In this document: in pieces, positions 1 through 64,000 of the stretch
Position numbering within the stretch: position 1 is the stretch's first letter
Layout: each line of letters opens with the position of its first letter
Assembly: GCA_964203045.1 (NCBI GenBank)
Contig: CAXNKU010000002.1
Location: forward strand, 7,269 to 71,268
Direction: 5' to 3'
Length of the DNA stretch: 64,000 nt
Source of the DNA: Gaiellales bacterium
GTDB lineage: Bacteria; Actinomycetota; Thermoleophilia; Gaiellales; F1-60-MAGs149
Notes under the pieces: model-generated
Told to the model about the DNA's origin: nothing
Databases searched by the model: none
The model's input: only the letters and a program-made list of their open reading frames with translations
Made by a program: the position numbers and the translations under genes

Positions 1-254
1 CGAATCGGCTCCTCAAACATCACATCACCCCCGAAGGCGAACGTGACGGGCTCTCCACTCCCAAGCCGCTTCGGAAGCGCGGGTTCAACCTCCGGTGTCG
101 TAATCGCAGCAACCGTGCTTGTGGCAGTCAGCGCCTGAATCGTCGAAACGTTTGGCGCAGCCGCGGACGCACCGACAGATTCTGAGCCGCCACACGCCGC
201 GGTCACTGCTGCAACCAAGACACAGCACGACAGACAAAAGACGAGACCACGCAT
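1..254 (-). CDS. CapA/PGA_cap-family metallophosphoesterase-like lipoprotein, N-terminal part only (runs off the window)
   Basis: Manual translation from ATG 254: MRGLVFCLSCCVLVAAVTAACGGS...EPVTFAFGGDVMFEEPI. Lipobox-like VTAAC and the CapA-type motif FGGDVMF. Confidence 0.65.
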   Translation of the reverse strand, partial: MRGLVFCLSCCVLVAAVTAACGGSESVGASAAAPNVSTIQALTATSTVAAITTPEVEPALPKRLGSGEPVTFAFGGDVMFEEPI

Positions 255-330
255 CCACCCATTGTTCATCAGATTCCCTCGCGATCCTTGTACGGGTACG
301 CTGCTTGCAGTCAAGATCGAGGAGCAGAGC

Positions 331-1308
331 ATGCGTTGCGTCACGTACACAGGAGCTGGAGGCAATGAGGTCGTCGCGTGTGAGGAGCGGCCCGACCCTG
401 TCTGCGGCGACGAAGAGGTCCTGATTCACGCAGCGTTCGCAGGTATCAACGGTGCCGACGTCTCTCAGCGCCAAGGCAACTATCCGGCGCCTCCCGGCTG
501 GCCCTCCGATGTTCCGGGGCTCGAGGTGGCTGGCGTGATCCAGGCCGTCGGGTCGAAGGTGCGCCAGTGGAAGATTGGTGATCGTGCGTACGGCCTCGTT
601 GGTGGTGGTGGTCTTGCCGATCGCGTTGCCGTCCATGAGCGCTGCGTGGTGCACGTGCCGTCGCACCTCGACGCACAGGAGATCGCTGCGATCCCCGAGG
701 TGTTTATCACCGCGCACGACGCCGTCTCCACCCAGGCTGGGCTCCGCCCCGGCGACACGCTACTGGTCCACGGTGCCTCTGGCGGTGTTGGCTCTGCCGC
801 CGTCCAGATCGGTGTCGCCATGGGTGCACGGGTGATTGGCGTTTCGCGCCACGCAGCCGGTCGCGCCGCGATCGAAGCGTTCGGTGGCGAGGCTATCGAC
901 AGCGAGGGTTGGACCGACACCGTGCTCGAGAAGACCGGCGGCAAGGGCGCCAACGTCGTGCTCGAACTCGTCGGCGCGCCGAACTTTCCGGGCGACGTCG
1001 CCGTCTTGGCCCGCCTCGGCCGCATCGCAATTGTCGGCATCGGCGCCGGTCAGAAGACCGAGGTAATGCTGCGCGACTTGATGACGAAGCGCGGCACCGT
1101 CTTTGGCACGACGCTGCGGGCGCGGCCGATCGAAGAGAAGGCCGACGCCATCCACCGCTTCCATCACGAGTTGACGCGTTGCTTCGACGATGGCCGCCTC
1201 AAGCCCGTCATCGACCGTGCCTTTCCGTGGAACGAGGCTGCTGATGCGCTCGCACATATGGAATCGCCGGGCAAGGTCGGCAAGGTGCTGCTCGACTTCT
1301 CGTCGTAA
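331..1308 (+). CDS. NAD(P)H-quinone oxidoreductase (MDR/PIG3 family)
   Basis: GNYPAPPG, PGLEVAG, LVHGASGGVG and GKVLL motifs; GGAG upstream of ATG 331. Confidence 0.92.
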   Translation: MRCVTYTGAGGNEVVACEERPDPVCGDEEVLIHAAFAGINGADVSQRQGNYPAPPGWPSDVPGLEVAGVIQAVGSKVRQWKIGDRAYGLVGGGGLADRVAVHERCVVHVPSHLDAQEIAAIPEVFITAHDAVSTQAGLRPGDTLLVHGASGGVGSAAVQIGVAMGARVIGVSRHAAGRAAIEAFGGEAIDSEGWTDTVLEKTGGKGANVVLELVGAPNFPGDVAVLARLGRIAIVGIGAGQKTEVMLRDLMTKRGTVFGTTLRARPIEEKADAIHRFHHELTRCFDDGRLKPVIDRAFPWNEAADALAHMESPGKVGKVLLDFSS

Positions 1309-1416
1309 CGGCGTAAGCGGTCGGTCGCCACACCGCCGACCCCTCCGCAACATGTGCAGTTCGCAAACCCGCGCTCCGTTTCCAAATGACCGGCAGACAC
1401 GGCAAGATGCGCACGC

Positions 1417-1989
1417 ATGGCTGATCCCTCTGTCTACGACGCCGACCTTGTTCGTCGTGCGCGCGTGGCGCACACAGCGGGCGACCTCCGGACGGCGCAG
1501 AACCACGCTGCCGAGCTCTGGCTGCGTTACGAGAAGCAGGCCCGGGCGATTTCGCGTAAGCGTGCGCGTGGCGATGAGGCGGAAGAGGTACTGGGTCATC
1601 TCCAGTTGCGCTTTATCAAGTGGGTGTACTTCCGACAGGACGAGCCGCGCAACATGATTGGCCTGCTCAATCAGATGGCGTCGTACGCCTATGGCGATGT
1701 GCAGCGGCACGAGGCGAGCCAGCCCGTCACGGTCGAGGAGATCGAGGACTACCGTCAGCCTCACACGGATCGCACGCTCTCGACGATCTTGGACCGCGCA
1801 GAAATCGACCAACTGATGTCTGTCTTGAGCGATCGCGAGCGTCTGATTATCGAGCGCGAATTGGCTGATGTGACCGATTCTGAGGTTGCGGCCGAGCTCG
1901 AGATTGAGCCAAATAACCTGCACCAAATTCGTTGGCGCGCGCTGAAACGCATGCGCGAGGCGGCCGACCAGCAAGAATGGGGTTCGTAA
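1417..1989 (+). CDS. ECF-type sigma-70 factor (divergent)
   Basis: 190 aa. Region-2-like N-terminus (DADLVRRA..GD..AELWLRY..EAEEVL) and region-4 HTH (LSDRERLII..DSEVAAELEI..NNLHQIRWRALKRMRE). Confidence 0.8.
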   Translation: MADPSVYDADLVRRARVAHTAGDLRTAQNHAAELWLRYEKQARAISRKRARGDEAEEVLGHLQLRFIKWVYFRQDEPRNMIGLLNQMASYAYGDVQRHEASQPVTVEEIEDYRQPHTDRTLSTILDRAEIDQLMSVLSDRERLIIERELADVTDSEVAAELEIEPNNLHQIRWRALKRMREAADQQEWGS

Positions 1990-2600
1990 TGGACGAACGC
2001 GAGATTCAGCTCGGCAACCTGCTGGCCGAGACGCTGGTGGCGTTCGACGAGGGCCGATCGGCTGATGTTGACCGGTTATTGGACAGCGCGGGCAGCGATC
2101 GTTTAGAGCTCGTCGAGATGGTCGAGCTCTCGCTGACACTCCGTGGCCCTTCGTCACCGAGCAGCGAGGCGATTGAGGCGCTGGCCATGACACCCGCGTT
2201 CGACGCCCGTTCGTGGCCCGAGATCCTGACGGATGCGCGACACGCGCAGGGCCTCAAGCGCCCAGCCCTCGTCGCGGCCTTGGCAAAGCACCTTGGCATC
2301 GTGTCACCCGATGGCGAGGAGCGGGTGCGCGAGCGCTATCACGAGATTGAGACGGGACAACTCGACCCGCGCCGCATTTCGATGGCGGTCGTTGACGCGC
2401 TCGGCGACATCTTGGGCGGCATGCGTGCCGTGCTCGATGCCACGCGCCTCAACCCGATTGGGCCACTCAGTCCAGACGTGTCATTTATGCGCGATGGCTT
2501 CGACGATGTCGACGGCATGGTGCTGATGGACGCGATGATGGCGCCCCCAGCCGAGCCGACGGTCGACGAACGTCGTGTCGACGAGCTGTTCGGCGTCTAG
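1989..2600 (+). CDS. Hypothetical protein with a central XRE/Cro-like HTH (candidate anti-sigma or repressor)
   Basis: ATG overlaps the sigma stop (TAATG). Segment ILTDARHAQGLKRPALVAALAKHLG..YHEIETGQLDP..VVDALGDILG fits the XRE pattern. Confidence 0.6.
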   Translation: MDEREIQLGNLLAETLVAFDEGRSADVDRLLDSAGSDRLELVEMVELSLTLRGPSSPSSEAIEALAMTPAFDARSWPEILTDARHAQGLKRPALVAALAKHLGIVSPDGEERVRERYHEIETGQLDPRRISMAVVDALGDILGGMRAVLDATRLNPIGPLSPDVSFMRDGFDDVDGMVLMDAMMAPPAEPTVDERRVDELFGV

Positions 2601-2612
2601 CGCCGCGGCGCC

Positions 2613-3185
2613 CTAGGCCGTACCGACGTAATCGGTCGGTCGTGGCAGCTTGCTGATGTACTTGTAGTTGTAGAGGCGCCAGGCCATCGCCAAGGGCGAC
2701 ACGTCGAAGCGCTCGGCTGCTTTGACGACATCGGCACCATGTTGATCTACGTCCGCGTGAATTCGTTCCTCGGGCATAAGCAGTTCGGCGGCGAACCGGT
2801 TCGCCTCGCGCTCGCGGAGATAGTCGGGCGACTTTTTCTTGTTCTGCTTCTCGTCGCTCGTGATGTCGCCGAGTCGACAGATGAAGTTCGTCGTCACCTC
2901 GTTGGCGTGGAGTTCCCAATGACCAATCTCGTGGGCGATCGTGAAGCGCCGGCGAACGGGCCACTTTTCGCACTCCACCGCATTGACACGAATCTCTCGC
3001 TCGCGCAACAGCAACATCCCCGACACACCTGTTTCAAGTGGCGCGGTCTGAACGAGCAGTCCGAGGTACGACTCAGCAATCTCGTCGACAGGGATCGGCG
3101 CATCTTTCGGAACGGCGTACGTGTCTGCATACCGCGCGAGTAGGTCGCGCGCAGCAACGATTTCGCGGTCTTCGGTGACGCTCAT
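2613..3185 (-). CDS. ImmA/IrrE family Zn metallo-endopeptidase
   Basis: PIPVDEIA, RRRFTIAHEIGH (HExxH) and EREANRFAAELLMP; TACGAT box 6 nt before ATG 3185. Confidence 0.92.
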   Translation of the reverse strand: MSVTEDREIVAARDLLARYADTYAVPKDAPIPVDEIAESYLGLLVQTAPLETGVSGMLLLREREIRVNAVECEKWPVRRRFTIAHEIGHWELHANEVTTNFICRLGDITSDEKQNKKKSPDYLREREANRFAAELLMPEERIHADVDQHGADVVKAAERFDVSPLAMAWRLYNYKYISKLPRPTDYVGTA

Positions 3186-3321
3186 GTCGTAATCGTACCT
3201 TCTTCTGCGCGATGGCCTGGGTCCAAAATGTCCGCCTCTCAATTTGGCTCTACTCTGCGGTTTTGATGTAACCGAGTCGACTCCGTCTCCGATACCTAAG
3301 CCAAACTCTCACCTCCGGCGC

Positions 3322-3389
3322 CGGACACCATGGGCCCGGGCCCAAAATGTCCGTGAGGCGACATTCTGGGCCCGGGCCCAGAATGTCGC
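3322..3389. repeat. Two tandem GGGCCCGGGCCC-core palindromes (REP-like); a degenerate half-copy lies at ~3214-3237
   Basis: 3322-3353 CGGACACCATGGGCCC|GGGCCCAAAATGTCCG (imperfect); 3358-3389 GCGACATTCTGGGCCC|GGGCCCAGAATGTCGC (perfect, 32 bp). Confidence 0.9.
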
Positions 3390-3471
3390 GTGCTTGATGG
3401 CTGAACCATTTGATTCAGTCACAACATATGGCTCGAACCATCTGCGTCGAAGATCACGTAGACTGGCGGGT

Positions 3472-6400
3472 ATGCAGGCAGGCGAACACATCGGCGGTCT
3501 CTATGATCGCCAGTTTGAGCACGACGCCTGTGGGCTTGGCACGGTCGTGCAGCTCGACGGCGTCGCATCGCACAGCGTCGTCGAACAGGCGCTCGAAGTA
3601 CTCGAGCGGCTCGATCATCGCGGCGCCACGGGCTCCGATCCGGAAACGGGTGACGGTGCGGGCATCTTGCTCCAAATGCCGCACCGCTTTCTCGCACGCG
3701 TCGCCGCCGAAGACGGCATCGACCTGCCCCCCGCCGGTGACTACGGGATTGGCATGGTCTTCCTCCCCGAAGACCCGGCGCTGCGCCTCCGCTGCGAAGA
3801 GATCGCCGTGCGCATCGTCGCCGAAGAGGGCCACCGCGCAGTGGGTTGGCGCAACGTGCCCGTCGACAACACTGCGATCGGGCCAGTCGCACGCTCGTCT
3901 GCACCCGTCATTCGCCAGCTAATCGTCGAGCGCCGCCACGGCAAGCAAGACGCCTTCGAACGGAAGCTCTACGTGATCCGGCGTCGGATCGAGAAGACCG
4001 TTCAGGCAAGCGTCATACAGAACACCTTTGCGATCGTCAGCCTCTCGACAAAGACGATCGTCTACAAGGGCCTGCTCCGAGCAACACAGGTGACTGCGTA
4101 CTACCCCGACCTTACCGACCGCGACGTCGAATCGGCACTGGCACTCGTCCACTCGCGCTTCTCCACCAACACGATGGGCACGTGGGACCTCGCGCATCCG
4201 TTCCACATGATCGCCCACAACGGCGAGATCAACACCGTCCGCGGCAACAGCAACTGGATGGCAGCACGCGAGCCACAGATGCACAGCAAACTCTTTGGTG
4301 GTGACCTCCAGAAGCTCTACCCCATCACCGAAGAAGGCTGGTCGGACTCGGCCAAGCTCGATGCCGCACTCGAACTACTCGTCCAAGCCGGACGATCGTT
4401 GGAGCACTCGCTCGCCATGCTGATCCCACCCGCCTGGAGCGACACCACGCTCGAGATGGACGATGACATCCGCGCGTTCTACGAGTATCACACGACGCTG
4501 ATGGAACCCTGGGACGGCCCGGCAGCCGTGATTGCGACCGACGGCGACAAGGTCGTCGCGACGCTCGACCGCAACGGACTTCGCCCCGGCCGTTGGCTGC
4601 GCACCAAAGACGGCATCTGCATCCTCGCCTCCGAGATTGGCGTGCTCGACATCCCCCAGTCCGAGATTGTCGAGACCGGCCGCCTCGAGCCAGGTCGGAT
4701 GCTGATGTTCGACACCGCCTCAGGCCGCGTGATCAAAGACCACGAGATCAAGCGCATCCTCTCGCGCCAACGCCCGTATCGCCAATGGCTCGATCAGTAC
4801 AAGTTGCACCTCGACGACCTGCGTCCGCAACAGGGCATCGCAGTTGACGAGGGGGCGCTCCCGACGCTCCAACGCATCTTCGGCTACACCCGCGAAGACC
4901 TCTCGCTGCTGCTGGCACCGATGGCGCTGACGGGCGGTGAGCCGATCGGCTCGATGGGTGACGACACGCCACTGGCTGCCCTCACACATCGCAATCGTCT
5001 GCTGCCGAGCTACTTCAAGCAGCAGTTCGCTCAGGTCACAAACCCGCCGATCGACTCGGAGCGCGAGCGCCTTGTGATGAGCCTACGCGTCGGTGTCGGT
5101 GCAATCGGCAACCTGCTCGACGAGACACCAGAGCACTGCCGTCGTGTCACGACATTGAGCCCGATCCTGACGAACGGCGAGTTGGAGAAGTTACGAGCGC
5201 TGCGCCGCGAAGGCTTCCGGGCCGCCACGATCTCCACGCTCTACCCGCTCGCGGAGGGCGAGGCCGGGCTCGCCCGCGCACTCGACCTGATCTGCCGTGA
5301 GGCCTCGCAACTGGTCTGGGGCGGCACCACAATCGTGATCCTTTCCGACCGCGGTGCCGACACGACGCTCGCACCAATCCCACCGCTGCTCGCGATCGCC
5401 GCCGTCCACTCGCATCTCGTCCGCCAAGGCGCGCGCACGATGTGTGGTCTTGTTGTCGAGTCGGGCGAGCCACGCGAAACGATGCACATGGCGCTGCTGA
5501 TTGGCTATGGCGCGGCGGCCGTCAACCCCTACCTGGCACTCGAGTCACTCCGCGAACTGCACCAGACAGGCGAGCTCGGCGACCTCGATCTCGGCGAGGC
5601 CCGCAAGCGCTACATCCAAGCGCTTGGCAAGGGGCTCCTGAAGATCTGCTCGAAGATGGGCATCTCGACGATCCAGTCGTATCGTGGCGCACAGATCTTC
5701 GAGGCCGTTGGCCTTGGACGCGAGCTGATCGACCGCTACTTCCCCGGCACGATCTCGCGCGTCGGCGGGCTTGAGCTGGGCGACATCGCCGATGAAATTC
5801 GCGAGCGTTACGAACTCGACGTCCAATCCGCACTGCCCGACGACCTCCTCGAAGCCGGCGGCGAGTATCAATTCCGCATCGATGGCGAGCGCCACGCGTG
5901 GCGCCCCGACTCGATCGTCGCGCTGCAGCGCGCCGTCCGCGACGAGTCGTACGAGACCTACCGTGCGTTCGCCGAGCAGATCGACGCCGGCACAGATCGC
6001 GCCATCGCCCTCCGCGATATCTTCGAGATCGTGCCAGCTGGTCCGCCCGTGCCACTCGACGAGGTCGAGCCCTCGAGCGAGATCGTGCGTCGTTTTGCGA
6101 CCGGCGCGATGAGCCTCGGCTCGATCTCGCGCGAGGCACACGAGACGTTGGCAATCGCCATGAACCGCCTCGGCGGCAGGTCCAATACGGGCGAGGGCGG
6201 CGAGGACGCAGTGCGCTCCACCCCCGACGCCAATGGCGATTTGCGGCGCTCGGCAATCAAGCAGGTCGCGTCGGGCCGCTTTGGTGTGACGACGCCGTAC
6301 CTCGTCGATGCCGACCAGGTCCAGATCAAAATGGCCCAAGGCGCAAAGCCCGGCGAGGGTGGACAGTTGCCGGGCCATAAGGTCGATGACTACATCGCAA

Positions 6401-7987
6401 AGGTTCGCCACTCGACGCCCGGCGTGGGCTTGATTAGCCCGCCCCCGCACCACGACATCTACTCGATCGAGGACCTCGCACAGCTGATCCACGACCTCAA
6501 ATGCGTCAATCCACAGGCCGACATCTCGGTCAAGCTGGTCGCCGAGGCTGGTGTCGGCACCGTCGCCGCTGGCGTCGCAAAGGCGAAGGCCGAACACATT
6601 GTCATCTCCGGCCACGACGGCGGCACGGGAGCCTCACCGCTTTCGTCGCTGAAGTACGCAGGCCTGCCGTGGGAGATGGGCCTTGCCGAGGCGCACGAGG
6701 TGCTCGTGATGAACGACCTGCGCGCACAGGTGACGCTGCAGGTCGATGGTGGTCTCCGCACCGGTCGCGACGTGATGGTCGGCGCGCTGCTCGGGGCCGA
6801 AGAATTCGGCTTCTCGACGGCACCGCTAATCGCCGCGGGCTGCATCATGATGCGCGTCTGCCATCTCAACACGTGCCCGGTTGGCATCGCCACGCAGGAC
6901 CCGGTCTTGCGCGAGCGCTTCCGTGGCACTCCCGACGAAATCGTCCGCTACTTCCTGTTCGTCGCCGAGCACCTGCGCGAGCTGATGGCCGAGGTCGGTA
7001 TCCGCACGGTCGACGAGCTGATTGGTCGCCGCGACCTCCTGCGCGAGCGCACCGACCGACCCAGTCTGGCTGGAGAACCTCGATCTCTCGCCGATCCTCG
7101 CGCACCCCCGCCTCCCGGGCGACCCTGCGCCGATTCGCAGCCGTGCACAGGACCACATGCTCGCGAGCAAGATCGACATTGGCGTCATCGCCGAGGCCGA
7201 GCCGGCGCTTGCCAAGGGCAAGCACGTCGTGATCGAACGCGAGGTCCGCAACATCGACCGCACGTTTGGAGCGATGCTGGCCGGTGAGATCGTGCGCCGC
7301 GTTGGTCCGGATGGGCTCCCAGCCGGCACGATCCAGCTGCGCCTGACCGGTCATGGCGGCCAGTCGTTCGGCGCCTTTGCCTTTAACGGCATGGAGATCT
7401 CGCTGACGGGCCCCGTCAACGACTACGTTGGCAAGGGACTCTCGGGCGGAGTAATCGCCGTCCGCGCAGCCGCCGACGCCGGCTACGACGTCGCCACCTC
7501 CTCCTACATCGGCAACGTTGCGCTGTACGGAGCGACCTCTGGTTCGGCGTTCCTGCGGGGTCGTGCCGGCGAACGTTTCTGTGTCCGCAACTCCGGCGCA
7601 ACAGCCGTCGTCGAGGGTGTCGGCGACCACGGGTGTGAGTACATGACAGGTGGCGTGGCCGTGATCCTCGGACCGACGGGCCGCAACTTTGCCGCCGGCA
7701 TGTCGGGTGGCATTGCCTTCGTCCTCGATGACGACGGGCGTCTTAACGAGCGCATCAACCCGGCCAGCGTGTCACTCGACCCGGTCGAGAGCGCCGAGGA
7801 CCGCGAGCTGCTCAAGAGCCTGCTCGAGGAGCACGTTGCCCGCACCGATAGTCCCGTCGCGGCCGCGCTCCTCGCCGACTGGACGAACGCGCTGAAGCGC
7901 TTCATCAAGGTGATGCCAGACGATTACGCGCGCGTGCTCGCCGAGCGCGCCGCGAAGGACATAGAGGCGGCGATCGCTGGTGACTGA
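3472..7987 (+). CDS. gltB: Glutamate synthase large subunit (one +1 frameshift near 7060, probably a sequencing error)
   Basis: [29 protein letters not shown] and CHLNTC motifs; the GXGXG C-terminal domain continues in ORF 7022-7987. Confidence 0.95.
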
Positions 7988-9407
7988 CCCCAAAGGTTTT
8001 CTTACGATTCAACGGCACGTTGCGCCGTATCGCCCCGTCGACGTGCGGCTACAAGACTATGCCGCCGTCGCACCAGAGGCAGACACCGAAATCGTTCGCG
8101 AGCAGGCCCGCCGCTGTATGGATTGCGGCGTCCCCTTCTGCCACACGGGCTGCCCACTCGGCAACCTGATTCCTGAATGGAACGACCTCGTCGAGCGAGA
8201 CCACTTTAAGGACGCGATCGATCGTCTGCACGCGACGAACAACTTCCCCGAATTTACCGGTGCGATCTGCCCCGCCCCCTGCGAGGAGGCGTGTGTCTTG
8301 GCGCTCGAGGAGCAGCCGGTCACGATCAAGCAAGATCGAAATGTCAATCATCGATCGTGCCTTCGCTGAGGGCTGGGTGCTTCCCCAGCGAGCGCCACGC
8401 TCGACGGGCAAAGCGGATCGCCGTCGTTGGTTCGGGACCCGGCTGGCCTCGCCTGCGCTCAGCAGCTCGTCCGCGAAGGTCATAGCGTCACGGTCTTCGA
8501 GCGTGCCGACCAGCTTGGCGGGCTCCTGCGCTACGGCATTCCCGACTTCAAGTTAGAGAAGCAGATGATCGATCGCCGCCTCGCAGCAGCTGGAGGCTGA
8601 AGGGATCGAGTTTGCGACGGGCATCGATGTTGGTGGCGACCTTTCGTATGACGAGCTGCGCGAGGGCGTTGACGCGATCGTGCTCGCGACGGGCGCTCAG
8701 CGCCACCGTGACCTCGTGCTCCCAGGTCGCGAGCTTGCGGGTGTCGAATTCGCGATGCCCTATCTGACACAGCAGAATCGTCGCGTCGCAGGCCTCCCGA
8801 TCGAGGGGCCGGAGATTTCGGCCAAGGGTAAGCGAGTTGCCATCCTTGGCGGCGGCGACACTAGCTCTGACTGCCTCGGCAATGCGTTGCGCGAAGGCGC
8901 GATCGAGGTCCACGAGATCGCCCACGGCCCAACGCCACCAAGCGAGCGCAACCCGCAGAGGACCTGGCCGGAATGGCCCGTCGTGATGCGCACCTACGCG
9001 GCACACCAAGAGGGTGGCGTGCGCGAATGGCAGTTCGTCACCGATCGACTCGAAGGCGAGCAGGGACACGCTAAAACGCCTCGTTGGCCACCGCGTGGAC
9101 TTCCCGGGCTATGCCGAGACAGGCGTCCGCAAAGCCGAACTCGTGCCGGACGGAGACGTCGTGCTCGAGGTCGACCTCGTGCTGCTCGCAATTGGCTTTT
9201 CGGGCACCGAAGAAGACGACGTCTACGCGCAGTCTGGTGCCAGCTGTCGGCGACCGAGGCACCGTCCACGTCGATGCCTCGTTCGAGACCGAGACTCCCG
9301 GTGTCTACGCCTGCGGCGATGCCGTCCGTGGTGCAGATCTCGTCGTGACAGCGATCGCCGACGGCCGCAAGTGTGCCGCCGCGGTGCACGCTGCCGTCAG
9401 CGCCTAG
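7980..9407 (+). CDS. gltD: Glutamate synthase small subunit (six successive +1 frameshifts, probably sequencing errors)
   Basis: [42 protein letters not shown] and [11 protein letters not shown] are spread across successive reading frames. Confidence 0.9.
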
Positions 9408-9517
9408 CCTCGGAAACATCGATTTTGAGGGCCAAGCCCCAGATCGGGGTTGGTCGTGCCGCCGAAATCCCACGTTGTTGGCACGATTAGGGCACTGAAC
9501 TCTTCCCGGAGGATCTT

Positions 9518-10504
9518 ATGTCCAGCCCCGTAAAAGTCGTCGTCACTGGCGCAGCCGGCCAAATCGGCTATGCCCTCGTCTATCGCATCGCCAGCGGCCA
9601 GCTGCTCGGCCCCGACACGAAGGTCGAGTTGCGTCTGCTCGAGGTTCCTCAGGCCCGCGGTGCGCTTGACGGCGTCGCCATGGAGCTCGACGACTGCGCC
9701 TTCCCGGCCCTCGCCAACGTGGTCTGCACCGACGACCCCAACGTGGCCTTCGACGGTGCCAACATCGGCATGCTCGTCGGTGCCCGCCCCCGCACGAAGG
9801 GCATGGAGCGCGGTGACCTGCTCGAGGCTAACGGCGCGATCTTTACCGTCCAGGGCAAGGCCATCAACGACCACGCTGCGGACGACATCAAGATCCTCGT
9901 GGTGGGCAACCCGGCCAACACGAACGCGTTGATCGCGATGAGCTCGGCGCCTGACGTGCCACGCGATCGCTTTACCGCGATGATGCGCCTCGACCATAAC
10001 CGCGCCAAGACGCAGGTTGCTCAGAAGACCGGCACGACCGTCTCGGACGTCACGCAGATGACCATCTGGGGCAACCACTCGGCCACGCAGTACCCCGACG
10101 TCGTGCACGCCAAGGTTGGCAGCGCAAACGCTTGGGACACGATCAACGACGAGCCATGGGTCGCCGATACGTTCATCCCAACCGTGCAGAAGCGCGGCGC
10201 GGCGATCATCGAGGCGCGCGGCGCCTCGTCGGCCGCCTCGGCTGCCAATGCCGCCATCGACCACATCCATGACTGGGTCCTCGGCACGCCTGAGGGCGAC
10301 TGGGTCTCGATGGGTGTTGCCGTCGACGGCCAGTACGGCATCGAGAAGGGCATCATCTGCGGCATGCCGACCATCTGCAAGAACGGCAAGTGGGAGATCG
10401 TCGAAGGCCTCGAGCTCGACGCCTTCAGCAAGCCGCGCATCGACGCATCGGTCGCCGAGCTCCGCGAGGAGTACGACGCCGTCAAGGAACTCGGTCTGAT
10501 CTAG
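9518..10504 (+). CDS. mdh: Malate dehydrogenase (type 2)
   Basis: [32 protein letters not shown] and WGNHS motifs. Confidence 0.97.
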
Positions 10505-10517
10505 GCCACACGCGAGC

Positions 10518-10551
10518 GGCCCTGGCTCCCCTTGGGGAGTCGGGGCCTTTT
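10518..10551 (+). terminator. Rho-independent terminator after mdh
   Basis: GC-rich hairpin GGCCCTGGCTCCCC-TTG-GGGAGTCGGGGCC followed by TTTT. Confidence 0.8.
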
Positions 10552-10563
10552 GCGTTTCTGGGC

Positions 10564-11670
10564 CTAGGCGTCCCAGGCGGCGTCGGCCAACGCGCGTGCC
10601 TGCTCGAGCGGCGACGCCAGCAATGCTGCACTCTCGGCGACGATCGTGACGTGCCCGAGCTTACGACCCTTGCGCGGCTCCTTGCCGTACAGGTGCACGG
10701 TTGCACCAGCGATCGCCTCCAGCTGAGCAACCGGCGGTACGCCACCAACGAGGTTGACCATCGCCGAGACACCACGCACGGAGGCGTCACCCAGCGGCAT
10801 ACCCAGCACCGCCCGCACGTGGTTCTCGAACTGGCTCGTCTCGGCACCCTCGATCGACCAGTGACCCGAGTTGTGGACGCGCGGGGCGATCTCGTTCGCC
10901 ACGATGCCCGCTGCGGTCTCGAACAATTCGACGCAGAGCACGCCGACGTGGTCGAGCGACTCGGCAACCGCAATTGCAGCCGCCTGGGCAGACTCGATGA
11001 GCTCTGGCGCGAGGTTCGGCGCAGGTGCCAATGTGAGGGCCAAGATGCCGTCGCGATGCTCGTTCTCAACCGGCGCATAGACCTCGATCGATCCATCGGT
11101 ACCACGCGCGACGACCACCGACAGCTCGCGTGAAAACTCGACGAGCCCCTCGTAGATCAGGTCGGATCCGCCCAATTCGGCGACGGCTGGTGCGAGCTCG
11201 TCTGCCGTCCGCACACGCACCTGCCCCTTGCCGTCATAGCCCAGGCGCCGCGTCTTGAGAATCCCAGGAGCCCCGACCTGTGCCAGCGCGGTTTCGACAT
11301 CCACGGGGTCATCAATCGCCGCATGCGGGGCGACAGCGATGCCGAGTTCGGCGAGCAAACGCTTCTCACTGAGTCGGTCCTGGGTGACGGCCAACGAGCG
11401 CGGCGATGGCAACACCGGAACGCCGTGCTCGACAAGGCGCGTCAACGCTGCGGTGGGCACGTTCTCAAACTCGTACGTGACTACGTCGGCCCCCGCGCTG
11501 ACCTCGTCCAGCCCCGCTGGATCGTCGTAGGCAGCAACAACATGGTCGGCCACGCGACCCGCCCCGGCCTCGGGCGACGGATCGAGCACAGCGACCGATA
11601 CGCCGAGCGGTTTGGCCGCCAGCGCAAGCATCCAGGCCAGTTGGCCTCCGCCAAGAATCGCGAGGCGCAT
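10564..11670 (-). CDS. purK: N5-CAIR synthetase
   Basis: ILGGGQL, TYEFENVP, GYDGKGQ, NEIAPRVHNSGH and RKLGH motifs. Confidence 0.96.
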   Translation of the reverse strand: MRLAILGGGQLAWMLALAAKPLGVSVAVLDPSPEAGAGRVADHVVAAYDDPAGLDEVSAGADVVTYEFENVPTAALTRLVEHGVPVLPSPRSLAVTQDRLSEKRLLAELGIAVAPHAAIDDPVDVETALAQVGAPGILKTRRLGYDGKGQVRVRTADELAPAVAELGGSDLIYEGLVEFSRELSVVVARGTDGSIEVYAPVENEHRDGILALTLAPAPNLAPELIESAQAAAIAVAESLDHVGVLCVELFETAAGIVANEIAPRVHNSGHWSIEGAETSQFENHVRAVLGMPLGDASVRGVSAMVNLVGGVPPVAQLEAIAGATVHLYGKEPRKGRKLGHVTIVAESAALLASPLEQARALADAAWDA

Positions 11671-12167
11671 CAAGCGTCGACGGAAGGATCTGGGAACGCG
11701 AGTACGTCTGCAGTCTGCTTGTCACGCCACGCGTGCACGGCAGTCATGATCTCGGGCCGCCCACGACCAACGATCGAGGCAGCGAGCAGACCCGCGTTGA
11801 TCGCGCCGGGTCGACCGATCGCGAGGGTGCCAACGGGGATTCCGGCCGGCATTTGCGCAATCGAGAGCAGGGAGTCAAGGCCCTTCAGTGCCTTCGACTC
11901 AACTGGCACTCCGAGCACCGGTAAAGCCGTCTTCGCCGCACACATGCCGGGCAGGTGCGCGGCACCGCCAGCGCCAGCGATAATCACTTCGATACCGCGA
12001 CCCTCAGCGGCCTCTGCGTAGGCAAACAGCTTGTCGGGCGTGCGGTGAGCCGAAACGACCTCAGTCTCGCAGGGCACACCGAGCGCCTCGAGGGTCTCGG
12101 CGGCATGCCGCATCGTCTCCCAGTCGGACTTCGAACCCATGATGATTCCCACCAGCGGCGCGCTCAT
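11670..12167 (-). CDS. purE: N5-CAIR mutase
   Basis: [24 protein letters not shown] and QMPAGIPV motifs; start at ATG 12167. Confidence 0.97.
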
Positions 12168-12192
12168 GCGGTCACCGTAGTCGATCGGGTCG

Positions 12193-13686
12193 TCATGCTC
12201 CAGCCAGCTCTCTCGCCTTGGCGCGGAGCGCCTCAGCAGCCTTCGCGTCGGCCGCGATGGCCTCCTCGGCCCAGCGACGAACCTCGGCACTACGAGCAGC
12301 GACGTCGTCGCACATCGCGCGCACCTGGTCGGCGTCGGACGAGCCAGTCTGCGGACGCAGTGCCGCGCACGCAGCGGGGTCGAGCGCGGCGGCGAGCTCG
12401 GCCTCATCAACCACAATCTCGGCACCAGCGACCTCATTGGCCGCAGCGGCAATGCGCGCGGCGTCGATCTCTCCCCCATGCTCGACCTGGTCGCGCACGA
12501 CCCTGCCGATCACGTGGTGGGCCGAGCGATAGTCGAGCGACGTTGTCTGCGCCAGCATGTCGGCAACATCGGCGGCCGTGACAAACGCGTCGCGCGCACT
12601 CTGCTCCATTCGCGCCGTATTGATCGCCATGCCTGCAGCAACAGCGGCGGCCAGCTGCGCGCTGCGTTCGGCCTCCGCGAGGGAACGGGGAATCAGGCCA
12701 TTGAGCAGGTGAAAGTGATCGGTGCGTGCGGCGCCCGTGTGCATCGTCGTCAACGCGGCGGTGAGATCGCCCGTTGCCTGCCCGGCCCACGTGCGCAGCA
12801 CGGCAAGCGCGTACGGATTCTTCTTCTGCGGCATCAGGGCAGAGACTCGGCTGTGCGTGTCATCGAGCTCGACCCAGCCAAACTCCTGGCTGCACCAGAT
12901 CTCAAGATCCTGCGCAAACTGGCTGATCGACGTCGCCCCGATCGCGAAGCCACTGAGCACCTCGAGATATGGGTCGGATTGCCACATCGCGTCCTTGGCG
13001 TGAACCTCAACCCGTGCGTGGCCGAGCAAGTCGGCGAGACGCTCGCGGTTGATCGGCCAGCGCGAACCGGCGCTCCCACCCACACCTGCGACGCTGCCGG
13101 CGAAATCGCCCTGCACGCGGCGGTAGCGCTCGGCGCTGCGCAGCACCGGATAGGCCCACGTCAGCAACAGATGCCCGACCGTTGTCGGCTGGGCGGGCTG
13201 GAGATAGGTGTAGTCGGCAGCGAGCGAGCCAGCCAGCGGCTTCGCCTGTGCGGCAAGCGCGGCGCTCATGTCACTAAAGGCGGCAGCCGAGCGGGCCAGA
13301 CCCTCGGCCGTGACGAGGCGCAGCGCCACGCGAAACGGCTCACGACGCGGACGCCCGGCACTCAGCCAGCCCGCGGCACTCGAACCGACACGGGCCGTCA
13401 GTTCCTTCTCGCGATTCTGGAAGGCATCGCCCACGGCGGGATCCCAAGGAAAGTCGTGCGGCGCGATCGCGTCCAGCTCGAGCAGGCCGCGCAACAGCTC
13501 GGCACCACGCTCCGCATCAAGACCGCCGCCCTCGATCAGCGCAATCGCGTGAGCAAGGTCCGAGCGCGAGAGCGCATCGGCCAACGCAGGACCTGCAGCC
13601 GCCTCCGTGCCATAGCCAGCGCGCACGAGCTCGTCCGACGGACCAGCCGCCAGGCGCCCTCCCACTCCGAGATGACCATCAGCCAC
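12193..13686 (-). CDS. Argininosuccinate-lyase-like protein (fumarase/aspartase superfamily), atypical active site
   Basis: [10 protein letters not shown] signature, [17 protein letters not shown] and YRSAHHVIG. Start uncertain (GTG ~13686). Confidence 0.8.
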
Positions 13687-13827
13687 ACCAGTAGGGTAGC
13701 GGTCGCACAGGGCTTGACCGGTCAGATGGAGCGTCTTGTGCTCCAGCGTGCCTCTCACCCATGACTCTTGAGCGTCGCAATGGTCTCAGTGCGTAATCCT
13801 GAGCGATACACATGTAAGGTTGATTAT

Positions 13828-13861
13828 AATATTGGGGAATGTAATAATGTTCATCAATATT
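13828..13861. promoter_or_regulatory. Candidate TetR operator in an AT-rich divergent promoter
   Basis: Inverted repeat AATATTGnnGAA-N10-TTCnnCAATATT overlapping TATAAT (13825-13830), upstream of the TetR gene. Confidence 0.55.
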
Positions 13862-13897
13862 TCCGATTCCGCAATCCGCGAGAAAAGACACAGCACC

Positions 13898-14530
13898 ATG
13901 ACGACACCCACGCCCGGACGAAAAGACGCGTACATGCTTCGCGCACGCGCCCGCTATCTGCGTGCTGCCGAAGAGGTCATCGCGACGAGCGGCCCGAACG
14001 CCACGATCGAGCAGTTCGCCCTCCACACCGATGTCGCGGTCGCCACGCTCTACAAGCACTTTGGCTCGAAAGACGGCCTGATCAAGGCTGCCATGTTGGA
14101 TGCACGGCAAAAGTGGGAGGCCTGGCAGTTTGAGGTGCTCAGCCAGCTCACTGATCCGCTCGAGCAACTCGTTCTCGGCCTACGCCTTGCCCACCGGATC
14201 AGTACAACCCACCCGACGCTCGCCATGGTGATTGGCCGCGGACGCGAAGCTGGATACTTCGATCCTAGGGAGTTCGGCGCAACATTCATCGCCAACGCTC
14301 GTGCACTCGCGGCCGCCGGCGTCATCAGTGGCGACCACCTCGAGCTCCGCTGCCAGAGCGTTGTCAGTGCCGTGGCAGCAGAGGGCGCCCGTCAGCTCGT
14401 CGGCGAAGCCACCCCAGTAGAAGGCGACCAAGTCGTCGAGATCGTGTTGCCCCTCCTCGGCATCACACCGGCAAAAGCAAAACTCCTTGCGCACTCTGCG
14501 CTCCCCGAGTTTCCGCCTCCAGCCCGCTAG
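13898..14530 (+). CDS. TetR/AcrR family transcriptional regulator
   Basis: HTH ATIEQFA..DVAVATLYKHFGSKDGL. Confidence 0.92.
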   Translation: MTTPTPGRKDAYMLRARARYLRAAEEVIATSGPNATIEQFALHTDVAVATLYKHFGSKDGLIKAAMLDARQKWEAWQFEVLSQLTDPLEQLVLGLRLAHRISTTHPTLAMVIGRGREAGYFDPREFGATFIANARALAAAGVISGDHLELRCQSVVSAVAAEGARQLVGEATPVEGDQVVEIVLPLLGITPAKAKLLAHSALPEFPPPAR

Positions 14531-14539
14531 GGTTCCGAC

Positions 14540-15313
14540 GTGCGCCTGAACGTTCATCACCTCGGCGATTCGCACGGCGAACCGCTGCTCGCGATCCATG
14601 GTGTCACCAGCCACGGCCTGCGCTATCAGGAGTTCGTCAAGCTGGCTGCTCCTGATCGCCACGTGCTCTCGGTGGATCTGCGCGGCCACGGGCGTTCTGG
14701 TTGGGCGCCACCGTGGGATGTCATCACGCATCTGGACGACCTGCTCGAGACGCTGGACGCGGAGGGCGTTGAAGAGCCGGTCGATGTAATGGGCCACTCA
14801 TTCGGAGGTCTGCTGGCACTGTCGCTCGTGACGCTCGCGCCCGAGCTCGTGCGACGCGCCGTGCTACTCGACCCGGCGATCGCGTTGCCCGCCGACTACT
14901 GCGCTGATCGCGCACGGGACACGATCGCCTTTCAGGGTTGGGAGTCAATCGAGCAGGCTCTTGCCGAACGCGAAGCCAGCGTTGCGCCTCATGGGCGCCA
15001 CTTCGTGCCCGCGGAGATCGCCGAACACGTCGAGCTCTGCGACGACGGACGCTACCGCGCACGCTTCCTACCCGCCGCCGCCGTGACGGCGTGGAGCGAG
15101 ATGGCACACGCAGCACCCATTCCCGAGGAGCCGCGCCCGATCCTGATCCTGCGCGCACTCAACGACAACTACGTCCAAGACGACACGCTGCTGGCACCGC
15201 TTGGCGCCGCGCTTGGCGACAAGCTCGAGGTCGTCGGTCTCGACTCGGCGCACATGATCTACTGGGAGGCGCCCGAGGCCGCCGCCGCAGAGATCAAGCG
15301 TTTCCTCGCCTAG
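14540..15313 (+). CDS. Alpha/beta hydrolase
   Basis: IHG, DLRGHGRS, GHSFGG nucleophile elbow and C-terminal AHM. Confidence 0.9.
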   Translation: MRLNVHHLGDSHGEPLLAIHGVTSHGLRYQEFVKLAAPDRHVLSVDLRGHGRSGWAPPWDVITHLDDLLETLDAEGVEEPVDVMGHSFGGLLALSLVTLAPELVRRAVLLDPAIALPADYCADRARDTIAFQGWESIEQALAEREASVAPHGRHFVPAEIAEHVELCDDGRYRARFLPAAAVTAWSEMAHAAPIPEEPRPILILRALNDNYVQDDTLLAPLGAALGDKLEVVGLDSAHMIYWEAPEAAAAEIKRFLA

Positions 15314-16755
15314 TCCGAGTTGACGCTGGCGCGATCGGCCAGCACTGCGTCAAGCAACCAGGCGGCGAAATCGCCCTCGACGTGGAGTTGCTCGAGATCG
15401 GCCTGCGCCTGTGGACGCTGCAGCCGCAACCAGTCACGGCCGTCGCGGCCCGCGTGGACCAATCCAGATAGATAGAAGCCCTGCGAGCGCAAGGTGTCGA
15501 GAGCCGCTTCGCAATCGCAGGTGAGGTCGAGATCGGCGTAGAGCGTCTCGGCACGTCGCCCGTCGTCCGACCAGAGCATGCGCTCGAGGCGGTGCGGGTC
15601 GGCTCCGCCCGACACGAACAGATTCGCCGACAGGCCTTCTTTGAAGAAGACGATTTCCTCACTCAATTCGAGCGGCACCGCACCCTGCGGTTCAACAACC
15701 TCAAGGCCAGCGTTGTCGGCGATGCGCTGCAGCACGTCTGCGTAAAGCGCGGGCAAGGCGACATGCATTCGAGGTGTTGCCGCCAACGGCAGCACAGAAT
15801 TGAGCAGCGCCCCACGCCCCACGGGCTCCCCACCATCGCTGCCTTGAGCCTGCGCCATCGCGGCAGGCGCAGCACCGATCATCAGTGCAGTCGGCTTGTA
15901 CCCCGACTTGAACTCCGAGCGCTGGCTGTAGATGTGGGCTGTGGTGGCCTGGCCAAACATGGCGGGAATCCCCAGCGCTTTGGCGCGCGCGACCGTGCAC
16001 TCAAACATCTGGTCGAAGAGTCCGAGGCCACGCCACTCGCGAGCGACGACCGCCACGCCAGACTCGGCGGCCTCGCGCGGACCCGAGATCAACAGGGCGT
16101 GATGCCCAATCAGCTCGTCACCCGCATACGCGACGGTGCTCGAGACGTGTCCGTCGTTCATCGCTGCTTCAACCCAAACGGGACGGTAAAAGTCGGCGTG
16201 GACGTAGCCAAGGCCATAGCCGCGGTACATCAATTGCGAGATCGCCTCAGCATCAGCGATTGTCGCATCGCGAATTTCGATGCCTTCTGCAGACTCCGAT
16301 CGCGATGCACGCTCGGCGTCGGCCGCACCATCGATGACAGGGGACAGGACGATCGCGTGCTCAGTTGCAATGTGGAGCGTGAGCCGTTTGCCTTCGTTGG
16401 CGAGGTTGATCAGCCGCACGTTCTCGCCGACGACCTCCGCATCTTCAAGCCCGGCCGGGAGTGGACCGTCTGGACCACCAGCACGCCGAAAGGGCTTGCC
16501 CCAGTCGTGCACGTCGACCACGATCCCGTCGGTGTCGAGCTCGAGACTGATCTCAACGTCGCCACCACTGTCCCCTCCATACGACTGTTCGATACTGAAG
16601 CTGACGAGGCAACGAATCGCACGCTGGAGTCGCTCGACACCTTCGGTGGGGATACCAGCCTCGTGCGCAAAGCTCGTCGCGACGGCTTCGGCAATGATCG
16701 CCGTCGACGGCGAGGCGGGAATGGTGAGCGTCGCACGACCAAGCATGCGCGACAT
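15310..16755 (-). CDS. HATPase_c (RsbW-like) + GNAT acetyltransferase fusion, paralog 1
   Basis: VHDWGKPF G1 box; GNAT motif VVAREWRGLGLF. The true start may be ATG 16746. Confidence 0.75.
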   Translation of the reverse strand: MSRMLGRATLTIPASPSTAIIAEAVATSFAHEAGIPTEGVERLQRAIRCLVSFSIEQSYGGDSGGDVEISLELDTDGIVVDVHDWGKPFRRAGGPDGPLPAGLEDAEVVGENVRLINLANEGKRLTLHIATEHAIVLSPVIDGAADAERASRSESAEGIEIRDATIADAEAISQLMYRGYGLGYVHADFYRPVWVEAAMNDGHVSSTVAYAGDELIGHHALLISGPREAAESGVAVVAREWRGLGLFDQMFECTVARAKALGIPAMFGQATTAHIYSQRSEFKSGYKPTALMIGAAPAAMAQAQGSDGGEPVGRGALLNSVLPLAATPRMHVALPALYADVLQRIADNAGLEVVEPQGAVPLELSEEIVFFKEGLSANLFVSGGADPHRLERMLWSDDGRRAETLYADLDLTCDCEAALDTLRSQGFYLSGLVHAGRDGRDWLRLQRPQAQADLEQLHVEGDFAAWLLDAVLADRASVNSD

Positions 16756-16763
16756 GGTACTGA

Positions 16764-16875
16764 GCAGGCGGACATGTTGGGCCCGGGCCCATCATGTCCG
16801 CCTGCGACCCAGATTGTGAAACCGCCCCTCGCGAGACCTGTGAGTGACTCAGCGTGACGAATACGTATTCGTCAC
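16764..16875. repeat. 112-bp composite element, copy 1 (42-bp GGGCCCGGGCCC palindrome + 22-bp GTGACGAATAC|GTATTCGTCAC palindrome)
   Basis: Aligns without gaps to 18419-18530 with 12 mismatches (hand count). Confidence 0.9.
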
Positions 16876-16928
16876 ATGGGTGTGACGCAATGCAGACGAC
16901 GAATGAAAGACCCCCAGCGTGGAGTGCC

Positions 16929-18380
16929 TCAGGTAACGCTCGCGCGGTCGGCGAGGACCTCATCGAGCAGCCAGCGCGCCTCGGGCAGAAGCCGAATGCC
17001 ATCGATGTCTGCAGCGGCCTGCGGACGCTGCATGCGAAGCCAGTCGCGACCATCGCGACCCGCTGGAATCAGGCCGCTCAGGTAGAAGCCGCGGTCGCGC
17101 AGCATCTCGATCGCATCGGAGCAGTCGAAGGTGAGATCAAGATCAACGTAAAGCGTCTCGGCCCGACGTGCATCCTCAGCCCAAAATTCGCGCTCGACGG
17201 CCCGCAAGTCATGCTGACCGGAGACGTAGACAAACTCGCTGCCCGCTTGTTTCCAGTAGATCGGAGCGTCCTCGACGCCGGCGGGGTCGGCTCCGTCAGG
17301 TGCGACGATCGCATAACCGGCCTCTTCTGCTATCCGCCGCAACACCGCCGCGTACTGCTCGGGCAGTGTTGCCGTGAGCACTGGCGCGGCAGCGAGTGGC
17401 AGCACCGCATAGGCCAAGCCACCACGCGCCGAAGCCTGCGTGCCACGCTTGATCTGACCTTTTGCCATCGTGGGCGGCGCACCTCCGATCATCACCGCCG
17501 TGAACTGGTACCCAGACCCAACTCCCAGTCGCTGGCTCACAACATGCGCCGTTGTCGACTGCCCAAAGACCGCCGACACGCCAAGGCTGCGCGCATTCGC
17601 GACTGCGAAGTCGTGCAGACGGTTGTAGAGCCAGAGCCCGCGCCACTCCTCCGCGATCAAGGCTGCTGCCATCTCGGGAGCCTCACCGGATCCCATCGTG
17701 CTCATTGGACCAGATCCAAACAGCGCGATATGACCGGCTAACTCGTCACCCGCATACGCGACAGTGCTGGCGAGAATACCTCGCTCAATGCCAATCGCGA
17801 TGATCACTGGCCGATAGAACTCGGCGTGCACATAGTCCAGGCCGTAGTTGTCGTACAGGAGTCCGCAGATAGCATCGGCATCCTCCGGTGTGGCGAGTCT
17901 AATCTCGACTTCGTTCTCGCTGTGATGATCGAGTTGCTTCGGCGTACGCGCTGGTTTGGTCGGGGCTGTGGCAAGCCTGGCGTTGGCGTCGTGGGTGCAC
18001 GGAATCTGAAGTGTGAGCAGTTTCCCTTCGTCCGCCAGATTGTCTAAATGCGCATCCGGATCAAGTTCCGCCGCCTCGGCCAGCTCGGATGGCAGGGGAC
18101 CAAACGATCCTCCCCCTCGACGCCATGGTCGTCCCCAATCCTGCACTGCGACCTTGACGCCATTGGGCTCGAGGTCGAGTCTCAACTCGATCTCGCCACC
18201 CGTCACGTCCTTGTACGAATGATGGACAGAGAAGGCCACGAAGATCTGCACGGCACGCTGCACACGCTCGGCATCGTCGATCGCCAAGCCCGCATTCGTA
18301 GCGAACTGGACTGTAGTGACATCTGCCAGCCGCAGAGCGGCGGGCGAGGCCTCGAACGAGAGTCGGATGCTGCCACTCAT
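16929..18380 (-). CDS. HATPase_c (RsbW-like) + GNAT acetyltransferase fusion, paralog 2
   Basis: VQDWGRPW and EEWRGLWL; shares YVHAxFYRP and GRDGRDWLRxQRPQA with paralog 1. Confidence 0.75.
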   Translation of the reverse strand: MSGSIRLSFEASPAALRLADVTTVQFATNAGLAIDDAERVQRAVQIFVAFSVHHSYKDVTGGEIELRLDLEPNGVKVAVQDWGRPWRRGGGSFGPLPSELAEAAELDPDAHLDNLADEGKLLTLQIPCTHDANARLATAPTKPARTPKQLDHHSENEVEIRLATPEDADAICGLLYDNYGLDYVHAEFYRPVIIAIGIERGILASTVAYAGDELAGHIALFGSGPMSTMGSGEAPEMAAALIAEEWRGLWLYNRLHDFAVANARSLGVSAVFGQSTTAHVVSQRLGVGSGYQFTAVMIGGAPPTMAKGQIKRGTQASARGGLAYAVLPLAAAPVLTATLPEQYAAVLRRIAEEAGYAIVAPDGADPAGVEDAPIYWKQAGSEFVYVSGQHDLRAVEREFWAEDARRAETLYVDLDLTFDCSDAIEMLRDRGFYLSGLIPAGRDGRDWLRMQRPQAAADIDGIRLLPEARWLLDEVLADRASVT

Positions 18381-18418
18381 CTGGCAACTCTAGGTGACAG
18401 CCAAACCAGTCGTTGAAT

Positions 18419-18530
18419 GCAGGCGGACATTTTGGGCCCGGGCCCAAAATGTCCGCCTGTGTGCCAGATCATGAAACCACCCCTCGCGGGACCTGTGAGC
18501 GACTCAGCGTGACGAATACGTAATCGTCAC
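18419..18530. repeat. 112-bp composite element, copy 2 (includes a perfect 40-bp palindrome at 18420-18459)
   Basis: CAGGCGGACATTTTGGGCCC|GGGCCCAAAATGTCCGCCTG ... GTGACGAATACGTAATCGTCAC. Confidence 0.9.
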
Positions 18531-19639
18531 GCGCATGTGACGGAAGGCAGACCCAGAGTCCAGGCGAGGCGGGTGGCGGCACGGTCTAGCGCTCGCGGTG
18601 CCGGCCGGCCATCCCAGTTCATCGCGAGGATGCGCAACGCGCCTGCCTTGCGATCGGCTTTGACATCGGCGCGGCCGACGAGGCGCGAGCCGACGAGTAA
18701 GGGCAGCACGTAGTAGCCGTACTGGCGCTTTTGCTTCGGCACGTAGATCTCGAGACGGTGTCGAAAGCCGAACAGGCGCTCCGTCTCGTCACGATCCCAA
18801 ATTAGGTTGTCAAACGGACAGAGCAAGACGGCCGCCGTTGGATCGTGTGGAGGAGTCAGTGCAGCTGGGTCTGCGAGCGCCGCGTGCTCACCTACCTGCA
18901 CGCGGACGAGCGATCCTTCGTCAATGAGTTCGGCCATAGGAGCGGCGAGTGGCTTGGAGCGACCCTGGACGCGGAAGTAGTCGCTCAGTCGCTTCTCCGT
19001 GACAATCCCCCGCGCGGTGACAGCGCGCAGTACCCGCCAACGCAGCGCCGCCGCCTCGTCGACCGGTTCAAGCTGCTGCGCGGTGTAGAGCCGCTCGGGC
19101 AGGTCGTAGACCCGTGCAAAACTCTTGCGCTCGCGCACCGCCAACTGTCCACTCGAGAAGAGCGCCTCGAAGACCTGCTTGGCAGGCGACCACTCCCACC
19201 ACCCCGGTGTGCCCGCGCCGCCAAAATCGCCCGGCGTCAGGGGCCCCTCCGCCTCGATGCGACGCAAGACTGCCTTCGCAATCCTCGGATGCTCTTGAAG
19301 GACCGGCCCCCACCAGCGATGCTGCTGCTCGCTGAGCATGCCGCCTCGAAAGTAGGGCAGGTCGTTCGCGTCGATCAGGCTGGCCTCGTGTGCCCACACT
19401 TCTGCAATGGAGCCACTACGACGCAGACCGTTGAGTGTCGTCGCCGGCACTCGGCCGACGCGTGCCGCGAGCGTTAGGCGATGCGCTCGCGCGACGGTCA
19501 TCACCGAATCGAGTTGGACACAGCCCAGCCGACCGATCGTCGCCAGTACTTCGTCTGCCGTCGCCACCCGATTGCGCGTTGCAAAGCCTTGCCGCGAGAC
19601 GATGATGGTGCAGGCCTCGGCGGGAGAAAGGTGCTCCAC
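18527..19639 (-). CDS. YcaQ/AlkZ-family (HTH_42) DNA glycosylase for interstrand crosslink repair
   Basis: VQLDSV (QxD), WAHEAS, LCPFDNLIWDR and RLEIYVPK..RQYGYY. Confidence 0.88.
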   Translation of the reverse strand: MEHLSPAEACTIIVSRQGFATRNRVATADEVLATIGRLGCVQLDSVMTVARAHRLTLAARVGRVPATTLNGLRRSGSIAEVWAHEASLIDANDLPYFRGGMLSEQQHRWWGPVLQEHPRIAKAVLRRIEAEGPLTPGDFGGAGTPGWWEWSPAKQVFEALFSSGQLAVRERKSFARVYDLPERLYTAQQLEPVDEAAALRWRVLRAVTARGIVTEKRLSDYFRVQGRSKPLAAPMAELIDEGSLVRVQVGEHAALADPAALTPPHDPTAAVLLCPFDNLIWDRDETERLFGFRHRLEIYVPKQKRQYGYYVLPLLVGSRLVGRADVKADRKAGALRILAMNWDGRPAPRALDRAATRLAWTLGLPSVTCA

Positions 19640-19640
19640 G

Positions 19641-21182
19641 CTAGTGGCGGAAGTGGCGGCGGCCGACGTGGAGCATCGCCACACCAGCCGCATCGACGGC
19701 GGCCGTCACCTCGTCGTCGCGCTTTGCGCCACCCGGCTGGATGATCGCGGTGATGCCCGCCTGCAACGCCAGCTCGGCCCCATCGGGGAACGGGAAGAAC
19801 GCATCGGAAGCGAGCACGGCGCCAGCGCGGCGATCCTCTGGCGTCTTCTCCACCGCGATCCGGACCGAATCGACACGGCTCATCTGGCCGGCGCCAATTC
19901 CCAGGGTTGCACCATCGCGTGCGATCACGATCGCGTTCGACGAAACGTGGCGCACGATGCGCCAGGCGAACACGAGGTCCGCCCACTCGCGCGAGTCGGG
20001 CTCAACGCTCGTGACCACGGTCATCGCGGCGCGCGGCTCGTCGGCGCTATCGGGATCCTGCACCAACATGCCGCCGGGCACGGGGCGGTAGTGACGCAGT
20101 GGGCCACGACGCGGCGGCTCGGTGTCTTCCAAGAGGCGCGTGTTCGGGCGAACGGCGAGTGCCTCGAGCGCGCCATCCTCGAAGCTCGGTGCGATGACCA
20201 CCTCGAGGAACTGCTCGGCGAGGCGCGCACCGAGCTCGGCGGTGATCGGACGATTGATAGCGATCACGCCACCAAACGCGCTGACTGGATCGCCGGCCAG
20301 CGCCTTTTCGTAGGCCTCGCCTGCATCGCTACCGAGCGCAACGCCACACGGGTTCTGGTGCTTGATGATCGCGCACGCCGGCTCGTCGAACTCGTTCGCG
20401 ATCGCGTGCGCGGCCGCGAGGTCGGCAAGGTTGTTGTAGGAGAGTCCCTTGCCGCCATGCTGGACGACGCCAGTGAGCAGGTGACGAGAGGCAGTGCGAT
20501 CGACGTAGTACGCGGCCTCTTGGTGCGGATTCTCGCCGTACGGCAATTCGCGTTCGCGCTGCAGGTCGATCACGATCTCATCAGGCAGCGCGACGTTGCC
20601 CATAAACCAGGCAGAGATCGCAGCGTCGTAGCCAGCCGTCATCGTGAAGGCCTCGGCAGCAAGCCGGCGCCGCGTCTCGTCGCTGAGTGCGCCGTCGTGC
20701 TCGCGTAGCTCGGCGATCACTTCTGCATATCGACTCGGTGATGTGACGACCCCGACGGCCTGGTGGTTCTTCGCGGCAGCGCGCACCATTGCTGGCCCAC
20801 CCACGTCGATCTTCTCGATCACCTCGGCATCGGTGATGCCAGGTGTCGCTACGGTCTCGCGGAAGGGGTAGAGGTTGACGACGACGAGACCAATTTCCTT
20901 GATGCCGAACTCCTCGATGCGTGCCAAGTCTTCGGGGACGTCGCGACGGGCGAGGATGCCCCCGTGGATGCCGGGGTGAAGCGTTTTGACTCGCCCACCG
21001 AGCATCTCAGGCGCGCCGGTCACCTCTTCGACTGCAAGCCACGGCACGCCTGCCTCGGCGATGCGCTTACCGGTACCACTCGACGCAACGATCTCGATAC
21101 CGAGCTCGTGCATTGCCAACGCCAGCTCTTCGAGGCCCGTCACATCCGAGACCGAGATCAGGGCGCGGCGAATGCGACTCAT
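19641..21182 (-). CDS. purH: AICAR transformylase / IMP cyclohydrolase
   Basis: RALISVSD, GGRVKTLHP, YGENPHQ, KHQNPCG and ASDAFFPF; ends in RHFRH. Confidence 0.97.
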   Translation of the reverse strand: MSRIRRALISVSDVTGLEELALAMHELGIEIVASSGTGKRIAEAGVPWLAVEEVTGAPEMLGGRVKTLHPGIHGGILARRDVPEDLARIEEFGIKEIGLVVVNLYPFRETVATPGITDAEVIEKIDVGGPAMVRAAAKNHQAVGVVTSPSRYAEVIAELREHDGALSDETRRRLAAEAFTMTAGYDAAISAWFMGNVALPDEIVIDLQRERELPYGENPHQEAAYYVDRTASRHLLTGVVQHGGKGLSYNNLADLAAAHAIANEFDEPACAIIKHQNPCGVALGSDAGEAYEKALAGDPVSAFGGVIAINRPITAELGARLAEQFLEVVIAPSFEDGALEALAVRPNTRLLEDTEPPRRGPLRHYRPVPGGMLVQDPDSADEPRAAMTVVTSVEPDSREWADLVFAWRIVRHVSSNAIVIARDGATLGIGAGQMSRVDSVRIAVEKTPEDRRAGAVLASDAFFPFPDGAELALQAGITAIIQPGGAKRDDEVTAAVDAAGVAMLHVGRRHFRH

Positions 21183-21781
21183 CGTGCCACCGCCTGCGGT
21201 GTGGGAATTTCGTTGCGTGCCAGACGGCGAACGACGTCGGGCAGCAGGCGATGCTCGACTGCTTGGATCCGCTCGTGCAGCGCGGCACCGTCGTCGCCCG
21301 GTCGAATCGGGACGGGCTCCTGTGCAATTGGCGGCCCCGTGTCGAGTCCGGCATCGACGAGATGCACGGTGACCCCCGTCTCGGGCGCACCCGCCGCGAG
21401 GGCCTGCTCCCAGGCCTTCAATCCTGGAAAGGCTGGCAGGAGCGATGGGTGCACATTGATCGTGAGGAAGCGGTCGACGAAGACGGGCGTCAGGATCTCG
21501 AGAAAGCCGGCCAACACCACGAGTTCGACGTCGCGGGCTGCAAGCCAGTCGCCCATCAGTCGGTCGCGCTCTGCCCAATCCTCGCCGCGCACGAAGACCT
21601 CGGTCTCGATCTCGACGTCCTTGGCGCGCGCCAGCGCGATCGCGTCGGCACGATTGGAGGCAACAGCGACAATCCGCGCAGTCTCATCGAGCCCGTCGAG
21701 CAAGGCTGCGAGATTCGAACCACGACCCGAGGCGAGCACCGCGATGCGCAGTGGGTCGTCAACAGAAGCGGCGCGGATCAT
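21179..21781 (-). CDS. purN: Phosphoribosylglycinamide formyltransferase
   Basis: ASGRGSNL, INVHPSLLPAFPG and GVTVHLVDAGLDTGP. Confidence 0.96.
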   Translation of the reverse strand: MIRAASVDDPLRIAVLASGRGSNLAALLDGLDETARIVAVASNRADAIALARAKDVEIETEVFVRGEDWAERDRLMGDWLAARDVELVVLAGFLEILTPVFVDRFLTINVHPSLLPAFPGLKAWEQALAAGAPETGVTVHLVDAGLDTGPPIAQEPVPIRPGDDGAALHERIQAVEHRLLPDVVRRLARNEIPTPQAVAR

Positions 21782-22779
21782 GCGGTGAAGCGGACGCCAG
21801 CGCCCGACTCGATCTCGCCGATCGCCCATGCGTCGGTGCCCTGCTCGTGGAGCGCGGCCAGCGCGGCAGCCTCGTCGGTTGCTGCTACTACGGCGATCAT
21901 GCCGATGCCGATGTTGAAGACGCGGCGTAGCTCGTCTTCTTCGACGCCCTGGTCGGCGAGCCACTGTACGACACTGGGCCGCGGCCAAGCCGTCGGGTCG
22001 ACAACCATGCCGCAGCCGGCGGGGATGACCCGCGGCGCATTGCCTTCGATGCCACCACCCGTGATGTGCGCAAGTGCGTGCACGTCGACGGCGGCGCGCA
22101 ATGCGCGGATGTCTGCGACGTAGATCTTGGTTGGCGCGAGTAGGTCGTCGGGTGCATTCTTGAGTCCGCCGGCGCGCTCGACGACGCGACGCACGAGTGA
22201 GAAACCATTGGAGTGCAACCCCGATGAGGCGATCCCGATTACCCGATCGCCAGCCGCCACCTTGGTGCCGTCGATCATGCGGCTGCGCTCGACGATGCCA
22301 ACGGCGAAGCCAGCGACATCGAGGCTGTCGGCGTCCATCACCCCTGGATGCTCGGCCGTCTCGCCGCCAAGCAGGGCGGCGCCCGACTGGCGGCAACCAT
22401 CGGCGATGCCCTCCACGAGCGTCGCGACGACCTCGGGATCGAGCACACCAACGGAGACGTAATCGAGAAACAGCAGTGGCTCGGCGCCGACGCAGAGAAT
22501 GTCGTTGACGCACATCCCCACGCAGTCGATACCCGCGGCGTGCAACGAGCCCGCCTCGCGGTGCAGCTCGAGCTTCGTGCCCACGCCGTCGGTCCCCGCA
22601 ACCAACACGGGATCCTCGTAGCCAAGTCCACCGAGCGCCAAGAGGCCAGCAAAACCGCCATGCGCATCGATGACACCGGGGCGAACCGTCGAGCGAACGG
22701 CACCCTTAAGGCGCTCGACGACAGCGTCGGCGGCCTCGAGTGAGACGCCGGCTGCAGCGTAGGTCAGGTCGTCGGCCAC
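21778..22779 (-). CDS. purM: AIR synthetase
   Basis: TDGVGTK, GGETAEHP, SSGLHSNGFSL and HITGGG. Confidence 0.97.
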   Translation of the reverse strand: MADDLTYAAAGVSLEAADAVVERLKGAVRSTVRPGVIDAHGGFAGLLALGGLGYEDPVLVAGTDGVGTKLELHREAGSLHAAGIDCVGMCVNDILCVGAEPLLFLDYVSVGVLDPEVVATLVEGIADGCRQSGAALLGGETAEHPGVMDADSLDVAGFAVGIVERSRMIDGTKVAAGDRVIGIASSGLHSNGFSLVRRVVERAGGLKNAPDDLLAPTKIYVADIRALRAAVDVHALAHITGGGIEGNAPRVIPAGCGMVVDPTAWPRPSVVQWLADQGVEEDELRRVFNIGIGMIAVVAATDEAAALAALHEQGTDAWAIGEIESGAGVRFTA

Positions 22780-22781
22780 GC

Positions 22782-24176
22782 TCAGGCCACCGGCAGCCGC
22801 GTCGCTTCGAAGCGGTCCTTGTCGGCAGCGATCGGCACGGTCGTCGGGTACTTCCCGGTCAAGCAGGCGCGGCAGTAGCGCTCGTCGCCATGGCCCGTCG
22901 CGGCCTCGAGCCCCTCGAGTGAGAGGTAGGCGAGCGAATCGGCGCCAAGGTGCTGGCGGATCTCCTCGATCGACTTGTGCGCGGCAATCAGCTGATCTGT
23001 GGTGGCCATGTCGATGCCATAGAAACAGGGCGAGATGACCGGCGGCGACGAGATGCGCAGATGGACCTCGGTGGCGCCGGCACCGCGCAGCATCTCAACG
23101 ATCTTGCGAGTGGTCGTGCCGCGCACGATCGAATCGTCGACCACGATCACACGACGCCCCGACAGCACGTCGGGCATCGGATTGAACTTCAACTTAATGC
23201 CGTGCTCGCGCAGCGCCTGGTCGGGCTGGATGAAGGTGCGTCCGACGTAGCGATTCTTGACGAGACCATCCGCATAGGGAATGCCGCTCTTGCGTGCGTA
23301 GCCCTGTGCGGCGGGTGCGCCAGAGTCGGGGATCGGGATCACCACGTCTGCCTCGACGGGCGACTCCTCTGCCAGGCGCTCACCCATCCGCTCGCGCGCA
23401 CCGTGCAGGTGCACCCCGTCGAGCTTGGAATCGGGTCGTGCGAAATAGATGAACTCGAAGACGCAGAGCGCCGGTGCATGCTCCGTGCCGGCCTTGATCG
23501 GAATGCTCTGCACCCCATCGGCCGTGCAGACAACAATCTCGCCTGGCTCGATGTCGCGCACCAGCTTCGCGCCAACGATATCGAGTGCACAGGACTCAGA
23601 GGCCAACACTGGATGACCATCGAGATCGCCGAGCACCAGCGGGCGGATGCCATCTGGGTCGCGGAAGCCGATCATCTGCGTCTCGTCCATCACGATCGCC
23701 GCGAAGGCTCCGGTGATCTTTGACATCGCAAGCTTTACGCCCTCGACGAGCGAGCCGGCGTGCTCGCAGATGAGTGCCGCGATTACCTCCGTATCGGAGG
23801 TCGTCTCGAAGGCGATGCCCTCGGTCTCTAGCTCTTGACGCAACTCCGTGGTGTTCGTCAGGTTGCCGTTATGGGCCAGCACAACCGAGCGGCCCTGACG
23901 GTGTCGTACGACCGGCTGAGCGTTCTGCCAGGCAGACGAACCCGTCGTCGAGTAGCGCGCATGACCAACGGCCGCGAAGCCCTGCAGCGTCTCGAGCGTC
24001 GACTCGTCGAATACCTGCGAGACGAGGCCCAATTCGCGCACGGCAGTGATACGACGGCCGTCGGTGACGGCAATGCCTGCGCTCTCTTGCCCGCGATGTT
24101 GCAACGCGTAGAGACCGAAGTAGGTGAGCCGAGCGACGTCACGATCCGGAGCGTAGATGCCGAAGACGCCGCACAT
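22782..24176 (-). CDS. purF: Amidophosphoribosyltransferase
   Basis: MCGVFG, LQHRGQESAG and VDDSIVRGTT. Confidence 0.97.
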   Translation of the reverse strand: MCGVFGIYAPDRDVARLTYFGLYALQHRGQESAGIAVTDGRRITAVRELGLVSQVFDESTLETLQGFAAVGHARYSTTGSSAWQNAQPVVRHRQGRSVVLAHNGNLTNTTELRQELETEGIAFETTSDTEVIAALICEHAGSLVEGVKLAMSKITGAFAAIVMDETQMIGFRDPDGIRPLVLGDLDGHPVLASESCALDIVGAKLVRDIEPGEIVVCTADGVQSIPIKAGTEHAPALCVFEFIYFARPDSKLDGVHLHGARERMGERLAEESPVEADVVIPIPDSGAPAAQGYARKSGIPYADGLVKNRYVGRTFIQPDQALREHGIKLKFNPMPDVLSGRRVIVVDDSIVRGTTTRKIVEMLRGAGATEVHLRISSPPVISPCFYGIDMATTDQLIAAHKSIEEIRQHLGADSLAYLSLEGLEAATGHGDERYCRACLTGKYPTTVPIAADKDRFEATRLPVA

Positions 24177-24178
24177 GG

Positions 24179-26389
24179 CTAGGCAGCCCCGATCAACTCT
24201 GGCAGCGTTGCGGCATGAATTGCGGAGGCTTCGGCGAGTGCCAGCGATGCCACCGCAGCACCAGTGCTGACGTGAATGCGCTCGCCGCCAGCCGTGCCAA
24301 CGATCTGGGCAGGAACACCATGGCGTGTTGCCAAATCGAGCATCGCATCAGCATCGTTGACGGCCACCAAGACCAGCCCGCCGCCTGGCTCGCCGAACAG
24401 CGTGATGTCGTCGCGCGTTGCCAGCTCGGGCAATTCGATTTTGATACCGACACGACCTGCAATCGCCATCTCGGCTGCCGCGACAGCGAGTCCACCTTCG
24501 GCAGCATCGTGGGCGGCATGTGTGATGCCCTGCGCCGCTGCCTCGACGAGCACGTCGATCAGGTGCGCCTCTGCCTCGAGGTCGACGTCGGGAATGCGAC
24601 CAGCCACGCTGCCGAAGACGTACGCCTGATACTCCGAGCCATCGACGGACGGCTCTGCATCGCCGAGCAACACGATCGTCGCACCGCTCTGCGGAGCCGC
24701 ACCAATCGCACAGGCCGCGTCTTCGATCAGCCCCACACAACCGACGATGGGCGATGGTGGAATCGGTCCACCGGAGTGCTCGTTGTAGAGCGAGACGTTG
24801 CCCGAGACGACGGGCGCTTGGAGCGCCTCGCAGGCCTCGGCCATGCCCTCCACAGACTCGACGAACATGTACGGCGTCTCGCCGCGCTCGGGGTTTCCGA
24901 AGTTGAGGCAGTTCGTAATTGCCAGCGGTCGACCGCCCGTGCAGGCGACGTTGCGCGCTGCCTCGGCGACAGCCTGCCGTCCACCACGTCGCGGATCGAG
25001 CCACGTGCGACGACCACTGCCGTCGAGCGCAGCGGCGATCGCTCGCTTGGAGCCAGGCAGCCGCACGACGCCCGCATCGGCGCCTGGGCGAATGACGGTT
25101 CCGCCACCCACGATCTGGTCGTACTGCTGAAAAATCGCGGCCTTGGAGGCGATATTCGGCGCGCCAAGCAGGCTCGTCAGCGCCATCGTTGCGTCTGGCT
25201 CGGCCGGCAGCTCGGCGATCGCCAATGGTTCGGTGGCGAGTCGATTGGGGCGCTGCGGATCGAGCGTGTAGCGGGGACAATCGTCGACAAGAGCAGCCAC
25301 CGGAATATCCCCAACGACCGTATCTCCCATCGTGCAGATCAGGTGATCGCCTTCGACAACCTCGCCGATCACGGAGCACTCGAGTTCCCAGCGGGCGCAG
25401 AGCGCTTCGACATCGGCCAGGCGACGAGGCTCGACGCACGCGAGCATGCGCTCTTGCGACTCGGAGATCATGATCTCGAAGGCCTCCATGTCGTCCTCGC
25501 GCAGCGGCACCTTGGCGAGATCGAGTCGCACGCCGACAGGACCACGCGATGCCATTTCCGACGCGGACGAGGCGAGCCCTGCGGCGCCGAGATCTTGCAG
25601 ACCAACGAGGACGTCGTCGCGCACGAGTTCGAGCGAGGTTTCGATGAGGCGCTTGCCCATGTACGGGTCGCCGATTTGCACCGTCGGGCGCTTCTCGTCG
25701 CCACCCGCATCGATGTCCTGCGAGGCGAGCACGGATGCTCCACCGATGCCATCCCGCCCGGTACGCGCACCAAACAGCACGACGAGGTTGCCGATGCCAG
25801 CGGCGGTCGCGCTCTTGAGATCGGAGGCCTTGAGGACGCCGATACCCATCGCATTGACGAGGCACGATTGCTCGTAACCAGCGTCGAAACGCACTTCGCC
25901 ACCGATGTTAGCGACGCCAACGCAATTGCCGTAGTGACCGATACCGCGCACGGCTCCGTCCAAGAGGCGCCGCGTACGCTCGGTTGCTGGATCGCCAAAG
26001 CGGAGCGAGTCGAGAATCGCGATCGGACGGGCACCCATCGCGAAAATATCGCGCAGAATGCCGCCGACACCGGTTGCGGCGCCTTGAAATGGCTCAACTG
26101 CAGACGGGTGGTTGTGGCTCTCGACCTTGAAGGCCACGCCAAGACCATCGCCAACGTCGACAACGCCCGCATTTTCGCCGGGACCCTGCAAAACGGCGGG
26201 CCCGGTCGTTGGAAAACGACGCAGAATCGCCTTTGAATGCTTGTAGCCGCAGTGCTCGCTCCAAAGCAGTGAAAAGACCGCGAGTTCGAAGTGATTCGGG
26301 TCTCGACCGAGCAACGCGACGATTTGCGTGTACTCGTCATCCCTTAACCCAAGTTGGCGGTGCAGTTGGGGTTCGGAGACCGGGTTCAC
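24179..26389 (-). CDS. purL: FGAM synthase subunit PurL
   Basis: WSEHCGYK, KVESHNHPS, QDLGAAG and NCLNFGNP; start taken at GTG 26389. Confidence 0.96.
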   Translation of the reverse strand: MNPVSEPQLHRQLGLRDDEYTQIVALLGRDPNHFELAVFSLLWSEHCGYKHSKAILRRFPTTGPAVLQGPGENAGVVDVGDGLGVAFKVESHNHPSAVEPFQGAATGVGGILRDIFAMGARPIAILDSLRFGDPATERTRRLLDGAVRGIGHYGNCVGVANIGGEVRFDAGYEQSCLVNAMGIGVLKASDLKSATAAGIGNLVVLFGARTGRDGIGGASVLASQDIDAGGDEKRPTVQIGDPYMGKRLIETSLELVRDDVLVGLQDLGAAGLASSASEMASRGPVGVRLDLAKVPLREDDMEAFEIMISESQERMLACVEPRRLADVEALCARWELECSVIGEVVEGDHLICTMGDTVVGDIPVAALVDDCPRYTLDPQRPNRLATEPLAIAELPAEPDATMALTSLLGAPNIASKAAIFQQYDQIVGGGTVIRPGADAGVVRLPGSKRAIAAALDGSGRRTWLDPRRGGRQAVAEAARNVACTGGRPLAITNCLNFGNPERGETPYMFVESVEGMAEACEALQAPVVSGNVSLYNEHSGGPIPPSPIVGCVGLIEDAACAIGAAPQSGATIVLLGDAEPSVDGSEYQAYVFGSVAGRIPDVDLEAEAHLIDVLVEAAAQGITHAAHDAAEGGLAVAAAEMAIAGRVGIKIELPELATRDDITLFGEPGGGLVLVAVNDADAMLDLATRHGVPAQIVGTAGGERIHVSTGAAVASLALAEASAIHAATLPELIGAA

Positions 26390-26536
26390 GCGTTGACCAA
26401 CTCTAGCGGAGGCGTCTGCTGTAGGCCCCCTTTCGCGCCGATCTGGGGTGCCTGTGTGAGCGTCTACCGCGTGTCGTTGCAAGAGTTGGCCGACGCTGTC
26501 ACTCGCGCACGTGTCGTCTAGCGCAAGACTCGAGCC

Positions 26537-26863
26537 ATGAAGACCATCCCCTCCTCCCCACCTGCCCCCGCCCGTCGCGCCACGATCGCCGTGCCCGGTG
26601 GTCGCGCCACCCTGACCGCTGAGGTCGTCGAGATCGGCGACAGCGAGACCGGAGACATCGTGCTGCAATCGCTTGAACGCAGCGACGGGCGCTGCTTTCT
26701 CCGCCTCGGCTATCGCCGCAATGGCCGCCTCGTGCGCGGGCCTGTCAGTTTCGAGCCACGCGCCTTCGCGCGCCTCGTCAAGCAGGCCGCGAAAGACGCC
26801 ACAATCGGACCTCTGCTCCCAGACGGTAAGCCCGTCGCGACCGCTCGCCGCCAGCGCGCCTAA
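26537..26863 (+). CDS. Hypothetical protein
   Basis: 108-aa ORF with host-like codon usage, 9 nt upstream of the PAC2 gene. Confidence 0.6.
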   Translation: MKTIPSSPPAPARRATIAVPGGRATLTAEVVEIGDSETGDIVLQSLERSDGRCFLRLGYRRNGRLVRGPVSFEPRAFARLVKQAAKDATIGPLLPDGKPVATARRQRA

Positions 26864-26872
26864 TGTTCGGGT

Positions 26873-27808
26873 GTGAGCACGATTCATTTCAGCAGCAAGC
26901 CTGCGTTGCGCGACCCGATTCTCGTTGCTGCCTTTCGTGGCTGGAATGACGGCGGCTCGGCTGCCACGGTCGCTGCAGCCTTTCTGAAGAACCGCTGTGA
27001 GGCCAAACGCTTCGCCGTGATCGACCCGGATCGCTTCGTCGACTACCAGCAGACGCGCCCGATGGTCTCGATCGAAGAGGGCCAGGTTCGTGAGATCACG
27101 TGGCCTGAAACCGAGTTTTTCCATGCCCGCCTGCCGAATAGCAAGCGCGATCTACTGCTGGTGATCGGTGTTGAGCCGAACTTTCGCTGGCGCGAATTTA
27201 GCAAGGCGATTGCGGAACTCGCGGTCGAGACGAATGTCGCTCTGGCGGTGACGCTCGGCGGTCTCCTCGCCGACACGCCCCACACCCGTGCAATCCCGGT
27301 CTCTGGTGCCGCCCACGATCCTGCGCTCCTGGAGCGCTTCGACGACTTAGAGCCAGTCCGCTACGAGGGGCCGACCGGCATTGTTGGCGTGCTCCACGAC
27401 GACCTCAGCAAGGCCGGCATTCCTTCGGCCAGCCTCTGGGCGGCCGTGCCCCACTACCTCGGTGGCAACCCGAACCCAACGGCTGCGCTCGCGCTGGTTC
27501 AGGCTCTGGAACCACTCGTTGAATGCGAGCTCTCGCCGACGGAACTCGAAAAGGCCTCGGCTGAGTTCGACCGCCAGATTGCTCGCGTCGTCGAGAAGGA
27601 CGCGGAGATGCGTTCGTACGTGACCGATCTCGAGGATCGCCTCGACAACGGAGACGAGTACGACGAAGACGAGGACGAAGATGACGACGCGGACGATGAC
27701 GACGACGAAGACGTCGACGACATCACCAGCGAGACGCGCATTCCCAGTGGCGACGAGATCGCCGCGGAGCTTCAAGAGTTTCTGCGCGAGCAGCGCGACG
27801 ACAGCTAG
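26873..27808 (+). CDS. PAC2 family (proteasome assembly chaperone-like) protein with a long acidic insert
   Basis: AFRGWNDGG, GVEPNFRW, LADTPHTR, YEGPTG, WAAVPHY and PSGDEIAAEL; D/E tract at ~27650-27722. Confidence 0.9.
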   Translation: MSTIHFSSKPALRDPILVAAFRGWNDGGSAATVAAAFLKNRCEAKRFAVIDPDRFVDYQQTRPMVSIEEGQVREITWPETEFFHARLPNSKRDLLLVIGVEPNFRWREFSKAIAELAVETNVALAVTLGGLLADTPHTRAIPVSGAAHDPALLERFDDLEPVRYEGPTGIVGVLHDDLSKAGIPSASLWAAVPHYLGGNPNPTAALALVQALEPLVECELSPTELEKASAEFDRQIARVVEKDAEMRSYVTDLEDRLDNGDEYDEDEDEDDDADDDDDEDVDDITSETRIPSGDEIAAELQEFLREQRDDS

Positions 27809-27816
27809 TTCGAGCG

Positions 27817-27915
27817 GGAGGACACCACATCCGCGCGGTTGTCATGTCCTCCTTGAGTTCCGTCGCGCCTCTGATCAAGGGAGGACATGACAACCGCGCG
27901 GATGTGGTGTCCTCC
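27817..27915. repeat. Exactly inverted pair of 36-bp GGAGGACA...TGTCCTCC palindromes (REP doublet/REPIN-like)
   Basis: 27817-27852 GGAGGACACCACATCCGCGCGGTTGTCATGTCCTCC is the exact reverse complement of 27880-27915. It lies between convergent genes. Confidence 0.9.
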
Positions 27916-27944
27916 TTGGAACACGGCGACGAACCTGATTGCGG

Positions 27945-29174
27945 CTAGCCCGCAGCGGCGAGCGCTGCGAGATCGACAGCGGGGTCGGCCAGCTGCTCTC
28001 GTGTTGGCGAGACGCCAGCGGCGAATAGCTTGCGCACACCCCGCAGCGTCTTCATGTCACTGACGGAGAAGGCTGCACGCATCGTGCCCTCACGCAGATA
28101 GAAGGCAGTACAGGCCGGCAGAGCTTGGTCGCCCCGCCAGACGATCTCGTCGTCGGGACGCGTAACGCCAACAACGTTGAGTGTGATGTCGCCTTGGTCC
28201 GACCAGAATGAGGGAAGGTCGTCATAGCGACCCTCACCGGTAGCAATTTGTTCGGCCGCAACCTGACCGTGCCCAATCGCAACGGCCGCGTGCTCGACGC
28301 GGATGCGATCTTCGTCGGCCCAGGTGCTGGGGAACGCCGCGATGTCGCCCACGGCATAGACATCGGCGACGCTCGTGCGCATGCCCGCGTCGACCTTGAT
28401 GCCACCAACGACCTCCTCACACCCCAACTGCTGTGCGAGCTCGAGCCGTGGTGTCTGTCCGACAGCGACGATCACCAAGTCGGCATCGATCTCTTCGCCG
28501 CCAACGAGGCGTACGCCGGTCGCGATGTCGTCGCCGGAGACCTGCTCGACCCCCACTCCCGCACGCACGACAACGCCCCGGTCCGTTGCCCACTGGAGGA
28601 CGCGCTCGGCAACTTCCAGCCCCAACGGTCGACTCATCGGCTCGGGCGCAGCCTCGAGTACCGTCGCCGTGTGTCCCGCCGCTACCGCTGCAGCAGCGAC
28701 CTCCATACCGATGAAGCCACCGCCAATAATCGCCAGGTGCTTCGGTCCAGTCGCGAGCACAGCCTGAATTTCGAGCGCCTCGTCGAGTCGCGTCACGCGA
28801 TACACGCCTGGCAGATCGAGCCCAGGGATCGGTAACTGTCGTGGCGCACAACCGGTGGCAAGCACGAGCGCATCCCAGGCCACGGTCGAGCCGTCAGACA
28901 ACTCAGCGGTCTTCGCCGTCGCGTCGGCGCCTGTCACAGTCACTCCACGCCGCAGGTCGATAGCTTCCTGCTCGTACACCTCCGGTGCGGGTTTGATGAC
29001 CTTGTTCATGTCGGCAGTACCGATCACGACTGACTTCGAGAGTGGCGGACGGTCGTACGGATACTCCGAGTCGTCGCCGACCAAGACGATCTCGCCCGTC
29101 CACCCAACGCGTCGGAGCGTCAAGGCTGCGGCGCGCCCCGCCATGCCCGAACCTGCAATCAGTGCGATCGTCAT
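27945..29174 (-). CDS. NAD(P)H:ferredoxin reductase (oxygenase-coupled type)
   Basis: PYDRPPLSK, IIGGGFIGME, YAVGD and PSFWSDQ. Confidence 0.9.
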   Translation of the reverse strand: MTIALIAGSGMAGRAAALTLRRVGWTGEIVLVGDDSEYPYDRPPLSKSVVIGTADMNKVIKPAPEVYEQEAIDLRRGVTVTGADATAKTAELSDGSTVAWDALVLATGCAPRQLPIPGLDLPGVYRVTRLDEALEIQAVLATGPKHLAIIGGGFIGMEVAAAAVAAGHTATVLEAAPEPMSRPLGLEVAERVLQWATDRGVVVRAGVGVEQVSGDDIATGVRLVGGEEIDADLVIVAVGQTPRLELAQQLGCEEVVGGIKVDAGMRTSVADVYAVGDIAAFPSTWADEDRIRVEHAAVAIGHGQVAAEQIATGEGRYDDLPSFWSDQGDITLNVVGVTRPDDEIVWRGDQALPACTAFYLREGTMRAAFSVSDMKTLRGVRKLFAAGVSPTREQLADPAVDLAALAAAG

Positions 29175-29183
29175 CGAGCCGAC

Positions 29184-29495
29184 CTAGACGTCGACGAGGA
29201 CAGAGTCGCCGTCAACCGTGACGGTAAAGACCTCGACGGCCTCGGTGGCAGGAGGACAGTCGGGATCGCCGGTCGTGAGGTTGAAGGCAGAGCCGTGAAG
29301 CGGGCACTCGATTGCCATGTCGTCGGCGAGAAAGTCGCCTTCAGACAGCGAGGCCTCAGCGTGCGGGCAGTCATCGCAGATGGCGTGGATGGTGTCGCCG
29401 ACACGCACGATGCAGAGCGCAGTGCCGTCAGCCTCGACGCGCGTTGGTGTGCCTTCGGGAAAATCGCTGAGCGAGCCGATCGATACCTGGGTCAT
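29184..29495 (-). CDS. Rieske-type [2Fe-2S] ferredoxin
   Basis: CPH...IECPLHGSAF motifs, 103 aa. Confidence 0.92.
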   Translation of the reverse strand: MTQVSIGSLSDFPEGTPTRVEADGTALCIVRVGDTIHAICDDCPHAEASLSEGDFLADDMAIECPLHGSAFNLTTGDPDCPPATEAVEVFTVTVDGDSVLVDV

Positions 29496-29565
29496 AGTCG
29501 CATTCCTTCTTGGTTGGTTACCCACAGCGTGGGGCGCGCAGATGAGGCGCAGCGTAGGGTGAACG

Positions 29566-30219
29566 TTAGGAGTTGATGAGACGGCCGACGAGTAGTTGAC
29601 CGTCGATCGAACCGAGGATCGGGTCGACTGCGTGCTCGGGGTGTGGCATCAGGCCGCAGACGTTGCCGGCCGCGTTGGTGACACACGCCACGCGCCGCGT
29701 CGCGCCGTTGACATCCTCGGCGTAGCGCAGCAGCACCTGGCCATTTTCTTCGAGCTCGTCCAGCCCCTCTTCGGGGTGGAACCAGGCACCATCGCCGTGC
29801 TTGACGGGGACTGTGATCGTCGTGCCAACGGCACGGTTGCCGATCCACGGCGATTCTTGCTCGACGATCAACTCGACGTCGCGGCAGATAAAGCGCTGCC
29901 CGTGGTTGGGCGTCAGGATGCCAGGCAAGAGGTCTGCCTCGCAGAGAATTTGGAAGCCGTTGCAGATGCCGAGCACCGGGCCACCAGCGGCAGCGAACTC
30001 GGCGACGGCGCCCATGATCGGCGAGAAACGTGCGAGTGCGCCGCAGCGCAGATGGTCGCCGTACGAGAAGCCGCCGGGCAACAGAATCGCGTCGACGCCT
30101 TGCAGGTCGGTGCTGCCGTGCCAGAGCGAGACGGCCTCGCCGCCAACCACGCCAACTGCGCGCATCGCATCGCGATCGTCGAGCGAGCCAAGGAACGTGA
30201 TGACGCCGACCTTAGCCAA
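29566..30219 (-). CDS. purQ: FGAM synthase glutaminase subunit
   Basis: PGGFSYGD, GICNGFQ and GLMPHPE. Confidence 0.96.
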   Translation of the reverse strand: MAKVGVITFLGSLDDRDAMRAVGVVGGEAVSLWHGSTDLQGVDAILLPGGFSYGDHLRCGALARFSPIMGAVAEFAAAGGPVLGICNGFQILCEADLLPGILTPNHGQRFICRDVELIVEQESPWIGNRAVGTTITVPVKHGDGAWFHPEEGLDELEENGQVLLRYAEDVNGATRRVACVTNAAGNVCGLMPHPEHAVDPILGSIDGQLLVGRLINS

Positions 30220-30448
30220 CGATGACCTCGAACCCCTCGATCAGGTCGTTCGACAAGACGCGCGCTGCCATCTCGGCGCCGAGGCGCTCGGCCTCTTTGG
30301 GATCATCGGTGTCGATTTCGAGGTCGAAGATGCTGCCGGCAGAGACGGCGCTGACGGGGTAGCCAAGGCCACCCAGCGAGCGGCCGATGGCCTCGCCTTG
30401 AGGATCACGAATGCCCGTCTTGGGCCGTACCAGTACGGTCACTCTCAC
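30212..30448 (-). CDS. purS: FGAM synthase subunit PurS
   Basis: DPQG motif, 78 aa, located between purC and purQ. Confidence 0.93.
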   Translation of the reverse strand: MRVTVLVRPKTGIRDPQGEAIGRSLGGLGYPVSAVSAGSIFDLEIDTDDPKEAERLGAEMAARVLSNDLIEGFEVIVG

Positions 30449-31344
30449 CGGTCTACCTCCATCTTGTCCAAATACTCGTCGAGCGTGGAATCAGTCAATA
30501 GTTCGTAGGCCTCACGGTAGCGCCCGGCCGTCCCGTCAACGACCTTGGCCGGCAACTCTGGCCCCGGCGCCGACTTGTCCCAGTCGAGCGTCTCGAGGTA
30601 GTCGCGGACGTACTGCTTGTCGTACGACGGTGGCGAGATGCCTGTGCGCCAACCGTCGATGGGCCACCAACGCGAGGAGTCGGGGGTCATCACCTCATCG
30701 CCAAGTACGAGCCGGCGATCGGGGTCGTAGCCGAACTCGAACTTCGTATCGGCGAGGATGATGCCGCGCTCGAGCGCATGGGCAGCGGCGTAGTCGTAGA
30801 GCGCGATCGATGCTCGCTCGACCGCCTCGTACTCCTCGGAGCCGATTAGGTTGCGGGCCTGCACGGTCGAGATGTTCTCGTCGTGGTCGCCCAGCTCGGC
30901 TTTGGTGGCGGGAGTAAAGATCGCGCGGGGCAGCTGCTCGGCCTCTTGAAGACCGGGTTCGAGCTCGTGGCCCGAAACCGTGCCCGTCGCCTGGTAATCC
31001 TTCCAGCCAGAGCCGGCGAGGTAGCCACGCACCACGCACTCGATTGGCAGCATCTCGAGGCGCTCGCAGAGCATCGCGCGCCCACGCAACTCTGGATCGG
31101 CCGCCTCGTCTGGCAACTCGCCGGGCCAGGCACCCCGTAGGTGGTTCGGCACGATCGCTTGTGTCTGCTCGAGCCAGAACAGCGTCATCCCGGTCAGGAC
31201 GCGGCCCTTCTGTGGGATCGGATTGGGCATGATCACATCGAAGGCACTGATGCGATCGCTCGCCACCAGCAACAGTCCATCAGAGCCGAGGTCGTAGAGC
31301 TCGCGGACCTTGCCCGAGCCGATCAGGTACTTCTCTAGCCCCAC
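30445..31344 (-). CDS. purC: SAICAR synthetase
   Basis: GKVRELY, SDRISAFD, ADTKFEFG and TPDSSR. Confidence 0.97.
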   Translation of the reverse strand: MGLEKYLIGSGKVRELYDLGSDGLLLVASDRISAFDVIMPNPIPQKGRVLTGMTLFWLEQTQAIVPNHLRGAWPGELPDEAADPELRGRAMLCERLEMLPIECVVRGYLAGSGWKDYQATGTVSGHELEPGLQEAEQLPRAIFTPATKAELGDHDENISTVQARNLIGSEEYEAVERASIALYDYAAAHALERGIILADTKFEFGYDPDRRLVLGDEVMTPDSSRWWPIDGWRTGISPPSYDKQYVRDYLETLDWDKSAPGPELPAKVVDGTAGRYREAYELLTDSTLDEYLDKMEVDR

Positions 31345-31347
31345 CCG

Positions 31348-32637
31348 TTAGACCCCGAGCCTGCCAAAGGGAATCTCTGTGCGGGACAACACCTCGTCGA
31401 GACTGAAGGCCTGCTCGATGACAGCCGCATCGAGCGAGGCGGCGTCCGGGTCGGCGAGCACGAGATCGCGCAGGTGCTCGCCCGACTCCCAGGCCTGCAT
31501 CGCGTTGCGCTGAACGACCACGTAGGCATCTTCTCGCGATAGTCCGGCTTCCACGAGTGCGAGCAAGACGCGGCCCGAGAACGGCAGGCCTTGCGAGGCG
31601 TCGAGGTTCTGGCGCATGCGCTCGGAGCGCACGACGAGCCCCTCCATCACCCAGCTGAACTTCGCGAGCATGTAGTCAAGCAAAATCGTCGAGTCGGCCA
31701 GCACCACGCGCTCGGCCGACGAGTGCGAAATGTCGCGCTCGTGCCAGAGCGGCACGTCTTCGAAGCCGACCACAGCGTTGCCTCGCAAGACCCGGGCAAG
31801 GCCAGAGATGCGCTCGCAGGTGATCGGATTCTTCTTGTGTGGCATCGCCGACGAGCCCTTCTGGCCCTTGCCAAACGGCTCCTCGGTCTCGCGGACCTCG
31901 CTGCGTTGCAGGTGCCGGAGCTCGGTCGCAAAGCGGTCGAGGGACGAGCCGGTGATAGCGATCGCGGCGAGAAACTCGGCATGGCGATCGCGCGCGACAA
32001 CCTGGGTCGATGCGGGCTCGACGTCGAGGCCAAGCAGTGCGAGCACGCGCTCCTCCACGAGTGGGTCGATGTTGCCGTAGGCACCAACGGCACCCGACAG
32101 CTTGCCAACGCTGACCCCATCGGTGGCTCGAGTCAGACGCGCGTGCGCACGGTCGAGTTCGAAGACCCAACCCAGCAGCTTGAGCCCGAACGTTGTGGGC
32201 TCGGCGTGCACGCCGTGTGTGCGACCCATGCAGGGCGTGGCGCGGTGCTCGAGCGCACGCGCCAGGACGGTGGCGCGGGCGAGCTCGACGCCGCGGAGCA
32301 ACTGCGCTCCAGCGTCGCGCAACTGCAGCGCAAGACCCGTGTCGACAACATCCGAGGAAGTCAGGCCGTAATGAAACCACCGCGATGGCTCGCCAACCTG
32401 CTCGGCGACCGTCTCCGTAAAAGCAATCACATCGTGGTGAGTGCGCTCCTCAATCTCCTTCGAGCGCGCGACATCTACCTTGGCCCCAGCGCGAATCGCA
32501 GCCGCATCGGCGGCTGGCACGACGCCGAGTTCGACGTGTGCATCGAGCGCCGCCAGTTCCACTTCAAGCCATGCGCCGAGGCGCCTGTCGTCGGTCCAGA
32601 CGGCGCCCATCTCCGGTCGCGTGTAGCGGGCGATCAC
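31348..32637 (-). CDS. purB: Adenylosuccinate lyase
   Basis: HYGLTSSD, GRTHGVHAEP and SSAMPHKKNP. Confidence 0.97.
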   Translation of the reverse strand: MIARYTRPEMGAVWTDDRRLGAWLEVELAALDAHVELGVVPAADAAAIRAGAKVDVARSKEIEERTHHDVIAFTETVAEQVGEPSRWFHYGLTSSDVVDTGLALQLRDAGAQLLRGVELARATVLARALEHRATPCMGRTHGVHAEPTTFGLKLLGWVFELDRAHARLTRATDGVSVGKLSGAVGAYGNIDPLVEERVLALLGLDVEPASTQVVARDRHAEFLAAIAITGSSLDRFATELRHLQRSEVRETEEPFGKGQKGSSAMPHKKNPITCERISGLARVLRGNAVVGFEDVPLWHERDISHSSAERVVLADSTILLDYMLAKFSWVMEGLVVRSERMRQNLDASQGLPFSGRVLLALVEAGLSREDAYVVVQRNAMQAWESGEHLRDLVLADPDAASLDAAVIEQAFSLDEVLSRTEIPFGRLGV

Positions 32638-32687
32638 CCTATAGACACTAGTCGGAGAGCCGGATGGCGGCTCCCCTCACCTCGTCG

Positions 32688-33953
32688 CTAGCCCTGCGAG
32701 TCGGAGCCGATGTCGTCGCGACGCTGCATGCCGTCGAATGACACCTTGTTGGCCGCTGCGTACGCCGCAGCCCGTGCTCCGTCGGCATCGGCGCCGCGTG
32801 CGACGACGGCGAGCACGCGTCCGCCAGCCGTGACGACCTTGCCGTTTGCAATCGCAGTGCCTGCCTGGAAGACGGCGGTGTCGCGCATGATCGATGCATC
32901 GGCGAGGCCACTAATTGGGTTGCCGGATTCGGACGATTCGGGATAGCCCCGCGAGGCCAGCACGATCGCCACGGCCGAACCCCCGTAGGTCTTGAGCGGC
33001 CGCTCTTCGAGCTCGCCCTTGGCGCACGCCATCAGCCACGGCAGCAGGTCCTCGCCGAGGCGCGGCAACACAGCCTGTGTTTCGGGATCACCAAAGCGGA
33101 CGTTAAATTCGAGTACGCGCGGGCCGGTCTCGGTCAGCATCAGGCCGGCGTAGAGGCAACCGCTGAAGCGAATGCCACGGCGCGTCAATTCCATCAGGAT
33201 CGGCTTATGGACGGTGTCGACAATCTGTTGCGCCTGCTCGTCGCTGACTCCCGGTGCGGGCGAAATTGCGCCCATGCCGCCCGTATTGGGACCGGTGCCG
33301 CCCTCGCCAATGCGCTTGTAGTCGCGCGCGCTCGGCAGGGGCACAGCCGCCTCACCGTCGCAGAGAGCGAGCACCGAAACCTCTGGGCCCTCCATCCGCT
33401 CCTCAATCACGAGCACGCTGCCTGCGCTGCCCAGCGAGCCACCAAGCAACTCCTCGGCTGCGCGCTCGGCCTCGGTCGCGCCGTCGCAGACGATCACACC
33501 CTTGCCCGCTGCAAGCCCATCGGCCTTGACGACGCACGCGCCTCCGAGCGCACCGATTGCCAGCTTAGCTCCCGCAAAGTCGGTGACGGTGTACGACTCG
33601 GCAGTATCCACGCCGGCCGCATCGAGCAGCTGTTTCGTGAAGGCCTTCGAGCCCTCCATCTTCGCTGCGGCTGCGCCCGGTCCAAACGTCGCGATGCCGA
33701 TGTGGCGCAGCTCGTCGGCGAGGCCCAGCACCAACGGAACCTCCGGGCCGATCACCACGAGATCGACTGCGAGGTCGCGCGACAACGCGACAAGACCCTC
33801 GATGTCATCGGCCACGACAGGGTGGCACTTGGCAATCATCGAGATGCCGGGATTACCCGGTGCAGCATGCACTTCGAGGCAGTGCGGACTCGCAGCGATC
33901 GAGGCGGCCAGGGCGTGCTCGCGGCCACCCGAGCCAACGATCAGAACCCTCAA
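32688..33953 (-). CDS. purD: Phosphoribosylamine-glycine ligase
   Basis: GSGGREHAL, KADGLAAGKGV, GPNTGGMG and EFNVRFGDPE. Confidence 0.97.
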   Translation of the reverse strand: MRVLIVGSGGREHALAASIAASPHCLEVHAAPGNPGISMIAKCHPVVADDIEGLVALSRDLAVDLVVIGPEVPLVLGLADELRHIGIATFGPGAAAAKMEGSKAFTKQLLDAAGVDTAESYTVTDFAGAKLAIGALGGACVVKADGLAAGKGVIVCDGATEAERAAEELLGGSLGSAGSVLVIEERMEGPEVSVLALCDGEAAVPLPSARDYKRIGEGGTGPNTGGMGAISPAPGVSDEQAQQIVDTVHKPILMELTRRGIRFSGCLYAGLMLTETGPRVLEFNVRFGDPETQAVLPRLGEDLLPWLMACAKGELEERPLKTYGGSAVAIVLASRGYPESSESGNPISGLADASIMRDTAVFQAGTAIANGKVVTAGGRVLAVVARGADADGARAAAYAAANKVSFDGMQRRDDIGSDSQG

Positions 33954-35257
33954 CGCGCGCTCCGCGCCACCGCATCCATACCGTGCGGTGCCAACACCTG
34001 ATCGCGACGCACGCCAACGCCAACCAGCGTGACGGGAATCCCGAGCTGGTCGGCAACCCAGTCAACGTAGTCGCGCGCGGCCTGTGGCAGTTGCTCCCAC
34101 TCAGTGGCGTCGGAGATATCCGTGCCCCAACCTGGTCGCTCTTCCCAGACCGGTGCGGCATGGTGAAAGTCGGATTGGTGCGCAGGAAACTCTTCGGTGA
34201 TCGTGCCGTCGGGCAGCTTGTAGGCCACACAGACGGGGATCGTGTCGAACTCGGAGAGCACGTCGAGCTTGGTCAGCACGAGCTCGGTCAGGCCGTTGAG
34301 TCGCACCGCATAGCGCAGGCCGACCAAGTCGAGCCAACCGCAGCGACGCTCGCGTCCAGTCGTCGTGCCGAACTCGGCACCGATGTCGCGGATCTTCGTG
34401 CCGCGCTCTTCGTCGGCCTCGCTCGGGAATGGCCCCGCACCCACGCGCGTCAGGTACGCCTTGGCGATGCCAAGCACGCTATCGATCTTGGTCGGTCCGA
34501 CGCCGGTACCTGTGCAGGCACCGCCGGCGATCGGGTTCGACGAGGTGACGAAGGGGTACGTGCCGTTGTCGAGGTCGAGCAGTGTGCCTTGGGCGCCTTC
34601 AAACAACACGCGCTTGCCGGCCTTCAAGGCCTGGTCGATCAAGAGCGACGTGTCGGCCGCGTACGGCTTGAGTCGCTCCGCGTAGACCGCGATCTCGTCG
34701 CAGATCGCGTTCGGATAGAGCGGTCCCTGGTCGCGGCCGCGCAGGATCTCGCGGTTGCGGATTGCGAGGGCCGCAGCGACCTTCTTCTGCAGGATGCCGA
34801 GGTCGAAGAGGTCCTGGACGCGGATCCCGACGCGCGACGCCTTGTCGGCGTAAGCCGGGCCGATACCACGACGCGTGGTACCGATCTGCAGCGAGCCGAG
34901 GCTGACCTCGTTCTGCGAGTCGAGCAGACGGTGCCAGGGCATGATCACGTGCGCATTCATCGAGATGCGCAAACCTGCCGTCGAGCGCCCACGCGCCTCG
35001 AGCGCGTCGAGCTCTCCACAGAGCACCTCGGGATCAATTACGACGCCGTTGCCGAGGACGCAAATCTTGTCGGGCTCGAGGATGCCGCTGGGAAGCAAGT
35101 GGAACTTGAAGGTCTCATCGCCATGCACGACCGTGTGGCCCGCATTGTTGCCACCCTGGTAGCGCGCCACGATCTCGAATCGCTCAGCGAGCAGGTCGAC
35201 GATCTTGCCTTTGCCCTCATCGCCCCACTGGGCTCCAACAACCACTGCTCCGCTCAT
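33950..35257 (-). CDS. purA: Adenylosuccinate synthetase
   Basis: QWGDEGKGK, GGNNAGHT and EFGTTTGRERRCGW. Confidence 0.97.
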   Translation of the reverse strand: MSGAVVVGAQWGDEGKGKIVDLLAERFEIVARYQGGNNAGHTVVHGDETFKFHLLPSGILEPDKICVLGNGVVIDPEVLCGELDALEARGRSTAGLRISMNAHVIMPWHRLLDSQNEVSLGSLQIGTTRRGIGPAYADKASRVGIRVQDLFDLGILQKKVAAALAIRNREILRGRDQGPLYPNAICDEIAVYAERLKPYAADTSLLIDQALKAGKRVLFEGAQGTLLDLDNGTYPFVTSSNPIAGGACTGTGVGPTKIDSVLGIAKAYLTRVGAGPFPSEADEERGTKIRDIGAEFGTTTGRERRCGWLDLVGLRYAVRLNGLTELVLTKLDVLSEFDTIPVCVAYKLPDGTITEEFPAHQSDFHHAAPVWEERPGWGTDISDATEWEQLPQAARDYVDWVADQLGIPVTLVGVGVRRDQVLAPHGMDAVARSAR

Positions 35258-37885
35258 TTACGCCTCTCCCCTTGCAAGATCCGAGAACGTCGTGAAGTGC
35301 GGCATGAACGCGAGGTCCACCGCACCAACCGCACCGTTACGGTGCTTCGCCACGATCAGCTCGGCAATACCGGGCTTTTCGGACGTCTCTTTATTGTAGT
35401 AATCGTCTCGGTAGATAAACATCACGACGTCCGCGTCTTGCTCGATCGAGTTATGGACGATGATGTCTTCCGCCACGAAATTGTGGAGCCCCGTAACGGT
35501 GAGGTCGAAGACCTCTTCCTCTCCGTCGAGCTCGATGCGCGTAACTGCATCCCAGGTGACTTGCCCATCAGCCAGTCGGCGCAGCTCGTCGCTGCCGGTG
35601 ATGTCGGCGACACGGCGAGCACGCTCACGACCGAGGCCCGAGCGATAGAGCGAGGAGCCGCTGTACTGCATGCCAAGACCGGACTGCAACGCTCGCGTCG
35701 TCACGCCCGCAACCGCGAGCTGCGGCTTCACGATCGTCTGCCACGCAGAAGCGGGGATGACATCGACGTTGCTGTTGGCAACGCGACCCTCGAGCATTGT
35801 GCGGATCGAGGACAGATGAACAGCGCGTTGACCAAGACAGCCAACCGCCGTGACAAACGTGTACTGGCTGTCGTGTGATTCGATATCCACCGTGTACGAG
35901 CAATGTGTCGACCGAGCGTCGTCGCGCACACGCAGCGCAGAGGTGATGCCAAGCCGCAGCAGCAAGTGCTGGACGTCGTGTGCAAGGTCGCGGCTTGTCG
36001 TCGCATAGTAGATCCGGGACGACCGACCATCGGCGGCCGCCCAGACACTGCCATCCGTCGACCATAGGTGCCGGAGGAATAGTGCAATCAATTCGTCCGA
36101 CTGTTCGAAGATGCGCGCCGGAACGCTCTTTTCCCACGCGCGATAGCCGAATGCCCCGAGACCGTCGAGCCACGCTGCGATGGGGTTACGACGCCCCCGG
36201 GCTAGTCGCTGTGTCGCTGGCAGGTACGTCTGGAACCACGTGCGTTCGGGGCTGACTCGAGGGGTGATAGTGGTACCGAAGACCGACGATGCAAGGCCCG
36301 CAACGAGTTCGGCGAGCGGCCGTTCGGCCGTCGTGTACTGGATTGCGTGTCGGGGCAGCGTGCAGCCATCACCGATCAGGTGTCCAAGCAATGCCACCTC
36401 ATTCGGCTGCATGTCGCCGTACGTATCCGCGGGCAACTCGACCGGCACAGCGAGGCGATCACCAATCTTGAGTTGATCGAGTCGCTGCCAGTCGCCGAGC
36501 AATCGAAAACGGTGATTACCAGTCGCCCGAATCGTGCGACCCGACGCCAGCGTCAACCGGTAGACGGGCTTAACCCCAGTCGAGAACGCGTTGGTGACGA
36601 CGCGACGCTCAAGTTCCCAGGTCTCCGGGTTGACGGCTAGCACGCACTCGCCAATGCGACCGCTCATCTGATCCATCCGGATGCGCTCGCCGGAATCCGG
36701 CAGAAAGACGCGAGTGTCACCCGTCAGGCAGCCACTTTCACGAAGGTCCGACAGGAGCGGGCGCTTGTCGGTGCGCGACTCGACGGCACGCGAAAGCTGC
36801 GACAGGGCGAGGACGGGAATGTTTAGTTCGCGGGCCAGCACCTTGAGGGATCGCGAGATCTGGCTGATCTCTTGCACGCGGGATTCTGCCGTGTCGTTGG
36901 CGCTCATCAACTGGAGGTAGTCGACCAAGACGAGTCCGAGGTTCGGCTCCTTCATCTTGAGGCGCCGCGCCTTCGAGCGGATCTCCATCAGATTGATACC
37001 GGCCGTGTCGTCGACGTAGATCGGTGCCGTGGTGAGTCGGTTACAGGCGTCTTGGACGCGAACCCAATCCTCGTCGCGCAGGTCGCCGCGGCGCATCCGG
37101 GTCGAGTCCACACGCGCCTCGGAGGAGATGAAGCGCTGGGCGATTTCGTTGCGGGACATCTCGAGGCTGAAGATGACGACCGGAATTTTTGCCTCGACGC
37201 CAAGATGGCGGGCGATGCCGAGCGCGAGCGACGTCTTGCCCATCGCCGGACGGGCAGCGAGGATGACGAGGTTCGAGGCCTGGAAGCCCGAGGTGATCTT
37301 GTCGAGCGAATTGAGCCCCGAGGGTGCGCCGGTCAGACCACGGTGCTCGCCCGCCGCCTCCATCCGCTCGACCTCTTCCGGCAAGAGTTCGGAAAGCGGG
37401 ATCAGCTCGCTCGTGTTGCGCGATTGGGCCACGTCGAAGATGGCCGACTCGGCCTGATCGAGAATCTGTCTGACATCGCCCTGACGCTGATAGCCGAGCT
37501 GGGCGATCTCGAGACCGGCGGCAGCAACTCGTCGCATGATTGCCACGTCGCGGACGATCTGCGCGTGGCTCTTGGCATTTGCGGCGACCGTCACACTCGA
37601 CGAGAGGCCGAAGATAAAGCCGCGGCCCCCAACGTCTTCGAGCTTGCCCATTCGCTCCAGCTCGTCCGAGACGGTGACGGCATCGATTGGCTCGCTGCGC
37701 GTCAGCAGCGCGAGAATTGCGCGGAAGACCGTGCCGTGGGCTTCGCGATAGAAATCGCCGGGATCCCTGATCACGTCAGAGACCGTCAAGACGGCCTGCT
37801 CGTTGATCATCATCGCGCCGAGGACAGCCTCCTCAGCATCGAGGTCTTGGGGCGGGAGATTCGCCCCTTCTGGCGCGGGCGGCAT
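35258..37885 (-). CDS. dnaB: Replicative DNA helicase containing an intein
   Basis: AARPAMGKT, VDYLQL, LSQLSR, SDLRESG | intein | SIEQDAD. Confidence 0.97.
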   Translation of the reverse strand: MPPAPEGANLPPQDLDAEEAVLGAMMINEQAVLTVSDVIRDPGDFYREAHGTVFRAILALLTRSEPIDAVTVSDELERMGKLEDVGGRGFIFGLSSSVTVAANAKSHAQIVRDVAIMRRVAAAGLEIAQLGYQRQGDVRQILDQAESAIFDVAQSRNTSELIPLSELLPEEVERMEAAGEHRGLTGAPSGLNSLDKITSGFQASNLVILAARPAMGKTSLALGIARHLGVEAKIPVVIFSLEMSRNEIAQRFISSEARVDSTRMRRGDLRDEDWVRVQDACNRLTTAPIYVDDTAGINLMEIRSKARRLKMKEPNLGLVLVDYLQLMSANDTAESRVQEISQISRSLKVLARELNIPVLALSQLSRAVESRTDKRPLLSDLRESGCLTGDTRVFLPDSGERIRMDQMSGRIGECVLAVNPETWELERRVVTNAFSTGVKPVYRLTLASGRTIRATGNHRFRLLGDWQRLDQLKIGDRLAVPVELPADTYGDMQPNEVALLGHLIGDGCTLPRHAIQYTTAERPLAELVAGLASSVFGTTITPRVSPERTWFQTYLPATQRLARGRRNPIAAWLDGLGAFGYRAWEKSVPARIFEQSDELIALFLRHLWSTDGSVWAAADGRSSRIYYATTSRDLAHDVQHLLLRLGITSALRVRDDARSTHCSYTVDIESHDSQYTFVTAVGCLGQRAVHLSSIRTMLEGRVANSNVDVIPASAWQTIVKPQLAVAGVTTRALQSGLGMQYSGSSLYRSGLGRERARRVADITGSDELRRLADGQVTWDAVTRIELDGEEEVFDLTVTGLHNFVAEDIIVHNSIEQDADVVMFIYRDDYYNKETSEKPGIAELIVAKHRNGAVGAVDLAFMPHFTTFSDLARGEA
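35450..36730 (-). mobile_element. DnaB intein (427 aa) with a LAGLIDADG homing endonuclease
   Basis: Begins CLTGDT after LRESG and ends IIVHN before Ser; block B ATGNH; endonuclease motifs LLGHLIGDG and FLRHLWSTDG. Confidence 0.95.
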
Positions 37886-37897
37886 CCCGCCGCCTCG

Positions 37898-38464
37898 CTA
37901 CTCGTCCGTCTCGGCCACCGCGTCAGCGTCAGCGGGGGCGTCGACAACTTCTTCGACAACCACTGCTTCGGCGACGGGAGCCTCTTCGAACTCGAAGCCC
38001 TCGGCCTGGACAACCTGCGTCTTGACGGCCGCACGGACATCAGTGAACACGTCGATCTCGACGAGATACGAGCCAATCGCCTTGATCGGCTCTTCGAGCC
38101 GGATCTTGCGGCGGTCGACACGAATCTTGCGCGAGCGCCAGATCTCGTCGGCGAGATCGGCAGCCGTGACGGAGCCGTAGAGGCGTCCATCCGGGCCGGT
38201 TCGAGCCGGGATCGTGAGCACCGTCTTGGTCAGCAGCGCAGCGATGTCGTGCGCCTGCTCGGCTGTGCGAGCCTCCTGCGCGGCGCGCGTCGCGGCCAGT
38301 CCCTCGACCTCACGGACGCGAGCGGGAGTCGCCTCCTCGGCCAGCTTGCGCGGGACGAGGTAGTTGCGGAGGTAGCCACGGGAGACCGCGACGATCTCGC
38401 CACGGTGCCCGAGATGCTCGACGTCGTCGAGCAGGATTGCCTTGCGATTTGCGGTGCGTGCCAT
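37898..38464 (-). CDS. rplI: 50S ribosomal protein L9
   Basis: LGHRGEIVAVSRGYLRNYLVP and GRLYGSVT. Confidence 0.96.
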   Translation of the reverse strand: MARTANRKAILLDDVEHLGHRGEIVAVSRGYLRNYLVPRKLAEEATPARVREVEGLAATRAAQEARTAEQAHDIAALLTKTVLTIPARTGPDGRLYGSVTAADLADEIWRSRKIRVDRRKIRLEEPIKAIGSYLVEIDVFTDVRAAVKTQVVQAEGFEFEEAPVAEAVVVEEVVDAPADADAVAETDE

Positions 38465-38481
38465 CGGTCAGTCCTCGTACG

Positions 38482-38946
38482 TCAGAAGGGAATGTCGTCG
38501 TCTTGCGCAGCGCCGCCACCGGCCCACGCATCAGGAATATCTGCAGCTGGCTCCGGCGTGGAGGTCGGTGCGGAGTACTCGCCGCCGCCACCACCACTGC
38601 CGCCACCCTCGCGGGGACCAATGAACTGCACGGTGTCTGCAATCACTTCAACGCGCTCGCGCTTGCCCGAGCCATCCTTGGCCTCGTACTCGCTCCACGA
38701 CAGGCGGCCGTCGACGGCGACCTGGCGGCCCTTGGCGAGGTAGCGAGAGATGTTCTCGGCCTGCGCACCAAAGGTGGTGACATTGAAGTAATTCGGCTCT
38801 TCGACCCATTCGCCCGTATCGCCCTTTTTGCGGCGATTGTTGACGGCGATGCGGATCGTGCACACAGCGAGCCCACTGCCCGTTGCGCGCAGCTCGGGAT
38901 CGCGAGTGAGATTGCCGACCAGAATAACTCGATTGATGTTCGCCAT
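38482..38946 (-). CDS. ssb: Single-stranded DNA-binding protein
   Basis: NRVILVGNLTRDPELR; C-terminal DDDIPF. Confidence 0.98.
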   Translation of the reverse strand: MANINRVILVGNLTRDPELRATGSGLAVCTIRIAVNNRRKKGDTGEWVEEPNYFNVTTFGAQAENISRYLAKGRQVAVDGRLSWSEYEAKDGSGKRERVEVIADTVQFIGPREGGGSGGGGGEYSAPTSTPEPAADIPDAWAGGGAAQDDDIPF

Positions 38947-39045
38947 TGGGGTGACCTTTCTACGACGTGTATCCGAGAGTCGATCGTTATCGGTATCGCG
39001 TTACACGGAGCCTACGGCTTCGCGCGCGCAATGACCAGACCGACA

Positions 39046-39366
39046 TCAGGAACCCGCCGCAGCCTCCGTCTTCCGCGACGGTCGTGCCTGATGTACGGCC
39101 TTATGTCGCAGAACTTCGTCGGTGATCGAGAGAACGCGCTCGGCCTCATCAAGGGTCGCGGGGTTCGAGGTGAAGCGAATCACCCAGTAGTCGCCCTCTT
39201 CGCGCTTCTTGATGGGGAACGTGAGCTTGCGACGACCCCAAGGATCGATCGCATCCCACGTGCCGCCGCCGCCGAGAATGATGTCGCGCACGCGGTGCAC
39301 GATCTCTTCCTGACGTGCCTCGTCCACTTCGGGGTCGAGGATCAGCATGAACTCGTAGGCGGTCAC
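39046..39366 (-). CDS. rpsF: 30S ribosomal protein S6
   Basis: YEFMLILDP, WGRRKLTFPIKK and DEVLRH; GTG start at 39366. Confidence 0.95.
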   Translation of the reverse strand: MTAYEFMLILDPEVDEARQEEIVHRVRDIILGGGGTWDAIDPWGRRKLTFPIKKREEGDYWVIRFTSNPATLDEAERVLSITDEVLRHKAVHQARPSRKTEAAAGS

Positions 39367-39492
39367 TCTTGTTCGAATCCTTTTGGAGGGTCTCGCGTCG
39401 CACAGACGCACGGCGGATAGCCGCGCGGAAGAAGATAGCAGCGCACGGCAGGTGGGGCGACGGGCAGGAGCATCGGCGCTACGCTGCGGTCT

Positions 39493-39864
39493 ATGCGACA
39501 GCGCACAATTATCTCTGGAGCGGCCGCGGGTGCGGCCATCGTGATCGCCGCTGGCGCGGCACTCGCACCACGTGCGTGGCGCAGGTTGCGTGGCGGAAAG
39601 CCTGTCGTAGAAACGTATGAGTCGGATTTCGATGCGCCGTACGGCGATCCCGAGGCCGACTTTGACCCGGAGGCCAACGCAGCAGTTCGCGACGAGTTGC
39701 GCACGAAGATCAGTGATCTTGAGACCGCCGCCGAGGCGCCAGTTGCGACGCCGGTCGAGGCAGACTTGATCGTCGACGGCGTTGTTGGACCCGATCCTGC
39801 GACCGAGGCTGCCCGTGCGCGTTTGCGCCAAAAAGCCGCTGAGGCGAAGCAGAAGTTCAGCTAA
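39493..39864 (+). CDS. Hypothetical protein with an N-terminal membrane anchor
   Basis: Hydrophobic GAAAGAAIVIAAGAAL followed by a basic patch and an acidic/coiled tail. Confidence 0.6.
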   Translation: MRQRTIISGAAAGAAIVIAAGAALAPRAWRRLRGGKPVVETYESDFDAPYGDPEADFDPEANAAVRDELRTKISDLETAAEAPVATPVEADLIVDGVVGPDPATEAARARLRQKAAEAKQKFS

Positions 39865-39888
39865 CCAACGGGATTTCGTCCCTGCTCG

Positions 39889-40578
39889 TTAGAGATGCAG
39901 CAGGGCAGCGAGCGGGTCGCGCAGTGCGTCCCAGGTGCCAGCAGGTGTTGCCGAGCCACAACCCGCCGCGCTGGCCAACATGGCGGTCTCCTCGAGCCAT
40001 TGTGCGAGCAGTGCGCCATCGACGAGATGGTTGAGCACCTCCGCTGGTGGGGTTGTCACCGGAATTGCGACTTGGTGCAGCACGGCGCCTCGGCGGCGAC
40101 GCTGGGCTAAACCGACCAGCTTGCGCCCATCGCCGAGCACAACCTCATACGGCGAGAGACCCGCCCAGCAGGCACGCCGGGCCGCAGCCTTGCGTGCATC
40201 GTCCATTGCTCGGGCCTCCTCCACGCCAACCGTGCGACAGTCGACGCCGAGTCCGGCGAGTGCGTGCTGCACCGCCTCGCCCAGCGGTCGGTAGGCCTCC
40301 GTCACATCCTCCGGCGCGAGCGCATGGCCCGCGGGCACGGCGAGGTCGATCAGCAGGACGCCTTCGTCGCAGAACACTGCGCCCCCACCCGTGCCGCGCT
40401 TGACCACGTCGACACCCGTCACCGCATCGGTCTCGGACTGCGCGGAGCCAAGCACGAGCGTGGGTTGCGACACGATCGTTGCCGCCAACCCAGCCTGCCC
40501 TTCAGCTGCTGCGGCAAGCAATGTCGCGCCCACCTCGATGTAGTCGCTGCCCGTCCGTCTAATCGGCGCGTCGCTCAC
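39889..40578 (-). CDS. Lipoate-protein ligase A / LipM-like catalytic domain
   Basis: LVLGSAQ, VVKRGTGGGAVF and GRKLVGLAQRR; start overlaps the csoR stop (GTGA). Confidence 0.85.
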   Translation of the reverse strand: MSDAPIRRTGSDYIEVGATLLAAAAEGQAGLAATIVSQPTLVLGSAQSETDAVTGVDVVKRGTGGGAVFCDEGVLLIDLAVPAGHALAPEDVTEAYRPLGEAVQHALAGLGVDCRTVGVEEARAMDDARKAAARRACWAGLSPYEVVLGDGRKLVGLAQRRRRGAVLHQVAIPVTTPPAEVLNHLVDGALLAQWLEETAMLASAAGCGSATPAGTWDALRDPLAALLHL

Positions 40579-40874
40579 GCGCGACGTCCGGCGAGTCGTC
40601 CAACAGCCGCCATCAACTCGTCGATGCGCTCCTCCTCGGAGCCCGGACCGTGCCCACCCACGACGCAGTGGCGCACGTGCTCATCCAGCACGCCAAGCGC
40701 AACCCGATCCAGCGCAGCCCGCGCGGCAGAGATCTGAGTCAGCACATCCATGCAGTACCGGTCTTCCTCGATCATCCGCGCGACACCGCGCACCTGACCC
40801 TCCGCGCGTGACAGTCGCTTGAGCAGCTCGTCTTTGGTTGCGGCGTAGCCGCCAGTGGCATCTCCGTGTTCCAT
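40575..40874 (-). CDS. csoR: Copper-sensing repressor CsoR
   Basis: RLSRAEGQVRG, RYCMDVLTQ and HVRHC (C-H-C ligand set); divergent from copA. Confidence 0.9.
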   Translation of the reverse strand: MEHGDATGGYAATKDELLKRLSRAEGQVRGVARMIEEDRYCMDVLTQISAARAALDRVALGVLDEHVRHCVVGGHGPGSEEERIDELMAAVGRLAGRRA

Positions 40875-40890
40875 GCAACACATCTTATAG

Positions 40891-40905
40891 TACCCCCCGG
40901 GGGTA
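40891..40905. promoter_or_regulatory. CsoR operator
   Basis: TACCCCCCGGGGGTA C/G-tract palindrome between csoR and copA, next to TATACT. Confidence 0.8.
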
Positions 40906-40922
40906 TGTATACTTTGACCGTT

Positions 40923-43144
40923 GTGACTAACTCCCCCACTGAGCAGATCGATCTCACGCTCGAGGGGCTCCACTGCGCCGCCTGCGTTCTTCGCACCGAG
41001 AACGCCTTGACGGCACTGCCCGGGGTTGACCGCGCAACCGTCAACCTCGCGACCGAGCGCGCCTTCGTCGAGTTCGACCCTACCCAGACCTCAATCCCCG
41101 AGTTCGTCCGGGCTGTTGCCGAGCTCGGCTATACCGCCACACCGATTTCTGATCCGACGGCCAAACGCGCACCGCACGGGCGCGATCCGTTGCAGACGCG
41201 CATGGTCGTCGCGATCGTGCTGGCAATCCCGACGCTCGCGCTCTCGATGATCCCCGCCCTGCAGTTCCAAGGCTGGGGCTGGCTCGCGGGCGCGCTTGCG
41301 ACACCGGTCGCACTCTGGGCCGCCTGGCCGTTCCATCGCGCTGCCTGGCTCGCCTTGAAGCACCGCACGACGTCGATGGACACGCTGATTTCGCTGGGCG
41401 TCCTCGTCGCCTACGTGTCGTCCGTCGCTGCGCTACTGCTGACCGACGCCGCCTCGATGCCGATGCATCTCTCGTTGACTGCACGCGGATCGACGGGCAC
41501 GCTGACCTTCGAGGTCGCGGCCGTCGTGACGGCGGTGCTACTCGCCGGGCGCGTGCTCGAGCTTCGAGCCCGCCGTCGCGCAGGCGACGCCGTCCGAGCA
41601 CTCTCGGATTTGAGCGCACCGAACGCCACCATCGTGCGAGACGGCAAGGAGCTGCTCGTACCCGCCGCCACGCTTCGTGTTGGCGACCTCGTGCTGGTTC
41701 GTCCAGGCGAGCGAATTCCCGCCGATGGCACGATCGTCGACGGAACCGCGTCGCTCGACCGCTCGCTCCTGACCGGTGAGAGCATTCCCGTCGATGTGGA
41801 TCCTGGCGATGAGGTTGCGGGCGGGTCGATCAACACCGACGGTGTCCTGACCATCCGCACCGATCGTGTTGGCGCCGACTCGGCTGCGGCGCGCATCGCT
41901 CGACTTGTCGAACAGGCGCAGACCGAGAAGGCGAGCGTTCAGCGCCTCGCCGACAAGATCGCCAGCTGGTTCGTGCCAGCCGCACTGTTGATCGCAGTGC
42001 TCACATTTGTTGGCTGGCTCGTGACCGGCGCCTCGCTCGCAGAGGCACTCGCTCCGGCAGTCGCCGTCCTCGTCGTCGCCTGCCCGTGCGCACTCGGCCT
42101 CGCCGTCCCAGCCGCACTGCTCGTCGCCACCGGACGAGGCGCCCAACTCGGCATCCTGCTGCGCGGTGCACCCGCACTCGAGCGGGCCGAGAAGATCTCG
42201 ACGATTCTGCTGGACAAGACCGGCACCGTCACCGAAGGCCGGATGGCGTTTGCCGGGTATCACTTTCGCGAGGACGAGGACCCGACCCGCGTGATCGCGC
42301 TCGCCGCGGCCGTCGAAACAGGATCGGAACATCCCATCGCCCGAGTGATTGCCGCACTCGTCGACTCGCCCCTGCCCGCGACGGAATTCAAGATCCGTCC
42401 AGGCATCGGCGCCGAGGCCCGCGTCGACGGGGAACTCGTCACTGTCGGACACCCCACGCGGCTCGAGGCCGAAGGTGACCTGCTCTCGTATCCCCTCAAG
42501 GACGCCTGCAAGGCCGAGAGTGAACTCGGCTTTTCGCTCGCAGCCGTCTCGTGGGGCGGCATCATCCGCGGCATCATCGCAACGAGCGACCAGATCCGCC
42601 CGTCCAGCCAGGCCGCGATTGCCAGCATGCGACAGCTCGGCCTTGAGCCCATTCTCGTAACCGGTGACACCTCTGCGGCCGCCAAATCCGTGGCCGCGGC
42701 CGTCGGTATTCGCGGCGTCATCGCCAACGTGTTGCCCGAAGGCAAAGTCGATGAGGTACGTCGCCTGCAGGCGGAAGGGCGTGCCGTTGCTGTCGTCGGT
42801 GATGGCGTCAACGACGCACCCGCTCTTGCCCTCGCCGATCTCGGGATTGCAATGGGCACAGGTGCCGACGTGGCGATCGCCGCCGCCGACATCACCCTCG
42901 TTCGCCCCGATCTGTTCGCTGCGGCCGATGCCGTCCGGCTCGCTCGCCAGCACGATGCGCACGATTCGCGGCAACCTCTTCTGGGCCTTCGCCTACAACG
43001 TCGTTCTGATCCCCAGTCGCAGCCCTTGGCTTGCTCAACCCCATGTTGTCCGGACTTGCGATGGCCTCGTCGAGCCTGTTCGTGCTTGGCAATTCGCTGC
43101 GCCTACGGCGTTTTCGCGCGAGCGAAGTGGGAATCTCGCACTAG
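40923..43144 (+). CDS. copA: Cu(I)-exporting P1B-type ATPase (two +1 frameshifts near 42950 and 43015, probably sequencing errors)
   Basis: GLHCAAC, TGES, CPCAL, DKTGT, SEHP and GDGVND; YN and MASSS motifs appear in shifted frames; stop TAG at 43144. Confidence 0.92.
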
Positions 43145-43189
43145 ACGGCGAAACCGAAGCTAGGCTGGGCTGGTTCAGCTAGAAACCGC

Positions 43190-44230
43190 ATGCGCTCGCT
43201 TTCCCTCATCCTCCCGCTCGTACTCGCCGTGCTTGCGCTGACCGCGACGACAGCGACGACAACCGCCCGAGCAGACGAAACTGCGATTCCCGACTTTGTC
43301 TACGACGGCCCGTTCAAGGATCCCTCGCAGGTGGCCGACTCGCCAAAGCGCACGACGTTCAAGCTGGCTGGTCGCGACACGATCACCGCCACCACCTGGT
43401 ACACAGCCTGGAATGGTCGGACGCTTCGCCTCGTCGCGTCCTACCCTCGCTACCCCCAGCAGGCGAGGCTCCCGCTCGTCCGCGTCTTTCACGGTGCGGG
43501 CGGTAGAGCGGTCTGCAATCAGACGTTCGGTAATTCGCCCGGCCAATTCGGTTTCGTGGTCGCCTGCCTCGACGGCACCGGAAAGTACTCTCGAGGCTAC
43601 TCGTACGGTTCCCCCCAGAACCTTGCCGACAATGCAAAGATCGTGTCGTTGCTCCGTGCTCGCCTACCCGGCTTACGCATTGATCAGAGTCGCCAAGTTG
43701 CCGCCGGCGGTTCAATGGGCGGCGAGGACGCCCTCTTGTTCGGCGTTAAGTATCCCGCGCTGGCACAGACCATCGTCGCCATGGACGCCCCGATCGACAT
43801 GAGTAAGCGCTACTGGCGTCTGACACCAACGAAGCAGCGCGCACTGTATGAGGAATGCCAGGGGACACCGTATTACGCGCCCGCATGCTTCAACGAGCGT
43901 AGCCCGCTGACGTTTGCCAGCAACCTCGCAAACTCCACGCAGAAGTTGATCATGTACTGGTCCGTCAATGACGAGATCAGCCCGCAAGAACAGATGCCCA
44001 CCTTGGCGCAGGCCATCCACGCGGCCAACCCCGCACGCTCGTTTTTGATCCGGATCGGCAACTGGGGTCATGGCGGCGCTTGGCCCCCGGCGACACGCAA
44101 CAACGAGTGGCTCGCCGATGCCGGGCTCGCCGCCGATGGCACCCGCGCAGACACCAACCACCCGAATGGCTGGCGCATCGAGGTAGACGCCTCGACGGAC
44201 CTTTCCGACCTCCCGTCGTACTACCCCTGA
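43190..44230 (+). CDS. Secreted alpha/beta hydrolase (esterase/depolymerase-like)
   Basis: Signal peptide, FHGAGG, GGSMGG, NDE and WGH. Confidence 0.75.
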   Translation: MRSLSLILPLVLAVLALTATTATTTARADETAIPDFVYDGPFKDPSQVADSPKRTTFKLAGRDTITATTWYTAWNGRTLRLVASYPRYPQQARLPLVRVFHGAGGRAVCNQTFGNSPGQFGFVVACLDGTGKYSRGYSYGSPQNLADNAKIVSLLRARLPGLRIDQSRQVAAGGSMGGEDALLFGVKYPALAQTIVAMDAPIDMSKRYWRLTPTKQRALYEECQGTPYYAPACFNERSPLTFASNLANSTQKLIMYWSVNDEISPQEQMPTLAQAIHAANPARSFLIRIGNWGHGGAWPPATRNNEWLADAGLAADGTRADTNHPNGWRIEVDASTDLSDLPSYYP

Positions 44231-44270
44231 CCGCGAAAAGTCGCTGACCGGGGTACGATGCCGCTCTTCG

Positions 44271-45188
44271 ATGAGCACACGCCACCTCCTCACCATTAAC
44301 GACCTCGACGCCGCTGCTCTGCATGCGCTCTTGGCCGATGCTCGCGCCGCCAAGGCCGATCCGGCCGCGTTCTATGGCGCACTGGCTGGACGGACCGTGC
44401 TGATGCACTTTACGAAGGCCTCGACGCGCACGCGCATCTCGATCGAGACTGCCGTCGTACGACTCGGTGGCCACCCGATTTTTACGCGCGGCGACGAGTT
44501 ACAGCTCGGCCGCGGCGAACCGATCGCCGACACGGCGAATGTGGTGTCGCGCATGTGCGACGCGATCGTGATCCGTACCTTCGCGCAGGCCGACGTGGAA
44601 GAGCTCGCACGCCACGCAACGATCCCTGTCGTCAATGCACTGACCGATGACCACCATCCACTGCAAGCGCTGGCCGACCTGATGACGATCGAGGAGCATC
44701 TCGGCGCGTTGCAGGGCAAGACGATCGCGTGGATCGGCGATGGTAACAACGTCTTCCATTCGCTTGCCCAGGCCGCCGCGCTGGCCGGCATGCACGTCCG
44801 CATCGCCACACCGGAGGGCTACCAAGCCGACCCCAAAATCGTGGTCGCCGCCGCCACAGTCGCAAGCGCGCATGGTGGTTCACTGACCGAGCTACGCGAC
44901 CCGGCAGAGGCCGTCGCGGGTGCCGATGTCGTCGTCACGGACGTCTTCGTTTCGATGGGTGAAGAGGCGCAGGCAGACGAGAAGTTTGCGGCCTTCGACG
45001 GCTACCAGGTCGATGCTGCACTGATGGCGCAGGCAGCGCCGACCGCGATCTTTATGCATTGCTTGCCCGCCCACCGTGGCGAGGAGGTCTCTGCCGAGGT
45101 GATCGACGGTCCGCAGTCGGTCGTCTGGGACGAGGCAGAGAACCGACTGCACACCAGCGTCGCCGTGCTGCGTTACCTGCTCGGCTGA
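44271..45188 (+). CDS. argF: Ornithine carbamoyltransferase
   Basis: STRTR, HPLQALAD, GDGNNV, SMG and HCLPAHRG. Confidence 0.96.
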   Translation: MSTRHLLTINDLDAAALHALLADARAAKADPAAFYGALAGRTVLMHFTKASTRTRISIETAVVRLGGHPIFTRGDELQLGRGEPIADTANVVSRMCDAIVIRTFAQADVEELARHATIPVVNALTDDHHPLQALADLMTIEEHLGALQGKTIAWIGDGNNVFHSLAQAAALAGMHVRIATPEGYQADPKIVVAAATVASAHGGSLTELRDPAEAVAGADVVVTDVFVSMGEEAQADEKFAAFDGYQVDAALMAQAAPTAIFMHCLPAHRGEEVSAEVIDGPQSVVWDEAENRLHTSVAVLRYLLG

Positions 45189-45215
45189 GTCCTGCCCACC
45201 TCGCCGATTCGACAT

Positions 45216-45467
45216 CTACGCCGCGGCGGGCGTTTCGGTCTCGTCAGCGACAGGCCACGGCTCGACGAAGCGCGACGGATCGAGCGCAAGTGCCATCCCA
45301 ATCTGGCTGGCGATCCCCGCCCCCATCCAGAGGGCGTGCACCTCGTCGGCAGTCATCGAACCATCCTCAACGGCTGGTCGTAATTCGACGGGGACGGGGG
45401 TTGATTCGACCTGCAGCAACTGGCGGTCGATGAAGGCATGGAGTGCGTCGCGCTGGATAGTAGGCAT
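45216..45467 (-). CDS. Hypothetical protein
   Basis: 83-aa ORF filling the gap between argF and the YyaL-like gene. Confidence 0.5.
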   Translation of the reverse strand: MPTIQRDALHAFIDRQLLQVESTPVPVELRPAVEDGSMTADEVHALWMGAGIASQIGMALALDPSRFVEPWPVADETETPAAA

Positions 45468-45531
45468 GGCTCCAGCCTTGCAGCCCATGGCGCGCGGGCG
45501 TGGGGCCGCGCGTGACACTCAACGCGCAGAG

Positions 45532-47598
<2,067 letters not shown>

Positions 47599-47625
47599 AC
47601 CGTGATCTTCGCAGGCAGACGCGAA

Positions 47626-48018
47626 TTAGGCGGGGGCCAGCACGGAAATACCCGACTGCTGACAGGCATCGGCGAGTCGCTGATCGTACGTCACCATCTC
47701 GACAGCCTGTGGAATCGCGAGAGCCGTGGCGAGATGGATCGCATCGAGTGAGCGCAGACTGACCTCGGGCGCGAGCTGGGTCGCAATCGAAATGATGCCG
47801 CGCGAAATATCGATGCGCTCAACAATCGCAAGAAATTCTTTGGCCAGACGCGGTGCGTCGCTTCCGATTCGATGCGCGGCGGTGACTACTTCAATCTCGA
47901 GCAGCGCAGACGACACAATCGGTCGCTCGGATCCTGCCAAGAGGGCGCGAACGCTATCCGACTCTGCTTCAAACGCAAACAGTTTGACGAACGCGGAGGC
48001 ATCGACGTAGTACGTCAT
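47626..48018 (-). CDS. vapC: VapC (PIN) toxin
   Basis: YVDASAFVK and LRSLDAIHLATA, TYD. Confidence 0.92.
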   Translation of the reverse strand: MTYYVDASAFVKLFAFEAESDSVRALLAGSERPIVSSALLEIEVVTAAHRIGSDAPRLAKEFLAIVERIDISRGIISIATQLAPEVSLRSLDAIHLATALAIPQAVEMVTYDQRLADACQQSGISVLAPA

Positions 48019-48326
48019 GCGTCCGACCTGCTCGACTCGTCGAAGTCGCGACGAAGCTCGTCGAGGATTTCCTTGGTCGACGGTGTACCGGGCGCAATCA
48101 TCACTGGTTGAGACTCGAGGATGATCGAAGCGGGCTTCGAAGCGGCGCTCATCAGCCCGCGCTCAATCCAATCCTGTCGCCAGTCTTTGGCTCCCTCGGA
48201 CAACGGTCCGAGCCGCGCGATTGGCTTGCCGCGCTCGGTGACCGTAAACGACTCGCCTTGCTGGACGCGTTCGAGCCAGCGGCTGGCGTGCTGGCGTAAC
48301 TCCCGGACACCGATCGATTCAGTCAT
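48015..48326 (-). CDS. vapB: Phd/YefM-type antitoxin
   Basis: IGVRELRQ..VTERGKPIARL; overlaps the toxin start. Confidence 0.9.
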   Translation of the reverse strand: MTESIGVRELRQHASRWLERVQQGESFTVTERGKPIARLGPLSEGAKDWRQDWIERGLMSAASKPASIILESQPVMIAPGTPSTKEILDELRRDFDESSRSDA

Positions 48327-48343
48327 GTGCTACATGGTAGCAC
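48327..48343. promoter_or_regulatory. Toxin-antitoxin autorepression operator
   Basis: Palindrome GTGCTAC-ATG-GTAGCAC directly abutting the antitoxin start codon. Confidence 0.7.
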
Positions 48344-48390
48344 CATGCACGGTTGGGATGGCAGCCGTTAGGCCACCACCCCTCCCGACA

Positions 48391-49053
48391 TCAGCCCTTG
48401 GGCTGCGGAACGATGCGAATGTACGGCTTAGGCTCTTTCCAACCCTCGGGCCAGATCTCCTTGGCCTGCTCATTGTTGACGGAGCCGGCGATGATCACGT
48501 CGCCGCCCTGCTGCCACTGTGCGGGCGTCGCAACCTTGTGCTTCGCGGTCAGCTGCAGCGAGTCGATCACACGCAGCACCTCGTCGAAGTTGCGGCCCGT
48601 CGTCATCGGATAGGCCAACACGAGCTTGATCTTCTTGTCCGGGCCAATCACAAAGACGTTGCGGACCGTCTGATTGTCGGCTGGCGTGCGCTCCAACGGA
48701 TCGCCACTGACCTCGGCGGGGAGCATGTCGTACAGCTTCGAGACATTGAAGTCCGTATCGCCGATCATCGGAAAGTTCGGGCGCGTGCCCTGCGTCTCCT
48801 CGATGTCGTCCGCCCACTGCTCGTGGCGATCGACCGCATCGACGGAGAGGCCGATGATCTTGACGCCACGCTTCTGGAACTCACCGTTGATGCTGGCCAT
48901 GTAGCCGAGCTCGGTCGTGCAGACCGGCGTGAAGTCCTTGGGGTGCGAGAAGAGGACGGCCCACGAATCGCCGATCCAGTCGTGGAAGTCGATTGCGCCT
49001 TCCGTCGTCTGAGCAGTGAAGTTCGGAGCGGTGTCGTTGATACGAATGCTCAT
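48391..49053 (-). CDS. 1-Cys peroxiredoxin (Prx6)
   Basis: FSHPKDFTPVCTTELG and YPMTTGRNFDE. Confidence 0.96.
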   Translation of the reverse strand: MSIRINDTAPNFTAQTTEGAIDFHDWIGDSWAVLFSHPKDFTPVCTTELGYMASINGEFQKRGVKIIGLSVDAVDRHEQWADDIEETQGTRPNFPMIGDTDFNVSKLYDMLPAEVSGDPLERTPADNQTVRNVFVIGPDKKIKLVLAYPMTTGRNFDEVLRVIDSLQLTAKHKVATPAQWQQGGDVIIAGSVNNEQAKEIWPEGWKEPKPYIRIVPQPKG

Positions 49054-49178
49054 CTGGGAGTCTCCTTAGGGGTTCGAGCACCTCATCCGCGCGGTATGAG
49101 GATCACTTGTTTCACTTATTTGGTCGAGTTATAGCAGCGATGTGCGTCGCGCGTCAGCCCATCAGCCGACTTTACCGG

Positions 49179-49580
49179 CTAGATACAGACGACGCCAACG
49201 CGCTCGGCGGCCGCACGCAGCTGCTGATCGCACGTTGCGAGCTCGAGGCCCATATCCACGGCGAGCAAGAGGTACGAAGCGTCGTAGGCGGACAGGCCCG
49301 TCCGGTGCGCGACATCGAGGAGCGCCCGCGTTTCCCGATGATCGGGCACGGCAGTGATCGAGCAATCGACAATCGCAGCCAGCATGGCGTGGGCACTCTC
49401 GAGAGAGAGGCGGTCGCGTCGCACCGCCTGCAGCAGTGCGTGAACCAGCTCACTGAACCAGATCGACGGCACATAGGCCGAGTCGCTGGCCAGACGATCG
49501 GCGACGGCACTGCCGACCGCACCCGACTCATCGTCGAAGGCAGCTTCGAGCGCAGCCGAGGCATCGAGCACGAATGGCAC
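49179..49580 (-). CDS. vapC: VapC (PIN) toxin
   Basis: VLDASA, LSAYDASYL and LATCDQQL. Confidence 0.92.
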   Translation of the reverse strand: MPFVLDASAALEAAFDDESGAVGSAVADRLASDSAYVPSIWFSELVHALLQAVRRDRLSLESAHAMLAAIVDCSITAVPDHRETRALLDVAHRTGLSAYDASYLLLAVDMGLELATCDQQLRAAAERVGVVCI

Positions 49581-49822
49581 TAGAGCTTCTTCCCATCGTC
49601 AATCCACGACCGGATCTCCTCTGGCGTCGCCTGGACACCAAGTTCGCGCTTGAGTGCGCGGAGACGGTCCACCGCCGCGGCGCGTGCATCCGTCGTATCC
49701 GTAGCCGGCACGAGCCGAGCGACAGGCTTGCCATGGCGCGTGATCGTCACCTCCACGCCCGCCTCCACATCGGCAATCAGGCGGGACAGATGTGTCTTGG
49801 CTTCGTACACACTGATATCCAT
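49580..49822 (-). CDS. vapB: Phd/YefM-type antitoxin
   Basis: YEAKTHLSRL..ITRHGKPVARL. Confidence 0.92.
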   Translation of the reverse strand: MDISVYEAKTHLSRLIADVEAGVEVTITRHGKPVARLVPATDTTDARAAAVDRLRALKRELGVQATPEEIRSWIDDGKKL

Positions 49823-49916
49823 AGCGCAAATTCTAGTCAATTGTTGGTCATACTATTGCGCAGAGACGATCCTCGCCCACGCGGACTCGCCCGTAGTCCA
49901 CGCGTAAACTCACACC

Positions 49917-51116
49917 ATGCAGCCCGCCGACCTTCTGATCGACAATCTCGCGAGCCTCGCCACCGTCGATGCTGACGGAGAGTTCTGCGTCGTTCACAAC
50001 GCTGCGATCGCAATGCGCGCGGGCCACATCGAGGCCGTCGGTCCCCGCGACCAGGTCCACGCCGCCGTGACACTCGCCGCTGACGCCGAGCTTATCGACG
50101 CCACAGGGCAGAGCGCTGTTCCCGGCCTGGTCGACTGTCATACGCACGTTGTCTACGGCGGCAACCGCATCCACGAGTTCGATCTGCGCGCCCAGGGCGC
50201 CACCTACGAGCGCATCGCCGCCGAGGGCGGCGGCATCCAGGCGAGCGTGCGCCAAACGCGCGAGGCAACCGAAGACGAGCTGGTCGCTAGCGCCACCAAG
50301 CGACTCGAGACGATGCGGCGCCTCGGCACCACCACCGCCGAGATCAAGTCGGGCTACGGTCTCAGCGCCGAGCACGAACTGCGCATGCTGCGCGTTGCCA
50401 AGGCTGCCGGTAAACAGGCCGGAGTCCGCGTGCTGACAACCTGTCTCGCGCTCCACTCCACGCCACCCGAGGCCGAATCTCCCGATGCCTACGTGGACTA
50501 TGCAATCGCAGAGATTCTGCCTGCCTGCGCCGAGTTCGCCGATGCCGCCGACGTCTTTCTTGAGCGCGGCGTCTTCGACGTCGATCAGTCGCGACGCTTT
50601 CTCCTCGCAGCACGCGAGCACGGACTCCGCCTCCGCCTCCACGGCGACCAGTTCTCCGAGATGGGTGCGATCCCGCTGGCGATCGAACTCGGTGCTGCGT
50701 CCGTCGATCATCTCGAGGCAACGGGCCCCGAGGGGATCGAGCAACTCGCCGCATCGAACGTGATCGCCGTTGGCCTGCCCGTCGCCGCGCTGACCCTCAA
50801 CTGCCCGCTGCCCCCACTCCGCGCTCTGATCGACGCTGGTGCTCGAGTGGCACTCGCAACCGACGCCAACCCCGGCTCGGCACCGTGCCTCTCGCTCCCG
50901 ACCACGATGCATCTCGCCTGTAGCCAGCTGGGGCTCTCGTGTGCCGAGGCGCTGCAGGCCGCCACGGCCGGTGGTGCCGCCGTGCTCGGCCTCGACAACG
51001 AGGTCGGTCGGCTCGCCGTCGGGTTCAAAGCCGACGTCGTGCTGGTCGACAACCCCGACTGGCGCGCCCTGATCGCTCAGCTCGGCGCCGAGCCAGCCCG
51101 CGTTGTTCGCGCCTAG
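49917..51116 (+). CDS. hutI: Imidazolonepropionase
   Basis: PGLVDCHTH, EIKSGYGL, LHGDQ and ATDANPG. Confidence 0.92.
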   Translation: MQPADLLIDNLASLATVDADGEFCVVHNAAIAMRAGHIEAVGPRDQVHAAVTLAADAELIDATGQSAVPGLVDCHTHVVYGGNRIHEFDLRAQGATYERIAAEGGGIQASVRQTREATEDELVASATKRLETMRRLGTTTAEIKSGYGLSAEHELRMLRVAKAAGKQAGVRVLTTCLALHSTPPEAESPDAYVDYAIAEILPACAEFADAADVFLERGVFDVDQSRRFLLAAREHGLRLRLHGDQFSEMGAIPLAIELGAASVDHLEATGPEGIEQLAASNVIAVGLPVAALTLNCPLPPLRALIDAGARVALATDANPGSAPCLSLPTTMHLACSQLGLSCAEALQAATAGGAAVLGLDNEVGRLAVGFKADVVLVDNPDWRALIAQLGAEPARVVRA

Positions 51117-51118
51117 GG

Positions 51119-52993
51119 CTACAGGTCGGCAGTAACGCCGAGCGAATCGCGCGCCACGAGGTCCGCATAGCGACCGGCGTGAGCCATCAGCTCGAGATGC
51201 GTGCCGCGCTCGACGATCGCGCCATGGTCGAGCACGAGAATCTGATCGGCGTCGCGCACGGTCGACAGGCGGTGGGCAATGGTGATCGTCGTGCGACCCT
51301 CGGCCAACGCATCGAGCGCCTCTTGTACCTGGCGCTCCGTATCGACATCGAGGGCGCTGGTGGCCTCGTCCAAGACGAGAATTGGCGGGTTGCGTAGGAC
51401 GGTACGAGCAATCGCAATGCGCTGTTTCTCGCCGCCCGAGAAGCGATAACCGCGCTCGCCGACGACCGTCTCGTAGCCCTCAGGCAGACCCGCGATGTGA
51501 TCGTGGATGCGCGCCGCGCGACAGGCATTCTCGATCTCCGCATCGGTCGCCTCGGGGTGCGCAAAGCGGAGATTCTCGCGCACCGTCGCATGGAACAGGT
51601 AGGTCTCTTGGCTGACCACGCCAATCAAATCCGAGAGCGACGCAAACGCGACATCCTTGACGTCGACACCATCGATGCGAATGGCGCCGCGCTCGGCGTC
51701 ATACAGCCGCGCAACGAGATACCCAAGCGTCGTCTTGCCCGAACCCGTCTCTCCGACCAGAGCAGTGCGCGTGCCCGGTGCTGCGAGGAAGGTCGCGCCA
51801 CTAATCGTCCACGTACCCTCAGGCTCATAGCGAAACCAGACGTCATCGAAGGAGACCTCGCCACGCACATCCTCGCGACGCAACTCTTGCGAGCCGGAGT
51901 GCTCATCGATATCAACCTTGAGATCGAGGTACTCGAAGATGCGATCAAACAGGGCCAACGATGCCTGCACGTCAATCCCGACCGACAGCAGCGCACCAAC
52001 GGGGAAGAAGATGCGCGTCTGGATCGTTGCGAAGGCGACGAGCGTACCGACAGTGACCGCGCCAAACCCATTAGCAATCGACCAGCCACCGGCCCAATAA
52101 ACCAGCGCCGGCAAAATCGCAAACGAGGCGCTGATCGTTGCCATCACCCAACGGCCCGCCATGCGCTGGCGCACCTCAAGCTCGGCGAGCTCGCGCGACT
52201 CCTCACGGAAACGCCCCGCAAGCTCAGGACCGCGACCCATCGTCTTGCCCAGCAAGACACCCGAGACGCTCAGCGACTCTTGCACGAGCGACGAAATATC
52301 GGCCAGCGTCTTCTGACGCTCGGTCGTCAACTTGCGGCGCTCCACACCGACGCGGCGCGTCAACAGGACGAAGAACGGCACGAGGATGACCGAGAGAATC
52401 GCCAGGCGCCAATCGAGCAGAAACATCGCGACGACCGCCGCCAACACCGTCGTGACGTTTGAAACCACGGACGTCGCTGTGGAGGTGACCACGTCGTCGA
52501 CGCCACCAATGTCATTCGAGATCCGCGACTGCACCTCACCCGTGCGCGTGCGGGTGAAAAACGCGAGCGATTGGCGCTGCAGGTGCTCGTAGACGTCGGC
52601 CCGCAAATCGTGCATGACCTCCTGGCCGACGCGGTTCGACAGGTACGTCTGCGCGACGCCGAGAATGCCAACGATGATCGCGACCACGATCATGCCGCCC
52701 GCCAGCCAGGCTAGCAGCGTCGTGTTGTTCGTCGGGATTGCGTTGTCAATCACATCGCGCAGCAAGAACGCTGGCACCATGCCGAGGGCGCTGGACACCA
52801 CGATCAGGCCGAGTACCAGCGTCAGCCGCGACTTCTCGGGTCCGAACAGGCGGAAGACGCGACGCACATTTGCGCGGCGAACCTCCGGGTCCTCCGGCCG
52901 CTTCGGCTTATCGCCGACATCGAACGTTCCGTGTCTTCCGCGTGCGCTCACAGTAAGAGGAACGGTAAACCCCGTCGAGATATGCCGCGACAC
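51119..52993 (-). CDS. ABC exporter, fused permease/ATPase (start uncertain)
   Basis: Six-TM domain followed by GETGSGKT, FSGGEKQR and LDEATSALD. Confidence 0.92.
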   Translation of the reverse strand: MSRHISTGFTVPLTVSARGRHGTFDVGDKPKRPEDPEVRRANVRRVFRLFGPEKSRLTLVLGLIVVSSALGMVPAFLLRDVIDNAIPTNNTTLLAWLAGGMIVVAIIVGILGVAQTYLSNRVGQEVMHDLRADVYEHLQRQSLAFFTRTRTGEVQSRISNDIGGVDDVVTSTATSVVSNVTTVLAAVVAMFLLDWRLAILSVILVPFFVLLTRRVGVERRKLTTERQKTLADISSLVQESLSVSGVLLGKTMGRGPELAGRFREESRELAELEVRQRMAGRWVMATISASFAILPALVYWAGGWSIANGFGAVTVGTLVAFATIQTRIFFPVGALLSVGIDVQASLALFDRIFEYLDLKVDIDEHSGSQELRREDVRGEVSFDDVWFRYEPEGTWTISGATFLAAPGTRTALVGETGSGKTTLGYLVARLYDAERGAIRIDGVDVKDVAFASLSDLIGVVSQETYLFHATVRENLRFAHPEATDAEIENACRAARIHDHIAGLPEGYETVVGERGYRFSGGEKQRIAIARTVLRNPPILVLDEATSALDVDTERQVQEALDALAEGRTTITIAHRLSTVRDADQILVLDHGAIVERGTHLELMAHAGRYADLVARDSLGVTADL

Positions 52994-53090
52994 AAGCCGC
53001 TACCCTCACCATGCGCGAAGCACAAGGCATGCAAGCGCTGACAACGATCACCGGCAGGGACTCCCGACAAGGACTCCTAGTCTTCTCCTG

Positions 53091-53798
53091 ATGGCCTGCG
53101 ACGACCCAAATTGCGAGCACGATCACGACGAGGCGGCTAGTGGCCTCGGCGCCACGCTGCACGGTGGCACGCCGGCACCAGCCGAGCATGTCCACGGGCC
53201 CGACTGCGACCACGGTCCTGAACACGACCACGGCCATGACCACGGTCATGAACACGGTCATGAACACGGGACGACGGACCTGGATGTCGCCGAAGCCGAG
53301 CGCCTTGCCGACGAGCTTGCGGACGCGACGGCGCGTATGGCCAGCGAACTCGGCTGGGCGATCGCTCCGTTTCGGGAGCGCGCGCAGTACCTGCTCGCTG
53401 GCGCCCCGGTCGCTGTTGTGTTCGAGCGCGCCTCCGACATTGAGGCCAACCCGAAGCACCGCTCTGGACAATTGGCGCCAGAGCTGCTGCCCTTCCTCGT
53501 CGATGCCACGCTACGCACCCGCGAGCGACTGACCTACGCCGAGGACGAGGACAACGCGTACTTGATCGCGCTCGTCCTGGGCAGTTTCTACGCCGTCGAA
53601 TCGTCCCGCTCCGGCGCACTCGGCCTCGGCCCAGAGACGCGTCGCAGCCTGCCAACCCTTGAGCTGCTGCGCGATGACGATGCGACCGCCGACATTCGAG
53701 GCGTGCCGGGCACATCCATGTTGCGCGTGATCGTGCCGGTCGAGAGCGAGTCTGGCGTCGCAACCACGACCGCCGTCCAGTTCGTCTGGCGCAACTAG
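53091..53798 (+). CDS. Hypothetical protein with a His/Cys-rich N-terminus
   Basis: MACDDPNCEHDHD...HVHGPDCDHGPEHDHGHDHGHEHGHEHG followed by a globular domain. Confidence 0.7.
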   Translation: MACDDPNCEHDHDEAASGLGATLHGGTPAPAEHVHGPDCDHGPEHDHGHDHGHEHGHEHGTTDLDVAEAERLADELADATARMASELGWAIAPFRERAQYLLAGAPVAVVFERASDIEANPKHRSGQLAPELLPFLVDATLRTRERLTYAEDEDNAYLIALVLGSFYAVESSRSGALGLGPETRRSLPTLELLRDDDATADIRGVPGTSMLRVIVPVESESGVATTTAVQFVWRN

Positions 53799-53822
53799 AA
53801 CGCAATCAGGTCGGCTCGTGGC

Positions 53823-53868
53823 TGCTAGGAGGACATGACAAGTGCGCACTTGTCGTGTCCTCCTAGCA
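53823..53868. repeat. 46-bp palindrome of the GGAGGACA...TGTCCTCC type
   Basis: TGCTAGGAGGACATGACAAGTGC|GCACTTGTCGTGTCCTCCTAGCA, one mismatch, between convergent genes. Confidence 0.88.
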
Positions 53869-53889
53869 CCACGAGCCGACCTGGAGCAC

Positions 53890-54192
53890 CTACGCGTCGC
53901 GTTCGGCGACGAGATCCGAGAAGACGCGAAACGAGCCATCGGCGCCCGTCGCGTGGACGTCGACCTTGTCGATCTTCTCGTAGACACCGACGCCCACTGT
54001 CGTCATCTGCAAGCGACCGAGGAACCCCGTCTTACGACCAACGTGCAGCGGTTGGGTGAAGACGAGAGCATCCTCGACGACCTCGAAATCCGTGCCCTCA
54101 GCCAGCTGCTTGCCATTGACGAACACCATCAGCGAACCACCCGCGCCGTTCGGCAAGAGAACGCGACGGCCGGTGGGAACGTCATCACTCAT
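53890..54192 (-). CDS. Hypothetical protein
   Basis: 100-aa beta-rich ORF (VFVNGKQLAEGTDF); TACGAT 6 nt before the ATG. Confidence 0.65.
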   Translation of the reverse strand: MSDDVPTGRRVLLPNGAGGSLMVFVNGKQLAEGTDFEVVEDALVFTQPLHVGRKTGFLGRLQMTTVGVGVYEKIDKVDVHATGADGSFRVFSDLVAERDA

Positions 54193-54243
54193 GCCCGCAT
54201 CGTAAGCCGTTTCCCGCGCCGTGGTTCCAAGTAGGATGAGAGG

Positions 54244-55125
54244 GTGTCGTTGTCCACTGTTGATCTGCATTCGCATTCGACGTCATCGGACGGTAGCCAT
54301 GCTCCGAGCTTCGTTGTCGAGCTTGCTGCGCAGCGGGGAGTCGAGGTGCTGGCCCTGACCGATCACGACACGCTGCAAGGAATCGCCGAGGCGCAGGCGA
54401 CGGGCGTCGAGCACGGTGTCCACGTTGTGGCCGGCATCGAATTGTCGGTGAAGTACAGCGCGGGCCAGTGTCATCTGCTGGCCTGGCTCCCGAGCCCTGT
54501 TCCCGAGGCGTTCTGTGCCTGGACCAGATCGCGCGAGGTCGACCGTGAGCGCCGTGCCGAAGAGATGGTGCGCCGCCTCAACGAGCAGGGCTTTGCGATT
54601 GCATGGGACGACGTGCGGGCCCGGGCTGCAGGCAATCTCGGACGGCCGCATGTTGCCGACACACTGATCGCTGCCGGCCACTGCACAGATCGTCCCGATG
54701 CCTTCGAGCGTCTGATTGGTCGAGGCTGCAGCGCCTATGTGGGAAGCGGCAAGATTGACCCAGAGGCAGCGATCGAGCAGGCGGTTGCCGCTGGCGCGCT
54801 TGTTTCGCTCGCTCACCCCTATACCCTCGAGCTCGAGGGACAGCCGCTGAGCGATTTCGTTGGGCGGTTGGCGGACGCTGGCCTCGGCGCGTTGGAGGCT
54901 CATCGTGGCGATCAAGATGAGGCGCGTCAGGCTGAGTATTGCGCCCTTGCGGAGCGTCACGGCCTGCTGGTCTCGGCGGGTTCGGACTTCCACGCGCTTG
55001 ACTTGGAGGGTGGCCCGAGAGGCAAGCGCAAGCTGGGCCGAATCGGCGTTCCAGGCTTGTCGCCCGAGGCACGCGAGCGGTTGCTCAGCCGCCTACCCGG
55101 CGTACCCGCAAGCCTTGTGCGGTGA
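54244..55125 (+). CDS. PHP-domain phosphoesterase (TrpH/YciV-like)
   Basis: DLHSHS..SDG, LTDHD, GRPH, LAHP and GSDFH. Confidence 0.92.
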   Translation: MSLSTVDLHSHSTSSDGSHAPSFVVELAAQRGVEVLALTDHDTLQGIAEAQATGVEHGVHVVAGIELSVKYSAGQCHLLAWLPSPVPEAFCAWTRSREVDRERRAEEMVRRLNEQGFAIAWDDVRARAAGNLGRPHVADTLIAAGHCTDRPDAFERLIGRGCSAYVGSGKIDPEAAIEQAVAAGALVSLAHPYTLELEGQPLSDFVGRLADAGLGALEAHRGDQDEARQAEYCALAERHGLLVSAGSDFHALDLEGGPRGKRKLGRIGVPGLSPEARERLLSRLPGVPASLVR

Positions 55126-55420
55126 GGTGTTCGATCAGACGCTCGGCATGATCACCTTGCACCTCGACCGCGCCCTCTCGTAGGGCACCTCCAGCGCCAC
55201 ACAGTTTCTTGAGGTCTTTGAGCCACGTCTTGGTGTCGCCCGGCAAACCGGTGACCAGCGTCACCCAGCCAGCACCACGCCCACCTCGCCGCCGCTCGAC
55301 ACGCACCACACCATCTGCCGGGTGTCCATGAGCCGCCCCAGGGGCAACCGTCGCGCCCTTGCGCTGACGCTTCCCGCTGCGACGCAAATCGCCGTCTTCC
55401 GTCGAATAGACCCGCGTCAT
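55085..55420 (-). CDS. SUI1/YciH family translation initiation factor
   Basis: VYST, GRGAGWVTLV, LKKLCGAGG and VQGDH. Confidence 0.88.
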   Translation of the reverse strand: MTRVYSTEDGDLRRSGKRQRKGATVAPGAAHGHPADGVVRVERRRGGRGAGWVTLVTGLPGDTKTWLKDLKKLCGAGGALREGAVEVQGDHAERLIEHLTAQGLRVRRVGG

Positions 55421-55535
55421 GTCCGAGAGACTGTACGCGCCCACCTCCACCCGCTTCGCACCGTCAACGCACCAATTCGCACATCTTACGCTGCGGATTT
55501 TTTGTTTTCTGGCTTATCTAAGCCAGCCTCTAGTT

Positions 55536-55577
55536 CGAGGCGGACATTTTGGGCCCGGGCCCAAAATGTCCGCCTCG
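55536..55577. repeat. Perfect 42-bp GGGCCCGGGCCC-core palindrome
   Basis: CGAGGCGGACATTTTGGGCCC|GGGCCCAAAATGTCCGCCTCG, 2 nt before the gluQ -10-like box TAGGCT. Confidence 0.92.
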
Positions 55578-55591
55578 GGTAGGCTGGCGGG

Positions 55592-56473
55592 GTGAGTCGA
55601 GGACGCTACGCACCAACGCCGAGTGGTGATCTGCATCTGGGGAACGCGCGGACCGCGATCCTCGCATGGCTGCACGCGCGTGCTACAGGTGGCCAGATTG
55701 GACTGCGCATCGACGATCTGGACGTCGATCGGTGTCGCGAAGAGTTTGAGTTTCGCCAGTTCGAAGATCTCGCCTGGCTCGGGCTGACGTGGGATGGCGA
55801 AACCGTCCACCAATCGGAACGCCTCCCGCACTACAACGCCGCAGTCGCGCAGTTAGAGGCCGCTGGACTCGTCTATCCGTGCTTTTGCTCGCGCGCCGAA
55901 ATCAAAGCTGCTGCCTCCGCGCCACACGGCGAGAGTGAGGCGATCTACCCCGGCACGTGCCGCGCGCTCGCCTCGACCGAAGCAGCAGAGCGCATCGCCC
56001 AAGGCGAGCGGCACGCACTCCGGCTCGCCGTCCCCGCAGGCATTGAGCGCTTCCACGACTTCGTGCACGGCGACGTGGCGATTGATGTCGCCGCCACCGC
56101 TGGCGACCTCGTGCTCGTCCGCTCGGACGGCGTGATTGGCTATCAGCTCGCCTGCGCCGTCGACGACGCGCAACCCGCCATCACCAGTGTCGTGCGCGGC
56201 GAAGACCTGCTCGCCTCGGCCGCGTTTCAACGCGTGATCATGCGGCTGCTCGACCTTGAGCCACCCGCCTACGGTCACGTCCCCCTGATGCTTGGCGACG
56301 ATGGCGCGCGCCTCGCCAAGCGCCACGGCTCGATCACCCTCCGCGACCACCGCGAACACGGCGCGGCCCCCGAGGACATCGTCGGCATGCTGGCGGGCAT
56401 GTTTGCGATCGGCGATGGCTCGCCTGCACAACTCGACGACCTTGTACCGCTCGCGGCTGGTCTTGCCGGTTAG
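55592..56473 (+). CDS. gluQ: Glutamyl-Q tRNA(Asp) synthetase
   Basis: RYAPTPSGDLHLGN, CFCSR..YPGTC and LAKR; no anticodon-binding domain. Confidence 0.9.
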   Translation: MSRGRYAPTPSGDLHLGNARTAILAWLHARATGGQIGLRIDDLDVDRCREEFEFRQFEDLAWLGLTWDGETVHQSERLPHYNAAVAQLEAAGLVYPCFCSRAEIKAAASAPHGESEAIYPGTCRALASTEAAERIAQGERHALRLAVPAGIERFHDFVHGDVAIDVAATAGDLVLVRSDGVIGYQLACAVDDAQPAITSVVRGEDLLASAAFQRVIMRLLDLEPPAYGHVPLMLGDDGARLAKRHGSITLRDHREHGAAPEDIVGMLAGMFAIGDGSPAQLDDLVPLAAGLAG

Positions 56474-56476
56474 TCC

Positions 56477-56728
56477 TCAGTCATCAGTCGGCCGAGCGCG
56501 TTCGCGCACCGCAACCTCACCGACCTCGACTGTCGGGTCGATCTCGATCGGCAGTCCATCGATGGCATCGAATTCTGAGGCGCCCAGTGGTTCGAGACCG
56601 AGTGCTGGGTCGGACACGTGAATCACCGTTGCGGGATGCAGCAGCAACGCGACGGGTTCGCGCCCATCCTCGAAGGCGTGGTGGATCGCTGCTTGGAGAT
56701 CCTCAAGAGACAACGCGTCACCGGCCAT
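56477..56728 (-). CDS. Hypothetical protein
   Basis: 83-aa ORF filling an intergenic gap. Confidence 0.55.
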   Translation of the reverse strand: MAGDALSLEDLQAAIHHAFEDGREPVALLLHPATVIHVSDPALGLEPLGASEFDAIDGLPIEIDPTVEVGEVAVRERARPTDD

Positions 56729-56794
56729 GCACGTCAGCCTACCAAGACGAAGGTGCCCAGGAAGGTACGCAGACTCGACGGATAGGATGAGTGC

Positions 56795-57547
56795 GTGAGG
56801 ACGCGCTACGGACTACTCGTGCCCCTGTTTGCCGTGGCCCTACTGACCGGGTGTGGCGGGTCGGGCACATCGCCACAGACAGCCACGATTACGCCACCAC
56901 CGCCGGCAACAGGTGCGAATGCCGTGACGATCTCGCCGTTTGACTCGACTGGCACGGATCCCACGTCGACAGACATGACGAATGGCCAGCCGATCTTCCC
57001 CGCACCCGATCCGCGCGGCGTCCTCGCGCTCGCCGCCCAACATCCAGATGGGCGCATCGTCTATGCCACCATCTTGGATGGCACGCAGGGCGAGCTGATT
57101 ATCGCCCGCCTTGGCAACAGAGGGTTAATCGCCACGACGCGGGACGCCAAGACCGTCCGGGTCGGTATCGATCTGACCGATTCTTCAATTGTTTGGGTCT
57201 GCGTGACAACGGGTGCCGATACACCAAAGTGTCGAAACCACGATTTCGAGAGTGAGGGTGCGAACGCGCTCGCCAGCGCCGCGCTGCTCGTTGGCGAAGA
57301 CCACGTGCGGCAGATCACTGCCCGCGTTGCAAGCACGAGCGATGGCACGCTCGACGTGCAGACGCGTGCGAACAAGGTCGACGCCTCGTGTCTCCGCGGC
57401 ACTGATACCGGCGTCGGCAACTTGCTCGTCTGCGTATCGCCAAGTGGCTTTGTGACGGATACAGAGGAGGGAGCGACGATCGCCCGTGCCAGCGAGGTCT
57501 CGCCGACCGTCGATCCTGCCGAGCTCAATCCGGCTGGCATCGGCTAG
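56795..57547 (+). CDS. Hypothetical lipoprotein
   Basis: Lipobox LLTGC followed by a Pro/Thr linker. Confidence 0.75.
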   Translation: MRTRYGLLVPLFAVALLTGCGGSGTSPQTATITPPPPATGANAVTISPFDSTGTDPTSTDMTNGQPIFPAPDPRGVLALAAQHPDGRIVYATILDGTQGELIIARLGNRGLIATTRDAKTVRVGIDLTDSSIVWVCVTTGADTPKCRNHDFESEGANALASAALLVGEDHVRQITARVASTSDGTLDVQTRANKVDASCLRGTDTGVGNLLVCVSPSGFVTDTEEGATIARASEVSPTVDPAELNPAGIG

Positions 57548-57557
57548 TTCGAGTCGA

Positions 57558-58442
57558 CTACACCTGTTCGGAGTAGCGACGACCACCATGGGTCGCTGCG
57601 AGCCGCTCATCCACCGCATCAGCCGTCTCGGCGACCGCGCGAACAGCGTGCTGCAGCTCGACCTCTTGCAGGTCGTCACCGAGGATCGCGTGCTCGAACC
57701 AGAGTTCGCGACGCTCCGGCGTGTACGCAAAGCGTCCAACCGGCCCCTCAGCCGCGATCGCACAGGCCTCGAGGGCGAGCTGGTCGGTGAGGTCCACATC
57801 GACCAGGACAGGCGCTGCGACGATGATCGCCGTCGAGCGCTCGAGGTGATGCATGACGGAGACGAAGACCCGCGTCGAACCTGCGGCACCATGCAGACCC
57901 CAGACGGGATCATCGACGAAATCGCACGCTAGGAGGTGGCGGGCTGTGCGCTCGCGGACGACTGCGACCCGCTCATCCGCACCACGTCGCACGTCGACCT
58001 CGGGCTGACGCGGCTCGCCCGGATCCATGCCACCGACGCGCATTTGGAGGCGCGCACTCTCATTCGCAGCAATCCAACCAGCCGTCCAGACGGCAACCGT
58101 CATCTCGTCTTGATGCAGCGTGTGGCCACCGAGGATCGCCTGCTCGGCAATCAGCGCACTGCCGTCGTGGCGCAAGCGCCCGAGTACGAAGCCGTCGTGT
58201 TCGAGCAGGACGGCCTCGGCGAGTGGACCCGTGAAGCGCGGAACCGGCAGCACCTCGGCCGTGGCAACGACCATCGGCTGCGAGGCGTCGCTCGGATCGG
58301 CTGTGACATCGACGCGCACAGAAGTCCGCGCAGTACCGACACGTCCGCGCCACGCGGCGTCGCGGGGATCTTCCTCGACGAAGGTGCGCTCAAGCGCACG
58401 CCGGATCGTGGCGTTGGTCCCGGGAAACTGAACTTCGCTCAT
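57558..58442 (-). CDS. Protein with two tandem YbjN/T3SS-chaperone-like domains
   Basis: Internal repeat GTARTSV..VLGRL..EQAILG / GSTRVFV..PVGRF..EHAILG; ATG overlaps the crtB stop. Confidence 0.55.
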   Translation of the reverse strand: MSEVQFPGTNATIRRALERTFVEEDPRDAAWRGRVGTARTSVRVDVTADPSDASQPMVVATAEVLPVPRFTGPLAEAVLLEHDGFVLGRLRHDGSALIAEQAILGGHTLHQDEMTVAVWTAGWIAANESARLQMRVGGMDPGEPRQPEVDVRRGADERVAVVRERTARHLLACDFVDDPVWGLHGAAGSTRVFVSVMHHLERSTAIIVAAPVLVDVDLTDQLALEACAIAAEGPVGRFAYTPERRELWFEHAILGDDLQEVELQHAVRAVAETADAVDERLAATHGGRRYSEQV

Positions 58443-59281
58443 GACCACCGCCCCGGACGTGCGAAGGCGTGGCCCACAAGCAGAGCCTTGCGGTGGCGCG
58501 GAACGACTGAGCGTTCCCGCCGGGCACCGTAGCCACCACGCTCGATCTCGCGCAGGATCTCGCGGTACATCGCGCCGGCCGCCGCGATCGACCTGCCGCC
58601 GTGGATCAGCATCGGAATGCCTGCCATCCCCTGGGCGTAGAGCGTGTCTGCCCGCGCAATCTGATCGCGGTAGAGCTCGGTCCGATCCTGCGTCGCAAGG
58701 TCGGTAATGCCGAAACGTTCGAGCGTGTCGCGGGCGAGGTAGACGCGCCCATTGGCGAGGTCTTCATCCACGTCGCGCAGAATATTGGTTCGCTGCATCG
58801 CGTTGCCGAGGGCACGCGCCGCGTTCCACGCCTGATCGCTCCAGACGCCAAGGATCGAGGCCATCATCTCGCCGACAGCGCCTGCCACGCGGTAGCAGTA
58901 GACATCCAAATCGCCCTCAGTCTGGATGTTCGGCACCTCGAGGTCGTCGCGCATGCCTTGCAGAAACGCCACCACTGCATACCGCGGCAATGAGTGTCGG
59001 TTCGAGAGGTCGTCAAGGATGATCGTCTCGCGTGTTGTCGGCTCCCCCGTCACCAGCCACGTCTCGACTGCTGCGACCGCGGCCGCAGCCTCGGGGTTCT
59101 GCTCGTCGACGAGATCGTCAAGCGTGCGCAGCACGAGGTAGAGCAGCGTCACATCGCGGCGCACCGTGACGGGCAGCAGTCGCGACGCGACCGAGAACGT
59201 CCGCGAGACGTTCTGCATCACCTCGTCGGCCTCGGCCAGATAGGTATCCGTATGGTGCGCCGAACGCCGGGGAAACCTCAT
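58439..59281 (-). CDS. crtB: Phytoene synthase
   Basis: SRTF, DDLVD, YCYRVAGAVG and TNILRDVDED. Confidence 0.92.
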   Translation of the reverse strand: MRFPRRSAHHTDTYLAEADEVMQNVSRTFSVASRLLPVTVRRDVTLLYLVLRTLDDLVDEQNPEAAAAVAAVETWLVTGEPTTRETIILDDLSNRHSLPRYAVVAFLQGMRDDLEVPNIQTEGDLDVYCYRVAGAVGEMMASILGVWSDQAWNAARALGNAMQRTNILRDVDEDLANGRVYLARDTLERFGITDLATQDRTELYRDQIARADTLYAQGMAGIPMLIHGGRSIAAAGAMYREILREIERGGYGARRERSVVPRHRKALLVGHAFARPGRWS

Positions 59282-60780
59282 CCGGGAATTCCTAGATCTC
59301 GTCGCACCAACCCCGCAGCTACCTCAGCACCAAGTAGGACACCTGGCACGCCAGCACCCGGATGCGCGCCAGCACCAACGTGATAGAGACCATCAACCGT
59401 GCGGTCCTTGTTTGGCTGACGGAAGTACGCCGACCGCGTCAGGACAGGCTCGGTCGAGAAGGCGGTGCCTTCGTCGGCGTCGTACCGCTGTTCAAAATCT
59501 TGCGGGGTCATCCGGTGCTCCACCTTGATCGACGCGCGCAGGCCCTCCAGCCCTGCGTCGTGCTCGAGATAGTCAACCACCTTTTCGCGCCACGCGTCAG
59601 TAATTGCACCCCAATCATCGCCCGAGGCGAGATTCGGAACGGGGAGGAGCACGGCCAGCGAATCGCCGCCTGGCGGTGCCATCGCAGAGTCGGTGCGTGC
59701 GGGAACGTGAAGGTAGAACGAGAGCGAGTCCGGCAGCACCTGCCGGTTGGTGACGTCGTCGATGAACTTCCGATAGTTGTCGCCCACGAACAGCGTGTGG
59801 TGCAGGAGCTGTGGAAACTGGCGGTCCGTGCCGAGGTAGAGCAAGAAGCACGACATCCCGTTGCGAGGCTTACGGAACCGCCACGGTGCGCGATCGGGGG
59901 CTCCCTTCAGCAGCCGGCTGCGGGTGCGCACCGGATCAGCATCGGACACGACGACCTCAGCGGGGATCACCTCACCACCCATCAGCCGCACGCCGATCGC
60001 TTTGCCGCCACGCACGATGATCTCGTCGACGTCGGCCTCGCAGCGCACCGTTGCGCCAGCGGCCTCAAGCGCGCGGACCATCGCCTCAATGATCGAATAG
60101 GTACCACCCTTGGTGTACCAGACGCCATCTTCGACCTGCAGGTAGGCGAGCGCGGCGTAGACGGCCGGGACGCGATACGGATCGCCGCCGATGTAGAGCG
60201 AGTGGAAGCTCATCGCCTGGAAGATGTGCTCCTCCGAGAAGTACTTCGCGCAGAAGCTCGAGAGGTTGCGCGCTGCATCGAGCTTGAGCATCGTCGGCAG
60301 CAACTTGGCAAACGGCAGAGGGTTTTCGAAGGCGCGTCGCCCTGCTGCCAGCACGGCCTGGCGATGGATTTTGCCGGAGGCCTCGAGGAAGGCGGGATAG
60401 TTGGCGGCATCGACCGGAGAGAGCTTCGAGAGCTCCTCCTGCATCTCGACGATGTCGCCTTTGAAATCGATGCGCGTACCGTCGTGCGGCCAGTCGATGC
60501 GATAAAACGGATCGAGACCAATCAGTTCGACCTCTTGCCGAAAATCGCGATCGAGCAGGGCAAACAACTCGTCAAAACACCAGGGCATCGTCACAAGGCT
60601 CGGGCCGAGATCCCACGTATAGCCTTGGTCTTTGATCTGCGAGGCGCGCCCACCCGGTGCTGGTAGGCGCTCGAGCACCGTTACATCAAGCCCGGCAGCG
60701 ACCATGCGCATTGCGACGGCGAGGCCGCCAAAGCCCGAACCGATCACGATTGCGCGGCGTGGCTTAGAGGTGGTAGACAT
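59278..60780 (-). CDS. crtI: Phytoene desaturase
   Basis: IGSGFGGL, WDLGPS and GAHPGAGVPGV. Confidence 0.92.
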   Translation of the reverse strand: MSTTSKPRRAIVIGSGFGGLAVAMRMVAAGLDVTVLERLPAPGGRASQIKDQGYTWDLGPSLVTMPWCFDELFALLDRDFRQEVELIGLDPFYRIDWPHDGTRIDFKGDIVEMQEELSKLSPVDAANYPAFLEASGKIHRQAVLAAGRRAFENPLPFAKLLPTMLKLDAARNLSSFCAKYFSEEHIFQAMSFHSLYIGGDPYRVPAVYAALAYLQVEDGVWYTKGGTYSIIEAMVRALEAAGATVRCEADVDEIIVRGGKAIGVRLMGGEVIPAEVVVSDADPVRTRSRLLKGAPDRAPWRFRKPRNGMSCFLLYLGTDRQFPQLLHHTLFVGDNYRKFIDDVTNRQVLPDSLSFYLHVPARTDSAMAPPGGDSLAVLLPVPNLASGDDWGAITDAWREKVVDYLEHDAGLEGLRASIKVEHRMTPQDFEQRYDADEGTAFSTEPVLTRSAYFRQPNKDRTVDGLYHVGAGAHPGAGVPGVLLGAEVAAGLVRRDLGIPG

Positions 60781-60931
60781 TGGTTGCAGCGTACGCGCGC
60801 TTAGGCGGTTGCGGGGAACTGTCGCGGCAGGCGACTCGGGCTTGGCAATGTCTGGATCATTGCCTCGCCTTTCGCACAGCTCACGCCGCTAGCGCGATCA
60901 GGCAGCGGTGCCGACGAATTTCGCCGGGTCG

Positions 60932-61420
60932 TCAAGCAAGCGACCCCTGCTGCTTTTTGGCCGCGTACTGCACGGCCTTGACGATATTGACGTAGCCCGT
61001 GCAGCGGCAAAGGTTGCCACTGATGGCCTTGCGAATGTCGTCCTCCGAAGGATCCGGATTCTCGGCGAGCAGCGCGACGGACGTCATCATCATGCCCGGC
61101 GTGCAATAGCCACACTGCAGCCCGTGCTTCTCCTTGAATCCCTCTTGCACAGGGTGCAACCCAGCGGCAGTCTCGAGCCCCTCAACCGTCGTGATCTGAC
61201 GACCGTTAGCCTGGACCGCGAGGATCATGCACGACTTGACGGACTTGCCGTCGAGGAGCACCGTGCAGGCACCACACGACGAGGTCTCGCACCCCAGGTG
61301 CGTGCCCGTTTCGGGCACCAGCTCGCGAATCATGCTGACGAGCAACATGCGAGGCTCGACCACCAGCTCACGTTCCTGACCGTTGACCGTCGTCGTGATT
61401 GTTAGCTTGCCACCCATCAC
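60932..61420 (-). CDS. Molybdenum hydroxylase 2Fe-2S subunit (CoxS/CutS-like)
   Basis: [19 protein letters not shown] and NLCRCTGY. Confidence 0.93.
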
Positions 61421-62295
61421 GCCTCCTGACCCTGGGCGCGAGCGCCCGCAGTGCGCAGCGCACGCTTCGTCAGCACGCGGACGAGATCACGCTTGAAATC
61501 GGCCTCACCACGCAGGTCGCTAGCCGGGTCGGAGGCAGCAGCAGCCAGGACGCTGATCTGTTCGATGGCCTCCGCATCGTCGAACGACTTGCCGATCAAC
61601 GACGCTGCAGCGTCGGCCGCGTGGATCGTCAACGGACCGACGTTCGTGAGGCCAAGCGAGGCCTCCGTAATCGTCGTGCCGTTGAGCACGATCGAGACGC
61701 CAACGGCAGCGGTCGCGTAGTCGCCGAGCTTGCGATCGATTTTCTTGTACGCAGAACCTTGACCCGGCTTGGGCATCGGAATCCGCGCCTCGACCAGAAT
61801 TTGATCGGCACCCAGCTTGGTCTCGAACATCGAGGTCTGGAAATCAACCGCGCTATAAACGACAGCGCCGTTCGGTCCGACTGCATGCAGTTCTGCACCG
61901 AGCACCATCGCAATCGTCGCCCAATCACCCGCCGGATCGCCGTGCGCAACCGAGCCGCAAAACGTACCGCGGTTGCGGATCAGTGGATCGGCAAGGCGCT
62001 GCGCTGCGTCGAGAATCATCGGATAGCGATCTCGAATCAACTCGGAACGCTCGAGCTGCCCATGCCGAACGAGTGCGCCGATACGAAGCATGCCGTCGGA
62101 CTCTTCGAGCGCGTCGAGTCCCACGATGTTGTTGATGTCGACGATCAGGTTCGGGCGTGCAAGCCGGAGTTTCAGCATCGGCAGAAGGCTCTGGCCCCCA
62201 GCCATAACCTTGGCGTCGACTCCACCGGCGGCGAGAGCCTGCACGGCCTCGTCAACCGAGGTCGGAGCGACGTACTCGAAACTGCTTGGAAGCAC
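61417..62295 (-). CDS. Molybdenum hydroxylase FAD subunit (CoxM/CutM-like)
   Basis: [13 protein letters not shown] and [15 protein letters not shown]. Confidence 0.93.
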
Positions 62296-62355
62296 CTTAT
62301 TCCACTTTCTGATTGCACCTCAATGCACTTTCTGTTTGCACCTTATTCCACTTTC
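62292..62355. repeat. Three tandem 23-bp units overlapping the coxM start codon
   Basis: GCACCTTATTCCACTTTCTGATT / GCACCTCAATGCACTTTCTGTTT / GCACCTTATTCCACTTTC. Confidence 0.85.
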
Positions 62356-62390
62356 GTGCGTCGTCACTCCGAACGGAGCGACTGCCGTGT

Positions 62391-62975
62391 CTAGTTCTTG
62401 TCGCTTCCGAAGAGGCCCTTGAGTTTGCTCTTCGTAATGTCGGCAGCGATTCCGACCGCACTCGGTGCCTCGGCCGCCACCGCCGGTGGTGGTGCCTCGC
62501 CTCGTGCTTTTGCTTCGGCACCGGCGAGCAACGTCGCCTCCATTGCCTTCGCCATCTCGCCAATCATCTTGCCGGCGACATCCGCCATGATCCCGCGGCC
62601 CATCTGTGCAACGCGGCCAGTAACGAGAATGTCCGAGTCAACCTTGACGGTACTCGAGCCATTGCCGGCATCGCCAATTTTCATCGATAGCGTCGCCTGT
62701 GCAGTGCCCTGCCCCTTGGTCTCCGTCGCCTTAGCGCGCATGACCGCGGTCTTCGTCGCGTCGTTTTGCTCGATGATTTCAATCTGGCCCTTGTAGGTCA
62801 GGCTCATCGGCCCCATCTTGAGCGTGACGAGAGCATCAAAGCCCCGATCCTCGCGCTTACCCGTGATCGTCGCACCAGGAATGCACGGCGCGACGCGCTC
62901 GACGTCGGTCATCAGCGCATACGTGTCGTCGGGTGTTGCGGCGACGGTGAATTCGTTCTCAATGACGATGCCCAT
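62391..62975 (-). CDS. CoxG/SRPBCC family protein
   Basis: DVERVAPCIPGA, KMGPMSLTYKG and GRVAQMGRG. Confidence 0.88.
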   Translation of the reverse strand: MGIVIENEFTVAATPDDTYALMTDVERVAPCIPGATITGKREDRGFDALVTLKMGPMSLTYKGQIEIIEQNDATKTAVMRAKATETKGQGTAQATLSMKIGDAGNGSSTVKVDSDILVTGRVAQMGRGIMADVAGKMIGEMAKAMEATLLAGAEAKARGEAPPPAVAAEAPSAVGIAADITKSKLKGLFGSDKN

Positions 62976-63076
62976 CAGTTCCTCGTTTCTCCTTCATACC
63001 GTCGACGAACGGAAACTATCGACGTAAAAAGAATTCTCTGAACCCATCTCCGCAATTACAAGGCTCAAAAACGAAG

Positions 63077-63092
63077 TGTGGTGAAAGCCACA
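63077..63092. promoter_or_regulatory. CRP/GlxR-like TGTG-N8-CACA site in the divergent coxG / ADH promoter
   Basis: TGTGGTGAAAGCCACA; consensus match only. Confidence 0.45.
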
Positions 63093-63209
63093 TGCTGCTT
63101 CGCGCCCGTTGGCCAGCCCCTCACAGTCGCCGTACGTTGGGATTTTGACCACGACACAAAGTCAACTTCCGGTAGCCTCTCTACGTCCGCGTACGAGGAG
63201 ACCACCGCC

Positions 63210-64000
63210 ATGCTTGAGCCACTCGCCGCTTTCGGCAACTTTCTGCCCATCCGTATTCGCTTCGGTGATGGCGAGATTAGCCGCCTGCCCGAGATTCTCA
63301 AGGATGAGGGTGTCCAGAGCACCGTCGTAATCATCGACCGCGCCGTCTGCGAGCACCACGGAATCGTCGCTGCACTCAACGCCTGTCCCGGCACGATCAC
63401 CACGTGGATCAAGGAGCCCGGCGAGCCGACGACGGACGACGTCGAAGCCAGCGCCGCCGTGCTCGCCGACGTCAAGGCCGACTCGCTGATTGCGATTGGT
63501 GGTGGCTCGGCGATCGACACCGCTAAGGCCGCTCGCCTCGTCTACGGCAGTGGTATCCCCTACTCCGAGTGGACCGCTGGCACGGCGACGTACACCGAGT
63601 CGCCCGTCATGTTCGTCACCATCCCGACGACGTCGGGCACGGGTTCCGAGGTGTCGGGCGGCATCGTCGTGACCGACTCCGCTACGCACCGCAAGACGGG
63701 CATCGCCCACCACACCGTGCGCGCCAAGTACGCACTCGTCGATCCCGAATTGACGTACGGCCTCCCCCCTGCGCCGACGATGTACGCCGGCGTCGATGCC
63801 ATCGCTCAGGCCATCGCTGCCGTCGCTGTGACGGCCCGCTCACCGATCGGCAACGGCATCGCCTTCGAGTCGATCCGCTACGGCATGGAGGCCCTCCCGA
63901 CCGCGATTACCAACGGCTCCGACCCTGGTGCTCGCTCGCGCATGGCCGCCTGCTCGCTGCTCGGTGGCATGTGCATGAACATCGCCGACTGTGGCTCTGA
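63210..64000 (+). CDS. Iron-containing alcohol dehydrogenase (truncated by the window end)
   Basis: Manual translation: IAIGGGSAIDTAK, IPTTSGTGSEV and VDPELTYGLP; GAGGAG RBS upstream. Confidence 0.9.
   Translation, partial: MLEPLAAFGNFLPIRIRFGDGEISRLPEILKDEGVQSTVVIIDRAVCEHHGIVAALNACPGTITTWIKEPGEPTTDDVEASAAVLADVKADSLIAIGGGSAIDTAKAARLVYGSGIPYSEWTAGTATYTESPVMFVTIPTTSGTGSEVSGGIVVTDSATHRKTGIAHHTVRAKYALVDPELTYGLPPAPTMYAGVDAIAQAIAAVAVTARSPIGNGIAFESIRYGMEALPTAITNGSDPGARSRMAACSLLGGMCMNIADCGS

Follow-up and report, generated by a model that had tools for sequence, protein, structure and literature searches.

A candidate peptidase-gated ECF sigma factor module of the Thermoleophilia and its predicted link to DNA repair genes

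What does a sigma factor do when it is encoded next to a helix-turn-helix protein and to a zinc peptidase of the ImmA/IrrE kind? This question is raised by a trio of genes in a 64,000-nucleotide stretch of DNA from a Gaiellales bacterium (contig CAXNKU010000002.1 of assembly GCA_964203045.1), hereafter referred to as the window. The assembly (G000 in our study) comprises 1.86 Mb and is 77% complete; close homologues carry Gaiellales names, and related DNA is present in lake, river, and drinking-water metagenomes. The three genes are the following:

1417-1989, forward strand: sigma gene, encoding a divergent ECF-type sigma-70 factor of 190 aa
1989-2600, forward strand: partner gene, encoding a 203-aa candidate soluble anti-sigma and peptidase substrate
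2613-3185, reverse strand: peptidase gene, encoding a stand-alone ImmA/IrrE (M78) zinc peptidase of 190 aa

A first-pass annotation of the window had proposed that the partner may be both an anti-sigma factor and a substrate of the peptidase, so that a DNA-damage signal would release a sigma factor. The layout on which it built this idea was found as described: the reading frames, the TAATG in which the sigma stop codon overlaps the partner ATG at 1989, an S-F-M-R motif at 2481-2492, the 12-bp gap between the convergent partner and peptidase genes, and the HEIGH motif of the peptidase. Stop/start overlaps of this kind are typical of ECF/anti-sigma pairs. The annotation had also seen no phage, ICE, or defence genes nearby and, in agreement with this, no phage, ICE, or anti-phage families were detected among the 48 window genes scanned (11.7-63 kb) or in the immediate neighbours of the trio. 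The direct neighbours encode a quinone oxidoreductase and a glutamate synthase, most of the window is housekeeping, and no adjacent immune operon of the CapP/CapH type was found beside the trio. Some 45 kb from the trio there are two genes with PIN domains.

Three further observations concern the window itself. The reading frames of gltB/gltD (3472-9490) are split into several overlapping pieces, probably by assembly indels. A 28-bp palindrome at 3360-3387, upstream of gltB, is found again near 18428 and 55545, and the assembly contains 33 copies of its 22-nt core when up to 2 mismatches are allowed, many of them paired, as in REP-like elements. Finally, dnaB (35261-37885) contains an intein that carries a LAGLIDADG domain.

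Our study confirmed that the sigma factor, the partner, and the M78 peptidase constitute a conserved module of the class Thermoleophilia. A partner gene was detected in 28 of 41 relatives, in 38 of 201 genomes of the class, and in 9 of 301 genomes of the phylum, all nine belonging to the Thermoleophilia; in a profile search, its family comprises 847 clusters at 50% identity. The gene-neighbourhood search suggested by the first-pass annotation covered 54 distinct genomes, after seven duplicate loci had been dropped. In every one of the 54, the sigma gene immediately precedes the partner gene, and the peptidase gene lies beside this pair in 51; two of the three remaining loci stop at a contig edge, and the third has its peptidase gene 7 kb off. 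In that genome, the distant peptidase gene adjoins a gene for ARPP-1. The three genes form a co-directional operon in 30 cases, a convergent arrangement specific to the source genus in 20, and a divergent one with the peptidase upstream in 1. The four partner-less genomes that are 96-100% complete also lack the peptidase and the sigma of this family: their best sigma factors reach 68-74 bits, compared with 94-214 bits for nine of ten module sigmas and 72 for the tenth. Together, the co-occurrence in 51 of 54 genomes and this joint absence indicate that the trio is more than a chance assembly. From the side of the peptidase, 13 of 80 M78 loci from GTDB have both a sigma and a partner gene, and none of these 13 comes from another phylum. 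G033 and G067 have additional, partial copies of sigma and partner, some close to the main module and some distant from it (L022:2084-2841, L060:2610-3342, L178). Longer partner forms or fusions were also considered and set aside; a single frameshift-like record among 7996 candidates is weak evidence against fusions.

Our preferred explanation of this module, which we consider somewhat likely, is that the peptidase cuts the partner and thereby frees a sigma factor that transcribes DNA-repair genes from YGTAAG-N18-GAC promoters. The identity of the sigma factor is the first point to be considered. The window protein matches TIGR02937 with an E-value of 2e-8 and 34 bits, below the cut-off of 42.9, and, as expected of the ECF group, it consists of sigma-2 and sigma-4 only, in about 190 aa. 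Its relatives carry Sigma70_r2/r4 and are named sigma-70/ECF, and sigmaE is the top Foldseek row for the model of one of them (E 0.1, prob 1.00). It is the single copy of its family in G000, where further ECF-like sigmas are encoded. One record (P0310) has the sigma and partner of a relative in one frame, probably through a sequencing indel; folded with 26 rows (pLDDT 81, pTM 0.59), it arranges sigma-2 and sigma-4 unlike anti-sigma-bound or polymerase-bound sigmas (rmsd 16-20).

The peptidase matches PF06114 (E 7e-20, 71.4 bits against a cut-off of 22) and the PADLOC capP model (E 5e-30). The HEIGH motif corresponds to residues 85-89 (2919-2933, reverse strand), and H85, E86, H89, and the downstream E125 are invariant in 24 rows, as in M78 peptidases with their HExxH and downstream Glu. 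The closest solved structure is that of CapP (7T5T, E 2e-17), with an alignment that spans CapP residues 31-177 of 291. Cys103 (2877-2879) aligns with the loop Cys that acts as a switch in CapP, where the feature is optional, and Cys-Arg is found at this place in 23 of 24 cases.

The partner was modelled from 144 rows with a pLDDT of 91.8 and a pTM of 0.72, and the following elements can be distinguished in it:

1995-2186, forward strand: N-domain of four helices (residues 3-20, 24-33, 35-52, and 59-66), candidate sigma-binding domain
2208-2447, forward strand: XRE/Cro helix-turn-helix domain (residues 74-153)
2481-2492, forward strand: S-F-M-R, putative cut site within a linker that is extended and modelled with low confidence (pLDDT 65-67)
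2580-2591, forward strand: D-x-L-F in the C-terminal helix (pLDDT 98), which the predicted cut would remove

The central XRE-like domain that had been read from the sequence is supported by the model. Among 48,161 chains, its best match is the N-terminal XRE domain of CapH (Z 8.4, rmsd 1.9, 65 residues aligned), nearly tied with DdrO (Z 7.9) and ImmR (Z 7.6). The partner itself has no Pfam match, HTH_31 was detected in 26 of 144 family members, and Foldseek on the whole model returned similar rows, namely XRE proteins, none of them at E<=0.001.

As in CapH, a conserved site follows the helix-turn-helix. In alignments of 150 rows, Arg168 is kept in 145 and Phe or Tyr at position 166 in 127, which establishes the conservation of the F-x-R motif across genomes that the first-pass annotation had suggested checking; D, L, and F of D-x-L-F are each kept in 149 rows. 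Known M78 cuts lie just C-terminal of the helix-turn-helix, between L106 and R107 in DdrO and between F95 and M96 in ImmR (PMC12828697), and between F82 and R83 in CapH (bioRxiv 2022.04.27.489752); these positions agree with the L/R, F/M, and F/R sites that the annotation had named. By analogy with these three proteins, cleavage of the partner at F-x-R is likely. A mutual-information analysis, too crude to be relied on, gave a hint of contacts between the C-terminal helix and the recognition helix of the XRE domain (112-195 and 116-202), and in a model of the CapP system the last helix of CapH docks on CapP (bioRxiv 2026.05.16.725639).

We regard it as reasonably likely that the N-domain binds and silences the sigma factor, which would make it a candidate new anti-sigma domain in a family of 847 clusters. 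Counting against our preferred explanation, no match to a known anti-sigma family or to a solved anti-sigma was found for it. None of the known anti-sigma families in Pfam matched this domain in 144 partner members, neither ZAS nor a class I ASD was matched in the partner, and no solved anti-sigma structure matched the partner model, in searches of the whole protein that the XRE domain filled. In structure, the N-domain of a relative is weakly similar to the N-termini of Ser/Thr kinases from actinobacteria and planctomycetes (TM 0.58-0.63, below the bar of the tool); kinases of this kind can sit beside ECF sigmas.

The XRE domain keeps Arg84, Arg91, His118, and Glu121, DNA-binding-like residues that would be superfluous for a pure anti-sigma and that also weigh against the preferred explanation. 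Together with the closeness of the fold to CapH, and with the fact that every characterised M78 substrate in the literature covered is a repressor, they speak for a partner that is a CapH/DdrO-type repressor with an extra oligomerisation domain, whose cleavage derepresses the sigma gene or its promoters while the sigma acts as a downstream amplifier that never binds the partner. We consider this unlikely: no conserved palindrome was seen by eye upstream of the sigma gene, full-length members all retain the N-domain, and no partner was seen without a sigma gene directly upstream (54 of 54).

If the partner controls a sigma factor, the promoters that this factor reads should be recognisable, beginning with its own. 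The regions in front of the sigma and peptidase genes contain the following elements:

1312-1340, forward strand: candidate autoregulatory ECF promoter, with -35 CGTAAG (1312-1317) and -10 GAC (1338-1340)
1352-1657, forward strand: out-of-frame reading frame of 101 codons that begins 11 nt after the motif and overruns the sigma start
1403-1408, forward strand: putative housekeeping-type -10 box (CAAGAT), 8 nt upstream of the sigma start codon
3192-3197, reverse strand: putative housekeeping-type -10 box (TACGAT), 6 nt upstream of the peptidase start codon

Of 49 loci, 33 have the motif GTAAG-N16-20-GAC upstream of the sigma gene, compared with 3.3% of random windows, a conservation that points to the autoregulatory bipartite promoter expected of an ECF sigma. 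It is asymmetric, bipartite, and fixed-spaced, often 8-11 nt before the start codon, and by eye no palindromic operator of the IrrE/DdrO type was seen as a shared site. Its spacer measures 18 nt in the source genus and 19 in several other families. The window has 20 nt where its relatives have 18, and contigs of two independent runs (lake and drinking water, of three runs examined) lack these 2 nt, so the longer spacer is a strain variant or an assembly slip; it may be the same kind of indel as in gltB/gltD. In a wider tally of 58 sigma upstreams, 33 have GTAAG, 9 have GTCAG, and 16 have neither (backgrounds of 2.9% and 1.7%); the last figure, like the 20-nt spacer of the window's own copy, counts against our preferred explanation. 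Where GTCAG-type sigmas were checked, their sigma-4 helix differs (3 rows compared with 23), and GTCAG also stands at ARPP-1 in two genomes of this type, only one of which has strict GTCAG at its own sigma gene. The motif resembles SigD-type promoters, with their autoregulatory GTAA-type -35 and GA(T/C) -10; those of C. glutamicum SigD read GTAAC and GAT (PMC6338062). On these patterns, the module's sigma factor very probably reads YGTAAG-N18-GAC.

The unusually long spacer, the retained helix-turn-helix, and the score of the sigma under the TIGR02937 cut-off would also suit a positive cofactor, that is, a cleaved-off XRE domain which helps a divergent sigma to use promoters with spacers of 18-19 nt. 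A third conserved box is absent by eye from the target promoters and no precedent was found in the literature searched, and we hold this role to be improbable.

Among 31 loci from three families, an ATG 8-13 nt past the motif is in the +1 frame relative to the sigma gene in 25, many of them close kin, and in frame in 6. The out-of-frame reading frame at 1352-1657 is probably regulatory and not a protein gene. The position of CAAGAT, at which relatives have by eye CAGAAT, CAAGAT, TAAGAT, or TATCCT, suggests a leaderless basal sigma transcript, and that of TACGAT likewise suggests leaderless basal expression of the peptidase. It is possible that the out-of-frame leader provides negative feedback, by which the induced transcript would yield partner and little sigma. 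The RNA found consists of one 205-nt contig within the sigma gene in one metatranscriptome; the transcription start is absent from this contig.

Which other genes would such a sigma factor transcribe? By count alone the motif shows no genome-wide excess, forward and control counts being mixed, and enrichment appears only by position relative to genes. In G000, 7 of 9 copies of CGTAAG-N18-GAC lie just before a gene, compared with 14 of the 93 copies that have other spacers (p 2e-4). According to gene calls from a codon model made for this analysis, the seven targets are radA-disA, addB-addA, a yhaO/SbcD-like nuclease with its AAA_27 partner, a gene of the sce7726 family, ARPP-1, clpC, and a 104-aa unknown. 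The incomplete G000 assembly contains no recA, which is another point against the preferred explanation; in the source genus, the motif precedes recA in 17 of 21 genomes, compared with 8 of 1748 control genes of G000. A motif search of 13 genomes (10 of 13 hits fetched for G008 and 10 of 14 for G006) gave target clusters at the module (8), yhaO (8), addB (7), recA (6), radA (5), dgt (4), ARPP-1 (4), sce7726 (3), and clpC (2), counts that are not independent, the source-genus members being close kin. These clusters recur between genomes with diverged spacers. The motif in front of recA, radA, addBA, and yhaO provides independent support for the DNA-damage role that the first-pass annotation had proposed.

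Other genes preceded by the motif in this genus (L103:1853-2164, L218, L228, L236, L098, L217) encode a 104-aa unknown, small membrane proteins, a PHP phosphatase, type I methyltransferase-like proteins, and a protein of about 345 aa with a signal-peptide-like start. A copy of CGTAAG-N19-GAC at 55490 (reverse strand), beside a REP-like element and before a doubtful 121-aa reading frame, may be due to chance.

A dispersed set of DNA-repair genes with a common site, as in the IrrE/DdrO system, was found inside the source genus only. A class-wide recA/radA/addB regulon was rejected: outside the genus the motif precedes recA in 0 of 30, radA in 0 of 26, and addB in 1 of 15 cases, the last count after five partial matches had been dropped and with its sole positive in a module-less genome (G032). 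The f5 genomes, searched with CGTAAG only (25 matches), showed no common repair target. This failure of the repair targets outside the source genus is a further point against our preferred explanation. Across families, the motif marks only the module and ARPP-1 (PF20208; L279-L292; G000:C2:118452), its most conserved target: ARPP-1 occurs in 10 of 16 module-bearing and 1 of 14 module-less genomes, and in 9 of the former 10 no more than 10 kb separate it from the partner. Among 12 ARPP-1 loci, 8 have GTAAG, 2 have GTCAG, 1 has a GAT variant, and the module-less one has none. The class-wide core would thus comprise the module and ARPP-1, with the repair regulon as a genus-level expansion.

The motif before addB in module-less G032 could mean that another, more general ECF sigma reads it, that control by the trio is limited to its own genes and ARPP-1, and that the link to repair is indirect. 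The further ECF-like sigmas of G000 fit such a scheme, as do G019, G001, and G015, in which target motifs were present and the partner was not found; these three genomes, however, are merely 61-82% complete. In addition, none of the three motif copies in module-less G069 (96% complete) precedes a gene, the motif variant tracks the type of the module's sigma, and the sole module-less ARPP-1 gene lacks the motif. We consider it improbable that a different sigma factor is responsible. Separately, the idea that G019 had lost motif and module together was discarded, as the motif is kept there at yhaO, addB, and clpC.

The repair regulon would operate beside LexA and a PafBC-like regulator: lexA was found in 5 of 5 genomes and a tandem-WYL gene (an open frame of about 700 aa) in 4 of 5. 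Upstream of recA, radA, and addB, a second signal, GTCCG/CCGTC-N10-11-TANNNT, recurs by eye across the class (L109-L159, L257-L277, L302-L331), and we take it to resemble the PafBC-dependent RecA-NDp promoter.

The signal that activates the peptidase is the next question. The first-pass annotation had invoked sensing of DNA damage or ssDNA, and direct sensing as in CapP and IrrE, which is compatible with the other steps of our preferred explanation, could draw on the CapP-like cysteine switch, on the DNA-repair targets, and on a surface that the partner's XRE domain could supply. This proposal is weakened by the lack of a GAF domain, since the 190-aa peptidase ends before the GAF region of CapP. 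In CapP/IrrE, half of the groove for ssDNA is made up by the GAF domain, and CapP binds ssDNA between this domain and the peptidase domain (bioRxiv 2026.05.16.725639). ImmA, which has no GAF domain, shows no stimulation by ssDNA (PMC12828697), and IrrE without its GAF domain is still induced, responding to zinc and oxidation (PMC7907104). Direct ssDNA sensing is therefore doubtful, and we rate it as rather unlikely; zinc/redox release of the cysteine switch, or a protein partner such as RecA, would be the likelier trigger.

In the mechanism that we favour, the partner would hold the sigma factor inactive until the zinc peptidase cleaves the F-x-R linker. The cut would remove the DxLF helix and open the sigma-partner complex; alternatively, it may expose a hydrophobic end that serves as a degron for Clp proteolysis, an option suggested by F-A before the conserved Arg in 51 of 150 rows and by the motif at clpC in three genomes. 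The freed sigma would then transcribe the DNA-repair genes from YGTAAG-N18-GAC promoters. Taken as a whole, we tentatively propose, with confidence somewhat short of even, a new DNA-damage response in which an IrrE/CapP-type metallopeptidase cleaves a hybrid anti-sigma/XRE protein of a new anti-sigma family and releases an ECF sigma that directly transcribes recA, radA, addBA, and other repair genes. In freshwater Gaiellales this would be a third damage pathway, next to those of LexA and PafBC, and an out-of-frame leader would provide negative feedback.

The module resembles CapP/CapH and IrrE/DdrO in its predicted working and belongs to neither, because it has no GAF domain and no adjacent immune operon and its shared site is non-palindromic. 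With CapP/CapH it shares an M78 peptidase with a cysteine switch, an XRE partner with an aromatic/Arg site after the helix-turn-helix and a C-terminal helix, and, occasionally in that system, a sigma neighbour. In contrast to it, the window peptidase lacks the GAF domain, the partner is twice as long and has the four-helix N-domain, the sigma is always present, the module is chromosomal and lineage-bound, and its predicted targets are core repair genes and ARPP-1 instead of an adjacent immune operon. The radiation-desiccation response of Deinococcus, with IrrE/PprI and DdrO, likewise combines an M78 peptidase, an XRE substrate, and a dispersed LexA-independent DNA-repair regulon; DdrO, however, is a repressor, whereas the module's shared site resembles an ECF -35/-10 promoter, its sigma is coupled to the substrate, and its peptidase lacks GAF. 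ImmA/ImmR of ICEBs1 has a similarly short GAF-less peptidase and an F/M cut in ImmR, where the window partner reads F-M-R, but it is a mobile-element repressor switch without a sigma. The coupled sigma-partner genes are reminiscent of ECF sigmas with soluble anti-sigmas such as ChrR, RshA, and NepR (PMC8999054); the release mechanisms listed in that review are conformational change, partner switch, and mechanosensing, and an M78 peptidase that cuts an XRE-bearing anti-sigma is not among them. The ECF reclassification expects unrecognised soluble anti-sigmas, and its text and one supplement make no mention of M78, DUF955, or IrrE (PMC7826278). The first-pass annotation knew of no characterised system with this three-part layout. 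This stands in so far as no description of the layout or of the regulon was found in the literature searched, which covered few subscription papers; it must be qualified by an uncharacterised sigma-70 gene that lies beside capH/capP in 24 CBASS loci (Lau et al., bioRxiv 10.1101/2022.04.27.489752).

Characterised M78 switches destroy a repressor, whereas the likely output of this module is a sigma factor. From the promoter predicted for it, candidate targets can be read off, among them recA and genes for double-strand-break repair. With such an output and such a promoter, a sigma-driven damage response could be put to a direct test that needs a reporter and three small soluble proteins. The GAF-less cysteine-switch peptidase offers a clean model for separating zinc/redox from ssDNA activation, and the module may explain the sigma genes noted, with no function assigned, beside capH/capP. 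The module spans one class of soil and freshwater bacteria, and we did not find its proposed control route described in the literature searched. It would also connect ARPP-1, a domain so far unexplained, with a signal of damage or stress.

Follow-up and report, generated by a model that had tools for sequence, protein, structure and literature searches.

The window analysed here, a 64,000-nt stretch of a freshwater actinobacterial genome (G000) whose repeat families run to about 180 copies, carries short palindromes scattered between its genes, and raises the question of what these are and what spreads them. The original prediction offered two answers: an undescribed REP-like element mobilised in trans, or a structural or binding site.

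Palindromes with a fixed 30-bp frame

A scan of the window recovered all eight proposed GACA-N20-TGTC copies at their positions, each outside called genes (8/8), together with the half-copy claimed near 3214, a right arm that begins at 3219. The features are as follows (listed without strand):

3219..3236: type A, right-arm half copy, with GGGTCC in place of GGGCCC
Frame 3323..3352: type A with unlike arms (left CCAT, right AAAA), 5' of a glutamate synthase gene; opens a tandem pair, 36 bp apart
3358..3389 (frame 3359-3388): type A1, the TTCT/AGAA subfamily
16764..16805 (frame 16770-16799): type A with A3-like arms and one mismatch; starts a composite block of ~135 bp
16854..16875: 22-bp perfect palindrome unrelated to type A, in the same composite block
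18420..18459 (frame 18425-18454): type A2, perfect; starts a second composite block of ~135 bp
18509-18530: the second, 22-bp palindrome of the 18420 block
27817..27915 (frames 27820-27849 and 27883-27912): B1-B1 inverted doublet, REPIN-like, between convergent genes
53823..53868 (frame 53831-53860): type B2 with extended arms, between convergent genes
55536..55577 (frame 55542-55571): type A2, perfect, between divergent genes (SUI1-like and glutamyl-tRNA-synthetase-like)

The half copy at 3219 is the sole clear A half among 10 stray arm-like matches genome-wide. The 22-bp palindrome of the composite blocks occurs three times in the genome, with a type A copy ~80 bp away each time; the genes downstream of the 16764 and 18420 blocks are paralogues (47%), but gene duplication alone was rejected as the source of the blocks because the third one adjoins unrelated genes. 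Rfam gave no match over the window at the gathering score.

In the window, GACA and TGTC are separated by N20 in eight matches, all more than 70% self-complementary, and by each of the other spacings from 10 to 39 in 0-4 matches. Genome-wide, the N20 frame yields 207 matches against a chance level averaging 26 (sd 9) over N21-N44; 180 of them are self-complementary. Self-complementary frames are absent at N18, N21, and N22 and number three at N19, so the palindrome length is fixed across the genome, as had been claimed. Four families, A, B1, B2, and B3, account for 184 of the 207 frames, with about 100 B1 and 18 B3 copies in 1.86 Mb, and A1 (24 copies) the most frequent A subfamily. Their core centres are even (GGGCCC·GGGCCC, AACCGC·GCGGAT, AAGTGC·GCACTT, and AAACCC·CGGTTT, with the axis at the dot). 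Close B1 pairs are inverted in 45/45 instances, and 90 of 100 B1 copies sit in such doublets, at a spacing of 62-118 (median 73). The only true intragenic A/B cluster in the genome overlaps the A enzyme gene at its end; what looked like an A-A insertion in frame at C3 was an artefact of an over-extended gene call.

Symmetry and folding

The copies at 27817 and 27880 are not near-perfect palindromes: the B1 family keeps three mismatches, with complementarity at 5, 9, and 10 bases off the axis in just 4%, 25%, and 18% of 104 copies, and the two window copies pair with each other as a doublet (-54 kcal/mol as DNA). Similarly, the changes taken as compensatory, such as TTCT/AGAA at 3358, are subfamily variants. 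Constancy of length and co-variation of the arms are borne out, but the dominant B1 keeps asymmetric mismatches. The palindromes are loop-less as sequence, although their folded single strands show a 4-nt loop, and the hairpins are highly stable (folding z of -5 to -12). The tip core and the outer GACA box are equally invariant, with 2-3 variable positions between them. In tests uncorrected for number, flank symmetry in type A is 0.62 against 0.35 expected at positions 16-19 and 0.34 against 0.27 at 20-24, with none farther out; at 20-24 it is 0.30 against 0.30 in B1 and 0.49 against 0.36 in B2. The proposed copy-specific flank symmetry is therefore short in reach.

Cognate HUH/Y1 transposases

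In line with the original note, no Y1 transposase is among the 66 window ORFs scanned; however, genes bracketed by copies do lie outside it. An intact HUH/Y1 gene (G000:C2:91292-92050, a 252-aa ORF with NHYH, YVPMNP, and WLWST motifs and a C-terminal HTH) sits 20 kb beyond the window end between two type A copies, and the palindrome upstream of it is identical to the 30-bp frame at 3359-3388. A sister Y1 gene sits between two B1-B1 doublets; it is frameshifted in this assembly, and contigs of four lake runs show small indels there that would leave the frame open. Families E and D, which have the odd-centred GGGGTCAG, sit at two further Y1 genes. Tblastn and translation recovered the A and B genes, a PF01797 search giving just the E-type gene. 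In this assembly (76.7% complete), no cognate gene was found for A2, A3, B2, or B3. DUF559, considered as a partner nuclease, has no match in the genome.

Among five enzymes tested, all match the REP-associated tyrosine transposase model NF047646 at 50-71 bits, below its cut-off of 80, four contain PF01797, and all match HTH_23 weakly (E 3e-4 to 3e-2, below the cut-off). Residues H59, H61, Y118, N122, and P123 are invariant in 21/21 aligned enzymes (length about 229-250 aa), and 20 of these have [NTS]HYH. The AlphaFold model (pLDDT 87.9) ends in three C-terminal helices and retrieves E. coli TnpA-REP (4ER8) as the top Foldseek match (E 1.5e-6; TM 0.69 by target length). By the HuH motif, the tyrosine of Y---NP, and the predicted TnpA-REP fold, these are TnpA-Y1 class 2 (RAYT-like) enzymes.

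Every aligned clade member also keeps the C-terminal helical HTH-like tail, as one might expect if the palindromes, rather than being mobile substrates, were bound as duplex DNA (at paired GACA half-sites 24 bp from each other) or as cruciforms by a protein that organises the chromosome, for which this same HTH would be a candidate. The fixed half-site spacing and the variable positions between invariant boxes fit such a role. We nevertheless regard it as very improbable, given that the tip core is no less invariant than the outer box, the mismatches retained in B1 matter in a hairpin only, the catalytic HuH and Tyr residues are conserved throughout the enzymes, and the B1 copies are laid out as REPINs.

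Enzyme-repeat pairing across the genus

Homologues of these enzymes occur in 17/27 genomes of the genus, and their genes are syntenic throughout, with one A locus, one B locus, and a single copy per type. We first found the flanking repeats by a motif-free palindrome search and then built a motif list from them; partly by construction, it marks 28/28 clade loci, and both flanks in 21/21 of those with at least 250 nt of flank. The list marks 0/124 other Y1 loci. In the arms of 21 distinct flanking palindromes, 86% of positions pair, against 59% in shuffled controls (maximum 66%), with 19 extra pair types (kinship ignored in both counts). In a tree of 82 proteins, the enzymes with A-type, B-type, tetraloop-type, and odd-centred repeats each fall on one side of a branch (SH-aLRT 98-100), the A, B, and tetraloop groups together forming a clade (SH-aLRT 98).

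Each family brackets a tyrosine-transposase gene of its own, in G000 or in close relatives; the transposases of G014 and of a metagenome contig, for instance, lie between A2 copies. Type A repeats (3-44 copies) are present in 8/8 genomes with a GGGCCC-type enzyme. In G013, whose enzyme is flanked by B3, there are 21 B3 and 5 B1 copies, the reverse of the B1 excess in G000, with its B1-flanked enzyme. Counting against the pairing, G015 has B2 upstream of its enzyme, yet 40 B1 and 9 B2 copies; further, 9/25 same-genus genomes, most of them incomplete, hold 2-19 type A copies although searches gave no enzyme to match. Pairs of B2 and B1 ~740 bp apart in G020 and G018, considered as hidden enzyme loci, gave no profile match.

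The claim that the interiors are unrelated and swappable is not supported in that form: types A and B flank sister enzyme clades, and A3 and B arms share GGACATGA. Shared descent thus accounts for the common A/B frame, without convergent selection on length. At the A locus, the enzymes of G000, G013, and G014 are 49-55% identical, against 93-98% for the neighbouring proteins, and the allele of G000, G018, and G020 is inverted, which together point to a replacement of the whole enzyme cassette.

The nearest outside relatives are TIRYT-like enzymes, probably of TnpA-Y1 subclass 2.1 (RAYT Group 1), which carry Y1_Tnp with HTH_23 or Bac_DnaA_C; GGGGWSAS is found in a flank at 69/109 of their loci. 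Searches of plasmids gave no close relative of the enzyme (best matches 25-36% identity), and viral contigs had no match to the type A pattern.

Turnover at orthologous sites

Comparison of filled and empty sites with G020 (~92% identical DNA; about 0.9 of 1.9 Mb covered) indicated fast turnover, with differences at 20/41 A/B sites: 21 agree, 12 have changed, and 8 are empty (one with a weak motif match). For G018, 19 of 25 sites are the same, 3 changed, and 3 empty. Unrelated families substitute for one another within one gap. In the window, the 3323..3352 copy is present in G018 and G017 and missing from G020 and G013; the 16764 site has an additional A1 copy in G018 and a variant copy in G013; the 27817 doublet is retained in G018 and G014, decayed in G013, and absent from G020 and G017; the 53823 site holds B2 plus B3 in G020; and the 55536 copy is found in 4/4 relatives compared. 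B1-B1 doublets and single B2 copies occupy the same sites in different genomes; a simple collapse of the B1 doublet into B2 was rejected since the B2 centre differs at four positions, so that an exchange of interiors is needed.

This turnover bears on whether the palindromes work chiefly in host RNA, as hairpins at 3' ends, terminators in both directions, or barriers to decay, maintained by selection and spread by ordinary recombination, with the transposase link a relic. The B clusters are indeed concentrated between convergent genes (40/67, against 160/995 gaps; p 2e-17), at a median of 33 nt past the stop codon (45/62 within 50 nt), their folds are stable, and decayed A/B copies are scarce (one further fuzzy full-length match genome-wide). 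However, tolerance of 3'-end insertions accounts for the convergent bias equally well, and type A lacks it (4/28). Moreover, the repeat sequence follows the enzyme tree, and the differences at about half of the sites among close relatives, with unrelated families replacing each other in one gap, imply that no particular hairpin is needed there. We accordingly consider a primary host RNA role improbable.

The joints likewise bear on an autonomous insertion sequence, in which the palindromes bracketing the gene would be terminal inverted repeats and the solo copies MITEs with target duplications. CTAG does lie on both sides of 24/175 clusters, against 31/880 control gaps, and three filled/empty or exchanged sites have it at each of their two joints. 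It is, however, the commonest stop-codon context (331/1518) and flanks 16/108 convergent control gaps on both sides, and as a fixed target duplication it was left unproven by the control for stop codons and orientation and by more aligned sites. In 28 aligned site pairs the joints are heterogeneous and the units span ~35-395 bp, with neither constant ends nor a target duplication, and empty-site joints give no single dinucleotide. Considering also that each gene type has one copy, whose locus is constant through the genus, and the plasmid and viral results above, this explanation is largely refuted and hardly credible. Several empty sites have 4-11-bp direct repeats at their joints, as ordinary microhomology deletion would leave, and are therefore not polarised as insertions. 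No excision joint skipping a repeat was seen among the joints listed from contigs of four lake runs over window positions 14000-30000.

Proposed mechanism

Taken with the pairing across the genus, the cognate HUH/Y1 genes bear out a REP-like element mobilised in trans, the mobilisation itself being inferred. We consider it highly probable that these are dispersed non-coding repeats matched to single-copy HUH/Y1-HTH genes, whose products likely cut, copy, and exchange them in trans. By analogy to the biochemistry of the E. coli and Stenotrophomonas TnpA-REP enzymes (PMC8266576), a single-stranded repeat would fold into a hairpin, and the enzyme would nick nearby via its tyrosine and rejoin the strands. 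The nick positions may vary, which would explain the variable unit length and the want of fixed ends and target duplications. The sequences suggest a two-part recognition, of the invariant tip core (positions 1-7 or 1-8) and of the GACA box (11-14), which would lie about one helical turn down the stem after the 2-3 variable bases; such recognition would account for the fixed 30-bp length. Behind stop codons, the B doublets probably have the secondary effect of forming hairpins in the 3' ends of transcripts.

A more specific version, which we put forward as tentative and doubtful, is that HTH-tailed Group 1/subclass 2.1 enzymes run REPIN populations without GTAG by a two-point ruler, the HUH core reading the hairpin tip and the HTH the GACA box one turn down. 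Perfect subtypes would then be substrates on both strands, interiors might trade places through strand transfer between the 11-bp arms that they have in common (B1-B1 versus single B2), and enzyme cassettes could be swapped and inverted at a fixed locus via their own flanking palindromes. If this were true, a single genus would offer more than 10 enzyme/repeat variants for reading the recognition code.

Relationship to known systems

The palindromes are a variant of known REP/TIR-type repeats and no new class of element; contrary to the prediction of an undescribed kind, TIR repeats with TIRYT enzymes have been described (Di Nocera et al., 2013; PMC3733652). TIRYT/TIRtron is the closest system and, placed by the published descriptions, probably corresponds to TnpA-Y1 subclass 2.1 (Quentin et al., 2018; PMC6006769), the second-largest Y1 HUH protein group in that account, and to RAYT Group 1 (Bertels et al., 2017; PMC5581495). 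Shared are a protein of about 235 aa whose Y1 HUH core has NH[YF]H-like and Y---NP motifs and is followed by a C-terminal HTH (the TIRYT/subclass 2.1 descriptions give NH[YF]H or NHVH, a length near 238 aa, and the HTH, all found here), a gene bracketed by inverted repeats without GTAG (at the 21 loci with enough flank), and repeats that are dispersed, often dimeric, sometimes self-complementary, and present as several enzyme/repeat pairs per genome. The differences lie in the even-centred core, the odd-centred GGGGTC-W-GACCCC being found in sister families of the same genome, and in the copy number, about 100 of one family in a small genome. By comparison, Di Nocera et al. call TIR families moderately abundant, flanking 16-mers of Group 1 average 12 (Bertels et al.), and the available text of Quentin et al. 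reports no REP-like sequences at subclass 2.1 and, for its sample of high-G+C actinobacteria, IS200-type genes only.

With the REP/REPIN/BIME repeats of Groups 2 and 3 in E. coli, Pseudomonas, and Stenotrophomonas (PMC8266576; bioRxiv 10.1101/2021.07.10.451892) the palindromes share a short, extragenic, high-copy form (184 copies) in inverted doublets of ~100 bp, mosaics of subtypes, a 3'-end bias, and a single-copy, non-jumping enzyme at a conserved locus, with the conserved stem mismatches of B1 recalling E. coli REPs. In contrast to canonical REPs, the GTAG/GTGG tetranucleotide at the 5' stem foot is missing (GTAG precedes 14/304 arms scored, with a loose AG or GG preference only), A2 and B2 are perfect palindromes, so that both strands give the same hairpin, and the enzyme differs from E. 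coli RayT in its HTH tail, 18% structural identity, and long branch. In canonical REP systems the single-stranded repeat is cleaved strand-specifically at CT. According to the bioRxiv study, no RAYT groups other than 2 and 3 are associated with REPINs. The REP/RAYT 'orthoswitch' (Nunvar et al., 2013; PMC3686654) likewise involves syntenic enzyme genes with differing repeat classes, the old ones remaining after the switch, but the divergence of enzymes relative to neighbours and the inverted allele set the present A locus apart. IS200/IS605 TnpA (IS608, ISDra2) has the same fold (Foldseek E 1.7e-4 to 7.6e-4) and a hairpin-bordered gene; the enzymes here differ in having Y---NP in place of Y---Q, a longer protein with HTH, a single copy at a fixed locus, and no tnpB seen at their loci, and the variable unit lengths and joints depart from MITEs and classical IS.

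New features are the lack of a GTAG tag, an even-centred core, a Group-1-like enzyme whose repeats reach the copy number of REPINs, and the swapping of enzymes at one locus. The literature searches gave no account of these sequences, nor of repeats of this kind in Thermoleophilia, a similar TIR being possible in Figure 9, S4, and S5 of PMC3733652; a term search did not find GGGCCCGGGCCC in two supplements of PMC6006769. The REP biochemistry consulted concerns GTAG-guided Group 2 and 3 enzymes only (PMC8266576). In the present genus, enzymes of the subclass 2.1 type are matched one-to-one to repeats that are abundant in a compact actinobacterial genome. They form a ready-made set of small enzymes with known candidate substrates for studying cut-site choice without GTAG and the role of the HTH tail. 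Published TIRs mostly, not all, carry GGGGWSAS (PMC3733652), whose exact form lies within 25 bp of 14/184 A/B copies; both the outer box GG[ACG]GGACA[CT] and the GGGTCC·GGACCC variant (locus L018) resemble it.

Palindromes of a common plan form genome-wide families

The palindromes are real and are explained in kind by known systems. The eight copies and one half copy of the original prediction are present as described in the window, G000:C2:7269-71268, whose genes are of the bacterial housekeeping kind (purine synthesis, dnaB, rplI, and rpsF), and a scan of the whole assembly (G000; 1.86 Mb, 64% G+C, completeness 76.7%) bore out the proposed fixed length: the GACA-N20-TGTC frame occurs 207 times, 180 of these self-complementary, versus about 26 at other spacings. 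By core, the genome-wide families comprise 45 (A), 106 (B1), 15 (B2), and 18 (B3) copies; further odd-centred families with a GGGGTC-W-GACCC-type core comprise 41 (C), 26 (D), and 76 (E). These last 143 copies have odd-centred GGGGTCAG cores, and these families come with their own Y1-HTH genes; three short patterns for them, searched in the window, gave zero matches.

In all four A/B families, the 7–8 axis-adjacent positions and the GACA box (positions 11–14) are nearly invariant, the latter as a consequence of how copies were selected, with variable bases in-between (positions 8–10 in A, 9–10 in B). The C, D, and E families are built along similar lines, with a core followed by variable bases and then an outer box. 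The constant repeat length is best interpreted as a set distance between tip core and GACA box that A and B both owe to their common ancestor; one might hypothesize that the HTH reads this box. Family A divides into subfamilies A1 (n=24), A2 (n=9), and A3 (n=8); across the family the arms co-vary at positions 8–11 (0.81 versus 0.66 shuffled), with hybrids of unlike arms also occurring. B1 retains three stem mismatches and forms inverted doublets (45/45 close pairs inverted; 90/100 copies paired; median spacing 73 bp). By our own gene calls, B clusters are enriched at convergent gene ends (40/67 versus 160/995) and A clusters are without such bias (4/28); a secondary RNA role for the B doublets is plausible.

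The spacer of the E doublets is itself palindromic. Separately, a few copies sit inside perfect or near-perfect palindromes with arms of 44–50 bp that extend into the copy-specific flank, the outcome expected of fold-back or template-switch synthesis:

G000:C6 ~83745-83835, copy embedded in a long palindrome
G000:C2 ~110330-110430, copy embedded in a long palindrome
G000:C6 ~10345-10430, copy embedded in a long palindrome

Y1 transposases accompany the repeats

The original prediction envisaged a REP-like element mobilized in trans, and a search for an HUH/RAYT gene flanked by copies recovered an intact one outside the window, together with further Y1 genes:

C2, between the type A pair at 91123 and 92008, ~20 kb beyond the window end: intact A-type HUH/Y1 gene
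C13, between two B1 doublets: frameshifted B-type sister gene
C1:38656-39507 and C7:31200-31900, plus genome-wide copies: C/D/E families with Y1-HTH genes

A third Y1 gene is bracketed by E doublets, and a broken fourth is followed by a D repeat. The A-enzyme locus was found in sequencing runs from lake and freshwater metagenomes, and contigs from four runs suggest that the frame of the B-type gene is open in lake populations. In profile searches, the proteins match NF047646 with scores below its cut-off and HTH_23 weakly; their predicted structure is a TnpA-REP fold with a three-helix tail. By analogy to TnpA-REP (PMC8266576), the palindrome would fold to a hairpin on single-stranded DNA, which the enzyme likely binds, nicking nearby and rejoining.

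Enzyme homologs are found in 17/27 genomes of the genus, with flanking palindromes at nearly all loci examined. In a tree built without frameshifted, partial, and near-duplicate rows, repeat type tracks the protein: one branch has GGGCCC, GGGTCC, GGATCC, and GGACCC cores, a second the B cores, and a third a GNAA-loop hairpin, with the odd-centred types forming a separate clade. The A pattern occurs in 16/24 other genomes of the genus versus 0/16 from other families of the order, and the B pattern in 16/26 genomes. Related enzymes are present in 116/401 genomes of the class, scoring at most 160 bits versus 263–333 for this clade; GGGGWSAS, a motif of most published TIRs, is in a flank at 69/109 of the outside enzyme loci, and even-centred motifs are at 0/124 other Y1 loci. 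In a 50%-cluster library, nine clusters score 177–328 bits, followed by the bulk of 17,007 matches. The clade is thus small, lineage-restricted, and placed among TIRYT-like enzymes.

Locus history and turnover

The enzyme genes lie at the same loci throughout the genus and therefore behave as if domesticated. This genome and two relatives (G018, G020) share an A-locus allele that is inverted and 49–53% identical to the other alleles, although the neighboring proteins in G013 and G014 are 93–98% identical. This pattern suggests cassette replacement and matches the REP/RAYT orthoswitch described in PMC3686654. At the B locus of three relatives (G022, G008, and G009; L027, L028, and L039), sister enzymes are flanked by a four-base-loop GNAA hairpin with a bulge; hence, a switch between looped and even-centred repeats has taken place at a single locus. 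Where G018 and G015 have their C-type enzyme locus, this genome has only ~190 bp (C6:85609-85802).

Comparison of filled and empty sites, as the prediction called for, showed that the repeats turn over fast: 20/41 A/B sites differ in G020 and 6/25 in G018. The counterpart of three B1 doublets is a single B2 copy; at C5:106420 only the interior differs, with the outer arms retained; and the same gaps are occupied by unrelated families in relatives (C with B2, E with B2, and E with A). Since gained or lost units span ~35–395 bp and their joints are heterogeneous, several with short direct repeats, the units have no constant ends, and most of the changes could be either gains or losses. CTAG on both sides was considered as a fixed target duplication and set aside, being inseparable from stop-codon usage. 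Subtype abundance matches the enzyme that the genome carries in the case of G000, G013, and G005; G015 is an exception.

Relationship to known systems

The system works like REPIN-RAYT, but the arms of the A/B palindromes lack the GTAG foot, so they are not canonical REPs. It shares protein and layout features with TIRYT (subclass 2.1), a placement by features rather than against labelled reference proteins, although GGGGWSAS is mostly missing. According to PMC3733652, that motif is not required of TIRs, and self-complementary, dimeric TIR families are known from Stenotrophomonas. In the literature searched, Figure 9 of PMC3733652 aside, no paper on these sequences was found. What is new are the even-centred cores, a copy number on the REPIN scale in this group of enzymes, an actinobacterial host, and a genus-wide enzyme-repeat series.

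Other features of the window

A ~135-bp block combining a type A copy, a spacer, and an unrelated 22-bp palindrome occurs in three ~80% identical copies. Two readings fit this block: a composite repeat, or a repeat to which a regulatory site has become fused. Two of the copies precede paralogous ~480-aa genes (47% identical, with an N-terminal RsbW-like HATPase domain), whose remaining ~390 residues matched nothing in Pfam or NCBIfam at the applied thresholds; the third sits between unrelated genes.

16764-16897, 18420-18552, and G000:C10 ~62465-62610: composite blocks
15310-16755 and 16929-18380, - strand: tandem paralogs with anti-sigma-like HATPase_c_2 domain
35258-37885, - strand: dnaB with intein carrying a LAGLIDADG domain
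47626-48326 and 49179-49822, - strand: PIN/Phd toxin-antitoxin pair and a second, similarly arranged pair ~1 kb off (the latter from gene calls only)
2613-3185, - strand: IrrE/ImmA-like metallopeptidase gene, divergent from glutamate synthase

The glutamate synthase region (7287-9400) seems to be split among frames, with the large-subunit ORF stopping at 7287 and a different one of the several frames encoding the GXGXG domain. The half copy and two type A copies occupy the gap between the metallopeptidase and glutamate synthase genes.
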